From Guillardia theta CCMP2712 (Eukaryota; Protista; Cryptophyta), in the NCBI RefSeq assembly GCF_000315625.1, contig NW_005434477.1:1841-65840 (forward strand): a stretch of DNA of 64,000 bases. Direction: 5' to 3'. The notes beneath the pieces are model-generated. The model was not told the DNA's origin. It did not search any database and saw only the letters and a list, made by a program, of their open reading frames with translations. This document shows, one piece after another, positions 1 to 64,000 of this stretch. The number at the start of each line of letters is the position of its first letter. Position 1 is the stretch's first letter. The position numbers and the translations under genes were made by a program.

Positions 1-80
<80 letters not shown>
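1..80. repeat. (TGA)n/(ATG)n microsatellite, probably intronic
   Basis: Perfect tga repeat from base 1 to about 80; the poly-Met ORF is an artefact of it. Confidence 0.95.
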
Positions 81-81
<1 letters not shown>

Positions 82-131
82 CCATACCCCTTATATCCTT
101 TCATGCTGACATTTTGACGGATGTTGCTCAG

Positions 132-272
132 GACAATGTGGATCTTAGACAGAACCTCCAGGTCAGACAAGTTTGTCGCTGTGAACTAGTTTTGACGGTT
201 GGCCGATAGGATGCGAAGAGTGAGAACGACATGCAATCTGTTCTCGATACTCTTCGAGAGCGGAGGAGATGA
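132..272 (+). CDS. 3' end (last two exons) of a gene entering from the left; hypothetical protein
   Basis: ag|GACAAT...CTCCAG|gtcaga (intron 162-209) tag|GATGCG...AGATGA gives DNVDLRQNLQ-DAKSENDMQSVLDTLRERRR*; canonical splice sites with tgac branch motifs. Confidence 0.55.
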
Positions 273-513
273 CGGTGAGAGGATGGAGAGCGAGTTGTGG
301 GTCAGTATCAGCAACTGATAGGATCATGATAAACTACATTCATTCATTCCTCATCAAGTCAAGTTGACTCTGTTACATTGATTGTGCTATGCTATGTCCG
401 CGACAGTCACCAGTTGACCATTGCCAAAAAAACAAGCGAGCACTTCAACCTCATGAATACTCATGAACACTTCCTCCTCTTCGTCCATTCTCCTCCTCAT
501 CGCATCCTCCTCT

Positions 514-1083
514 TCATCGCCGCAAGTTCAAGTACATGGGCTGAGCATGGCAGTGTTCGGGGATCAACCCCTTGCTGCTCACATGCATCGACCCTCTGGA
601 GATGTCCTTGAGACTATCTCTTCGCTTGATCCCTGACCTCGACTTGTTCGAGAAGGTGGTTGTCGAGGAGGACGAGGAGGAGGAGGAGGATATGGTAGTC
701 GTCGAGGCCGAGGGGCGCCTTGACTTGCTCCATGATTCATACTCGGCGATGCTTCCATACGTCGAGTCAGACGTCGACATTCTGCGCGAGGAAGTGGAGC
801 TGGTCCTTGCGATCCCCTTGCTGGAGATCATCTCGAGAGCTTTCATCGACCTTTCCTCCATCTTCTTGACGTAGTCCTCTGATCTCCTTCCTGATGATGT
901 ACGCTCAAACACGTTGCTCTCGCTTTTGCTTTGCGCCATGAATGCCCGGGACCTGGCGATGTGATCGGGCTTGTCAATAGCCCCGGCGGCCTCAACGGCG
1001 ATGCTGGACACGGAGCCGGATCGGCTAATCCTAGATCGAGGCTGCGGTGGGCTTCGAGATTCACTTGCCCTGTCGTATGACAT
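514..1083 (-). CDS. Ser/Arg-rich low-complexity hypothetical protein (single exon, ~189 aa)
   Basis: ORF from ATG 1083 (MSYDRASESRSPPQ...) to stop 514 with coding-like GC3; no recognisable domain. Confidence 0.55.
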   Translation of the reverse strand: MSYDRASESRSPPQPRSRISRSGSVSSIAVEAAGAIDKPDHIARSRAFMAQSKSESNVFERTSSGRRSEDYVKKMEERSMKALEMISSKGIARTSSTSSRRMSTSDSTYGSIAEYESWSKSRRPSASTTTISSSSSSSSSTTTFSNKSRSGIKRRDSLKDISRGSMHVSSKGLIPEHCHAQPMYLNLRR

Positions 1084-1269
1084 GATCGACTTGATGTCCG
1101 TGAAGAGTTGACGGATGAACAGGAGAGGAAGCTGGTGGGACAACTTAGACGAGCTGAGACCAGAAAGGGGCTCGAAAGGAAGTGAAAGGAGAGGAGGAGG
1201 AGGCGGAGGCGGAGGCGGAGGAGGAGGATGAGGCGGGTGTCGAGGAGGAGGATCTGAAAATACCTAGCT

Positions 1270-2990
1270 GCCTTCGGCTAATATATACAAAGTATATACA
1301 ATAATGAGACGTTCCGACAGCAAGGGGTGGGTACTCAAGGGGAAACAACCACAGAGGTGGGTGAGTTGTAGCTGCACGGGTTATTTTAAGTGTATTCACA
1401 TGGGAAATAAGGGGGTAGGGGCTCACCTTGTTAACAACCGAGGGGTTATACAAAATAAACATTCAAGATCATGAGTCTGCCAGGGGTGGGTAGGGATTAT
1501 AACCAACCCTACCCCACCCCACAAAACTATTGTTTAACTTCCCGCCATAACCCTACCCTTCTTTATCCCTGTGAGTACCCACGATTATAGGAGATTCATC
1601 CGTCATGTACTAACCACCCCACCTACCCACCTCAATAAACATCGGCGTACGTTCCGAGCATATTTGTAAAGAATGTTCCGTATGGTCCACCGGGACCCCT
1701 CATGGTTATTACCCCACCCCTTCTAGATCACAGAAGTAGAAGTAATATGGACCGGTTGCTTGAAGTTGTGATGACCCCCATGACCCCAGCCGGTCTCCCC
1801 ACGAGCCGAGGGCATTCCCGCACCAGTTATGCCAAGGGATCACTGAAGTGTGTAGTCTGCGTCGGGGGTGGGGTGGGGGCGGAGGGGGTAGTCGGAGTCG
1901 GAGACCCGAGTCGGGGGTCACCTGCTATGGGGGTGTGGTAGGTCACCGAATTGTGGCTGGAAAAGGAGTAGAAGGGGGTGGTACTACCGTATGACTTATC
2001 ACGCAGGTGCGAGGATAAAAGGGGTGGACCTTGACCCGTACCTCAGCGGCTGGGGGGGGGTACCTGGTACCGCGGAGAGGAGGGAACCGGGGGGGTCGTA
2101 AAACAAAAAAGGAGTCTGGGGGTACGTAGGTAAAGCGGTCAGGTACGTGACGTCCGCCTCCTCCTTTCGGGCTGCCGCGACCGTTCGCGATCGCAACGAT
2201 CGCGAAGTTTACAAGAAGTTGACTTTGAGCCAGTAGTAAACTCAAAAAAAAAGACTCGGAAAAAGAAAACCTCTGTAGCAGTCAAACTTCGGGGCCGGGG
2301 CCCGGCCCCGCCGGCCGGGCGGGCACTGAGGACTTCAACGCGGCCACCGCCCCCAGCCGCTGCCAGCCTTGACTCCGGGCCGGCGGCCGTAATAACTAGT
2401 AACCTCGACTCTCCTGATTGTCCTCGTACTGATTTTTAACTTAACTTTGAGTAAAGGTGGTAACTTGCCCAGGCTTCGGTTCTGGGATAAGAGTCAAGGG
2501 AAAGTTTATGAGGACGGTCACCGCCGGGTGAAGCTCCGTGGCACAGCGGCAGGTGCCCAGTGGCTACGTCCGATCACACTCAGTGTGATTCGCCGCGGCG
2601 GCCCGATGGTCGGATGTGTATGCTCACTGTTCGCCTTCGGCGGGCCGGGCGGACGCCGTTAACCGCCGGTGCCAGTGGCAAAGGTCTCCGCCGCCTAGTA
2701 CCGTAGGCTAGCCCGGCCGCCCGGGGCCCGCGCCGGCAACCGGCGGCGCCGGCTACTGAGGCCGGCACTGTTCCGACGGTGAGGCAGTAAGTTCAACTGT
2801 CAGCGGCTGCCACCGCCGTGCGGCCTGTCGGGACTCTCAGAGTCTGACCCCGGGTGACCGTACGGCCCCGGCGCCGTACGGTACCGGGCCGGGTTCGACG
2901 TCTCCGATCTGATCGGACCGTACTACGGTACTGAGTCACTGCTGAGTCAGCCATTCAGAGTTCAGCCGGCTGTCGCGGTTACCACTGCCT
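1270..2990. promoter_or_regulatory. Composite intergenic island 1: GGGGTA/TACCCC zone (~1270-2130) plus GC palindrome core (~2290-2990), between divergent genes
   Basis: Dense ggggtgggta/ctaccccacccc words, then ccggccgg, ccgtacgg, ggtacc, tgagtca words; no credible ORF. Regulatory role is inferred from position. Confidence 0.5.
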
Positions 2991-3012
2991 TGAGAACTTC
3001 TGACGTCCCTCC

Positions 3013-4040
3013 ATGCATCCCCGCGGTCTTGTGCTGCTAGTCGCCATGGCAGGGATGGAAATCGGCACTGCCTCCTGCTCCTCTGCGATGAATCATGCGG
3101 TGAGGAAGACGATGATCGAAGGAAGGAGAGGTTTCAGGCATGCGGAGGACTCCTCCCTGCCCACATTGAGCATGTAAGAGAAATACCCACCATTCCCCGC
3201 CCCTCTCCCTGCCTCTGCCCCCACCTGCACAGCTGATTTGAATGATGCAGGCGGCCATCCATCCTAAATTTTGGGAGCATGAGCCCTGGGCGACTTAACC
3301 TGCGCGGAGGTACCAAGATGGTCACGTTTCCTTGATCAGCATGACGTTAAAGTCGACAGGGAGCAGCAAGAAACACGAAGAGCTGCGCGACCTGTTGGTC
3401 CGCATCCTGCCTCCCTTCTTGAGCGCCCCCAGCAAACCTCTCATCGCAACCATCATGCGGCTTCACAGTTTCGCCGCTGTGATAGGAGGAGCGACCATGT
3501 ACCTCATGGCGATCTTTGGGCAGCGACAACTGGGCATGCTAGAATACGACAGCTCGCACCCAGCTTGTGTCCACCTGGCAAGGCTGAGCGGCTTGTTCTA
3601 CTGTGCTCTCGGGGCGATGGAGTTTGTTGCGAGCGGAGAGGTCAAGGAGGAGAACGAGGTGGGCCATGTTGAGCAGCGTGCGAGCAGTGCGATAGGGCAC
3701 GTGTGCTGGATGAGACGCCATCTGTTCTCACGTACGCTCATCTCCATCATGTTGACTTGGGTACCTGCAGGTCACATTCGGGAAGGTGTTTGTAGGATAC
3801 CACGTACCCCTGGTTGTTCTCTTCCCGCCTCCTTCAATCCCCTTGATTTCCTCCTCCTCCTCCTGCGTTCCCACCGCCTCCTCTCCTTCCCCTCATGCTG
3901 CTCCTGCTCATTCCATGGAGCAGGTCTTGACCTACGTGCATGACATCATGCAGCTGCACACAGGACCAGCATACAACCTCGTCACCGTCATCCCTGCCTC
4001 TTTCCTGCTCCTTGGGCTCGTCGCGCTGAACTGCTGCTGA
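3013..4040 (+). CDS. Multi-exon hypothetical membrane protein with N-terminal signal-like segment and LRGG motif
   Basis: MHPRGLVLLVAMAG... start; RLNLRG|G joined through intron 3310-3359 to SSKKHEELRDLLVRILPPF; several hydrophobic segments; ends ...LLLGLVALNCC* at 4040. 5' exon phases not fully resolved. Confidence 0.5.
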
Positions 4041-4241
4041 CTTTCTACTTTCCCTTTCGCCCTCTGTACAGTAATCTTCCTCTCGTGTTTCATTAATGCA
4101 CACATGCATGAAAGCATTTGTTACCATTATGATGTCACGCAATGTTTGCCTACCAGGCCTATCCAACGTGTTCTATCGTATTATTTACACGGCCAATTCA
4201 GTCCATTCAACATCCTCATTGTGACAGCCGCTGATCTCCTG

Positions 4242-4676
4242 TCATGTAGGCGTTTCATACTTCATCAGAGATGTAAACTTCCTCCCTGCAGCTGCAGCCC
4301 TCCCGCAGACTCTCCTCCTCTCCTCCTCCGGATCCCGGGACTCCGGTCTCATCCACCAAAACAACGCAAGGACGTTGTCTCCGAAGATCGTCACGCCGAA
4401 CATCCAAGGGACCAGGAGGATCAGGATAGCGGCAACGACGGCGTCGTACACCAACGACTCTCCTGACACGCTGACGGCTGAGACGGCCTGGTTGTACCTG
4501 TGCTGCAATGTTTCCTTTGCCTCCCCCCTGCTCGAGATCCAGCGATGGATTTGAATGCAGACAAGCAGCCCCCCGAGAACGCACAGGCCGACAGCGATCA
4601 AGACGGCTCGCGCTAAGCTAAGGCACACAAGGATCTGCACCGCGCGCTGAATCCTCGAATCCTGCTGCATCATCAT
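4242..4676 (-). CDS. Hypothetical small membrane protein
   Basis: MMMQQDSRIQRAVQILVCLSLARAVLIAVGLCVLGGLLVCIQ...VVAAILILLVPWMFG... with 2-3 TM-like stretches; true start may be upstream. Confidence 0.45.
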   Translation of the reverse strand: MMMQQDSRIQRAVQILVCLSLARAVLIAVGLCVLGGLLVCIQIHRWISSRGEAKETLQHRYNQAVSAVSVSGESLVYDAVVAAILILLVPWMFGVTIFGDNVLALFWWMRPESRDPEEERRRVCGRAAAAGRKFTSLMKYETPT

Positions 4677-4714
4677 CGAGTTGTCGAAAGTTGGAGAGAG
4701 GAGGAGAGGGCGAG

Positions 4715-4715
<1 letters not shown>

Positions 4716-4756
<41 letters not shown>

Positions 4757-5026
4757 TGAGCAGTCTACACATGAAATGGTGAGTGGGGGCTGGGAGGGGG
4801 TTAATAGCGACTGCGACTTTGACGGGATTGGAACGGAAATGGAAGCAAAGGACAAACGAATGGCAGGTAGGCAGGATGAACAAAAAATTGATCTCCCTCT
4901 CATGGTGAATTCCTTCCAATGTAGAAGAAGTTTCTGCATATTTGTCGTCCTTGTTTTGCCCACAATGAATCAATGACACAACCTCGACGTTATGTCGTCG
5001 GAACCTCTAGCCACTCCAGCCACACA

Positions 5027-5075
<49 letters not shown>
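4716..5075. repeat. (GAGCAG)n at 4716-4756 and (CTCCTG)n at 5029-5075
   Basis: Hexamer tandem repeats read directly; same motif in opposite orientations. Confidence 0.9.
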
Positions 5076-5095
5076 CGCGCCTCGCGCCTGCGCCT

Positions 5096-5604
5096 NNNNN
5101 NNNNNNNNNNNNNNNNNNNNNNNNNNNNNNNNNNNNNNNNNNNNNNNNNNNNNNNNNNNNNNNNNNNNNNNNNNNNNNNNNNNNNNNNNNNNNNNNNNNN
5201 NNNNNNNNNNNNNNNNNNNNNNNNNNNNNNNNNNNNNNNNNNNNNNNNNNNNNNNNNNNNNNNNNNNNNNNNNNNNNNNNNNNNNNNNNNNNNNNNNNNN
5301 NNNNNNNNNNNNNNNNNNNNNNNNNNNNNNNNNNNNNNNNNNNNNNNNNNNNNNNNNNNNNNNNNNNNNNNNNNNNNNNNNNNNNNNNNNNNNNNNNNNN
5401 NNNNNNNNNNNNNNNNNNNNNNNNNNNNNNNNNNNNNNNNNNNNNNNNNNNNNNNNNNNNNNNNNNNNNNNNNNNNNNNNNNNNNNNNNNNNNNNNNNNN
5501 NNNNNNNNNNNNNNNNNNNNNNNNNNNNNNNNNNNNNNNNNNNNNNNNNNNNNNNNNNNNNNNNNNNNNNNNNNNNNNNNNNNNNNNNNNNNNNNNNNNN
5601 NNNN
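5096..5604. other. Assembly gap (N run)
   Basis: Run of n. Confidence 1.
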
Positions 5605-6640
5605 GAGTACCGTATAGTGACGGTACGGTACGGGGTACGGTCACCCGGGGGCCGATAATGCCGGCAAGGAATCCAGCCTAGCCTAGTACTACGGTAGGTC
5701 TCAGTCTGACTCAGAGCCCGGGCCCCGCGGCGGCGGCCGCGCGCGTCGGGCGGCCCCGAGTCACCGGCGCCGTTGGTACCGTACCGTTGCCAGCCGCTAA
5801 GCCTGGCTAGGCCGCTGAGCGGCGGCCGGGCGGCAGTGCCGGGCGAAAGCTGCACTGCCACGATCTTGGGCCACCGTCAGGGCCGGGCAGCCAGGCGGCT
5901 CCGGCCGGGCCGCAGACCCAGCCTCCGACTCCGAGTCCCGAGTCCCGGCGGGCCCGGCCGGGCTGCCGCGCGGCGGCTGAGCCTGAGTGCCGTTTGAATC
6001 ATTGTGACTCAGTGAGTTGGACCCCGGCGGGCCGCCCCGGCGGCCGCGCTCACTGCCAGCCGCCTGAAGCGCTTAACTGAGCCGATTGACTGGACCGGTG
6101 GTGTAAATTTTACAGGGGTACTATATGGAACAACAATTAGTGGATAGGTAGGTAGGGTTCATCTTTATTTCATAGGGGTGGTTTTTTATGTGGGGTGGGT
6201 GTTGAAATTTCAAACAGTTTGAAGGCAAGGCTGAAACTTTCTTCGAGTCGACGTGGATCTCCTACCCCACCCACCATATTCATTGAGAAGAGACCCGGTA
6301 CTCTATTGATGTAATGGTACAAAACTCTGTAGTGAAGCTTTAGTTAATACTTGTGAAATCATTTCAGGTGAAAGATGAAAGTCACTACTCTGAAGAATCA
6401 AGTTCGCATTTTATCTTCAAATTTTATTTGTGAAAATTTCAAATATTCTCGGAAGCATCTGAATAATATTTGTAATGTTTGATCAATTTCAGATTTCGGG
6501 CATATATTTCAACTGTATCTCAAACGATGTTCACACACCTTGAGATTCAAATTTCATCATGAAATTTCAAATTCATCGAAAAAAAGAATCTGCATGCATG
6601 TTGACGGATGGAGGAATCGGAAGGGGGGTGGGCTCAGCAC
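5605..6640. promoter_or_regulatory. Composite intergenic island 2: GC palindrome core (5605-6100), GGGGTA zone (6110-6300), AT-rich TTCAA/TTGAA zone (6300-6600)
   Basis: gtaccgta/cggtacgg, ccggccgg, ccgagtcccgagtc words, then ggggta/ggtaggg words; upstream of Sec61 alpha and of the minus-strand gene. Confidence 0.5.
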
Positions 6641-7506
6641 ACGTATGAAGTGAGGTGATGAATTGTCATACTATATATTACTCAAATAATTCAATAGTTG
6701 AAATAAGTGTTACCACAACGTTGTATAGAAAGTACCTCAAAATAATGAGTAATATTTGGTACGTATTTTTGAGATAAAAGTGTTTTGTAGATGGTTATTG
6801 GGGGGTTGTTTGCACAAATTGACGTGGTAGGAGAAGACCCGTACCGGTCAATGGGAAACCCATCGGCCCCCAGAGGCTGACGATGGCAGTGAAGGATTTG
6901 AGGCGATGGTGTTGCGGGGCAACGAGATGGCGGGAGAGGAGAGCGAAGGAGGGAGGAGATCATGGAAGGAGAGAAGATGGGACAGGATACAGCTGAGGAG
7001 AAGAGATTGGGAGACAGGAGGATATGCGAGAAGGGAGGAACATCGAAAACAGCTGTCTTGAGTATGCTGGATTGATATGGAATGTAGAGGAAAAGGTGGA
7101 GAGGTCCTCGAGATTGAGCAGGGGAATCATCGAAAGTGAAACTAAGAAGGCACGGAGATCTTCTGATCTAACAAGAATCACTGTTACAGTGAACAAATTC
7201 CAAGTCAGTTCAGGAAAGGCTAGAAAGTCAGTTCGAACCGTCAAGCATGGGAAAACATAGCAAGCTGGTCAAAAACAGGAGAGGAAACTTGAGGCAGTGC
7301 ATATTGGATTGTTTGGCACATGAACACCTAGGATGATCCGGTTCCATTGTATTGAAGAGCTTCAGAGGAGTTGGAAGAATGCTTTATTTTGGCAAGTCAG
7401 CCATTAACCCAATGATGATAGACAGCTACATTTCAAACAGCAAGCAGTTCGTCCCATTCACGTTCTATGACAGGTTGCTGCTCTGTGAGGAAACAAGAGC
7501 GTCAAG

Positions 7507-9261
7507 ATGAGCAGCACCAAGGGAGGTAACGCCGCTGCTGTTCATGCTTCCTGGCCCTGTATGTGACCTGCCGTGCACAGTTCGCTTCCTCAGTCTTGTG
7601 AAGCCGTTCATGTTCATCCTCCCTGAGGTCACCTCTTCGCAGAAGAAGGTACGCTTCTCCATCCCTCCACCCCCCTCCCATCCCCCCGTGTCCCATATCA
7701 TCCCTCCTCGTCAACTGAACACCTCCTATTCCTCGTGTGTCCTTCGCTTCATTCTTCCTCCCTGACCCTCATCGCTTCAAGGTGCCCATCAAGGAGAAGA
7801 TCTTGTGGACCATGATCACGCTCTTCATCTACCTCGTCTGTTGCCAAATCCCCTGTACGGCATCTCAAACTCGAAATCGTCGGATCCTTTCTACTGGATG
7901 CGCGTTATCTTGGCATCGAACAAAGGGACGTTGATGGAGCTGGGTATCAGCCCGGTCGTCACCTCCGGCCTCATCATGCAGCTCCTTGCTGGCTCCAGGA
8001 TCATCGACGTTGACCAGGGAACCAAGGAGGACAAGACTCTGTTCCAGGGAGCCCAGAAGCTCCTCGGTATCCTCATCACCATCGTCGAGGCCGTGGCCTA
8101 CGTGCTCTCGGGCATGTACGGAGACGTCAGGGATCTCGGAGCCGGCAATGCCATCCTCCTCATCGCCCAGCTCTTCACTGCGGGTATCCTTGTGATCTGC
8201 CTGGATGAGCTCCTGCAGAAGGGGTACGGCCTTGGGTCGGCCATCTCGCTCTTCATCGCCACCAACGTCTGCGAGACGATCATCTGGAAGTCTTTCAGCC
8301 CAACCACCATCAACACAGGACGAGGAACCGAGTTCGAGGGCGCCCTGATCGCTCTGTTCCACCTGCTGGTGACGAAGCAGGACAAGGTCAGGGCCCTCCA
8401 GGAGGCGTTCTACCGCCAGAACCTGCCCAACGTGACCAACCTGTTGGCTACTGTGCTTGTCTTCGTCCTGGTCGTCTACTTCCAGGGGTTCAGGGTCGAG
8501 CTTCCTGTGAAGCACGCGAAGCAGAAGAGCGGGCAGGGGAGCTATCCCATCAAGCTGTTCTACACCAGCAACATCCCCATCATCCTCCAGACTGCCTTGG
8601 TCTCCAACTTGTACTTCATCTCTCAGATCCTGTACAAGAGGTACCCGGAGAACATCTTCATCCACCTTCTCGGACGCTGGGAGGAGCCGGAGATGTCCAT
8701 GTCGGGGCAGATGAGGCCTGTCGGCGGTCTCGCTTACTACGTATCCCCTCCCAACAGCTTCACGGACATTCTCTCGGATCCCTTTCACGCCATCTTCTAC
8801 ATCGTCTTCATCCTCACTGCCTGCGCTCTGTTCTCCAGGACCTGGATCCATGTTTCCGGCTCCTCGGCCTCGGACGTGTCGAAGCAGCTCAGGGACCAGC
8901 AGATGGTGATGATGGGACATCGATCCGGCTCCATGCAGAAGCTCCTCAACCGCTACATCCCCACCGCCGCTGCCTTCGGTGGCATGTGCATCGGTGCTCT
9001 GACCATCATCGCCGACTTCATGGGTGAGGAGGAGGAGGAGAGAAGGGGTGAAGAGCGTGTTGATGTCGACTTGTTGATGTTGATGTTGATGTTGAGGAGG
9101 AAGATGAGAAAGTATGTGTCAGCAGTTGTTGACATGATGGTGCAGGTGCTATCGGCTCGGGAACTGGAATTCTTCTGGCAGTGACGACCATCTACTCTGT
9201 GTATGAGACTGTCGTTAAGGAGAGCAGCGAGTTGGGATCTCTCAATCTCCTCCGCTTTTGA
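7507..9261 (+). CDS. SEC61A: Protein transport protein Sec61 subunit alpha (introns ~7526-7580, 7649-7781, 9024-9145; apparent 1-nt frameshift near 7851)
   Basis: Diagnostic peptides [132 protein letters not shown]. Confidence 0.97.
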
Positions 9262-9521
9262 GTTTGTAAATCAATCAAACAAGTCAGTCAGTCAGCATGT
9301 CTCGTTCAACATCCCTCGCTGCTTTCCTCCTCTCTCGCTCGCTCGTTCCCTCTCTCACACACACACTCTCTCTTTCACTCCCTGTCGCTCTCTGATTTCT
9401 CTATTACCACCTCTCCCTCTTCCTGGATCATTCAGTTTCATTTTCCTCCTCTTCCTACATGGAAAGAATTCGTTTCATGGATGTCTGTCAGTTTTTATGT
9501 TTCTGTACATGCGGGAAAACT

Positions 9522-12341
9522 TTACATGAGGCCGAAGCCTTCGGCGTTGTTGATGGCCGTCATGAGACATCGCCGAAGTCCCGTCTGCCGAAACTCTGCA
9601 CCCTCCCCTTTTTTTTTTTTTCTTTTTTTTCTTTTTNNNNNNNNNNNNNNNNNNNNNNNNNNNNNNNNNNNNNNNNNNNNNNNNNNNNNNNNNNNNNNNN
9701 NNNNNNNNNNNNNNNNNNNNNNNNNNNNNNNNNNNNNNNNNNNNNNNNNNNNNNNNNNNNNNNNNNNNNNNNNNNNNNNNNNNNNNNNNNNNNNNNNNNN
9801 NNNNNNNNNNNNNNNNNNNNNNNNNNNNNNNNNNNNNNNNNNNNNNNNNNNNNNNNNNNNNNNNNNNNNNNNNNNNNNNNNNNNNNNNNNNNNNNNNNNN
9901 NNNNNNNNNNNNNNNNNNNNNNNNNNNNNNNNNNNNNNNNNNNNNNNNNNNNNNNNNNNNNNNNNNNNNNNNNNNNNNNNNNNNNNNNNNNNNNNNNNNN
10001 NNNNNNNNNNNNNNNNNNNNNNNNNNNNNNNNNNNNNNNNNNNNNNNNNNNNNNNNNNNNNNNNNNNNNNNNNNNNNNNNNNNNNNNNNNNNNNNNNNNN
10101 NNNNNNNNNNNNNNNNNNNNNNNNNNNNNNNNNNNNNNNNNNNNNNNNNNNNNNNNNNNNNNNNNNNNNNNNNNNNNNNNNNNNNNNNNNNNNNNNNNNN
10201 NNNNNNNNNNNNNNNNNNNNNNNNNNNNNNNNNNNNNNNNNNNNNNNNNNNNNNNNNNNNNNNNNNNNNNNNNNNNNNNNNNNNNNNNNNNNNNNNNNNN
10301 NNNNNNNNNNNNNNNNNNNNNNNNNNNNNNNNNNNNNNNNNNNNNNNNNNNNNNNNNNNNNNNNNNNNNNNNNNNNNNNNNNNNNNNNNNNNNNNNNNNN
10401 NNNNNNNNNNNNNNNNNNNNNNNNNNNNNNNNNNNNNNNNNNNNNNNNNNNNNNNNNNNNNNNNNNNNNNNNNNNNNNNNNNNNNNNNNNNNNNNNNNNN
10501 NNNNNTCCTCCTCCTCCTCCTCCTCCTCCTCCTCCCTCCCTCCTCCTCCTCCTCCTCCTCACCCGGCTTCAGCTCGTGCGTCTTCATCACTCCAAACTCC
10601 TCATAATCCACTACAAATGAGCGAGCAAAAACTTCCTCCACGTCCCCGTCGAAGTCCAACAGGCTCTGGAGACCACGGGCGAGGCCCGGATTGCAGTCCT
10701 TGAGGTCGAGCAGGCAGGGCTGAAACCCCATCAGCTTCTTGTACACGACCATGGGGAAGTGAACATCGAGGATGACGCTGTTGTAGATTGCGAGGCCGAA
10801 GACTTTCCCTATCAGGTTGAACTCCCTCGCATTCTCCAGGGCCGTGGCAGAGAACCAGAAAGTCCGGCTATCGTCATCGTAGGTGAACATGCCGTAGTTG
10901 AGGTCGAACATTTGCCGGACGATGAGCTGGAAGAATTCCTTCTGGACGCCCCCCTCATCGATTCCTTCCTCCCCCTTGAACACGACCTTGAGCGGCTTCT
11001 TCAAGAACGTCTCGTTCCCGTCCTGCTGCGCAGAGATCTGAACGAGCGTATCCCTGATCAAGTTCTCCCTCCTCACCTTGAGGATGAGGTAGGGGCACTC
11101 GTTCCCTCCGAAGATGCTGCGGAACAGCGCGGACCTGATCTGCGTCCTCATCTGGTTGTTGGCGTCCAGCTGGAGAAGCTTCGACTTAGTGGAGGGGTCG
11201 AGGACGAAGGGATGGTCGCAGAAGGAGAAGGGACAACGCTGAGTGTCCTTCCATCTCGCAAAGTCCTCCGTGAAGTCGACGAGCTCGTTGATCGCGTCGT
11301 TGTAGAACTCCTTGTACGAGACCCTTGTCCTGCTCTGGTTGCTGCCCCACAGGATCTTAAGGACCTTGGTGGCAGACGCGACGTGGTCATCGATGCAACG
11401 GAACTCGTTCACATAGATGGTGATGAACTGTTGGAAGGCAACGACGATCTCGCGGAACGCCTCCTCCTCCACCTCCTCCAGCCATCGCTGCAGGATGTCT
11501 CGGTGGTCCTGCTTCAGCTGATTGACGGAGCTGCAAACCTTCTTGAAGATGCTGTTGTAGAACTCCGGCTCCATCAGGCCCGGCCAGAGGAGGAGGACGA
11601 CGAACATCCGCAGGTGCTCCAGCTTGTTGCTCGTCCCCGTACCAGCAGGCGGGGCGCCAGCTTGCTCAGAAGCCCCTCGAACGCCAACGCTACCATGTCG
11701 TTGACGATGCTGTCGGTCAGAGCACCCTCTCCATTCACCATGGCTATGGGCTTCCGGCACTTTGCCATGGCGGCGAAGGCCTCGCTAACCGCATCGAAGT
11801 CGATGCCCGAGCTCTCCTCGTTGGCCCTGCATGGCCGCCCGTTCTTGAGGAAGCTCCAGCTCGCCGACTCCGAGCTAGACAGGCACCTCTTGATCGCGTC
11901 TGCAAGCTCCAGCTGCGTGCTCACGTTGGACTCAGCAGACGTTGCTGCCTGCAAGAGCTTCTTGAGGGGCACAAGCTCAGCTGAGGTAGAGCTGGCCTCC
12001 GTCCACTGCAGGCTCTCCGGGATGGTCACGGCAGCTCCAGCACACAGGAAGTGGGTCGTGCTCTGCGCGAGCTTCACGGCCAGGAGGGCGGCCGAGGTGG
12101 GGTCGAGCCGGGGCCCTTCAGGGCAGGAGAAGCAGTTCCTGTTGGTGCAGTAGACGGTACCGCACCCCATGGTGATCTGATTGAAGTAGCTGTAGATTAG
12201 ACTCCTGCATGAGTCGTAGTCCGGGCTCGGCGTGTAGGACGGCAGGGCGTCTCTCCCTCCTCCTCCTTCAGCAGCTTCCCCGTGCAGAGATGAGCGCTCC
12301 TCACTGCCTGCTACCTGCATCCTCTCCCTCGACCCGTTCAT
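9522..12341 (-). CDS. UBE3A/E6AP-like HECT E3 ubiquitin ligase with N-terminal AZUL zinc finger; interrupted by assembly gap; apparent frameshift near 11652
   Basis: AZUL-like LIYSYFNQITMGCGTVYCTNRNCFSC; EFYNDAIN, FSFCDHPFVL, LKKPLKVVFKGEEGIDEGGVQKEFFQL, GLAIYNSVILDVHFP; terminal exon LMTAINNAEGFGLM* at 9522 on the far side of the gap. Confidence 0.92.
9637..10505. other. Assembly gap (N run) within the HECT gene, flanked by poly-T and (TCC)n
   Basis: Run of n. Confidence 1.
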
Positions 12342-13409
12342 GTGCTCGTCGCCTCCTTTGGAGGCGCTGGGCGCCCCTGCCCCTGCGACTGGGTCAATCG
12401 CAATGCATCACATCCGACACGTCGACTTCTCTCACCGTTGTGACTCGCAGCATGCGATCCCTGGAGAGGACTCGACGACGACTCTAGCCCTCGTTCCTCA
12501 TTGTCGTCTCTGCACATGTCGTCTTTCTTGTCCATGATACCACCTCCCAGACAAGGGCGGGGCCTTGGCTGCGGTTACAAACCTCGGAGCTCCCCTCTAC
12601 ACCTTCACAAGGCCATGGGGTTTCTTCTCTGATGAGCCCCTTCCAACAAGTCGAGAGGGCTTCTACCTGCACGAAACATGAGAACTTCACCGAGGCCACC
12701 TGCTGGTTCAGCGTTTGTCTTTCCAACTTTCCTTGCAGCAAGCACGCTTGCTCAAGCACCCACATACATCAGCTCCTTCAGCTACATGCTCGATCTCCCT
12801 ATCTTCACATCTCATCGCAGAACCTACTTCTGACCATCTCCTCGCACCAGCGCGCCAATTCGCACGGCCAAGCGGATGCTGCATCTACAATGTTCTATCC
12901 AACGAAGGGAGTAGGAGAGCTGTCAAGGTTCAAGAAAGGTGTGAGACAAGAAGAAAGAAAGCTGGATGGGAGGGTAAGGCGGAGTTTTCTTGATAGCTGA
13001 AGAGCCGAGGTCAACCTCCATCCTATTGCTCACTTTATCCTTGTCCGCTTTCATCCCCCACCCCCACCCCTCCCACCTCTCTCTGTCTCTTGTTCTCCTG
13101 CACACAGAATATAGCTTATCAGCTCTTCTCATCTCAATGCGCAATCGCTGTCAGCATCCTCCATCCTCCATTGAAGCGTCCTCACTTCCAGGAAACCTGA
13201 TACGGCCGTCTCGCTTCGATTTTCACTTTATCTCGCTCCCTTCCCTTCTTCCTCTGCGCGTGCCATGGCTTCATCGTCGTCATGCTCGCCGCTTCTACTG
13301 GGCATGTTTGCATCCTCTCATCGAGTCTGTCCCTCCCCTCCCCTTCCTCCTCCTCCCTCCTTCTTTCCCTGTCTCCTCCCCTAGTGTCTGCATAGAAGGC
13401 GATCGATAA

Positions 13410-14470
13410 TACCACCGCACCCCCACCCCCCACCCCTCTATCCGAACCTTCACCCCACCACCACCTACTTCCTTCGCCCACCCTGCACAGATGTACCCCA
13501 CCTTTTCGTACACATAGGACAAAGTACCACCATATTGATATCAAAGTACCCCTCACTTATCCCATGGGGAACAACAAAATTTCACCCCCACCCACAATTT
13601 TGTGTCCCCCCCAACAAAGACTCATCTGTACCCCTACAACCCATTCCCCATTCAAGGTCAGCCTCACTCAATCGATTTTCAGACGGATAAACACCAAATA
13701 TTACTCCAAGTTTTGAAAATTTCCAAAAAGAAAAAACACGAAATGTCCAGCACGTTTGAAGTCATACCACCCCCCTTTTCCCCTACATTCCTAGGTACCT
13801 CCACCGAGAGGGAATGGATGAGCCGGTTGGCTTGATGGTGCCGGGCCCACCTCAGCCTTCTTGAAGAGCGGGTGCCGCGTGCGGCTCTCAGTCCGTGGCA
13901 CGGTGACCGTCGGACGACGGTGCGCCCGGGCCGCGGGCGGCCCGGGCGGGAACTTGGCTTAAAACTGGTTGCCATCAGGGCCGATTGCCAGCCTGCCCTG
14001 TCACGGTGCAGCCCGGAACCGTTCGGTTGAATCGTTGAAAGTTCCGACAAACGGTTCACGGTACCGTGTACTAGGCCGCGGCACTGCACCAGCCGCCGGC
14101 GTACGGTCATCCGACCAGCCTTGACCGTACCGTCCAGGACGGGACTGAGGCTGCCGCCGTTCTAGCTGCCAGCCTCAGTGACCGTCGGACTACTGGCGAC
14201 CCGCCGTCACGGTCGCGGCGGCCGCCGCTCCCGGCGGCCTGATCGGGGGCAGTGCCATCACTCGGAGTCCGAGTACCGTGCGAGTCACGTGGATGGCAAG
14301 GGTTCAAGGTGATACATCCGAGTGGACGGTACAAGTTCACCGAGTTGCAACCGGTATGTTGCATGAAATCACTGCCACATTCAGTGTACGGCAAGTGGCG
14401 CCGCCTTAATCGCGGCAGTGGTCACCAACGGTTGACAGTCAGTCACTGCTGGTTGCCAGCAGCCATTGAG
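13410..14470. promoter_or_regulatory. Composite intergenic island 3: TACCCC zone (13410-13800) plus GC palindrome core (13820-14470)
   Basis: ccccaccccc, gtacccc words, then gcccgggccgcgggcggcccgggc, cggtaccg, gagtccgagtac words; upstream of the HECT gene. Confidence 0.5.
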
Positions 14471-14499
14471 TAGCAACGAGTGACCGTCACTGACGCTGC

Positions 14500-16120
14500 T
14501 CACAACAACCCGCAATCCTGAATGACAACCTGACAGGCAACAGGAGTCAGGGGAAGCCCCCGCCTCCCCTCCTACCCTCACACCGACATCTCACCTTTTC
14601 CTTGGGCTTCCCTGAGTTGACTCCTTTGTCAAACAGCCCAGACTTGGTCTCGAGGGAATCGAGTTTCTGAAGGAAAGCAAGCATTGGCTTGAAGACATTC
14701 AGAATGACTGGTAGTCGCACCTCAATCACGTCCAGCCCTTCGATCACTTTGCCAAATGCCTGTGTAGGTCTGATCAGATGAGGAGTAGCAGGAGGAGGCA
14801 TCGGCCAGCAGGGAAAGCAAAAGGAGGCAGAGGAGCGGCAGACGAAGCAGAAGAAGGAGGAATAGCAGGAAGAGGGGAGGGAGGCGAAGGGACTGAGGAA
14901 GCAGGGTGGAGCCATGAGAGAAGGGTTACCACATATTTGTTGTCGAAAATTTTCGAATATCCTACATGAAACGTGAGTGAAGGATCTATCCCTTGGTTCG
15001 TTCGGTCTCCCACCCATATCTATTTCTCTCCTGGTGCTGATGAAGAAACGCGAGTCGACCTGGAGACTTCATGTCAAATGCGATTTCAGCTCCCCTCTTC
15101 TTGCTCACTGTCTTCTCCAACGTGTTCTGCATGGAAACGATTCCTGGCGCTGTGTGCATGATCTTGAAGTTTTCCTTCACGCAAAAAAGTTATCCATCTC
15201 AACGCTCCCATCGGCTCTTCACCTGCTCGAACGGCTCGCCGTCGTTGATCGCTGGTTTCCCGCTCCTTCCGTTGTTGTTCAGGACCTGCAAGGCCACTCT
15301 CACTTGCTCAGCAACGTTGTGCTCCATCTGATACATCTCCTGCCGAGATCTGAAGTCCTTGCACAATACGGTAGAACTCCGTGCCCTTGTACCCGTAGCC
15401 AGGGGAACCTTTCACCAAGCCCTTGAAGTTCTCAACAGTCTATGAAGATGAGCGAGAGAATGAGTTGAGGGCATCGGCCATGTTGCAGCATCACCTTAGG
15501 AACGATGCCTCCATACAGCCCTATTACGATCCTGCTCGTGTTCTTTGAGTCTCCAATCGAAACGTCAAAGTATGCCTTGTCAGTGACCTGTTGTACAAAG
15601 AGATGTCAGTCTTCCACGACGATTGAAAGAAGAAACGAACTTGAGCTTTCGCGTTCCCTTCCGGCGTAGTCAGGTCGATCGAAGCAGACGTATCCACTGT
15701 AGCCGTGCCCTCCTTGGCGCCAGCACCCGCCGATGCCTAAAATTGTTAGAGCCCATTGAGCAGGCAGAGGAAGAATACCACAAAAGAAGAAATGAGCAGG
15801 ATGGAGCCCAGCATGCTCCTTCGTCCCATGGTCTCCGAAATATCCGAATTCATAGTAACAATATCAGCATGTCGCCTCTCACGGGTGCAGGGCATGTTGC
15901 CATGGCGGAGGAGAGGCAGAGTCCCTCCCGTGAACGCCAGCGATCCTTCCAACGAAGACATCAAGACCATGCACACAAGAAACGCGCTCCGCGATGACGA
16001 CGAGGATGAGGATGAGGATGCGTATCTCAATGGATATGAAGAAGATGACGAGGAGGTCGAGGAGGTCGATGCTGAACAGCGTCTGCGGGCGCCATGAACT
16101 ACCGCGCCCGAGGCCGCCAT
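14500..16120 (-). CDS. Cyclophilin-type PPIase-like protein, probably plastid thylakoid lumen; multi-exon
   Basis: [106 protein letters not shown]; leader has signal+SLAF and twin-Arg GRRSMLG. Confidence 0.9.
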
Positions 16121-16463
16121 TGCTCCGCCGCCCGCCTCAGAGATCGATATCTAATTTCTTGACTCGGGATTAAGGGGTCTTAATTTCCTAATTCTGCTCG
16201 ATAATTCAGATCACGGCCGCCCGGTTTCAGTTTAAAAGAATCTTTTTAAAAGTCACGGAACCACCACGACGGTCACGTGGCCCTCGATAGAATCTGCTGT
16301 ACTCTCCAACAGTAGTACTGTTTCTGCGACGAAGCATCTGCGGCGCTCAACACTCTGGCAGGCAAGCATGGACGAGTAAGTCGACGCGCCGGTACGGGCA
16401 TGTCATGTCACGTGTGTCGGACGTTTCATTCCAACGAAACAAATAAAGTATGAATAAAGTATG

Positions 16464-17524
16464 CTACATCTGTTGAGCTCTGTGGCTCTTGATCGAAAAC
16501 CACCACTTCCCACCCATGTACTCCCTTCTTGCATCAAGATCAACCCCCACGCACCTTGCGAACATGTGAAGCTGTCTAGCGACAAGTTTCACTTGTGCGA
16601 CATGCTGTTCATCCTTGCAACAGTCATCGGACGAGCTTGCTCTCCAACAACGAAGTTCTTTAGGAATCCACTCGCACTGGCATGAGTCCCATCCCTTCTC
16701 CCTTGCAAGATTCCATAAGATGGCAGACACGATGACGGATGGTTTAACATGATTCTCGGCGATCAAATGGCTGAGCTTGAGGTAGATGTCAGCGACATCC
16801 CTCAGAGCATTTCTTTTTGTTTCTGGCGCCAAGTCCAGAACACAGGAGAGCAGCCTCGAAGTTGTGACGGGTTGAAGGTTGAAATCAAGCGCTTCCAGTA
16901 CGGCCCATTCTGCATCACGAATCTCATCCTCGTCCACTTGAAACGGTTGCAACAAAGGTACTAAGTCGCAGATCCGTACAGCGTAGGTTTCGCAAAGTTT
17001 CAAGGCCGTCAGCATGCAGGCTACAGGCAGTAATACTGATTTGCGGAAAGATTGGACCAGTTTCTCGTTCTGCGAGCATCGTTGCAAGTAGTTCATGGAC
17101 AAGGCAATGACTTCTGAATCCATATCATCCATGATGCCAACTGAATGACAAAGCTGTAAAGAAACGAAGGATCAGAAAAGAATCAATCTGCGAGCAAGAT
17201 CTTTACCTCAAGGACAACTTGAATGCTTCTAATCATTGTGACGGGATCCGTGCACTCTTGCTTCTTCAATTCCACCTCGTCTTGAAGGAGAGCATGAAAG
17301 TGTCGCATCTGCTCTTCCGATCCCCTACACTCCTCGACTTGCATACACTGCCCACGGTCAACTCTGCACAATTTCTGCACCGTGCACTCAGTCTCATCAG
17401 CTGGTCTTGCTCGCTTCTGTCTTGAAGTTTGTTGAGCTGAGAGTGTAGAGGGTTCTTGGTGTTCTTGCGCAGTGCTGCCGGTGCTTGCTTGGAGGATCGC
17501 AGGAATGGAAGGAGTGAGTTGCAT
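16464..17524 (-). CDS. Cyclin (cyclin-box protein, divergent D-like); intron ~17154-17206
   Basis: IRSIQVVLE|LCHSVG..EVIALSMNYLQR..LLPVACMLTALKLCE..IRDAEWAVLEALDFNLQPVT matches the cyclin N-box pattern. Confidence 0.85.
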
Positions 17525-17779
17525 CCTCTACGGTAGCTGCTCAACGTTTTCTCAGGCAAGCTCTCTCCCTTACCCTTCTGTCGCTACTGCTCGCTCTCCC
17601 TCGTGTTGTCCCTCGAGCCCCTAGCGTCTGCTTGTCTCCTCGCCTCCACGCCTTGTTGTTCCTTGGTCGACCTCCTGCTCTGGTATAGGCCCTAGTAGCG
17701 CCCCCGAGAGGGAGAGGGGTCCTGTGAGTGGATGTATCATTTACACCGGTCATCCATGTTAATTTGTACCAATATTTTC

Positions 17780-19200
17780 ACAGATGAAGGGTGGGTGATA
17801 CTAGCGTCGTACTCCGATGGGTGGGGTACAGTTCTGACCGAATGTGCGAAAAAACATGATTTCGTTTTTTCACCCCCAGCCCCCCCCTGTGTCTTTCCAG
17901 GAGTGGGTATACCGGCACGACCCCTTCCGTCACATGATTTGCAACCATAATTTCCCACGATATCAAATTTGACATATTAAAAATGGAAATTCTGCCACAG
18001 TTTTGCTGGCTCCTCGATATTTGTCCTCTAAATATGCCCCCTACCCCACGTCTACAACCCTTCATTTTGACCGATCTTCATCCCTACCCCTTACGACTAG
18101 AACAATTCACCTCAACCAGTAGTGTACCCTGCTCATTTCCATAAAACCACCGGGTACTTTTCCAGACGCCTGCAGTATCTGACCACCCACCCCAGACAAA
18201 TCAATCATGTGATAACCCCTTGGTTTTCCCTTCGAACCACCCCTGTCTTGATCTGACGCCCCACATATTCCATATCAGTGCCTGTCTTCTTCGTACAACA
18301 CTCCTTACCCCCTTTGATCAATACCCCTACCCCCCCAAATAACTATAGTACCCCGTAATTCTACTTCGAAATCTTGCATGAGCATGACCCCTACCCATTC
18401 TCCTCCTCAGTCAAACACGCCAACTCTCCCTCAGTTTACTTCAGGGCATTTGGTGTTATAACTATTCACTCTACAATCGACGCCGATTGTACCCCTGGAC
18501 CCCTTTCTTCTAGGTGATAAGTGTAGGGTAGGGTAAACAGAATCTATCATTGATTGGCATGCGTAAAGTACCCCAACCAAGGTCTCAGCCCTGACAGCAC
18601 ATTTTGACCACCCCACCCCACACAAATTACCCCTACCCTCCGATGAAAAAATATGACCACAATCTTGGTACTCCTGACCTATGAATAGTGGCCCATCATT
18701 ATCCCCTGACCCCCGTCAATTGTCGAAAATAGTGTACCCCACCACCTCCACTGACCTGGAAAAACTACCCCACCCTTTGTATTCCCACCGAGGACGCCCG
18801 CTGTGCTCGAGATTTTGCTAAAATTCCGTCCTCCTGAAGCTCAGTTTCCGAATTACCTCCACCCCTTCTATGTCGGTCAAATGAACCCCTGGATTAACAC
18901 CAGGATGGTACCACCATTATTGAGCTTATAATATTATATTGAACCCGGCGTAGTACCAGCTCACCTTTATTACGGTACCTTATCGGTTATTTTTACGTCT
19001 AGCACAGTGTACCGGGCCATATCAGGGCTGTACCGTGCCTCGGAGTCAGACTAATAATCATCGAGTCAGTCGCCGGGCCAGCATGGTCGGGCGCCGGGCC
19101 CGGCCTGTCAGCGCTTGAAGTACTGTAACCGGCCCGGTCCGGGCTCCTCGGACTCGAAGCCGGCCCGCGCCTGCGGTGACTGACACTCCTAGAGGTCTTG
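17780..19200. promoter_or_regulatory. Composite intergenic island 4: long TACCCC zone (17780-18960) plus GC core (18990-19200), between divergent genes
   Basis: Dozens of tacccc/accccac words, then ccgggcccggcc, gtaccg, gagtcag words. Confidence 0.5.
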
Positions 19201-19224
19201 AGGCCAACCCGCCTCGTGTCAGAT

Positions 19225-21768
19225 ATGAAAGTTTTCAAAAAAAGCTCAGCAACAGGGGTGAAAATGGCGTGCCGAACGGTGTTCATGGCGATGGCTTGCC
19301 TGTTCCTCGAGGGCGCAGAGGCATGGTCACTCCTGCGAATCAGCCTGCCGTCATGGACAGAGCACGGGAGACAAGCATGCACAGCGGATGGTCGGCATCA
19401 GGGATGGGGAAATCAGCGATCAGGCATGATGCCACTGGGATCCTGGGCAAGGAGGGGAGGTCGGACGATTCGGATGAGCGGAGATGCAGAGATCGAGCGA
19501 GAAGTCTGGATGATCGAGAAGCCTGGTAACCTCAAACATCTGCAGAAGAAGAAGGACATGCTTCCTCCTCCTGGCCCTGACGAGGTTCGCGTGCGAGTCT
19601 GCGCCATCGGTCTCAACTTCGCCGACGTCTTCACGGTGCTGGGCATGTATGACGCCGCGTCCTCCAAGGAGAACCTTGTCCCTGGTCTAGAGTTCTCTGG
19701 TGTGGTAGAGGCTATCGGTGATCGCCTGCAGAACCGGAAATCTGCGATCGTATCGAGGTCGCCCGACGGGAAGCGAAATGTCCTGGTGTCGTCTCCGGAG
19801 CCCAGTCAGACGAAGGAGGGGGACGGTCAGAAGATCAGAGTTGGAGACAGAGTCATGGGTTTCTCTCGCTTCGGCTCTTTCTCTACGCACCTGAATGTCG
19901 GCTCCTCCTACATCCGACCTATCCCCGACGACTGGACGTTTCAACAAGGAGCATCGTTTGTTGTCCAGGGTTTGACCGCATGGTACGGGTTGGTTGAGCT
20001 TGGACAGGCGCAGGCGGGGAAGCGAGTCTTGATCCACTCAGCTGCAGGAGGTGTTGGCCTCTTCTGCCTTCAGATCTGCCGGCTCTTCGACATGACCCCT
20101 GGTGGCCCGACCTTCTCCCCCCTCCCTCCCCCCCGCCCCCCCGCCCTTTCTTTCCTCCCCAACCCCCAACTCCCAATCTCACTCCCACATCCACTCCCTT
20201 TCTCTCCCTCCCCCTCTCCTCCCCTTCCCCCTCCTTACCTAGTGCCATCAGTTGCCATCGTAGGATCGGAGGAAAAGTCAGCGCTGCTGGCAGAGACCTA
20301 CGGGCTCGAGAAGTCGCAGATTGTAATCAGGAAGCAGAGCCCGCGGTCTGGTGGAGGAGAGGAGGGGGCTGGGGTGGTCTGACTTGCAGTCCTGCGCAGG
20401 AGGTTCAAGGAGGATGTGATTGGAGCTTGTCAGCTTCTGGATGGGAAGTAGGACGTACAGCTCTCGGTCCTCCTGTCTTGCTCAGGGAGTGGGTGCAGGG
20501 GGTATGACGTCATCATGGACTCGGTGGCCGGCAAGTACTTCAGCCCTGGCTACGAGAGGTCGACGCGCTAGTCACACTCGAATCTGACTGGTTCTTGCAG
20601 CTTGAGCCCGCAAGGACGTCACGTTCTCTTCGGGGTGAGTGGAAGGCAGGCAGGAAGGGGAGGAGGAACGAGAGAAGATAGCGAGAAACACGCTGGTTGC
20701 TGACTTCTGATGTCGCAAGGCTGCTTCTTACACTCCACGTGGTGACCTCGGCAAGGTCCACCTCCTTGCTCCTCCTCATCCTTGCTCCTCCTTAGTCCTC
20801 CTCCTCCTCCTCCTTAGTCCTCCTCCTTAGTCCTCCTCCTTAGTCCTCCTCCTCCTCCTCCTCCTCCTCCTCCTTGCTGCACCTCATCCTTCCTCGTCAT
20901 CCTTCCTCCTCCTCCTCCTCCTCCTCCTCCTCCTCCTCCTCCTCCTCCTCCTCCTTCGCTGCTGCTGTTCCTGTCTCAGAGCTGAGGGCTGGTCTCAAGG
21001 TCTGGTGGTCCCTTGAGTTCTGGAGGAGTATAGTCCCCAAGTTCCTCTCCCGGCCCAAGTTGGACGTGCAGAAGATGATCGGGCAGAACAAGGCTGTCTT
21101 AGGATTCAACCTCATCTGGTACTCCTTCCTCCCTCAACCTCAAGTCGCTTCCCCGTTAGCCACCTTGATCGCTTCCTCCCTTGCTCTTGCCTTGCTCTTC
21201 TCTTCCTCCTCCTGCGGTTCCGCATCCTCCGTTGTTCCTCTACAACCTCTTCTACCATTCCCACTCCCCCTGCAACTTCACCCGTTCCATCATGACCACT
21301 TCTAGATTCTCCTCCCTCCCCCTCTCCTCCTCCCTTTTCTCTCCAACTCTCCACCTCCTTCCCTCCCTCCCTCATCTTCACTCTCCCTCTTCTCCTCCCT
21401 CCCTCTTCCCCTCCCTCCCTCTTCCCCTCCCTCCCTCCCTCTCTCTCCCAACGTTTCCTCCTCGCTCTTGTCTCATCCGGTCGCAGGTTGACAGACGGCG
21501 AGACTGACCCCAAGGTCCTGGGCCTCCTCATGGACCAGATGCTTCAGAGGCGCTGGAATCCTCCGATGGTCGGGGCGGAGTTCAGGTTTGATGAGGTGAG
21601 GACGACTCCCTTGCATGCATGAGCTCACGAGAAGCGAGCAGATGCCGGAGGCCCTTCGCTTCTTCAAGAGGTAGGAGGAAGAGGATGGTGACGAGGGTGC
21701 ATGAGACTGACGAGGATGGCAGCGGTCGGAGCGTGGGCAAAGTTGTGGTCAACGTGAGCGAAGAATGA
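19225..21768 (+). CDS. Zinc-independent MDR family oxidoreductase (VAT-1/enoyl reductase-like), probable bipartite targeting leader; multi-exon
   Basis: EVRVRVCAIGLNFADV, PGLEFSGVV, GDRVMG, LTAWYGL, VLIHSAAGGVG, GYDVIMDSVAG, NKAVLGFNLIW, SGRSVGKVVV; leader MACRTVFMAMACLFLEGAEA-W. Start at 19225 or 19264. Confidence 0.9.
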
Positions 21769-21993
21769 GCGAGGGTGTGGTCTACGAGTCGTAGGGGAGC
21801 ACAGGAAGAATTTTCAACATGTCATGTTTGGAACAATTGATTGATTTATTGACATCAACATTTGGAGCAGTACAAAGCTGAATGCTTTGATCCAAGGTTT
21901 CAAAAAACAGGGAAAATCGACAAAGACACCAAACTTCTCATCGACGAGCACATTTGGCCCGAAATTGCGCAGAAATCTTGAAAGCAAAGCAGC

Positions 21994-22501
21994 TTATTTC
22001 GTATCAGATGTCAACTTGAGATCGGAGAGGATCTTCTTGCGAGTCTCCTCGTCTCCGCACTTCACAATGAAACGAATCTCCACAGCACTCTCGTCGTCAA
22101 GAGAGAAACCAGGCGAGACCTGCACGTCAGACAGGTCAGTTCAGCAGCTCAAAGAACCCGTCTTGCCTCCCTTACCCCAGGGTTCTGACGGATGAAGCCC
22201 TTGAGACGCTCCAAGTCAGTGTAGACGAGCTTGTTAGTGTAGTCTCCGCTGCCGCTGACCGTGGCCAGGAGGGACTCAGCGGTCTTCTGAACCTTGCTCA
22301 GACGATCCTGCGTCCCAATCAAGATCTATCACCCTTGCCATGATCTCATCAATCTCCACCGCCATCAACTCAATATCCGTGATCATCATGAGCAGAATCA
22401 TCCGAACAAACACGTCAACTGACCTGCAAGGCAGCAAGTCTCTCCAGGTTCTTCTTGTAAGGAGGCTCCGAGGATCCATCGCCGAGTGCAGAATCCGACA
22501 T
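21994..22501 (-). CDS. Small three-exon hypothetical protein (~110 aa)
   Basis: MSDSALGDGSSEPPYKKNLERLAALQ|DRLSKVQKTAESLL...GFIRQNPG|VSPGFSLDDESAVEIRFIVKCG...SDTK*, all phase-0 GT-AG introns. Confidence 0.65.
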
Positions 22502-23169
22502 GTTGCTGAAGAACATTTATCAGTGTCACATGATCGACTCCGAGCCAAGTTGTCTCAAGTGTTCCGCAGGCACGTCGAACAAGTGCGTACTGTTGTTAGC
22601 CTAGCCGCCAGACTGGTGAACAACGAAGCGTGTACACTTGACATCCGGAATCGTCTATCAATACTTCCAAGTTGACAAGAACTCTGGTGGGTGGAATCTA
22701 TGATTATCTTCTTGCTAAGTAATGCACATCTATAGCTTTCAAGGCATCATGGAAACCCAAACTACGATCGAGGCACTTCAACTGACATTGCAGTTGATAA
22801 TTTTGTTTCGTTGACAACATTTCAACATCATGCACATGCCATCATATCCTATAGCTTTGATTCCAAACTTCAATCCTCATCGATTCTCTTCCTCGCTTTC
22901 ATGTGCCGTCGCAATCTATCCACGCTCTTGGTTTGGTGGTTTTTTCCTCCAGCTCCCTTATCACAATTATCCACAACAAAGTCCTGCGAGCAACCAGCTC
23001 CTGCCCTTCAACCACCGCTCTCCACTCCTCTCCTCTCCTCTCCTCTCCTCTCCTCCCTACTGCTCTTCCTCCTTCTTCGTCCCTCCATGTTCTTCTCCTC
23101 CTTCCACTCCTGCCCCTCCCCCATCAGCAGAGGAACATTCTCTTTCCCGCGCTCTCACAGGAGGAACGG

Positions 23170-24080
23170 TTTTCCCCTTGCCACTGAAAACCCCCTTATA
23201 TCCCTGGTAATTTCATTGATAAGTTGGGGGTGGGGTGTATATTGGGTACTCGAAGAAATTGTTTTTTTTGGAACTGTTCGATGGACCCCCTTGTTTGAAA
23301 TCGGTCAAGGGGGTAGAAGCGATGGGTCCTGCTCCGAAACCAAACATTTGAATATTTGAAAAGTACTGATGTTCAATTTCAATAGTAGCAGTGAATTTTC
23401 ATGATTTCATTTCCTTCCCTCGAAAGACTGTAACACAGTTTGGATCGGGAACTTCGTGCAGTGAAATGTTCCGATGTATTTTGAAATCTGATCAATAGGC
23501 AACAGTTTATTTGAACTTCTCTTTGTCAACTTTTGCATGAATCCGAGTACTGAACACTTTGAGTAAAGCCTGAGTACTCGGAACTCCTAGTATGCCATAC
23601 GGCCCGGCCCGGTCAGTCGGACCGTGCCACAGGCCGCCCGTTGGATCAGCGGCGGCCTGCCGCACCGCCGCAGTCCGATCGCGGCATGAACTTGTTCCGA
23701 TGCCGCGCTGATGCCAACTTGTTCCGATGCCGCGGGCCCCGGGCAGTGAGCCTCGGAGCCGCGTGGGGCGGCACTCCTATCCTCTGCCAACCGGGGCCGG
23801 GCCGAGTCGGGGGCAACACCGTGACAGTGACGCCAGGCCGGGCCCGGGCGCCGGTGCGGCAGCCGCGCCGCCGCCGCTCGGAGGGGCCGGCGGCACGGCC
23901 ACCGTGGCACGGTGTGACTGCCATGATCGGCCCTGCCATGATTCAAGCGGCAGGCTGCGCGGCCCCGCCCGGCCGGGCCCGCCGGCCCCGGCTCAGTGGC
24001 CGCCGCTCAGTGAGCCACACCGGGCCGCTTTCGGACCGTCAGTTGCCCATCGAACGGTCACACTGGCCAAGGCGTGTTTT
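23170..24080. promoter_or_regulatory. Composite intergenic island 5: short GGGGT zone, AT-rich TTCAA zone, GC palindrome core (23590-24080), between divergent genes
   Basis: ggcccggcccgg, ccgggcccggg, ggccgggcc words; a tttatata TATA-like word at ~24123 precedes the 24179 gene. Confidence 0.5.
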
Positions 24081-24178
24081 GAATTTGAATTCCCCTGGAG
24101 GCGTGTAACGGCAGCGCCCTGGTTTATATATTCTCGTCCTGTTGCGCGAGGAGAGAGCGCGCGAGCGAGGGACGAGAC

Positions 24179-24935
24179 ATGCCAAGGACTAAGAAGAACG
24201 TAGAGACCGTCAGTGCTGCTGATGAAAACACGGGTATCATCCAAGCAGCTTCCGGGAAGGATGCTGTAATGAAGGAGCCTATGGCCGACATCACCAACGA
24301 CACCAAGCCAGTGAAGATGGAGGAGCAGAACGAGGTCAAGCAGGAGGAGAAGGTGTACAGGACACACATCCGATTCGACGAGGATGGCAATGAGACCAAG
24401 GAGGTTGAGGAAGTGTCGATCAGGAAGGAGACTAACGGGCAAGAGGAGGAGGAGCACGAGGAGGAAACTGACAACAAGGCTGACAACGGCGAGGAGTTTG
24501 TTGAGGTGACTCACTTTGGGCTCACCTACAAGATCTACAAGGGATCGAACAAGGTGGAGGCCGTCTCCGGCAACCAGGGAGCATCTGCTGAGCAGCCATC
24601 GCAAGTTGACCAGGAGAAGCTCAAGTACCGCGAGCCGCCCTCCTATTTCTACAAGGAGCAGAAGGAGAGGTGAGGGTTGCAAGGGGACGGATCAGACGTT
24701 GACTGCTGCCTGTCTGCAGGGATGTCTCTTGGCAGGGAGTTCATACTCGCTTCGAAGGTGCTTTTGTTGAGCTAGCGACTCTTCTTTCTCACTTGACATG
24801 GCAGACGATGATGATGTGGCCGCGGTGGAGCAGCAGGAGGTGCCTGAGCTCGAGGCCATTATGGCCAAGACGCTGTCGCTGGGGGCCGAGGAGAGCGCGT
24901 CGAAGAAGAAGGGGAAGGGCCAAGGGAAGAAGTGA
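24179..24935 (+). CDS. Acidic low-complexity hypothetical protein with basic C-terminus; three exons
   Basis: MPRTKKNVET...YKEQKER|DVSWQGVHTRFE|DDDDVAAVEQQEVPELEAIMAK...SKKKGKGQGKK*; strong GC3 bias; canonical introns. Confidence 0.75.
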
Positions 24936-25092
24936 ACTAACTCTTATGTCTATGTAGCCAAAGGGGGACGGGACGGTGAAGGTAGCTAGTTGAGCTAGGC
25001 TGTTGCCGTAGTCCCTCTATCAGTTCAGTTATTCTTTCAACTCTTGTATTGAAAGCAAATGAAGAGCAGACCTGCCTGAGCTCCTTCCTGTC

Positions 25093-27349
25093 TCACAACA
25101 CACGGTAGTCGATGATACCCACAAAAGCCGAACCGTGGTCCGTATGATACACCTTCTTGAACACATCCTGCTTCTACTGTCAGACCATGCACTCTTCCTC
25201 CCCCCCCCCAACTCCAAGTTCCTCCTCTCCCTCCCCCTCCCCCTCCCCCTCCTTCCAATATCTCCCCCTCTCATCCTCCTCCTCTCACATCACTCAATCC
25301 ACCCCTGCTTCCGGGCAGACGTCCAGCCCGGAGCGATAAGTGCTCGTCACTGACAATCTCAATTAGAGCCCGACAACAAAGAGACCTCAGCAAGAAACGG
25401 ACCAGTCTGTCACTTCCCCTGGTAGCCAGCTGCTCTGATACTTGGCCCGCAGGACCATCCCGCGAACATTGTTGGTGTGAACAAGGAAGGATCTAGTGCG
25501 CGGGTGAGAGAGGGGAGTTGAGGTGAGCGGATCTTACCTCACGGTACCGCCCTTGATGACAAGGGGATGGTCGAGAGTGAGTTTGCCGTACTTGGGGCTG
25601 AGAGCGAGGTCAAAGATGCGATGACCAGTGACAAAGGCAAAGACTTTGAGTTCTTGGTGAAGTTTGCAATGGGGAAACGAGCGTTGAGGTCTTGACCGAC
25701 TTGGGTCCAATCTCCCTCATTCAGTTCATGCCCCTTTGACTTGTGTCAGAAAACAACAACTGTACACTCCCCGGCCCCTCCCAACCCCCGTTTCTCCTTT
25801 TCCTCCTTTATCTCTTCTCTTTCTCCTCTTTCTCTGTCTTTCTCCTCTCTTTCTCCTTTCTTTCTCCTCATCTTCTTTGCCTTCTTTGCTCATCAGGTTT
25901 CACACTCACGCTCGAGATCCCTTCTCGGGTGTAGACGGTGACATTCATAAGCTCCTCCTCAAAGTCCTTCCAGTAAATCCCCGACTAGAGCAGCAAGACG
26001 TAAATCCTGACCCTCCTCGTGGTAGGCAAGGGGAGCCAATGCCCGCACTCCTTACCTGTATGTAGAGTCCAGTGATCTCAACGTCTTCCTTGGCTTCTAC
26101 CTCGAAGAACTGACCGTACCTGCGCAATGTCACTCCTGCCGCGTCATGGGAGAGGAGGAGAATGGACTACCAGCATGTGCACCATGGGACCCGTTCAAGG
26201 AGAGAGTAGACTGGGTAACTGAATTGCGTCGTGGCGAACTACAAGGCATCGTGAGCAGACTGCCGTCAAACAAGAAGGGATGGGAGGGAGGGTACGGAGA
26301 CAAAGAGTCAGAGATCAAGAGCACCTGCTCGATACTCGGATCATCTCTTGGAGATGTCATCTTCACCGTCATGACTGTCGGCTCGACCTTGATCTAGACC
26401 GACGGTCACAGGACAGACTTGAAACCAACACGCACTGCCGCTCTGACCTTCACATACTTCTCGTTGTATTCCGTCAGGGTCATGTTGAGCTCTTTGGCTC
26501 GTGCGTAGATATTCTTCTCGAAGTTCTCAAGGATGCCGTAGGGATCAGGATTCCTGTCACCTGAGTCAGCTGCCCGAAGTCTCGTCCTCCCTGCTCTTAC
26601 CTCTTTAAGGTCGATTTGTACCAAGATTCGGATTCCTCCGACATTTCCCCGACGGACCCGCCGCTGGAGAAGAGACTCGGTCCCATATCTTGACCTTCTC
26701 TGTCTATCTCCTGAAACTCCCTGATGATCTCCTGATACGTCGGGTCGTTGACGTCGTGCGTGAGGTCGGCTCGCTGCATCCATGTCGATATGGTGTCTGT
26801 TGCGTTGGGAAATCCCATCACCTTGCTGGAGGAGGAGGAGGAGGAGGAGGAGGAGGAGGAGATCTTGTCCTGCGAGCGCAGGGCAGAGAGGGAGGAGGGA
26901 GGAGCCATGTCCATGCTCTCGTCATCGTCCTGATCGTAGCTGCCACTCCTCTCGACGTCTCTGCTGATCTTGTCTTGTTTCCTCAGGTCCATCTTCACCT
27001 CCGCACGCAGCAGGGGGAGCTTGCTCTCAAAGACCGTCCCGAGGACGCCAGTCCCTGCTGACTTCGCTCTCCTCGCCTCCCATGCCGTCCCACGGTCAGT
27101 CCTCGGCGAAAAAGCCAAGGGATGGACCAGGCCCTGAGCAAGTGGAAGGGTAGTGAGGGAGGCGGCGAGCATGAACAGACAGAGCGAGGAAGGGACAGAG
27201 GAGCGAGACCTGCTGGAAGACAAGGAGGAGGAGGAGGTGAAGGAGGAGGAGGAGGAGGTGGTGGAGGAGGAGGAGGAAGGAGGTGGGAAAGCCCGACGCT
27301 GCTCCCGCAGTCTCCCCTCTTGAACGGCCCCCGAAAGCATTGCGGCCAT
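25093..27349 (-). CDS. Multi-exon hypothetical protein with extended leader and C-terminal beta-sandwich-like domain
   Basis: MAAMLSGAVQEG...LCLFMLAASLTTLPLAQG; C-terminal exons WYGQFFEVEAKEDVEITGLYIQ..VTVYTREG..GHELNEGDWTQV..RSFLVHT..SAFVGIIDYRVL*. Confidence 0.7.
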
Positions 27350-27462
27350 TGGGAGGGGTATGAGGGTGATGAATCGGTATGTATGATCTCTGGAAGGATA
27401 TGGGGAGGCTGCAAGGGAGGGAGAGAGGGAGGAGGAGGAGGAGGAGAAGAAGAAGAAGCAGA

Positions 27463-27522
27463 AGGAGCAGGAGCTGAAGGAGCAGGAGCAGCAGCAGGAG
27501 CAGGAGCAGGAGCAGGAGCAGC

Positions 27523-27557
<35 letters not shown>

Positions 27558-27568
27558 CAGGAGCAGCA
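27463..27568. repeat. (GAGCAG)n degenerate hexamer repeat in a short divergent intergenic region
   Basis: Read directly. Confidence 0.85.
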
Positions 27569-27782
27569 CAAGTTGTCCAGTAATAGTCATGAGCTCTGCG
27601 TGTGGATTCTCAGCATACTGATTATGGCGTTATGTTCAGATGTCTGTACGCATGTTAGCCAGGAAGGCGAGCTGCTGGATGAGGCCTGTCAACAGCAGCA
27701 GCTCTGCTCGCTCCTTGCAAAGGTCCTTGAGCTTCAATGCTGGCATACCGGCTGCGAGCCGCCTGTGGTGAGATGCACTGCG

Positions 27783-29211
27783 ATGCTTGCGAGGCTGACG
27801 GCACTCAGGACGAGGTCGTCTCCCCTTCCCTCGGCAATGGGCTTGAGGTTCGTCTCAGTTCAGGCAGCTGAGCTCCGCAAGGTAGGAAGAGGGAGAGGAG
27901 GAGGGAGAGGAGGAGGGAGAGGAGAATCGTGTGTGGAGGGTCGTTGGTGACGGGGTGGAAGGGCGAGGTGTTCGAGTTCAAGGGGAGCAAATGCACTGTT
28001 ATCAAGCTGTCGAATCAAATCAACAACCGCAAGGCGTTCGTCATCGTTGAGTTTCGGCGAGTTGACATGCGGCGTCACGGGCGATGTGACGCGCATGGCA
28101 GGGACTTGAAGTCGAAGAGCAAGAGGACGGAGACTTTCCGAGCGGAGGAGAAGGTGAGAGCAACTCGACGCTGCTGTGCTCTTGTGAGATGATGCTGACA
28201 GCTGGAGAAATGTTTCGTCGAGAAGAAAGAGCTGACATACTTGTACTCGGACAACAAGCAGCTTTACCTTCAGGTGACCCTTCCCCCTCTATTCCTTCCT
28301 CCCTTCCCTCCTGCTCTCCCTCCTCCCTTTCCCTTCTCCTCTCCCTCCCCCCTCTCCCTCCTTGCAAAGGTCCTTCAGCTCTCCCCTCCTCGTCCCCTCA
28401 CTCCATCTACTCATCCCCGCTGAATGCTGTGCCTTTCTTGTCTCGACAGGACCCGAGCACGTTCGAGGGCATTGAAGTCCCGGAGAGCATCATTGCCGAG
28501 CATCAGTTGGCTTACTTGAACGAGGGAGATAATGTACGTCCTCCTCCTCTCCCTTTCCTCCTCTCCCTTCCTTCCCCCAACTCTTTCCCCCTGTTTCTTT
28601 GCTCCTTCCCCCATCCCTCCTCCTCCGCCCGTTCTCCTCCCTCCTCCTCTCGAGCTTCTCCTCTCCCTCCGCCATCCATATTCTCTTCTCCTCATGCACC
28701 TTCCACAGGTCAAGTTGATCCTCGTGAACGAAGAACCGCTCCTGCTCGAGCTCCCTGCCAAGGCTCTCTGTGAGGTGGGGAGCAAGAAGCATGGTTTCCT
28801 GCTCTTTACAGCTCTTGGTGCAGGTTGAGAGAGTAGATGGAAAGAACGCAGTGTTGACCAACGGGAGGACGATTGCTGTGCGCCTCCTCCTCCTCCTCCT
28901 CCTCCTCCTCCTCCTCCTCCTCCTCCTCCTCCTCCTCCTCCTCCTGGCTCCTTCTCTTCCTCCCCTTCTCCTCCTTCTTGTTTTCCTCCTTGTTCTCCTT
29001 CTACTTGTTCTGCTTCTCTCCCTTCTTCACTCCTCATTCTCGTTGTCAACATACTGCTACCATGGCTTCCTTGCTGAAGATGACCGAGCAGGTGCCGTCC
29101 TACGTCAACGTCGGGACTCGTGTCTTCGTGAGAGTCTTGATATACGTAGGATGACAAGTGAAATTGCTGCAGGTGTCTACGGAGACAGAAGAGTTTCTAG
29201 GGAGAGACTGA
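27783..29211 (+). CDS. efp: Bacterial-type elongation factor P homolog, probably mitochondrial; ~9 exons
   Basis: Presequence MLARLTALRTRSS; VQAAELRK|GEVFEFKG..AFVIVEFR|DLKSKSKRTETFRAEEK|LEKCFVEKKELTYLYSD..LQ|DPSTFE.IEVP..YLNEG|..PLLLELP..AVLTNGRTIA|VPSYVNVGTRVF|VSTETEEFLGRD*. Confidence 0.85.
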
Positions 29212-29329
29212 GAGAGTTGAAAGGAGGATCAGTGAGAATAACTGTCTTAGATTGAAAGTTGCAGCATGTTGGAATACATTTATCAAGCTGCCAAGCTTGC
29301 AGAACTTTCGAATCAGCGTCGTCACTCTC

Positions 29330-29372
29330 CCTCCTGCCTTGTCATCATGGTCATCATCCGTATCGTTGTCAA

Positions 29373-29421
<49 letters not shown>

Positions 29422-29530
29422 AGCATCTCCATCGTCATCATCATCATCGTCAACATCATCATCAACTTCTCCTCCTCCTCTTCTCCTCCTCCTCCTCCTC
29501 CTCCTCCTCCTCCATTTCCTTCTCCATCAT
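29330..29530. repeat. Compound (CAT)n/(CAG)n/(CTC)n microsatellite tract
   Basis: Read directly. Confidence 0.85.
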
Positions 29531-29845
29531 CTCCATGATTTCCATCGTAAACATCACCCTCCCTCCCTCTCCCTCCATCTCTCCTCCCTCCCCTCTCCCT
29601 CCCCTATACAAAAGACCCCCGTCACTATCAGCGTCCCGATGGTCCTAATAAACGGCTCGATGCGGAGGGGGAGGCGGAGGAAGGGGATGGAAGGGAGGGA
29701 GGGAGGAGAGATGGGGACGCGGAAGAGAGGGGAGGAGGAGGAGGAGGAGAGAGGAGGAGGATGAGCAAGCAAGGGAGCAGGCGCAGCAGCTGAGGAGGTT
29801 GAGGAGCTTGAGAGCTTGAGGGCGAGGGGGAAGAGAAGGAGGAGG

Positions 29846-31002
29846 ATGAAGGTATCCAGGCTCAAGCATCTCCTCAAGCATCGCATCCCGAACCCCCAGC
29901 TCTCCGACAAGCGACAACTCGAGGAGGACGTGAGTCAACATGAGCGACATGCCCAGGTGTTGACCAGCTCGCAGGAGGCCAGAGGATCAGCTTCTTCGCA
30001 GGAAAGCCCGACGTACACGAGTCAGAGGTTCTTAGGCGACGACTTGTACAGCCACCATGACGCTATGGAAGTTGTAGAGGTACAAGACACTCGTGCTCGC
30101 ATACCGATGAAACATGTTTCAACAGCAACATGGTCAAGATGTCGGAGATGTCAAACTCAACAAGCCTACCAAGAAGAAACTGCTGACCAAGTTGCGAATC
30201 CCGCAGCTCAAAGGTGGATCTCTTCTCATCACTTGACTCTCTTGTCTGATGCTTCACAGAGCACTCGAACAAGCTCCAAGACTCTGATGCAGTCGCATCC
30301 TTCCTTCATACTGACCGACCGAGTCAACCAGAGCTGTACAGAGAGGCGAGGTACAGGCGGCTGGTGGTTCGAACCAGGTACCCGAGGAGGAGGCAACAAG
30401 ATCTCAACAAGAGCTGCAGGAGCGACTCTCTGTCGTCGGATGTGGAGGAGCTGGAGAAGAAGGAGAAGTTCGAAGCTGTCAGAGCCAGGAGGGAGGCGGA
30501 GAAGCAGCTTGTGATCTTGCGGGACAAGCTGAGCAAGGAGCAGAGCAAGAACAAAGTCCTGCAGGAGAAGGAAACTCCTTCCTCCCTGCTGCCCCCTCCT
30601 CAACCTCCTCCCGCAGGTCTGGAGCCTCGAAGAATGTTTGAGCACCAAGGACGCGGACCTGGAGGTGAAGGATGCAGAGTGCGAACACCTGAGGTATTTT
30701 CTCTCCTCCCCTCCTCCCCTCCTCTCCTCCTCCCCTCCTCTCCTCCTCTCCTCCTCTCCTCCTCCCCTCCTCTCCTCCTCTCCTCCTATCCCCTGTAGAT
30801 GCAAATCTCCTCTCTGCGCGCCAACGACACTATCAAGAAGTTGAACAAGGAGGATGTGAAGCATCTTGACTTCAAGACGTTCCTCCGCATCATCCGCAAA
30901 CTGCAGCTGGGCGGGTCGTCGGCTCCTCGCGTGAGTTTCCAGGAGCCTGACGATCAGGAGGCGCCGGCTCAAGACGACGGCGTGTGGGATGAGTTTGTAT
31001 GA
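29846..31002 (+). CDS. Multi-exon coiled-coil hypothetical protein (5' end uncertain)
   Basis: Exons QHGQDVGDVKLNKPTKKKLLTKLRIPQLK, DVEELEKKEKFEAVRARREAEKQLVILRDKLSKEQ, MQISSLRANDTIKKL...DGVWDEFV*; one junction ambiguous. Confidence 0.55.
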
Positions 31003-31299
31003 GGGAGCGGAAGGGAGGAGAACAAGGAGAAGACACAGAGGGAGAGAGGAGGATGAAGAATCGAAAAGGAGCAAGAGGAGGAGGAGGAGGAGGAGGAGGA
31101 GTCAATGTGAATGGAGAGCACTTTTGTTCTTGTGAGATTCTTGAAATAAAATATTGAAACAATAAAATATACATTGTCATCGGTTGTGCTGCTCGTCCAG
31201 CAGCAGTCGAGGCAGAGGGCCGACTGGATTTTTCTCAGCTCGTCCGCCTCTTCTTCTTATCGTTGGTGACTTCCGAGATACCCGGCTGTCACCCAGCAG

Positions 31300-31514
31300 T
31301 CATCGACCCCTCTCACACAGCTGCTTTACCTTCACCTTCTTCAGCGACCGGTAGAGCAGCTCGCTAACGATGTCGGCTAGCTCCTCCGCTACTTCGAATG
31401 TTGGGACCGCAAGGACGCTGCACTTGCCTGCAGAGAGGTCAGCGCGGCGAAGAGGAGCAAGAGGAGGATGGGAAGGAGGACGAGAATGACGAGGAGGAGG
31501 ACGAGGAGGAAGCT

Positions 31515-31545
<31 letters not shown>

Positions 31546-33531
31546 CTGTACCAGACTCGTAGACGTTGACATAGACGTTGTCCTGCCTGCCCTCCCCAGC
31601 AGGGTCATGAATCCAGTTCTTGAGGCAGGAGATGCGGATGTAGAGCGAGAGGTTGTTGAATCGCGCCTGCAGGTGACCCGTCACGGCCAAGAGACTTCAG
31701 CATGACCAGCTCACCGAGTTTCCCTTCTTGTTGGCAAACTGAACTCTCTGCACTCTGACGAGACGACAGACCGTCAGGCTGACCTCCTCTCAATGACGGA
31801 CATACCGATCGGAGAATTCATGAGATTGCAGGAATCTGAAGAGAGCGTCCATGTTGAGCTTGATCCCAACATCTGATCCAGCAGTCAGGCACGGAATGTC
31901 ATCTTCGAGGTCTCACTCTTAAAGTTCATGTTCCAGCTTCCAAGAAGCGGCGCAGATATTATCTTGACGCAATCTACAAACAAAGTCACTTACCGCTTCT
32001 ACGTCTCCCCCCCTCCCTCCCTCTTTCATTCATTCACTCACATTCACTCACTCACTCACTGCTTTTTCTCTTTCTTCTTACCTTCTTGCAACAACTCGTC
32101 TGCGTTCTTCTTGGCAACCTTCCACAAAGTTGGCATACCTTTCTTCGCAGTCAAGAACAACAGAGTGAAAAGAAAGAGGATAACCAGAGCTCTTGCACAT
32201 CTTATCGACTACTCGGATCATATCAACAGCGATTGTGTTGGCTTCGATCAGCTTATCTCTGCTTTTGCACCCGTAGGCCTGTGTTCTGCCATTGGACCAG
32301 ACCCGCAGTTTGATCTCATCATCGCCCATCATCTTCATCATAAACGTGCATGAATCATACTGCTTCTTGCCATTGTGCTTCGGGTATGGATTCTTCGCTT
32401 GCACTGAAATCTGCGTGATCGTTCCCCGAGGATCATTGCAAGGCCAAGGCAGGGTGACCGCCTCCTTCACCGCAAGGATGTCAAACAGCTGGACATTCCT
32501 ATCGTACATGCTCGGAAACAGCTGGCACAGACCAGTCGCAATGGCCTTGATCTCGAAAGGGTCTCGAGTAGGGAGGCTTTCGGGGTACAACGAGGTGGAG
32601 GGCCTGCAGGGATCATCTTCTTTCAGCGTCCTGCTCCTCTCTGACTTATGAGGAGCCGCTCGTTTCGTCTTTGCCGTTGTGCCGTGACGAGGCAGGGCGG
32701 CAGCACTCAGAACACTCCTGTTGCTCCCTCCTGCCATCAGGCTGAACGTCGTGATACCCGTTGGGCTCTTTGTCATCATATGATCTGCAATATTGTAAAT
32801 AGTAATATTGGTATTGTTGTTGCTGCCGCAGCCGGCGCTGATGTTGTTGTTGATGATGTTGTTGTTGCTGCTGCTTCCATCTTTGTTGCTGCTGTTGTTC
32901 GATGTGTGTATCTGTAGGGTTTGAATCTCTTTCAATCTAGATCCATTATCAATTTTTGGCTCATTTTGTTTTTGGTTTGGTCGCTGCATCCCGATATCAG
33001 GTCAGCCTCATCAAAGGATGCATTAGATTGTGTTGTAGAAAACTCAAGGTTATCAATTTGAGATTCTCCTCCCATCTCATGCTTGATAAGAGCACAGGCA
33101 GTGAGGTCATACGCCCTGCTGTCCTGACTCTCCTCCATCTCAAAGTTGTCCGCAACATTCGACGACTGGATAGCCCACATCTCGGGGAAGTCGGCAGAGC
33201 GCAGGAAGTCTGTCTTGAGAGCCTGGGGGAGCTCAGACCCGTCAAACCCGACGAGCTTTGACTTGTCGTCCAGAGAGGAGACGCGCGAGAGAATCTCATC
33301 CCCCATCTTCTCCTGCATGTTGGCGAGCACCTGCTGGTTGATCCAGTCTTCACCCAGCGGGATGTTCTCTGAATTCAAATTCTGGTAGGTAAACTCTGGA
33401 AATCTTGAATACTCGATCGGATTTGACAATTGCTTGCTCAGATTGCCAGAAAACAAACCATTGCGATCGTCCTCCATCATCTCAAAACCAAATCCATCAC
33501 AATCATTTATCTGGTTGCTTGCTGCTACCAT
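31300..33531 (-). CDS. Divergent TATA-binding-protein (TBP)-fold protein with long low-complexity N-terminus; multi-exon; two apparent frameshifts
   Basis: Repeat 1: KKQYDSCTFMM..IKLRVWSNGRTQAYGCKS. Repeat 2: NMNFKNVGIKLNMDAL..ARFNNLSLYI..VYVNVYESGKCSVLAVPTFEVAEELADIVSELL. Both align by eye to TBP ALIFSSGKMVCTGAKS / LLIFVSGKIVLTGAK. Confidence 0.7.
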
Positions 33532-34179
33532 GGCAGTGGTTTTCACGACGTCTGGGGCTTTTCCGTTGTACCTACAACGATTCAATCTTTGAGCGATCCG
33601 GCAATGCGTAAGCACAAAGCAGAGGATCCCCTGCTGTTTACCTTTGGTTTGAGAGCGTTTTATCTCTCGACATCCAAAGCTCGAGGGTCCTCTCAACCTT
33701 CATTGGAGCACTTTTGTAAGAAGAAGAATGAACGAGATCCAGTGAATATGCTCAACTGCAACTACAGGTTGTGAAGAATAGAAAAAAGCTGCCTCGTGTT
33801 TGATACTGTATAGGATAATAGATAACAAAAGAAACGGGCAGAATCGAGCCAGAATATTTGCTACGTATTAAGACGTGCATGCCCCTCTTCGATTCTACTC
33901 AAACTGCCTTTAATTTGATCCATCAATCTCTTGAAGAGAGTCAAAGGAGCATACGCTGCAACGGCATCCAACTAACCCGCAACTAATCATGAAACCACCC
34001 AAGTGCTTCCCGAGTTGTGCAGCTTCTAGAACCTTTCTAACCAGCCTACCTCTCCTTGTTCGCGTCATCTGATCGCAATGGTTTCAGATCAACCCTCTCA
34101 AACACTCTCTTCCTCCTCGATTTCTGCCTCTGCGTCCCCTCGCTCCCTCCCCCCAACACCACCTTCCCCTCCACAGCCA

Positions 34180-35340
34180 TCTTCGCGTTACCCCTGTTCC
34201 CATCCAGCTGGATCAGCACCTACCCCTGCATTCCCCACCCCCCCATTTTGCGGGTGGAGACCTTGTTAATCTCAACATACCACCCACTCGGCGAAGTTTC
34301 CGTTCTCTCCATTTGTACCCCTCATATTCAGATGATTTGGATCTATCATGGTGGGGTCATGCTATCACCCACTCCCCTCAATTAACCTTTGACGACGTAA
34401 AATTGAATGTCTACCCTACCCCCACCCCCCCCCACCCTCGTTCAATCTATAATTCGTTTTTGTTGACCCCCGTGCGCCTCGTATAAATATATATACCCAC
34501 CCACCCCTGGAGAAAACCTCATCCCCAGCAGATGAATCCGACAGTCCCATACTATATGGACCCCTACCACCCTCTATACCTGATTCACCACCCCTCAAGT
34601 CAGCACTCGAAACTTTATAGATCCTCGGTCAATAAACGACCATGTACCCCAACCCACCCCTTTCCCCCTATTGGACCCCTCGCAGTACTCGCAGATAAAA
34701 AATGAAAAAAAGAAAAAAAGCCGTGACCGCGACTTCCAGAACCGAACTGATCGAGGGACCCCTACCCCATCAATTCCCTCTGAAAACTACTATCGTGTTG
34801 GGGTCATCGATGGAGTATGGTAGGGGTACGTAATCGCTTCAAGGAGGCCCCAAGGTTTATGAAATGGGTGGGTATATGTGAGGGCAAATGGGGGTACTGG
34901 CTCCTTTTCACATGTCTCTAGCTGACATTAGGGGTAGGGGTCATACCTGCATCCCCAAGACTGCGTCGTTTCACCTAAAAAATTTATAGTTTTGAAGCCA
35001 CATCCCTTTGATATCATTCCCTACTACCCTCACCCCCTCTTTTCCCATCAAATGCCCTGATTTTGAAGGGGTGGGAACGAGTTCGTGGGTGCATTCAGCT
35101 GGATCTGTACCCCCCCCCCCATTATACCACCCTCGAAGGGGTTCAAGTCTCGTGCCCTGTGAACGCCCGTATCACGCTACTATTCACCCAGTGGAGGACC
35201 ACACCATCACCCTATACAATGACCCACCCACCCCCCTCTCTCAAACAGTCATATACAATACATATTATTTAGCAACCCCCGTGAATTCCCTTTGAGGTAC
35301 CTAACCCCCCCCCCTCCGCCCCCCCGCATCGCCCCGGACT
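34180..35340. promoter_or_regulatory. Composite intergenic island 6: TACCCC zone with internal GGGGTA polarity switch (~34800-34940), almost no GC core
   Basis: ctaccctaccccaccccc, ggaccccta, ggtaggggta words; upstream of the TBP-like gene. Confidence 0.45.
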
Positions 35341-35538
35341 GAAGCTTGCCCCCGATAGGAACAAACATCCACAGGAATCGAGAGCGCCTGAGCAGGACGA
35401 GGAGGAAGCGAGAGGACGAGAACAAAGACAAGGACAGAAAAGAGACGGAGATAGAGAAGGAGACTCCAGCTCCCTCCACACTGCAGACTTTTGTATCCGC
35501 AACACTCTATCCTCTACGCCATCTTGTTGGTCGCTCAT

Positions 35539-39292
<3,754 letters not shown>

Positions 39293-39719
39293 GCTCTTGC
39301 AAAGACGCAGAGAACGAAGTCGGCTGCGGTCAGGAGTTGGAACTGTTCGTCATCGTCCGATCAGTATCAGGGATGACTGAAGGGAATCATTCTTGTTCAG
39401 TTGATTGATGGTGACAGTTTGCTGGGAGCAAGTGTATCCGGTAGTTGTCAATGGTGACCCTCTGATATCTGTCGCAGTGAAAGATTAGAAAACACTACCA
39501 TGACATCTAGAGGCACAGTGGACAAGCGTCTGAGCTCCTTGCATGACTGACTCCAAGTAGCAGCTTTTTTACCATCTACTGCAACTCTGGCAGATCTTTC
39601 GGACTGACTGCTTCACATCATGCCCTCCGATCGCCTCCTCTCGCTTCCTCACTGTCTCTCTATCTGTCCTGATCGTCTGGTCAGTTGGGTAAAAAAAAAA
39701 ACACACGTCAAACCTCCTT

Positions 39720-40210
39720 CTCAGCCTTGGAGCACTCAGTGCCGGGCCCGGACTCGGCCCGGAGCGGCTCACTGGCAAGCACTGCCACGCGGCCGGCGCC
39801 CGGCCGGCTCGGACTCTCAGTGATGCCACTGAGCCGGGAGTCGCGAGGCCCGGCCCGGCCCGGTCGCGGGGGGCCCCCGGGCGCCCGGCGGGGCGGCCCA
39901 GCGGCCCGGCGCCGCGGCGCGGCGGCGAGCCCACCGTCCTGGTACGGAGTCACGGTGACCCGGTAGTACGGCGCGCCCGGCAGTCCGATCAGTGAAAGGG
40001 GTCCCCTCCGAGGCTCTCAGTCAACTTGTCCGATGACGGAGCACTAGTTCAAGTTGTTAGACTTGTACTAGTCCAAAGTCATCATCATGTGACTGATTCA
40101 AGGGCCCCCTGAACTTGACTTGCCGCGCGCCGGGCTGACTCTGTGAGGGGCGCGGGGGGCCGGGGCCCGCGGCGGGGCCGCCCCGGAGTGGCCAGGCGGC
40201 GGCCTGAAAC
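39720..40210. promoter_or_regulatory. Composite intergenic island 7: GC palindrome core only, between divergent genes
   Basis: ccgggcccgg, gggggccccc, cgccgcggcg, gagtcacggtgac words. Confidence 0.5.
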
Positions 40211-40311
40211 TTTCACAAGTTTGAGGAGCGAACTGGTAGCAACTCAAATTCAAAAGTAGAGGGCAGGCTTTAAATTCAGGTATAGCCGACTATTCAAGTT
40301 CGGTACCGACC

Positions 40312-41650
40312 ATGATGGCTCAGCGGGGTACAAGCGCGCTTGAGGTGAGAGGGCAGAAGGCGATGAAGACAAGAGGGATGGTAGCAAGACAGTGAGGAGG
40401 AGGAAGAAGAACTCGGAAGGTTGTGCTGCAGATATCGAGAAGATGTATGATTCCACATCTGTTTTGCTTTCCAGCTAGTTTGTTCTCAAAACATAATTCA
40501 AAGTTGGGACGGGACAGCATTCAGGCATCCATTGCCAGTTGTTATCATTCTTGCATGAATGTCTGTCTCAAGTGTAATCTCAAGGAGTTGAGGGAGAGTG
40601 ACACATGAAAGGAGAAAATAGACGACAAATCGAACGGAAGTGATCAATTGACTTTCATCGCCGACCTCTTCATTCATCTTGCACAACCTTACATCAGAGC
40701 AGCTTGCAGGTTTGCGGGAACAAGCAACCTCCCTCTTGTCAAAGTCAAAAGCGCTCCTAGAAAGAGACACATTGCAGAGCTTGCAACGCCCTCAATATTA
40801 CTTCCGCGAGCACGATGACTGCGGCAAGGGGAAGGGCGGCAGCAACAAGGTGAGAGAAAGAAGAAGGTGGAGGCAACCTGATGGGCATGTCTGCCAGGAT
40901 TCTCTCAGAGATCGCACACCGTTGGAGGATACTCGAGCAAGAAATTCCTCTCTCAGCTCGAGGCGTCCTCTCACCTGCAGGACCTCAGCTCCGTCATCTC
41001 CCCCGACCAAGTGGAACGAGTGGTCGACGGACGACACCGACTTGTTTCAGGGGCGAAGATCTCGACAGCGATCAAGAGCTCCTGACAGGTCCCCTGTCTC
41101 TGCTCTCAATCGTATCTCTTCTCTCTGCTATCACCTCTGTGCTGGACGTCTGACGGTGAAGCGACAAGGCCGCTGACCCTGAGGGTTTCGACACATGACT
41201 GTCCCCGGAGGAAGAGCGGGGGGGAGTGCGGATCGAGCGCAGGTCTGCAGTGCGCGGCTGCCAGTATTTGTTCTGAGACTTTCTTACAGCCTTACGACTT
41301 GATGCAAAAACACAACAGCCTTCCTTTCCTCCTGGGAACGATATGCTGCCTGAGCTACGGTCTTGCTTCTTGTGCTTGCCTGCAGGCCTCTCCTGACTTG
41401 AGAACAGGGATGTTCCCTCCGGTGAAGTTGCGAAAGAGCACGAGCGAGCTTGTGGGGGATGGTGAAGAGAAGAGCATCATCTTCGTGTGTGTCCAACTAA
41501 TCCTTCCCCCAGGTTCAAGATCCCTGACACCAAGTCCATCTTCGCTTCTTTCGATTGGCCAGAGGTCAAGGGCTGGCAGATACCTGAAATCTCTCGGAGC
41601 AGTTTCCCAGCCTTCAAAGGCCTCCAGCTGAGTTCGCTGCTTTCAGCACG
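40312..41650 (+). CDS. Probable multi-exon hypothetical gene; structure unresolved
   Basis: Alternating short coding-like blocks (e.g. TLQSLQRPQYYFREHDDCGKGKGGSNK|DSLRDRTPLEDTR) with gtgag...ctgac...cag introns; fills the space convergent with the FKBP gene. Confidence 0.35.
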
Positions 41651-41721
41651 ACATGAAAGTGTGTGACGAGGTCAAGATCGAGGCAGCAGCAGCTGTCTGA
41701 ACCTTGAATGTAGTGCTTTAA

Positions 41722-43202
41722 TTACAACCTCCTCCCCTCAACGTCCGGCCCGCAGGTCGAGACGCCATTGACGGTCCTGCAGTCCCTGTAGTCGTAGGGA
41801 ACTCTCGTGCCCAAAGACGTTGGGTCGTCTGTTCTCACATTGATCCCGTTTATACCCACCAGCTTCACATCGTAGATCAGTTTGGCATTGGGAGGGACAG
41901 GAAGCTTCGGTACGATCTTCCCCTTAGGAACTCCTTCCCTGCCATACCCCAGGGACGGAGGGACGACTAGTCGCCTCTCCTCGCCTGCTTCAAGTCAGAC
42001 TCTCTGTCTAGGAACCGAGATGCTTCACCGATACACATGCCCAGCAGACCCACTTCCCATGCTCGAGGAGCTTGACGCTGACCCTGTCGACAACGTGTCA
42101 GCAGACCTCTCATGCACAGCTTTGAAGATACTTGGTTCAGAACGAAGTACAGTGACTGGTCACCGAAGAAATTTCCGTTCTGGTTGATGCTACTTCCATC
42201 AAAGACCTCCATCGTGTCCGCAAGATAGCCCTGCGTGCACTACATGACAACGAAGCTGTAGCGACGAGCAGAGCAGAGCAGAGCAGAGCAGAGCAGAGCA
42301 GAGCAGAGCAGAGCAGAGCAGAGCAGAGCAGAGCAGAGCAGAAAGGAGACAACAATCATCTCACCGTGTATTTCACTTCCAAGACGTCTCCTTGCTGCGC
42401 TCTTACAGCCCCACAGTCTTCAGGCATCTTGAGCGTTTTCACCACCAACTCTTCTGAGCTCTGGACTCCAACCTGATAGAACGCAAGTCTCGTGTCACTG
42501 ACACTGAGGACAAGTTGAGAAGCCAGCAGAGGTAGAGCTGAGCAGACTCTGAGGCACCTGTGTAGAGACGGCGCCTCCTTCCTTGATGTTCAAGAGCTTC
42601 TCCTTGAAGATGAGGGGATCTCGAAACACGATCTGAAGCGCCTGGTTGTTCTCGTCGGACTTCTTCTTCTCCTCTCTCAGCAGTTTCAGCGCATCACTGG
42701 CCCTCATGCCTTCGATGTTCTTGCCGTTGATGCTCACAACCAACACCTGAGGTCGAAGTCTCTTCGCTTTCCCCAGCGTCTCCGCCTGACCTCCGGCCTT
42801 GACAGCATCGACGATGATACGAGATGATTGCTTCTCGCGCGGGACTCCCTGCGGGAATCGGACTTCTATCAAGTCCATACCCAGAGGGCCCTGACCGAAG
42901 TCGATAGAAAACTCGTCATCTCCCAACCCTTCCCTGGCAATCGCAGCCTTGGAAAAGGCAAAGGAAGACAAGAACCAGAGGGTTGCTGGGACGAGGCCCA
43001 AGAGCGCATCCCTCCTCGGCACTCTCAAAGCACCTTCACCATGGTGCTCTCTCAAGGGCCGAATGCGTGCATATACTTGATTGCTCTGTGTCTGCATGGG
43101 ACGCGCAAAAGATCCCAAGCATGGCCGTGAAGACGAATGCAGAGACAAGGGTCCGCTGAGAGATGGCGAGCTGACAAAGGCGGCGCAAGTCAATGCCTGC
43201 AT
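41722..43202 (-). CDS. PDZ-domain plus FKBP-type PPIase, probable thylakoid lumen protein; true start probably in an upstream exon
   Basis: CAAF leader, twin-Arg [12 protein letters not shown]; [33 protein letters not shown]; [60 protein letters not shown]. Confidence 0.85.
42268..42342. repeat. (GCAGA)n pentamer repeat, intronic
   Basis: Read directly. Confidence 0.9.
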
Positions 43203-43374
43203 GCAAGCCCGTCAGATGGAAATAATAAGCAAATAAGTCCCGTTATCTTCCTCCTCCAAAGAGGATCAAGTGGCGTGAAGATAGAGGTTATGTGCGATAG
43301 GGACAAAAATGAATTTCTCTGATCCAATCGAATTATTGCCATTTCTGCCATTTCTGCCTGCCTGCCTGCCATTT

Positions 43375-43432
<58 letters not shown>

Positions 43433-43779
43433 TGCGTCTGTAAATCCTACTTTAATCGGAGTGTAATTGCTGCCGGTCTATATGAAACATTGAATACAAT
43501 CTACCCGATCCTCGCTAACGTTTCACAGATTGCTGTAATGAAGCAAGGATTCGCTCCCCTCCTTCGTCTTCTCTTCTCCAAAACCACCTCTCTCCCTCGA
43601 ACCTCTTTTCAATCTTGCTTTCGTGTCTGATATCCTATCCTCTCTTCGCTCCTCCTCCTTTGACCTCCCCGCTGCCTCCGCACCTGACAATCCAAAGTCG
43701 ATGCCATGCTGTGTTATATCAGCGCAAACGGTGCGGTATGAGCTCCACTCTCAGTTTACTGAGCTGACTCAAGGTTTTA

Positions 43780-45000
43780 CGTTCCCCGACCCGGGCCGGC
43801 CCGTGAAGCGTTTTGAAAATAATCCGGAAGCATTTCAACTTTAGCACTGAAATATGATGTTGATGAGATAAGGGAAAGAGGGGGTAGTATGTCAGATAGG
43901 GGGAGTACAGAGGGTAGGGTTATGAAACGTAGGGGTAGGGTACTTTGTGATCTGGGGTGTTGGTGATCATGAATGTCATCAACTTCCCTACTTCAACTAG
44001 AAGCAAAATTGCACAAGGCTATGGCTGGTCCTTCCCACGTGAGATGTAGATGAGACTTTTCCAGGGGCGGGTACTACCTATGGGACCTGGGTTTTGCGTG
44101 AGTACATGTTCTAGAGGGGGTAGGGTACTGTTTACCTTTGACAATCTACATATGAATTTGTATCACACTACCCCACCCCCTCTTTTCTAGATCGACAATC
44201 AGTCACATGAGGCGTCACCGTCTGAGGACAAACCACCTACCCCCATTAAGATCACCACCCTAGTACCCCCATGGACCATCATGGGGACGGGGTCTGAATT
44301 CTTAGCTTGTGAAGGGCACAGAAGGAAACCGGGGTACTAGTACCCCCTTGTTGTAACCAACGTGCAAAGGGAGCACACCGGGTACTTTTGTTAAACCTTT
44401 GCTGAGAGATGACCCACCCACCCCAGGACATTCGATGAATTCTACTCCACCCCTTATGGGAACCATAAACCACCCACCGGTACCAGCTACTACTGCATGT
44501 CTCGCATACCCCTGCAGTTCTGTCCCTTTCTTCAACACCCACCAGTTCGAGGTTAAAATGAACTGCAGGTACCGGGTGCTCTTCCAACCCCTTGATCCCC
44601 ACCCCTCCTTTTCTCCCATTTCTGGTACTTACCCCACCCTCAAAATCTCAAACAATCGTATACCCCTACCCCCTCTTTGTGTATAAATCACCCCCTTTCA
44701 GCCTCATTTATTGCCTACCCCCATTTTCTCACACCCCACGATTCCTGCAAACGACCCTACCCCAACTTCTCCCACACTGTGTTGATCTCCACCCCTGCAA
44801 AATACTACCCCACCCTCAAATATTTCCTACCCACCCTACCTTTTGTACACTACCCCGTAGTTGCAGATCTCTCCCTCTAAACGAGACACAGTACCTTTGT
44901 AGAACCGGTGACTACCCCTACCATCTTGAATTCACCCCTACCCACACAATCATCCCATATCACCTCACCCTGTGGTGAACGGGTACCTACCCCCACCCCA
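43780..45000. promoter_or_regulatory. Composite intergenic island 8: tiny GC core (~43785-43803), GGGGTA zone then TACCCC zone, between divergent genes
   Basis: gggggtag/agggtaggg words to ~44130, then tacccc words to 45000. Confidence 0.5.
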
Positions 45001-45800
45001 ATGTGTTGCCAGCCACAATCACTATGCGGCAATTAGTGCGGCCATGCCAAGCAGCTCGTGCCGCGATTGTCGCAGAGAGACATGGGCGTTTTTACCTCGT
45101 GCATTTTCCTTCATTCGCCATCCTCCATCATCTTCCCCCCCTTTCCACACATCTCCCCAATGTATACTGCACCCAGCTCTTTGTTCCTGGCTGAGCCTAC
45201 CAAGAATGTTTGATACTTTGTTATCGAACAGCGTTTTCTTCATTCAAGTTTTGCTGCCAGATATGTTGAGCTCTTCCTGAAAATATTTCTTGTTGTTTGG
45301 ATCTCATGCATTTGTGCTCCTCCTCCTTCTTCCTTATCCCTTGGATGCCCCAATTTCTTTGCTCGTTGCACTTTGTTGACGTGGTATATTTCGCCTCCTC
45401 CCCCTACCCCAGCTCGCCCAGTGAATCTTCAAACCTGTCTCTCGTCTTTGTTGATCTCCGAAGTGGCTGGCTACCACTTGTCTTGCTTCTTGTGTCCTCT
45501 GCCTCCTGCAGCTCTTTTTCCAATGAACATTATGTTTCGCCTACCTTCCCACTTCACAATTCCTCTGGGTGTTGGTTTTTCTTAGTTTTCTTGTCTGTAT
45601 TGATGTCATCGTCAATTTTTTGGTTCCTGCTATGTTCAACTTTATGACACGACCCTCTTTGTGTATTGCGAACTGGTGGCACTTCATGATTAGCCTCGAA
45701 AGTTTTGACACAATTCCTTAGTGCGTCAAGAAAGCAGAATATGACCTTTACGCAGGAGCTCCGTCTGGGACGAGCAAGTTAGCTCTCCTGTGCAGGAGAA

Positions 45801-48800
45801 ATGGAAGAGGGATCGAGAGATCTCCGAGGTAGGCCTACACGAAAGAGGCAGACGGATGTCCCCCCTGAAGTGCCGAGATCTACTCGGCGAAGAAAAGTGG
45901 AAAGTGAGGGCGATGTGACACTGACCTCCACTCCTTCTCTTCGTGAAAGACGGCAAGATACCCAGGAGAGTTCAGAAGGGAAGAGGACAAGATCCTCAAC
46001 GGCATCGCACTCCTCACCTGCAGCTGAGGATGAGATCAGCCTCCCAAGAGTGACAAGAAACAACAGGGAGGTCACCAACAAGAGAGAGGCTGGGAAAGAT
46101 GCAGAGACAAAATCTGAAACCAAGAGTAGAGCAAAAAAATCAGAGAAGAACTCAGATGTGACTTTGTCTACTGCGACTATGTCTGGTCGACCGCCTTCGT
46201 TGAGCAACATTTTTGGTATTTAGCTCAAGATTTGTTTGGCCAAATTTCATACCAATCTTTTCTCAGGTTCTCTTGGATCTTCTGTGACTGGCTCATCATC
46301 AGATGCTTGCACGCTGAATAATCTGCGCAGATTATTAGGAGGGATTGGTCAGTTTGTTTCCATGACGTCTCCTGCTGCTCACAATCTCGTAGGTGCAAGC
46401 TTTGACTTACCCATGTCTGCTGGATTAATGAGAGGATTGAGTCCTCGATTTCGGTTTGTGCCACATATTTTTGGGAGAATTGTTACTGAAGATATCGGTA
46501 GGACTCTGCTGGATGGGCTGAAAGCTGATGGCGACATCACCAGACAAGAGGATGCATTGAATCAGTTGTGTGAAGTTTTGTGTATGGCAACAGAAGACAC
46601 CCTGCAAGGCTTCAGCGTTGAAAGCTTTCTTCCTTCACTGATCAAGCTGATTGGCTGTGAATTGTCGCCCGAAATCATGTTACATGCATGCAGGGCTATT
46701 CAGTACATCATGGAAATCATCCCGCAGTCTTCATCTGCGGTTGTACAGTTTGGGAGCATCCCTCCTCTATGTTCCAAACTCAAATCCATCGAATATATCG
46801 ATGTTGCTGAACAGGCATTGCTCACCTTACACAAGATATCAAAGGATCATGCAGTGCATTTGTTACGAGCTGAGGGTGTTTCTGCGGTTCTGTCATTTCT
46901 AGATTTCTTCCCTATCACTGTTCAGCGAACTGGGATGACGACAGTTGCCAACATGTGTCGAAGAGTTAATTCGGATACCTTACCTTTGGTCGTGGATTCT
47001 ATTCCCAATCTATCACAGATGATCTTGCATTCTGATGGTGAATTGCTCTTGCTGATTTGAAATGTTTGCTGAATGATCTTGTACAGCAAAGCTCGTTGAA
47101 CAAGTGTGCACAGCATTTTGCAGGCTCGTTAGTTGCTTTCAGGAACTGAAACTTAAACTTCAGATAGACTTCGTTTCTGACTCTTGCTTTTTGATATACA
47201 GGGACAGCAGTCTGCCCTCGAACAGATAGCGGCACACGGGCTGATCCCCAATATTTGGCGATTGGTTTCAAGGTAGTGTGTTGACCAAGTCTTGATATTT
47301 ATTGCATGACTGTTGGCCATAGTTATCTATCAGATGGTAACAGCGTCAGTGAGGTTGAAAGTGGCCGAGTTGCAACGTTCGGACAAGAAATGTGTGTTCA
47401 ATTGTTGCACATGCTTGCTATCTTGGGAAATGCTTCGCCGATGTTGGGCTTGTCCTTACTGCAGCAGCAGAATGTTGGACAGGTTGGTGTTCTTGCTTGC
47501 TATGAGTTTTCCTGCTTGATTTCACTTCAACTAATTTCTTGCCTGCAGATCTTGAAGAGTAAAATCCTGACGGATCGTAATGGCGAATCCTCGACAGGAA
47601 CTGAACGCAGGAGAAGCAGAGTTGAAATCTCTATCAAAATCGCACCAGAGCTCCTGAGGGCCATCATGGCGCTGACCACGTCCTTGCTTCCGAACCTTCC
47701 TCCTCTTCCACCGAAAGAGAGCGTACGTGAATCAAAAGCAGGTTCAAAAGGAGGGACCAAGAAGAAGGGCTCCCCCACATCTTCAAATGCGACTAAAGCA
47801 ACAGCGGATGAAAGTCACTGGGCCACCAACAGTCAAGTGATGCAAAGCTTTGGTGAACAGATGTTGGAAGCCGTCTTGTCCTCAGCTTCCGTTTCCATTG
47901 ACAGCCAGCTGCGATACGATTCTCTTGCAGCTCTGTCAACACTCTGCTATTACATGCCAGAAGAAAAGATCAGGGAACTAGTGCCTCAAGACAATATTTG
48001 CGAACTTATCTCGATGTTGCTGGCTTCTGAGTCAAATGGAATGCGATTCTTTGCGCTTGTCTTGATACATAACTTGATTTCGAAGTGTCAGGATGTGTAT
48101 ATGCCTTTGTTGTGCAGAGAAGGCATTGTTTTTACAGTGCACAAACTTATGAAGGAGAATCGCTCTAAGAACAATTCGCTCGGTTCTTCGAAGGATGATA
48201 AGATCAGTTCATCGCCTGGAAATCCCATTTTAGAGAGGACAAACATTCCGGGGATCTCCAGAGCTCCTTGTCCCAGGGATAGCAAGAATGAAGCAAAATA
48301 TGGTCCGATGCTGACTTTTGTATGCACGAAATATTTCCCAAAGACCGATGATAAAGAGGATGCTTGTGGAGGCTTAACTCCGCTGGTCAGTAAGTTGAAA
48401 GAACTGGGATCTTCTTTGTTGGAAGCAGCAGGAAAAGAAGATGAGCAGAGTGCCTATCAATACCTGGAGCAGATCCTGAGTCACTTCGATGATAGTGCAA
48501 CGGTCTCCACATTCGAAATGCGCTGCTCTGGGATATGCGAAACTATCCTCAATTATCTCACGTCCAAGGGAGGCGATGGTAATGAACAATCAGAAAGAGC
48601 AAGATCTAGCGCCGAATCAGATAGATCACGATCACGATCAAGAAATGCTCCTCGTGGTGAACCAAAGAAGGAGAAAAGCATAAACCCAAGCAAGGAGATC
48701 TTGGAAGCAAGGCGGCAGAAGTTTTTCTCCATAGTGATGAACACGAAATCTGGAACTGATGGTCATGTTACCTGCCCCGCGAAAGTGTTGATACACAAAC

Positions 48801-51800
48801 TTGTCGCTGCATTGAATAACACAGATGGGTTTTGGCTAGACCCTGCAGTCATTTCTTCAGAATCAGAAGCATCTGGAGTGAGGCAGCCAAGGATGATGAT
48901 GCAGGCGCTTAGATTGAAGTTCCAGAGGAGCGCGAGGGGCGCATCTTCTCTCAAGGATTATGCCAATCCGGTTGTAATTGACCCTTCTGCAAGTGTATCT
49001 GCCATCCATGACTTCCTGTGGCCAAAAGTTCGATCAAGAAACAGCGATGGTATGCTTGTGTCAAGTAGATTTCTTGGCTTGGATGCCGGTGAGACTGTTC
49101 GCGCTTCTGCAAGCACCAGGAGAAGCTTAGATGATGAGAGTCAATCTGAAGCAGTTTCGAGACAATCGGCTCAGGCTTCTGAATCAGCGAGTGCGTCTGC
49201 TACCAGAGCAAGCCGAACGAGGCGAGACGTGGCAAAAAGCTCGAATCCTGCCCCGAGGGCGAGGGAGAGTAACAGCTCTCGAGCTTCAAGAGAGACTGCG
49301 AGTACTTCACGTGGAGATGAATCATTGCAATATCTACAGAGTTACTTCGCAGGTTCGAATTCAACTGACCTTGGCCTAGAGTCTTCGATGAATGCCATGA
49401 GTGATGGAGAAGGAGAAGGTGACGCTGAAGGAGATGAGATGGAGCTAGAGAACGTGGTGAGGGCGACCTTATTCGGTGAAGAGGGCATGGATGATGAAGA
49501 TGTGTTCGAGGGAGAGATGGAGGAGGATATCCTACTTGATGACAGCATGGAAGATCCTGTGGAAGAGAACCAGATGGAAGTTCTAGACATCCACGTCTCC
49601 AACTCATCCAACCCACAGCCAAATCAATCCAGTGCTGCGGTTGATCAATCGAGGGAATCCCAGTCTGCCTCGCGGTCGTCCAGGTCAGGTCGTACCAACA
49701 GTCAGCGACAGACGGAATCCGTATCAAGCAGGGAGCCACCAGCCAGTCATTCTTCAGAACCACCAGCAGCAGCTGACTTGGAAGCAGCATCGAGATTGAA
49801 TGTAAACAACAGGCCAGGGGGAGCTACAAGCGGACCATTCTTGCGCCTGGCCGTTGGTGGAATCGAGCTGGCAAACCATGACATGTCAATTCTTGAGGCA
49901 GTTTTGCAGTCATTGAGCACTTCCAAGTCCCAGACTTCTTTGCAGGAAGTGCAGATTTCACTCTGGAACCGGATACATGTTATCGAATATGCGCTACAAG
50001 GCAACGAGAGGTCGAGATGGAAGTCAATGAAGCAGCCAAATTCAGGAATATTAGGCCTGGACGTCACCCAACAAAGCACACTGGTCACGGTGAGGACTTG
50101 TTGTCATAATTGTTCCTTTCTCATATTTGACTCGAGCAGTCGAGGGCTTGGTCGCTTCTGGATACCTCTATTAGTGCGAATCGCTTCTCAGATGATAAGG
50201 GGATCCCGGAGACAACCAAGGCGATGCTGCGCTTGATCACTATGCTCTTCACCATTAACTCGGACCTCCCACTGACTGACCCGTGAGGAAGATTGTTTCT
50301 CGTGCCGTTGTGATGTGACTCTGTCTGCCAGGCGGCGAGTGAAGCCGAACGAGATGATTGTGGGTAACTTGTCGTTCAAGGCATCGCTGATGGTACGAGA
50401 TCCCCTGCTCCCCTATATCCACAAAGTTCCTCAATGGATCAAAGTGCTGCTGGTGGATTATCCATTCCTCCTTGGGCATGACGTGCGGCAAACGTACTTC
50501 GACCACGAGGCTTTCGGTGTTCTATCAGTTCTTCGAAGCTTGTCTCGACACGACGGTAGAGAGCGGCATCCTGGACAATCTCGTCCACGTCAGAAGGTGA
50601 TGTCAATGTCTTTTCTGGATTTCTGATCTAGACAAGCTGCTTTATCCAGCTGCTGTACCTTCCTGCCATTTGACGTTTGATGTTTGGCTCAGGTGAGAGT
50701 TGGCCGCAAGCACATCTTGGAATCCGCCAAGAGAGTCATGGAGGTTTTCAACCAACACAACATTCCTCAAGGGTCTTCCTTGGAGATCGAGTTCTCTGGA
50801 GAAGTTGGGACTGGAAAGGGCCCGACACAAGAATTTTTCACTTATTTTTGCCGGTGAGCCTATCGAACCGATGATGATGGTCACGTTTGACTGTGCGCTT
50901 TCAGGGAGGTGCAACTGAGATCGCTCGGCTTGTGGTGGGACTCGACGAACTCTGACGCGACTCACTTCTGTCCGGCCAACGGTCTCTTTCCTGCACCTCT
51001 GAACCCTCTGGCGTCCGAGGCTGACCGCACAAAGAAGTTGGAGGCATTCGAGGTAAATCGAGTTTACTTGCCTTTGTTGCAATCTGGTGCTGTTGGCATG
51101 ACCGATCTTTGACAATTCACTCAAGGTCATTGGATGGATTTGCGCAAAGGCGATTCATGATGGGCGGCTACTGGATCTCCCGATCTCTGGTCCCTTCAGC
51201 CGAGTTCTTCTTGGGCACCCGTTGGAGGAAGGCGACTTGAAACTCCTCGCTCCTGAGGTGACGTGAACATTAAGGAAGAAATGCCTGTCCTGACAGCTAG
51301 CAGATCTATGAGAACTGGAAGCGCTTCAAGGCGATTGCCGACGAGAAAAAGAGGATCGAAAGCGACAATTCATTAACAGCTGAGGATAAGGTGAATGCGA
51401 AGGCTCTCTGGTTGTTTGTCGCAACTGACATCGACTTGTAATTACAGGCTGCAAGAATCAAGGCTCTCACTGTAGATGGTGCAGCCCTCGAGGATCTCTC
51501 GATCGTCTTCACCGTCCCAGGCTATGACATGCCTTTGAAGTGATTGATCTCCCAGGAAGTAAAATCAACGCTGACCAAGTCTCAGGACCAACGGGGAGAA
51601 CGAAGTTGTTAGTCTTGAAAATGTGGAGGAGTACGTGCGGCTGCTGCCTCAAGTATGTTGGAGACCCGAGGCCATTGCAATCTCACCTTGAGCGGCAGAT
51701 CATCCTAGTTGATGGGGTTCAGCCTCTCTTCGACAGCTTCCGGAAGGGCTTCAGGTACGAGGACAGACATCTTGGACTGCGAAGCTGAACTGCTGGCTAG

Positions 51801-52535
51801 TCGTGTCTTCAAGGTTGAATTCCTCCAAGTTTTCTGCGTCGATGAGCTCAGGGAGGTGTTTGCGAGCGACAATGTGATTCTCTTCGTCCTCTCCCACGCG
51901 CGCGGGTTGACTTCCACCACCAGGGCTTGCTGGACTGGAACCCGGATACCTTGCTGCACGTCTTCAAGTTTGAACATGGGTAAAGTCATGTCGAGGCCAA
52001 GGAAACAGCGCTGAAAATCTCACGTGCAGATACAAGACGACAAGCCCGGCAGCGCGGCAACTCGTTGAAGTTCTGGCTGAACTCCCCCTTGAATCCAAGA
52101 GAAAGTTCCTCAGCTTCTGCACTGGCTGCCCCCGCCTGCCAGTTGGAGGTGACGCGTCCAGCTCTGTCTGTCACTCCATGACTAGACTCGCAGGATTCGC
52201 TGCCTTGAAGCCTCCGCTAACCGTCGTCAAGAAAGAACTTCCACAAGATGCTGCGCAGAATATGTTGGACCAGCAGCTCCCATCGGTATGACTTCCGCTC
52301 CCTCCATCCGCTCCCTCCCTCGGTCCCTCCATCCGCGCGACTCTTCTTCCTCTGTTCGTGTATGATGGTCCCACAGGTCATGACATGTGCCAACTATCTC
52401 AAACTGCCCGAGTACAGTTCGCCCAGGCAAGCGACTTTCTCTCTTTGTGCTTCACTGACTGCGAGCTACAGCATCATGAAAGAACGTCTTTGTGTAGCGT
52501 TTCAAGAGGCGAACGGCAGCTTTCACCTCTCATGA
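45801..52535 (+). CDS. TRIP12/UFD4/UPL3-like ARM-HECT E3 ubiquitin ligase; many introns
   Basis: ALNQLCEVLCMATEDTL..EIMLHACRAI..LCSKLKSIEYIDVAEQAL..VLSFLDFF; VSTFEM; YPFL; RQKVRV.R..LEIEFSGEVGTGKGPTQEFF; GLFPAP; RLLDLP; LKPPLTVVKK; LPSVMTCANYLKLPEYSS..SFHLS*. Confidence 0.95.
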
Positions 52536-52885
52536 TTCCTTGACTCTTCATGTCCACATTGCAGGTACAGTTTTCAGAAAAGAATCGTGTAGTAGCGGTT
52601 GACGAGTTTGCAGATGTACAACCTTGTAAAAAGATTCGGTGTCTCACAATTTTAGCAACTATGAGCCTAGAAGGATGTTGCAGACCTATGCAACCTTGTA
52701 CGTTCAGCGTGGAAAGCCTTGTATTTTCGCAAGACTTCCCGTTGATCTGCAGGATCCTCCAAAGATTTATGTAGATGCAGATCGAAATCAATGTCGCAGA
52801 AAACAAACTCACTCATCAACTCTCAGTCTTATCACTTAGTTTACATACATTCAAAGATCACAAGTTGTCAGCGTCTGCTCAACTT

Positions 52886-54901
<2,016 letters not shown>

Positions 54902-55331
54902 ATTTGTATGGCTCTTTTGGGGATCAGAGGGGAGATGTAACGATGAAACTCATTCTTGCAGGATCCTGAAGCAATATATGTCAGTCTCTATCTCCTCTCT
55001 CCCCTGTCCCATTCCTCTGTTTGTTTCCTCTCCCCTTGTTATCCTTTCTTGTTCTGGTCTCCCCCTCTCTCCTCCTTTGATCAATCGTTTCCTCGCCTCC
55101 TCTGTCCTCCTCTGTCCTCCTCTCCTCTCCTCTCCTCTCCTCTCCGTCTCTCATTTTGCTGCATTTTTTTCCCGCCAAGGGAGTAAAACTCTGCAAACAA
55201 TAAAAAAATCTTGTAAAACCTCGAAGTTTTTCGCTGTAAAGGATAAAAAACATTTGAGTCTCCCCGACCGTCGGACACACTCACCGGGTCGATTTTGTAG
55301 GAAAGAAACTTCAGTGACTTGGTTCAAGTCA

Positions 55332-55469
<138 letters not shown>

Positions 55470-55626
55470 GGAACTCGGAGGGAGCAATCAGTCGTGCCGT
55501 GTCGATTCATAGTTGTCATGAAGAGGTCCGCGGGCTCATTGCAGCATTCCAACAAGACAAGATTAATTTAATCTGATTAACATTGAGGTTCATACTTCAT
55601 ATTCACATTATGTTAGAAGAGACTTG

Positions 55627-58600
55627 CTAGGAGGTTCTGTCTTCGGTGATGATCACGTGCAAAGTATGCGACGACTTCCTACGCGCCTCCTCCATCGTCG
55701 CCGCCTCTACCTTGGCGTCTTCACCGGCGTGCGCCACTCGCATCCCCTGCTTTCGCTTCCTCGACATGGTTGAAATGGCCCCGAAGAGCTTTGTGGCATC
55801 TCCAACGAGGCTGACGAGGATCATGGGGGCGATCGAGACGATGAGGAAGGTGACGTACAAGTTGTTGAGACCTGCTGTTTCAATCCTCCCAAACGACGAG
55901 AGCAGGAATGAGAGGCAGATCCCCATGTTGCCTGTCGCTGCAGCGATGTGCGACAGCCATGCCAGCCGGTCGATCTGAGGGGAGAAGAGGAGGAGCAAGA
56001 TGAGATCGACGGCCATGAAGACTGACATGCTCAGGGTCCTCAGAATGTCGGTGAAGGCAAGCAAAGAAGTAGCCAACGAGTACACGATCCGCATGCCAAC
56101 GGAGTACAAGCCATACCACCAGGCATGCTTGCAGACTTCTTCCAACAACACCCCGAATCGCTTCATGTACAGCCATGACTCCAAGTGCCGCTCCGCCGCC
56201 TCGTCGACAGTCCACTCGCCTCGCGCAAACAAGGTGCTCATAGAAGCAGCAGCAGCGAACAGAGAAGTCGCTGACGCTTGCTTCACCGCAGTCTTCGCTT
56301 CACTCAAGGCTTGCTTCTGGGTTCTCTCTTTCCACAGGATCTTCGAATCATACCCGCACGTGAAGTAGGTCATGAAGGTGAACTCTGCCAGCACTGCCAG
56401 CAGGGCGACATATCCAAACACAACGTAGACGGTACATCCGCTAGTCATCGCCAGAGCAGCCGCAAGTGACAGCCCTTGAATCTGAGTGATGGCAACTGGC
56501 AGCTCCCAGGAGAGGAAGGGAGTGGTCAGGACCTCTTCGTCTGACCTGATTCTCTTCCAGAGCACGTACAAGTAGCTCAGGTGGACGCGGAAAAGAGCTG
56601 AGAACAGCAAGGACAGGAGGCAAGCAACGAAGGTAGACAGCAGCTCGTTGTCAGACCTCATAGCGTTGCCGCAGCTGCCCTCCTCCTTGACGTCAGGGAA
56701 GAAGGAGAAGAAGTAGTAGTTGGACCAGCGCAGGCCCCCTGCCAGCGACGTGATCTCCTCAGTCCGAGCTCCTCCTGCGATAAGATCGCTCATCGCTATG
56801 AACTGAGTCTGCAGGATCAGAGAGAGGGCGAGGGAGGCGCTTCGACCAGTCGACGCAGAAGAAGTCGCCGAGGTGGTTGCTGATGTTGATGCTGACACAG
56901 ACGCTGATGCTGTTGCCCCGCTTACTGACGACAGGGCAGGAAGGGCAGTCGACACCATGGCACTTGTCACGATCGACGTGGTTGCCATGACAGTAGAGGT
57001 TGTGATCACCTTTGTGACAACAGAAACTGTCTCGGGAGTCAACGACGAGTTACTCGCCCTGGTTGGTAGTGGAGTTGTTGTAGCAGCAACGGGCCGTTGG
57101 GTCTGAGGAGGAGGAGGAGGAGGAGTTGTGATGACCCTTGACGATACAGCCGTATGAGCTGCAGGGACTGAGACAGGTGTCATGACCTTTGACGCGGTCG
57201 AGACAACAGATCCCGTCTGAGAGCCATACGGCAGATTGCTGGTTGTTGGCGACGCAACAGTCGTTACATGGGCAACAAGTGAAGGAGTCTGAGTAGTTGT
57301 GATAACCCTGGTTATAGTCGAAGTTGATCGTGCAGAAATAGTAGACGTTGCAGCTGATGCTTCAACCGTTGTCGAACTTGTGGGAGGTTTTGTAGAAATA
57401 GTTGATGTTGTAGACGTGGAGAGAGGAGTGGTGGAAGGTTGTAGTGAAGTATGTTCAGTTGACATCTGTTCGTCTATCATTGCATTTGTTAGATTCCTCA
57501 GCTCGTTCGAACACTCCGGCAGCGTCTCATCTACATAACCATACAGCAAGAAATGTCCCACAACGTTTCCATGCGCAAATCGCTGGTCTGTGAACCCTGC
57601 AAGCACCTCGCCCACCTCGAAACTCCAGGTTGCATTGTAGCAAGGCAACGAGTGACCTCGAAGCAAGATGGTCGTGTAAGGAGAAATTCCTAGTTGCGAT
57701 GAGATTGACGCTACAGGGTTGTCGTAGAGGTCAAGAAATTCAAGGAACATTGAGACGCCGTTGAAACTTCCGTCTTGAAGGTTGACAATCCTGTTGTTTG
57801 AAAGATCCAGTTCGTTCAAGTTTGATAGACCATAGAACGCTCCTGTTGCGATGTTTGCGATCTGGTTGCCTGACAAGTCCAGCATGTTCAAGTGTGCCAT
57901 GTGAAGGAAGGCTCCTGCTGGGACGCTTGTGATGCGGTCGTTGATGATGTAGAGCTCGATCAGCTGTGACAAGTTGCTGATTGACGTGGCTGGCACCTCG
58001 GTCAGCCGGTTGTCAATGAGATACAACTCCTCCAAGTTTGAAAGCCCGTCAAAAGTTCCTGCTGGCAGATCTTGAAGCTGATTGTGCGCGATCCACAGGA
58101 CCTGCAAGGACGAGAGCCTGCTGAACATGCCTGGATGTACTGAGAGTTGGTCAAAGTTGTACAGATACAAGTTGGTCAACTGCGTCAGCTCGGTCAGGAC
58201 GCATCCGGTCAACGTTGTATCGTCATCCCCGACAGACTTGTACAGGTAGAGCGCTTTCAGTGCCTGAAGCCTCTCGAGGTTCTGGTGGCAGAGAGGCCTG
58301 AGAACCTCCGAGTCCGTTCCAAGGCCAACCAAGCTCGTCATGTTCAAGGTCTCGATCTGCACGCTTGTCAGCAGGTTGTGCTCGAGCAGAAGGATCTGAA
58401 TGCTGACGAGGCCCTGGAAGGCTCCCGCAGAGACCTCAATGAGCAGGTTGTTGCTGAGGGACAAGAACTTGAGGTGTGTGAGCGATTGAAAGCCATGGAC
58501 TGGAAGGGTTGTGATGAAATTGTTGTCCAACGACAGGGAGGACAAGGCAGATAGATCAGCAAAACAATCAACCGGCAGCACTGAGAACTTGTTGTTGGAG

Positions 58601-59496
58601 AGGTCCAACGAGTCCATCATGAAAAGCCCTTGAAATGCTCCCGAAGGAAGGGTAGACAAGTGGTTGTCATAGAGGTCCAACGTCTGTAGGGTCTGCAGCC
58701 CTTGGAAAGCTCCAGAGGAGATGCTTGTCAGCTGATTGCTGCAGATGCTGAGACGAAATAAGTAAGTCAGGCCATGGAAGGCTCCTGCAGCAAGAGATGA
58801 CAAACGATTGTTGTGCAGCGTCAGCCATTCCAACCTAGAAAGATCATCGAAGACGCTTGACGAGATATTGACAAGTTGATTGTTCTCAAGAAACAAAAAG
58901 TAAAGGCCCTCGAGACCTTTGAATGTGCCTGGAGATAATTCGGCCATGAGATTGTGTTCAAGACAAACAAAACCTACGCTTGAAAGGTTGCTGAAGGAAT
59001 TGTCCGGAAGACGCTCAAGCTGATTGTCTGATAGGCCTAGATACCACAGGCTCGAGAGGCCTCGGAAGATCGTCTCGGGGATGCTGGTCAACTCATTCTC
59101 GTCGAGGTGAAGATACAGCAAACTTGAGAGGCCTGTAAAGATGGTCGCCGGGAGGCTCGCAATCTGGTTTCCTCGGAGATCCATTGTTTGCAAGTTGATG
59201 AGACTGTGAAATTCTCCCCCTTGAAAACTTGTGAGGTAGTTGTATGCGAGAGACAGCTGTCGCAAGCTAATTGTATCTTGGAATACCGCTGGTGAGATAC
59301 TTCGAATCCCTCGGAATCTCAAATCGAGAGAGCTACAGTTGGTCGCGCAGCTCCCGGTCTTGGTCAACTCCCCTCTGTCTGATACCAAGAACAAGCATCC
59401 GCCACAGGGATAGCTCTGACTTGCAGCACACGTGAAATGCGTCAGCAAGATTCCGAGCAGACTAGACAAAACCGAGTGTGAAGCACCCTTGCACAT
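55627..59496 (-). CDS. Intronless cell-surface LRR protein: signal peptide, ~20 LRRs, Thr/Ser mucin-like stalk, multi-pass TM domain (1289 aa)
   Basis: Repeated LxxLxLxxNxLxxLPxxxFxGL units; T/S/P-rich stalk; QFIAM...LRWSN followed by about 7 hydrophobic helices. Confidence 0.93.
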   Translation of the reverse strand: MCKGASHSVLSSLLGILLTHFTCAASQSYPCGGCLFLVSDRGELTKTGSCATNCSSLDLRFRGIRSISPAVFQDTISLRQLSLAYNYLTSFQGGEFHSLINLQTMDLRGNQIASLPATIFTGLSSLLYLHLDENELTSIPETIFRGLSSLWYLGLSDNQLERLPDNSFSNLSSVGFVCLEHNLMAELSPGTFKGLEGLYFLFLENNQLVNISSSVFDDLSRLEWLTLHNNRLSSLAAGAFHGLTYLFRLSICSNQLTSISSGAFQGLQTLQTLDLYDNHLSTLPSGAFQGLFMMDSLDLSNNKFSVLPVDCFADLSALSSLSLDNNFITTLPVHGFQSLTHLKFLSLSNNLLIEVSAGAFQGLVSIQILLLEHNLLTSVQIETLNMTSLVGLGTDSEVLRPLCHQNLERLQALKALYLYKSVGDDDTTLTGCVLTELTQLTNLYLYNFDQLSVHPGMFSRLSSLQVLWIAHNQLQDLPAGTFDGLSNLEELYLIDNRLTEVPATSISNLSQLIELYIINDRITSVPAGAFLHMAHLNMLDLSGNQIANIATGAFYGLSNLNELDLSNNRIVNLQDGSFNGVSMFLEFLDLYDNPVASISSQLGISPYTTILLRGHSLPCYNATWSFEVGEVLAGFTDQRFAHGNVVGHFLLYGYVDETLPECSNELRNLTNAMIDEQMSTEHTSLQPSTTPLSTSTTSTISTKPPTSSTTVEASAATSTISARSTSTITRVITTTQTPSLVAHVTTVASPTTSNLPYGSQTGSVVSTASKVMTPVSVPAAHTAVSSRVITTPPPPPPQTQRPVAATTTPLPTRASNSSLTPETVSVVTKVITTSTVMATTSIVTSAMVSTALPALSSVSGATASASVSASTSATTSATSSASTGRSASLALSLILQTQFIAMSDLIAGGARTEEITSLAGGLRWSNYYFFSFFPDVKEEGSCGNAMRSDNELLSTFVACLLSLLFSALFRVHLSYLYVLWKRIRSDEEVLTTPFLSWELPVAITQIQGLSLAAALAMTSGCTVYVVFGYVALLAVLAEFTFMTYFTCGYDSKILWKERTQKQALSEAKTAVKQASATSLFAAAASMSTLFARGEWTVDEAAERHLESWLYMKRFGVLLEEVCKHAWWYGLYSVGMRIVYSLATSLLAFTDILRTLSMSVFMAVDLILLLLFSPQIDRLAWLSHIAAATGNMGICLSFLLSSFGRIETAGLNNLYVTFLIVSIAPMILVSLVGDATKLFGAISTMSRKRKQGMRVAHAGEDAKVEAATMEEARRKSSHTLHVIITEDRTS

Positions 59497-59569
59497 TGTT
59501 GTCTTATCCTCTGAAACGCCTCAAGGCGCTGTATCTTGACACGCTGTGCATGTAGACAGCGAGAGAAGT

Positions 59570-59961
59570 CGAAGGAGAGGAGAAGAAAGGTGTCGGGAAG
59601 GAGAGGGAGAAGAAAGGTGTCGGGAAGGAGAGGGAGAAGGAAGGTGTCGGGAAGGAGAAGGAGAAGGAAGGTGTTGGGAAGGAGAGGGAGAAGGAAGGTG
59701 TTGGGAAGGAGAAGGAGAAGGATGGTGTCGGGAAGGAGAGGGAGAAGGAAGGTGTCGGGAAGGAGAAGGAGAAGGATGGTGTCGGGAAGGAGAAGGAGAA
59801 GGAAGGTGTCGGGAAGGAGAAGGAGAAGGAAGGTTCCGGGAAGACAGAGAGGGAGAAGGAAGGTGTCGGGAAGACAGAGAAGGGGAAGGAAGGTGTCGGG
59901 AAGACAGAGAGGGAGAAGGAAGGTGTTGGGAAGGAGAGGGAGAAGGAAGGTGTTGGGAAGG
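59570..59961. repeat. Purine-rich minisatellite, ~27-bp unit (with 33-bp variants), about 14 copies
   Basis: Unit gaaggaaggtgtcgggaaggagaggga with variants such as ...gggaagacagagagggag... Confidence 0.9.
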
Positions 59962-60019
59962 AGCACGAGTGTTTGTGTTACAAGTCCCTCACGTCACGCC
60001 TTTGCTCACCAGGCGCAAG

Positions 60020-60910
60020 GAGTACCCCACCCCCACAAGCCTCCGGGTCTAGTACCCCACCAGATTTCTTATCGTCAACTTAGGGTCGATGTGACCCCTG
60101 GTAGAGTACCCCTCAATAACCCCCTGCCACCCGGCCCGTGACAAAAAATGACCGTGAAGTTTACACCTCCAATGGTTGACTAGGCCTGACCCCTTCAAGG
60201 AGTTCGGCGACTCGAACTTGCTCGGGCCCGGGCCCGGGCCACCGTCGGTCAGGCCGGGCCGGCTTCCACCGTGATTCAATGATGCGGTAGCCCCGCAGCA
60301 CGGTACCGTGACTACGGTATGCCGCTAAGTTAGTTAGTACTAGTATCTTTGAGTAAAGAACTTCGCCGCGCCCGCGCCGCACCGTGGCAGGCGATTTGGC
60401 CCGGCACTGAGAGCCCGGCGCCCGGTTGAAGAGAAAAAACCGTGCGGCCCGGGCCCTGTGAGCGAACCACTCACTGCTCCGAGCGGCTAAGTTCAATCGG
60501 ATCCGATGAACCCGGGCGGCCCGCCGGGCGGCGGCCGGGCCCGACCCCCCGGCCCGGGGAGCCCGGCCCGGGGCTGGCCGGGCATCGTACCACTCAGTGT
60601 CCCGGCGATGCGGCGCTGACCCATGTCATCATAGACGGTACCCACCCCTCCTTCAAACACCAACCACCCCTAGCTGTCATACCCTTGCCGTAGTGAATTG
60701 ATGGGGTGCTGTGAAGTCCATAATCGCTACACCTCCTACCCCTACCCTATAAGTCACTACCCCTATACCTACCTTCTAAAGCACCCCATCCGCCCCACTG
60801 GTCCTGTCTCACGAAGTCCACCCCACCATGTCTACTAGAAGTTTAACATCGCTACACCCCTCAAGTAAAAAGTTTGAGGACTGAGGTGGTAGGGGTAGTG
60901 ACCCCCAGTT
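60020..60910. promoter_or_regulatory. Composite intergenic island 9: TACCCC zone, GC palindrome core (60170-60620), TACCCC zone
   Basis: gtacccc words flank gggcccgggcccgggcc, cacggtaccgtg, tagtacta; upstream of the LRR gene. Confidence 0.5.
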
Positions 60911-61439
60911 TCTTTCTCGGACGCAAAGGTACCGGTCCTCTTGCTCCCCCGCCACAAACCCCGCCATGAGCAGCCGCGGAGAGGAGAGCGGGAGCAGGCG
61001 ATGCGCAGAGTCGATGAAGAAATGGATGAGGCAAGAAGCAAGCAGATCCAGATCAGACACGTAGAGTACATGGCACCGTTGCAGAGCGCCCATGAAGACT
61101 GTAATATGAGTGAGAAATCAGGGAGGGTTGGGAGGGAGAGCAAGCAAGGACAGCATCAGGGATGAAGACATGGAGGAAGCCAAGAGGAGAATGCGATCAT
61201 GCAAGTGAATAGTACGAACATCATGATGTGCTAGAGGTGGAGTGTAATGAGTCCAGAAAGGGGTCGATGAATTACAACCGCAGGAGAAATTTATTGCCAA
61301 ATCCGAGATATTCTGGTTGGGGAAACGAGAAGGCGTATGATCGGAGGGAAGGAGATAGAGGAATAGAATTTATTAGAGAGAAGTTTTTGTTAATTGATGT
61401 CGTTGGCAAAAAGTTGGTTGAGAATGATAGAGCAAAACG

Positions 61440-64000
61440 ATCGATTTCAATGTATTTGAAAGCGGCGAACTTTCACCAAAAGTAATTTCAACATGTCGAG
61501 ATCGTCTCGGTGAAGCATATGGAGCAGATTGGACTCTGAGATATGCAAAATAGATTCATCTTGCTTTTTGAGTTTAATGAAAGCTTCTTGTAGTTGGTGC
61601 CAAACATGGATCATCACTACACTGGAACCAAGACAGTCTCTGGGGCTCTTCACAAAGTGAACAAAGAATTCAAGAAAGTCAGCAAGTCGTTAACTAGGTT
61701 CAGTCTGATTCTTTCGGTGTGCCTAAATTGATGTTGAAAACACTTGAACAGTGATGATACCTTCCGAAGCTTTATGGATAAAACCACAAGCGCTCTCACC
61801 TTTGATGGCGTGAAGAAGGTACGACTGGGGTGCCGCTATCCTCTCCACTTCGTGCACACTGATCTAGAAGAATGTTTGACTGTTGTTTCTATGAAAGGCT
61901 ATTCTCAAAGCAACAAGTTTCGAGCATGGTCCTCCAAAAGAAAAACATGTCCAGGTTCCCATTGGATCCCGGTTTTGTGACCGGTCTGAATCGTTGTGCT
62001 GTAGACTCTGATACAGGAGTGCCAATATAACAATTCCCCGGAATTGCTTCAGGAGGTGAAGTCGATTTGTGTGCTTTTCCCTCCAGTGTTTAAGTTTTCG
62101 TTGGGAAGCTTGCCGGCAGATTGCATAACAAAGATGCCACGGTGACCTCTGAGTTGGGTGGTTTCAAGAACCCTGAATTTCTGGTAGGTTGTACTCAAAG
62201 CTTTGATGGTCTTTCATCGTCTTCTCTCGGACTCTCCCAGGTATTTGTTCAACAAGGCTCTCCATGCACGTGGAAGTGTAAATCGATTGCAGATCTGCCA
62301 ACATGTACAAGGCCTGTTACTCCCTGCGAAATGAGGTAAAGTAGACATCAAGCTGCAAGCATTTCCTTTCATCCGCTTTCTCGCAGTTCAACGTTAGAAG
62401 ATTCTTGGATGAATCCACCCACGAGAGCATGCAAGCTTCAAGGTTTCTTGCTATCCCATGCTTTCTGTTGTGCTTATTCGACGTGTAAGAATGGTTCGGC
62501 ACTATGCTTTGTACTTGGAAGAAAAGATCCACGCTTTTAAGAAAACCAGATTTGACTACGAGCGTGTAAGTCATTCTGAATGCAATTTTGTAACAGCTTG
62601 CTGACAGTCTTTGTCTTGACAGCACTCATCAGACTCTTCAGAGCATATTGACAGCGTAATTCAATTCGATAATAGTGTTGAACTGATCATGACTGTGGTG
62701 TTTTACAGCTTTCCACGGAGCAGTTGATCATCGATGTAGAAGCCATGATGCTTCTTCTGGATGCCGGCTATAGGTTAAGCTTTGGGTGTATTGATTTGAA
62801 TCTCAGACCTTAGCAGCTGCTCGTTCCGTGAAAATTCCGTAGTCCACCCTACATCCATCGCAGCATTTTCGATTGTGTTCAAGGTGTGTAATTGAACTGA
62901 AAGGATGCACATTTGTCACATGAATGACTGCTTGGGGTAGGATGTGAGGGTTCTCTATCAGAGCCTGAACAAAGCTATTCTCCGTCTTCTTGACAACTAC
63001 TTTGAGTTACCGAAGGTGTGTCGGACGCATCGTTTTGAAAATGCAGATGGTAACTTGTGTTTCAGGCGATTGCGGAGAAAATTTTGACTCTGTACAAGAT
63101 GTTTCTGGACCACAACAAGAAGGTTGTGACGAATTCCCCTACTGAACATGTCGATTGAGTTGGATCTACTAGATCAGCAATGTCTTCGATGATGCTCGAG
63201 AATTGCTTGGACATGAAAAAGTCGAGCTGAGGTGAGCATGCTGGAGAGTGGAGTATACGAGGCGGTTTAAATTTGCAATATGCAGCGTTCCTCCTGAATC
63301 ATTCCTGGAGTCTTTGGAGAAGTACTTGGAGGTATTGTGAAATACTTATTGATGCTATTCCATTAACAAGTGCCCGCTAGAACGACGACTTCACGCCTTC
63401 GCAAAAAGACAGGGCTGTCTTGGAGGTAGTTGGACCTGTCCCCGAAAGCTTGGCATCTTACTTGTATTTTTATAGGACGTGACGAATGCTCCAGTATGGA
63501 ATTTTCCTCCATGTTGCGCACCAAGTAGGGTAGAGTTGACTTTGTTCCAAGATTATCCAGCTTGAAGATCTTATCGGAGAAGTGGGAAACCTGAATGTTG
63601 ACAACGGAGTAAGTGTGAATGTGGAGATCCAAAAGGTGTTTGACATCATAGTAGGGAACCAAGAAGGACGTTCTCGAAGACATTTTTGGAAGTCCATCGA
63701 GTGCTCCACAGGCATGAAATTCTGTTTCTCTCGTATTTTTGTGATCTCAGTACTGAAAGTGCGCCTCAGATGTCACCTCCCTTACAATCTACAAACATGG
63801 GGGCCTCCGGGTAAATTTCTCGTCCTTGTGTTGAAGCCTTGTGATCGCTATGTTAGAATGCCTGCTGCATCGATGCAGAGCAACTTCGGACAGAACGCCA
63901 TGACATCCTTCAGCCCGAGGTGTTTGATGTCTCCTTTTTCCTTTGAAGTTAATCATCTCAATTCAAGTGATCCATTCGGTTCTGGACCGGCTCAGAGCCT
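61440..64000 (-). pseudogene. Decayed coding-like sequence, possibly a pseudogene or element relic; continues beyond the window
   Basis: Protein-like minus-strand fragments (63363-63683, 62317-62625, 61447-61653) broken by frequent stops and frame changes; lower GC; family not recognised. Confidence 0.3.

Follow-up and report, generated by a model that had tools for sequence, protein, structure and literature searches.

AT-rich islands of S. pombe prefer divergent promoters, and at metazoan origins G-rich repeated elements are located next to CpG islands. Vertebrate-type CpG islands, of about 0.3-1 kb, are GC-rich and have CpG at the expected frequency within a genome depleted of it; they lie at 5' ends, often between divergent genes and only at a fraction of promoters, and are mutually unalignable, short GC words being common. 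The intergenic islands of the cryptophyte Guillardia theta described here are alike in all these respects, but their GC cores differ in vocabulary (CCGG, GGCC and CGGC words, with CGCG and G4/C4 runs scarce), in a twofold excess of hairpins, in GTAC-type words, and in an attached zone of YACCCC words. The sites of yeast Rap1, Reb1 and Tbf1 and the plant telo-box are likewise short, C-rich and telomere-like (CCCCTA and CACCC types) and repeated upstream of genes amid unique sequence, whereas in G. theta 5-30 putative sites extend over up to 1.3 kb, with constant orientation in blocks and extreme strand skew. With the S. pombe AT-rich islands and the metazoan G-rich elements the G. theta islands share a size of 0.5-1 kb, a preference for promoter-containing over convergent gaps, and an oriented G-rich element beside a CpG island, but they differ in composition and are much denser along the chromosome.

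Divergent strand-switch regions of trypanosomatids also carry G/C-run-rich sequence at divergent transcription starts, in a protist with spliced-leader trans-splicing. G. theta differs in having specific 6-10-mers instead of plain G runs, islands in tandem gaps too, and genes that are not arranged in long polycistrons (PMC5619915). The MITEs and telomere-like arrays of Baffinella frigidus (locus L020) are intergenic and palindromic, and have GGGGTACC, CCCTA and CCCCTA words in common with the islands; they are, however, alignable multi-copy families and true tandem arrays, neither of which applies to the G. theta islands, and true telomere-like arrays were not seen in the sampled G. theta sequence. 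A description of G. theta nuclear promoters was not found in the literature searched, and the islands look like an undescribed, lineage-specific promoter-region architecture.

Results

The window, the whole stretch of 64,000 nucleotides analysed, corresponds to bases 1841-65840 of scaffold JH993161.1 of G. theta CCMP2712. Locus L017 (GCA_000315625.1) is identical to it at 25501 of 25501 bases, and one ORF of the window is 98% identical to GUITHDRAFT_148240. The position of islands was judged against the GenBank gene models on three G. theta scaffolds, about 106 kb in total; several 5' gene models in the sampled loci are visibly truncated.

Unsupervised K-means segmentation of strand-symmetric 4-mers in 400-bp windows gave two special clusters, which coincide exactly with the nine islands listed by eye in an earlier note and occur nowhere else in the window; the nine islands are real. 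The two clusters adjoin in seven of the nine and represent two classes of sequence, a YACCCC/GGGGTR zone and a GC core rich in CCGG/GGCC-type words, within islands of 0.5-1.7 kb. A third, AT-rich TTCAA/TTGAA zone claimed in the same note did not prove distinctive, being present only in islands 2 and 5 and clustering with ordinary AT-rich sequence. The word TACCCCACCC occurred nine times in the window, where 0.10 occurrences were expected, and CCGGGCCG 19 times (expected 1.31), all within the listed islands, and AGTACCC (19 occurrences) and ACCCCTA (18 occurrences) were found inside islands and never outside them. The same 10-mers recur in 5-8 different islands with unrelated flanks; in both length and behaviour they resemble a binding site. 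Trained on the window only, a 6-mer classifier recognized four more island regions, located on two other scaffolds of G. theta (L019 and L021) and all in gaps with a 5' end. The features within the window are as follows.

1270-2140, island 1, YACCCC zone in polar blocks (G-words 1300-1500, C-words 1500-1810, G-words 1820-2140; word maps and K-means cluster D)
2140-2990, island 1, GC core, ending just 5' of a putative ATG at about 3014 (plus strand)
2403-2456, plus strand, element E, a conserved unit of about 55 nt in the island 1 core, with CTTTGAGTAAAG as its 3' end
5605-6100, island 2, GC core, left edge undefined because the assembly gap 5096-5604 abuts and cuts it
6100-6320, island 2, short YACCCC zone, with the Sec61 ATG (7507) about 1.2 kb downstream
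13390-13800, island 3, YACCCC zone, C-words on the plus strand
13790-14300, island 3, GC core, in the tandem gap between the HECT 5' end (minus strand, 12535) and the cyclophilin 3' end (minus strand, 14986)
17780-18950, island 4, YACCCC zone, one polar block of 1.1 kb, in the divergent gap between the cyclin 5' end (minus strand, 17344) and ADH (plus strand, 19264)
18950-19200, island 4, GC core, with the ADH CDS start (plus strand, 19264) 64 bp downstream
23150-23360, island 5, short YACCCC zone
23557-23568, plus strand, exact copy of the 12-mer CTTTGAGTAAAG in island 5
23590-24060, island 5, GC core, followed by a TATA-like run (about 24125) and the annotated CDS start (plus strand, 24179)
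34050-35350, island 6, YACCCC zone only, with no GC core
39690-40210, island 7, GC core only, with the annotated CDS start at 40312 (plus strand) about 100 bp downstream
43780-45000, island 8 (mini GC patch 43780-43810, G-words 43860-44140, C-words 44150-45000), in the divergent gap between FKBP (minus strand) and TRIP12/HECT (plus strand)
44331-44346, perfect 16-nt palindrome in island 8
60000-61000, island 9 (C-words 60000-60140, GC core 60130-60640, C-words 60590-61000), in the divergent gap between LRR (minus strand) and ANTH (plus strand)
60347-60358, plus strand, exact copy of the 12-mer CTTTGAGTAAAG in island 9

Another assembly gap, 9637-10505, falls inside the minus-strand HECT gene; the sequences on its two sides both match HECT of a syntenic relative, with order and strand unchanged. 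To the left of this gap, the convergent junction between Sec61 and HECT (from 9261 to about 9515) holds no island.

The GC cores (n = 7) are 250-850 bp long with a GC content of 67%, and their CpG observed/expected ratio is 1.04, against 0.70 outside islands and 0.54 in the YACCCC zones. Outside islands TG/CA stands at 1.15 and TA at 0.43, whereas in the cores every dinucleotide is near expectation. By formal thresholds of the Gardiner-Garden and Frommer type (length at least 200 bp, G+C at least 50%, CpG observed/expected at least 0.6) the cores qualify as CpG islands, and they are distinct from a CpG-depleted bulk in which the depletion is just moderate (0.70). They consist of S-only runs, for instance (GGCCC)n and (GGGCCC)n, together with GTAC-containing words, CCGG, GGCC and CGGC doublets being the common vocabulary and CGCG and G4/C4 runs under-represented. 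A total of 52 hairpins with arms of at least 6 were counted in the cores, against 9.0 expected from dinucleotide shuffles and 18-30 from shuffles preserving local composition (z 3.4-7.5). Short palindromes were about twice as frequent as expected, and folding z-scores were -3.4 and -5.0 for cores and -1.3 for one zone.

The YACCCC zones, 150-1300 bp in length, carry a site of about 10 bp (TACCCCACCC, ACCCCTACCC, AGTACCCC) approximately once per 40 bp in otherwise unique sequence. The orientation of sites is constant within blocks, with 22 switches against 40 +/- 3.7 expected, and the C/G skew is extreme (0.40) with no A/T skew. Site orientation shows no consistent relation to the core or to the genes, and the skew switches within zones in both senses. 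Site spacing has no period beyond doublets of 5-6 bp, and TRF detected just one 44-bp array inside islands; a tandem repeat, satellite or interstitial telomeric array was rejected, since beyond that array neither TRF nor spacing revealed head-to-tail copies. A G-quadruplex/i-motif cluster was also rejected, because canonical motifs (four G3+/C3+ runs with short loops) are no denser in zones than in genic CT-rich sequence.

All-versus-all blastn among the nine islands of the window gave matches of 15-58 bp only (the best 58 bp at 74%), and shared 8-mers chained equally in both orientations with no collinear chains; within the roughly 0.1% of the genome sampled, end-to-end copies were not found. 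Element E is the sole alignable piece common to three cores (94-98% identity), with 94% identity over 54 nt to L021 8326-8379 and 97.6% over 41 nt to L019 8208-8248, and its alignment (A2) has sharp edges. No inverted partner (TIR) for it was found within the window. In L019 two arms of element E are inverted over 28 nt, conservation extends past the arms, and a target-site duplication was not seen. A TE/MITE family was rejected, as the only piece that aligns is element E (41-54 nt, L019 and L021) and not a full-length copy, and neither TIRs with target-site duplication nor coding capacity was found; island ORFs gave no Pfam domain matches, and coding sequence was likewise rejected as an identity for the islands. 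A known structured RNA gene or tRNA was rejected because no match to an Rfam model or tRNA fold reached the gathering threshold, sub-threshold ones being located only at 29.5 kb, outside islands. A spliced-leader sequence of G. theta, searched for in this analysis, was not found.

On the three scaffolds, islands are present in 8 of the 15 gaps with a 5' end and in none of the 11 annotated convergent gaps (Fisher p ~0.004), the latter being only 19-500 bp long. Within the annotated parts of the window, all four divergent gaps, one of three tandem gaps and none of five convergent gaps hold an island. The distance from the end of a core to an annotated or evident start codon (19264, 24179, 40312) is 60-120 bp, and in islands 5 and 7 the interval from core to ATG contains a TATA-like run. 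No island is located on the 5' side of the cyclophilin gene (16120-16464) or the Rad9-like gene (53793-55627), nor in four of the five divergent gaps (385-1028 bp) of L021. In the short island-free promoter (16120-16464) GTAC-type words are as dense as in islands. In related cryptophytes with syntenic Sec61-HECT, promoters at the sampled loci are compact and island words are absent. Because about half of the 5' gaps work without one, islands are optional and not needed for a promoter; together with their absence from the relatives' sampled loci, this indicates that the island grammar is lineage-specific and optional.

What the earlier note had stated on the islands agrees in part with these results. 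The absence of long alignable sequence was confirmed by blastn and the 8-mer chains, the all-versus-all comparison that it proposed yielded no end-to-end copies, its exclusion of a transposon family was supported by blastn, chains and the L019/L021 comparison, and its observation that no island lies at convergent junctions was extended to the three scaffolds. Its genome-wide grammar does recur on two other scaffolds but is not universal, and the presence in other cryptophytes that it suggested looking for was not observed at the sampled loci. The count of six islands between divergent genes and three upstream of a minus-strand gene was checkable for islands 3, 4, 5, 7, 8 and 9, of which island 7 lies upstream of a plus-strand gene; and the remark that no name was known for the islands stands only in part, the GC core being a CpG island by formal thresholds.

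Discussion

As the favoured though tentative reading, the islands may represent a CpG-island-like initiation platform combined with a homotypic array of the 10-bp site. They would be promoter-side intergenic spacers composed of two lineage-specific, non-repetitive, 'cryptically simple' kinds of DNA. The GC core would be an unmethylated, nucleosome-poor platform on which transcription of one or both flanking genes starts, and the YACCCC zone might be bound by a sequence-specific protein, a 'general regulatory factor' of C2H2 zinc-finger or Myb type, whose role would be to define a boundary upstream or a region of activation. In favour of this reading are the occurrence of islands in gaps with a 5' end and in none of the annotated convergent ones, the short distance between cores and start codons, the CpG-island character of the cores, the site-like 10-mers, the lack of periodicity, tandem structure and homologous copies, the GTAC-type words of the short island-free promoter, and the recovery of islands on L019 and L021. 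Several observations speak against this reading: blockwise orientation, which a set of binding sites does not require, and C/G skew look more like polar insertions or expansions; the syntenic promoters of relatives are compact and free of island words; and about half of the 5'-containing gaps hold no island.

The main rival, possible though rather doubtful, is that the islands are non-adaptive, lineage-specific simple DNA, produced by slippage, by conversion of short tracts or by small mobile units and tolerated upstream of genes, so that the 5'-only pattern would reflect tolerance and not function. The optional occurrence of islands (8 of 15 gaps), their absence from relatives, the random orientation and sharp edges of the polar blocks, and the microsatellite-like GC runs, (GGCCC)3 and (GGGCCC)n, all agree with such an origin, and convergent gaps (19-500 bp) are too short for an island anyway. 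Element E is multi-copy at 94-98% identity and its 28-nt inverted arms in L019 resemble a small MITE, while the intergenic DNA of another cryptophyte is filled with alignable MITEs whose termini begin with GGGGTACC. Simple DNA of this kind, however, should give island-specific motifs instead of the same 10-mers in most islands with unrelated flanks, its strong C/G skew should decay under neutrality, and the regular distance between cores and start codons would not be expected. Moreover, the 13 islands of the three scaffolds have only one alignable piece (41-54 nt) in common, and a TE mosaic would need thousands of very low-copy families.

An unlikely elaboration is that the islands form an actively maintained and hitherto unrecognised chromatin module of cryptophyte nuclei, in which a hairpin GC core with the 55-nt element and a polar TACCCCACCC-type array, its sites written or homogenised by a dedicated, sequence-specific system, would act as insulator, as origin or as a device that gives trans-spliced genes their directionality. 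The 55-nt element would then possibly be a small-RNA or initiation unit.

It is improbable that the islands are replication origins or origin-plus-promoter modules. The order divergent, tandem, convergent is that of origin islands in other organisms, G-rich oriented arrays lie beside a CpG-island-like core, and hairpin-rich cores could extrude cruciforms; but islands, 4-10 kb apart, are spaced far more densely than origins usually are, the skew switches in both senses inside zones, and canonical G4 motifs are not concentrated there. An equally small chance is given to a local mutational or epigenetic footprint, with cores escaping cytosine methylation, transcription-coupled bias and codon constraint, and zones arising from a strand-asymmetric repair or R-loop process. 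Core dinucleotides near expectation against genic values of 0.70 for CG, 0.43 for TA and 1.15 for TG/CA, and zones with extreme C/G skew and no A/T skew, would fit it; such a bias, however, makes neither specific 10-mers across islands nor a 55-nt element, the skew direction has no fixed relation to flanking genes or cores, and CpG methylation of G. theta is not addressed in the literature searched. Old, decayed copies of one promoter-targeting transposon or MITE family are very improbable despite the 5'-end location, sharp edges, element E, palindrome-rich cores and the GGGGTACC-terminated MITEs of Baffinella, because the nine islands have no alignment above 58 bp, no collinear anchor chains and no ORFs with Pfam domains, element E has no TIR partner in the window, nhmmer profiles of the Baffinella families match nothing in the sampled G. 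theta, and runs of motifs in the same orientation contradict a TIR-pair pattern.

The G. theta genome serves as the reference for cryptophytes. Should the islands mark transcription starts, they would provide a means to locate and classify promoters from sequence, a guide for correcting 5' gene models, and a basis for picking regulatory DNA in transformation vectors. Two concrete candidates emerge: the YACCCC-type site of about 10 bp, which a regulatory factor of cryptophytes may recognize, and, as a small conserved unit, the 55-nt element E. If non-adaptive, the islands would illustrate cleanly how simple DNA specific to one lineage can be restricted, in a compact genome, to the regions 5' of genes.

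Identification of the islands as a sequence class

The nine intergenic islands described in the earlier note (islands 1–9, window 1270–60910) were found to be real. Words of the ACCCC/GGGGT and CCGG/GGCC types concentrate in the listed intervals; TACCCCACCC occurs 9 times in the window against 0.10 expected and CCGGGCCG 19 times against 1.31, all within islands, and many 7–8-mers, found 10–20 times over the 9.9 kb that the islands cover, are absent from the other 52.6 kb. Since words of this kind had served to define the islands, such counts are circular, and therefore an unsupervised test was carried out by K-means clustering of strand-symmetric 4-mer frequencies in 400-bp windows. Two special clusters coincided exactly with the nine islands and appeared nowhere else, and in seven islands they adjoin each other. 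The AT-rich zone of TTCAA/TTGAA words proposed earlier as a third kind was seen in islands 2 and 5 only and fell into the ordinary AT-rich cluster, and hence is not counted as a component.

The absence of long alignable sequence, noted before by eye, was borne out by all-vs-all blastn of the nine islands, which gave matches of 15–58 bp only. Collinear homology between the cores was rejected, as shared 8-mers chain no better forward than in reverse complement. Within the islands, TRF detected no arrays except one 44-bp stretch, the ORFs carried no Pfam domains, and Rfam and tRNA scans were empty. Two sub-threshold miRNA-family matches at 29558–29715 (E 0.00075 and 0.005), in CT/GA low-complexity sequence, are most likely due to chance.

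GC core

The GC core is 250–850 bp in length with a GC content of 67%, and all its dinucleotides are near expectation (CpG 1.04, observed/expected); the corresponding values in the rest of the window are 0.70 for CpG, 1.15 for TG/CA and 0.43 for TpA. Outside the islands GA/TC and AG/CT are enriched (1.2–1.4) and TpA is strongly depleted; TpA is near 1.0 in both island classes, in which the density of GTAC is also 4.5 times higher than elsewhere. In the cores, CCGG, CGGC, GGCC and GCCG are over-represented about twofold and CGCG, GCGC, GGGG and CCCC are under-represented, and short (GGCCC)n and (GGGCCC)n runs are contained. Mixed words are common to several cores, such as ACGGTAC (16 in cores vs 3 outside), CACTGAG/CTCAGTG (11 vs 2) and CTAGTAC (5 vs 0).

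A total of 52 core hairpins with arms of at least 6 was counted, against 9.0 in dinucleotide shuffles and 18–30 in composition-preserving shuffles within 10–40-bp windows (z 3.4–7.5). The palindrome density ascribed to the core is thus real as an approximately twofold excess, but about half of it is due to G/C-only patches. The cores also fold better than shuffles (z −3.4 and −5.0).

By formal criteria the GC core is a CpG island, and it resembles CpG islands in position, optionality and non-alignability. The CpG island may be taken as the best-supported analogy for the core, which, as CpG-island-like, now has in part the name that the earlier note could not offer. A prior description of the islands was not found in the searchable literature, nor were reports on DNA methylation or nuclear telomere repeats of G. 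theta.

YACCCC zone

The YACCCC zone is 150–1300 bp long with a GC content of 50%; its blocks, when oriented, contain 35.6% C and 15.1% G without A/T skew. The site consensus is (C)(C)YACCCC, frequently doubled at an offset of 5–6 bp, the chief forms being TACCCCACCC, ACCCCTACCC and AGTACCCC. The sites are separated by a median of about 36 bp with otherwise unique flanks, and the spacing analysis revealed no motif periodicity or nucleosome phasing longer than the doublet offset. The most apt description of the zone is a homotypic array of a site of about 10 bp. In the window the zones showed no hairpin excess, no enrichment of canonical G4 motifs and folding no better than shuffles (z −1.3).

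The orientation of the sites is constant in runs, with 22 switches against 40.3 ± 3.7 expected, the observed value being reached in none of 5000 shuffles, and the runs point in no set direction with respect to the core or the flanking genes. A fixed block orientation, as required by R-loop, PROMPT-termination or outron ideas, was rejected, since about five blocks fit and three are against, and the sole informative tandem case (island 3) contradicts it. The combination of strand-polar blocks with random orientation is unexplained by a simple binding-site model and leaves room for an origin that is non-adaptive or mobile. A perfect 16-nt palindrome, GGGGTACTAGTACCCC, at 44331–44346 joins both orientations of the motif; head-to-head pairs are otherwise rare.

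Position of the islands relative to genes

A 6-mer classifier trained solely on the window marked exactly the tabulated regions of two other G. theta scaffolds, L019 and L021, indicating that the grammar recurs beyond the window. Islands were counted by gap type on GenBank gene models, which give the gene positions for window 5.5–27 kb and 37–62.5 kb.

Islands by type of intergenic gap
Window: divergent 4/4 (islands 4, 5, 8, 9); tandem 1/3 (island 3, upstream of HECT); convergent 0/5
Window, islands 2 and 7: upstream of plus-strand genes (Sec61; gene at 40312)
L019 (scaffold JH993026.1): divergent 1/1 (zone 20000–20500, junction 19603/20726); tandem 1/2 (core 11251–11500, upstream of gene at 11886); convergent 0/1
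L019, core 8001–8250 and zone 8250–9450: upstream of cyclin gene, left neighbour without annotation
L021 (scaffold JH992965.1): divergent 1/5 (full island 7536–10001); tandem none; convergent 0/5
Three scaffolds: divergent 6/10; tandem 2/5; convergent 0/11

The proposal that islands lie only on the 5' side of genes holds and generalises to L019 and L021, but their presence there is optional: on the three scaffolds, two of which were reached via cyclin paralogues, islands occupy 8 of 15 gaps containing a gene start and none of 11 convergent gaps (Fisher p ~0.004). No island was found in the window upstream of the cyclophilin or the Rad9-like gene, and the other four divergent gaps of L021 (385–1028 bp) contain few or no island words. 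L021 also contains a 200-bp bin with weak resemblance to a core, as well as a C-rich stretch that probably belongs to an intron.

Element E

Among 13 islands on three scaffolds, the only sequence that can be aligned between any of them is a unit of about 55 nt (element E), which on each scaffold lies within a GC core that is otherwise unalignable. Its 3' end is the 12-mer CTTTGAGTAAAG, which occurs exactly three times in the window, always on the plus strand and in cores.

Copies of element E
Window 2403–2456: element E, ~55 nt
L021 8326–8379: copy, 94% identity over 54 nt
L019 8208–8248, opposite strand: copy, 97.6% over 41 nt
L019 8121–8148, 8208–8248 and 8302–8318: positions noted

The alignment has sharp edges beyond which similarity stops, and in L019 a second, partial copy opposes the first to form 28-nt inverted arms. 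From three full copies in ~106 kb, the order of 1000 copies is estimated genome-wide. A search of viral contigs gave a single match, at chance level.

Within element E a U run flanked by purines precedes a mini-hairpin, an arrangement that recalls the 3' parts of SL RNA or snRNA. A spliced-leader gene would be laid out similarly, with a CTCG start, a GT and the U run, but the published SL has another sequence and the copies of E disagree in what would be the exon, so that this remains a lead only; the window does not contain the spliced-leader sequence published for G. theta (PMC5619915). A promoter module, a small-RNA unit and a short mobile sequence are all candidate identities for element E. 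Islands as mosaics of transposon families are implausible, since shared pieces are too scarce and thousands of families with a few dozen copies each would be required, an argument drawn from a sample of 0.1% of the genome.

Other cryptophytes

The check in other cryptophytes, suggested in the earlier note, covered metagenomic relatives and Baffinella frigidus. Three metagenomic relatives, with a Sec61 exon 82% identical in nucleotides and in one case conserved Sec61–HECT synteny, are compact in their upstream regions and show neither YACCCC zones nor CCGGGCC-type cores there; the classifier marks a single GC-rich patch, which lies upstream of Sec61 in the relative L001. A metagenome scan with the ADH protein yielded only two distant (60%) loci, both without the grammar. 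Six independent assemblies of the syntenic relative (L009–L014) all stop 1.2–1.4 kb upstream of Sec61; in L009, the only contig inspected in full, a (TA)n run stands at this end.

Intergenic DNA of Baffinella frigidus (L020, MU646427.1) is different in kind from that of G. theta, and carries at least three MITE-like families whose members can be aligned, together with interstitial telomere-like repeats, (CCCTAAA/CCCCTAA)n, in true but degenerate arrays.

L020 7550–8400 and 4280–13420: arrays and MITE-like families

One family is a palindromic element of ~125 bp with termini beginning GGGGTACC, words that are over-represented in G. theta. When profiles of the Baffinella MITE families were run against G. 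theta, nothing matched, and the words in common serve as a lead and do not show common descent. A second cyclin paralogue of L020 is an inverted 1.28-kb duplicate (1708–2969 vs 9996–11245, 81%).

Genes and assembly gaps of the window

By homology search, the closest named relatives of the Sec61-alpha ORF (7805–9184) are cryptophyte (Hemiselmis 89%, Baffinella 86%, Rhodomonas 85%), and the 976-aa ORF at 47306–50233 matches GUITHDRAFT_148240 of Guillardia theta CCMP2712 at 98% identity; in Hanusia phi a fast-evolving neighbour gives 79% protein identity. A GenBank locus agrees with the window at 25501 of 25501 bases, which places the window at JH993161.1:1841–65840 of assembly GCA_000315625.1 and rules out a human contig. 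GenBank models differ from two long window ORFs. The LRR ORF 55627–59496 (minus strand) is uninterrupted over 1289 aa, the model 58366–59496 having only 377 aa; its homology search gave generic LRR proteins only, with no G. theta loci among the matches. For the TRIP12/HECT gene, GenBank places the 5' part (ORFs 45297–47060) in a model of its own, of 107 aa. No genes are called between 37035 and 40311, and a 247-aa ATG-started ORF left of island 7 (38549–39292, minus strand) is without a model. Between island 9 and the start of the LRR coding sequence there is a 27-bp purine-rich minisatellite (59571–59963, 14 copies, 92% matches), and GA/CT-rich microsatellites are very common in genic parts throughout the window.

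Assembly gaps
5096–5604: left flank (CTCCTG)n microsatellite, right flank directly the GC core of island 2
9637–10505: T run on one flank, (TCC)n run on the other

The first gap cuts off the left edge of island 2 at its core, and may plausibly have been caused by the GC sequence there, rich in hairpins. Both flanks of the second gap, which cuts short the HECT/AZUL gene (10587–12535), match, in the same order and strand, the minus-strand HECT gene after Sec61 in L009, and thus the gap lies within a gene body, outside the islands; the Sec61/HECT convergent junction (9261 to ~9515) is to its left. Its length may be underestimated, since the anchors around it are ~1 kb apart in the window against ~2.5 kb in the relative.

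Interpretation

That the islands are simple or mobile DNA, merely tolerated where they lie, is a somewhat doubtful reading; convergent gaps are only 19–500 bp long, and therefore the contrast between 5' and convergent gaps partly reflects where extra DNA is tolerated. Less likely again are a replication origin, a mutational footprint and decayed transposable elements. Judged by their sequence, the islands may, as we tentatively propose, constitute a functional promoter architecture of G. theta.
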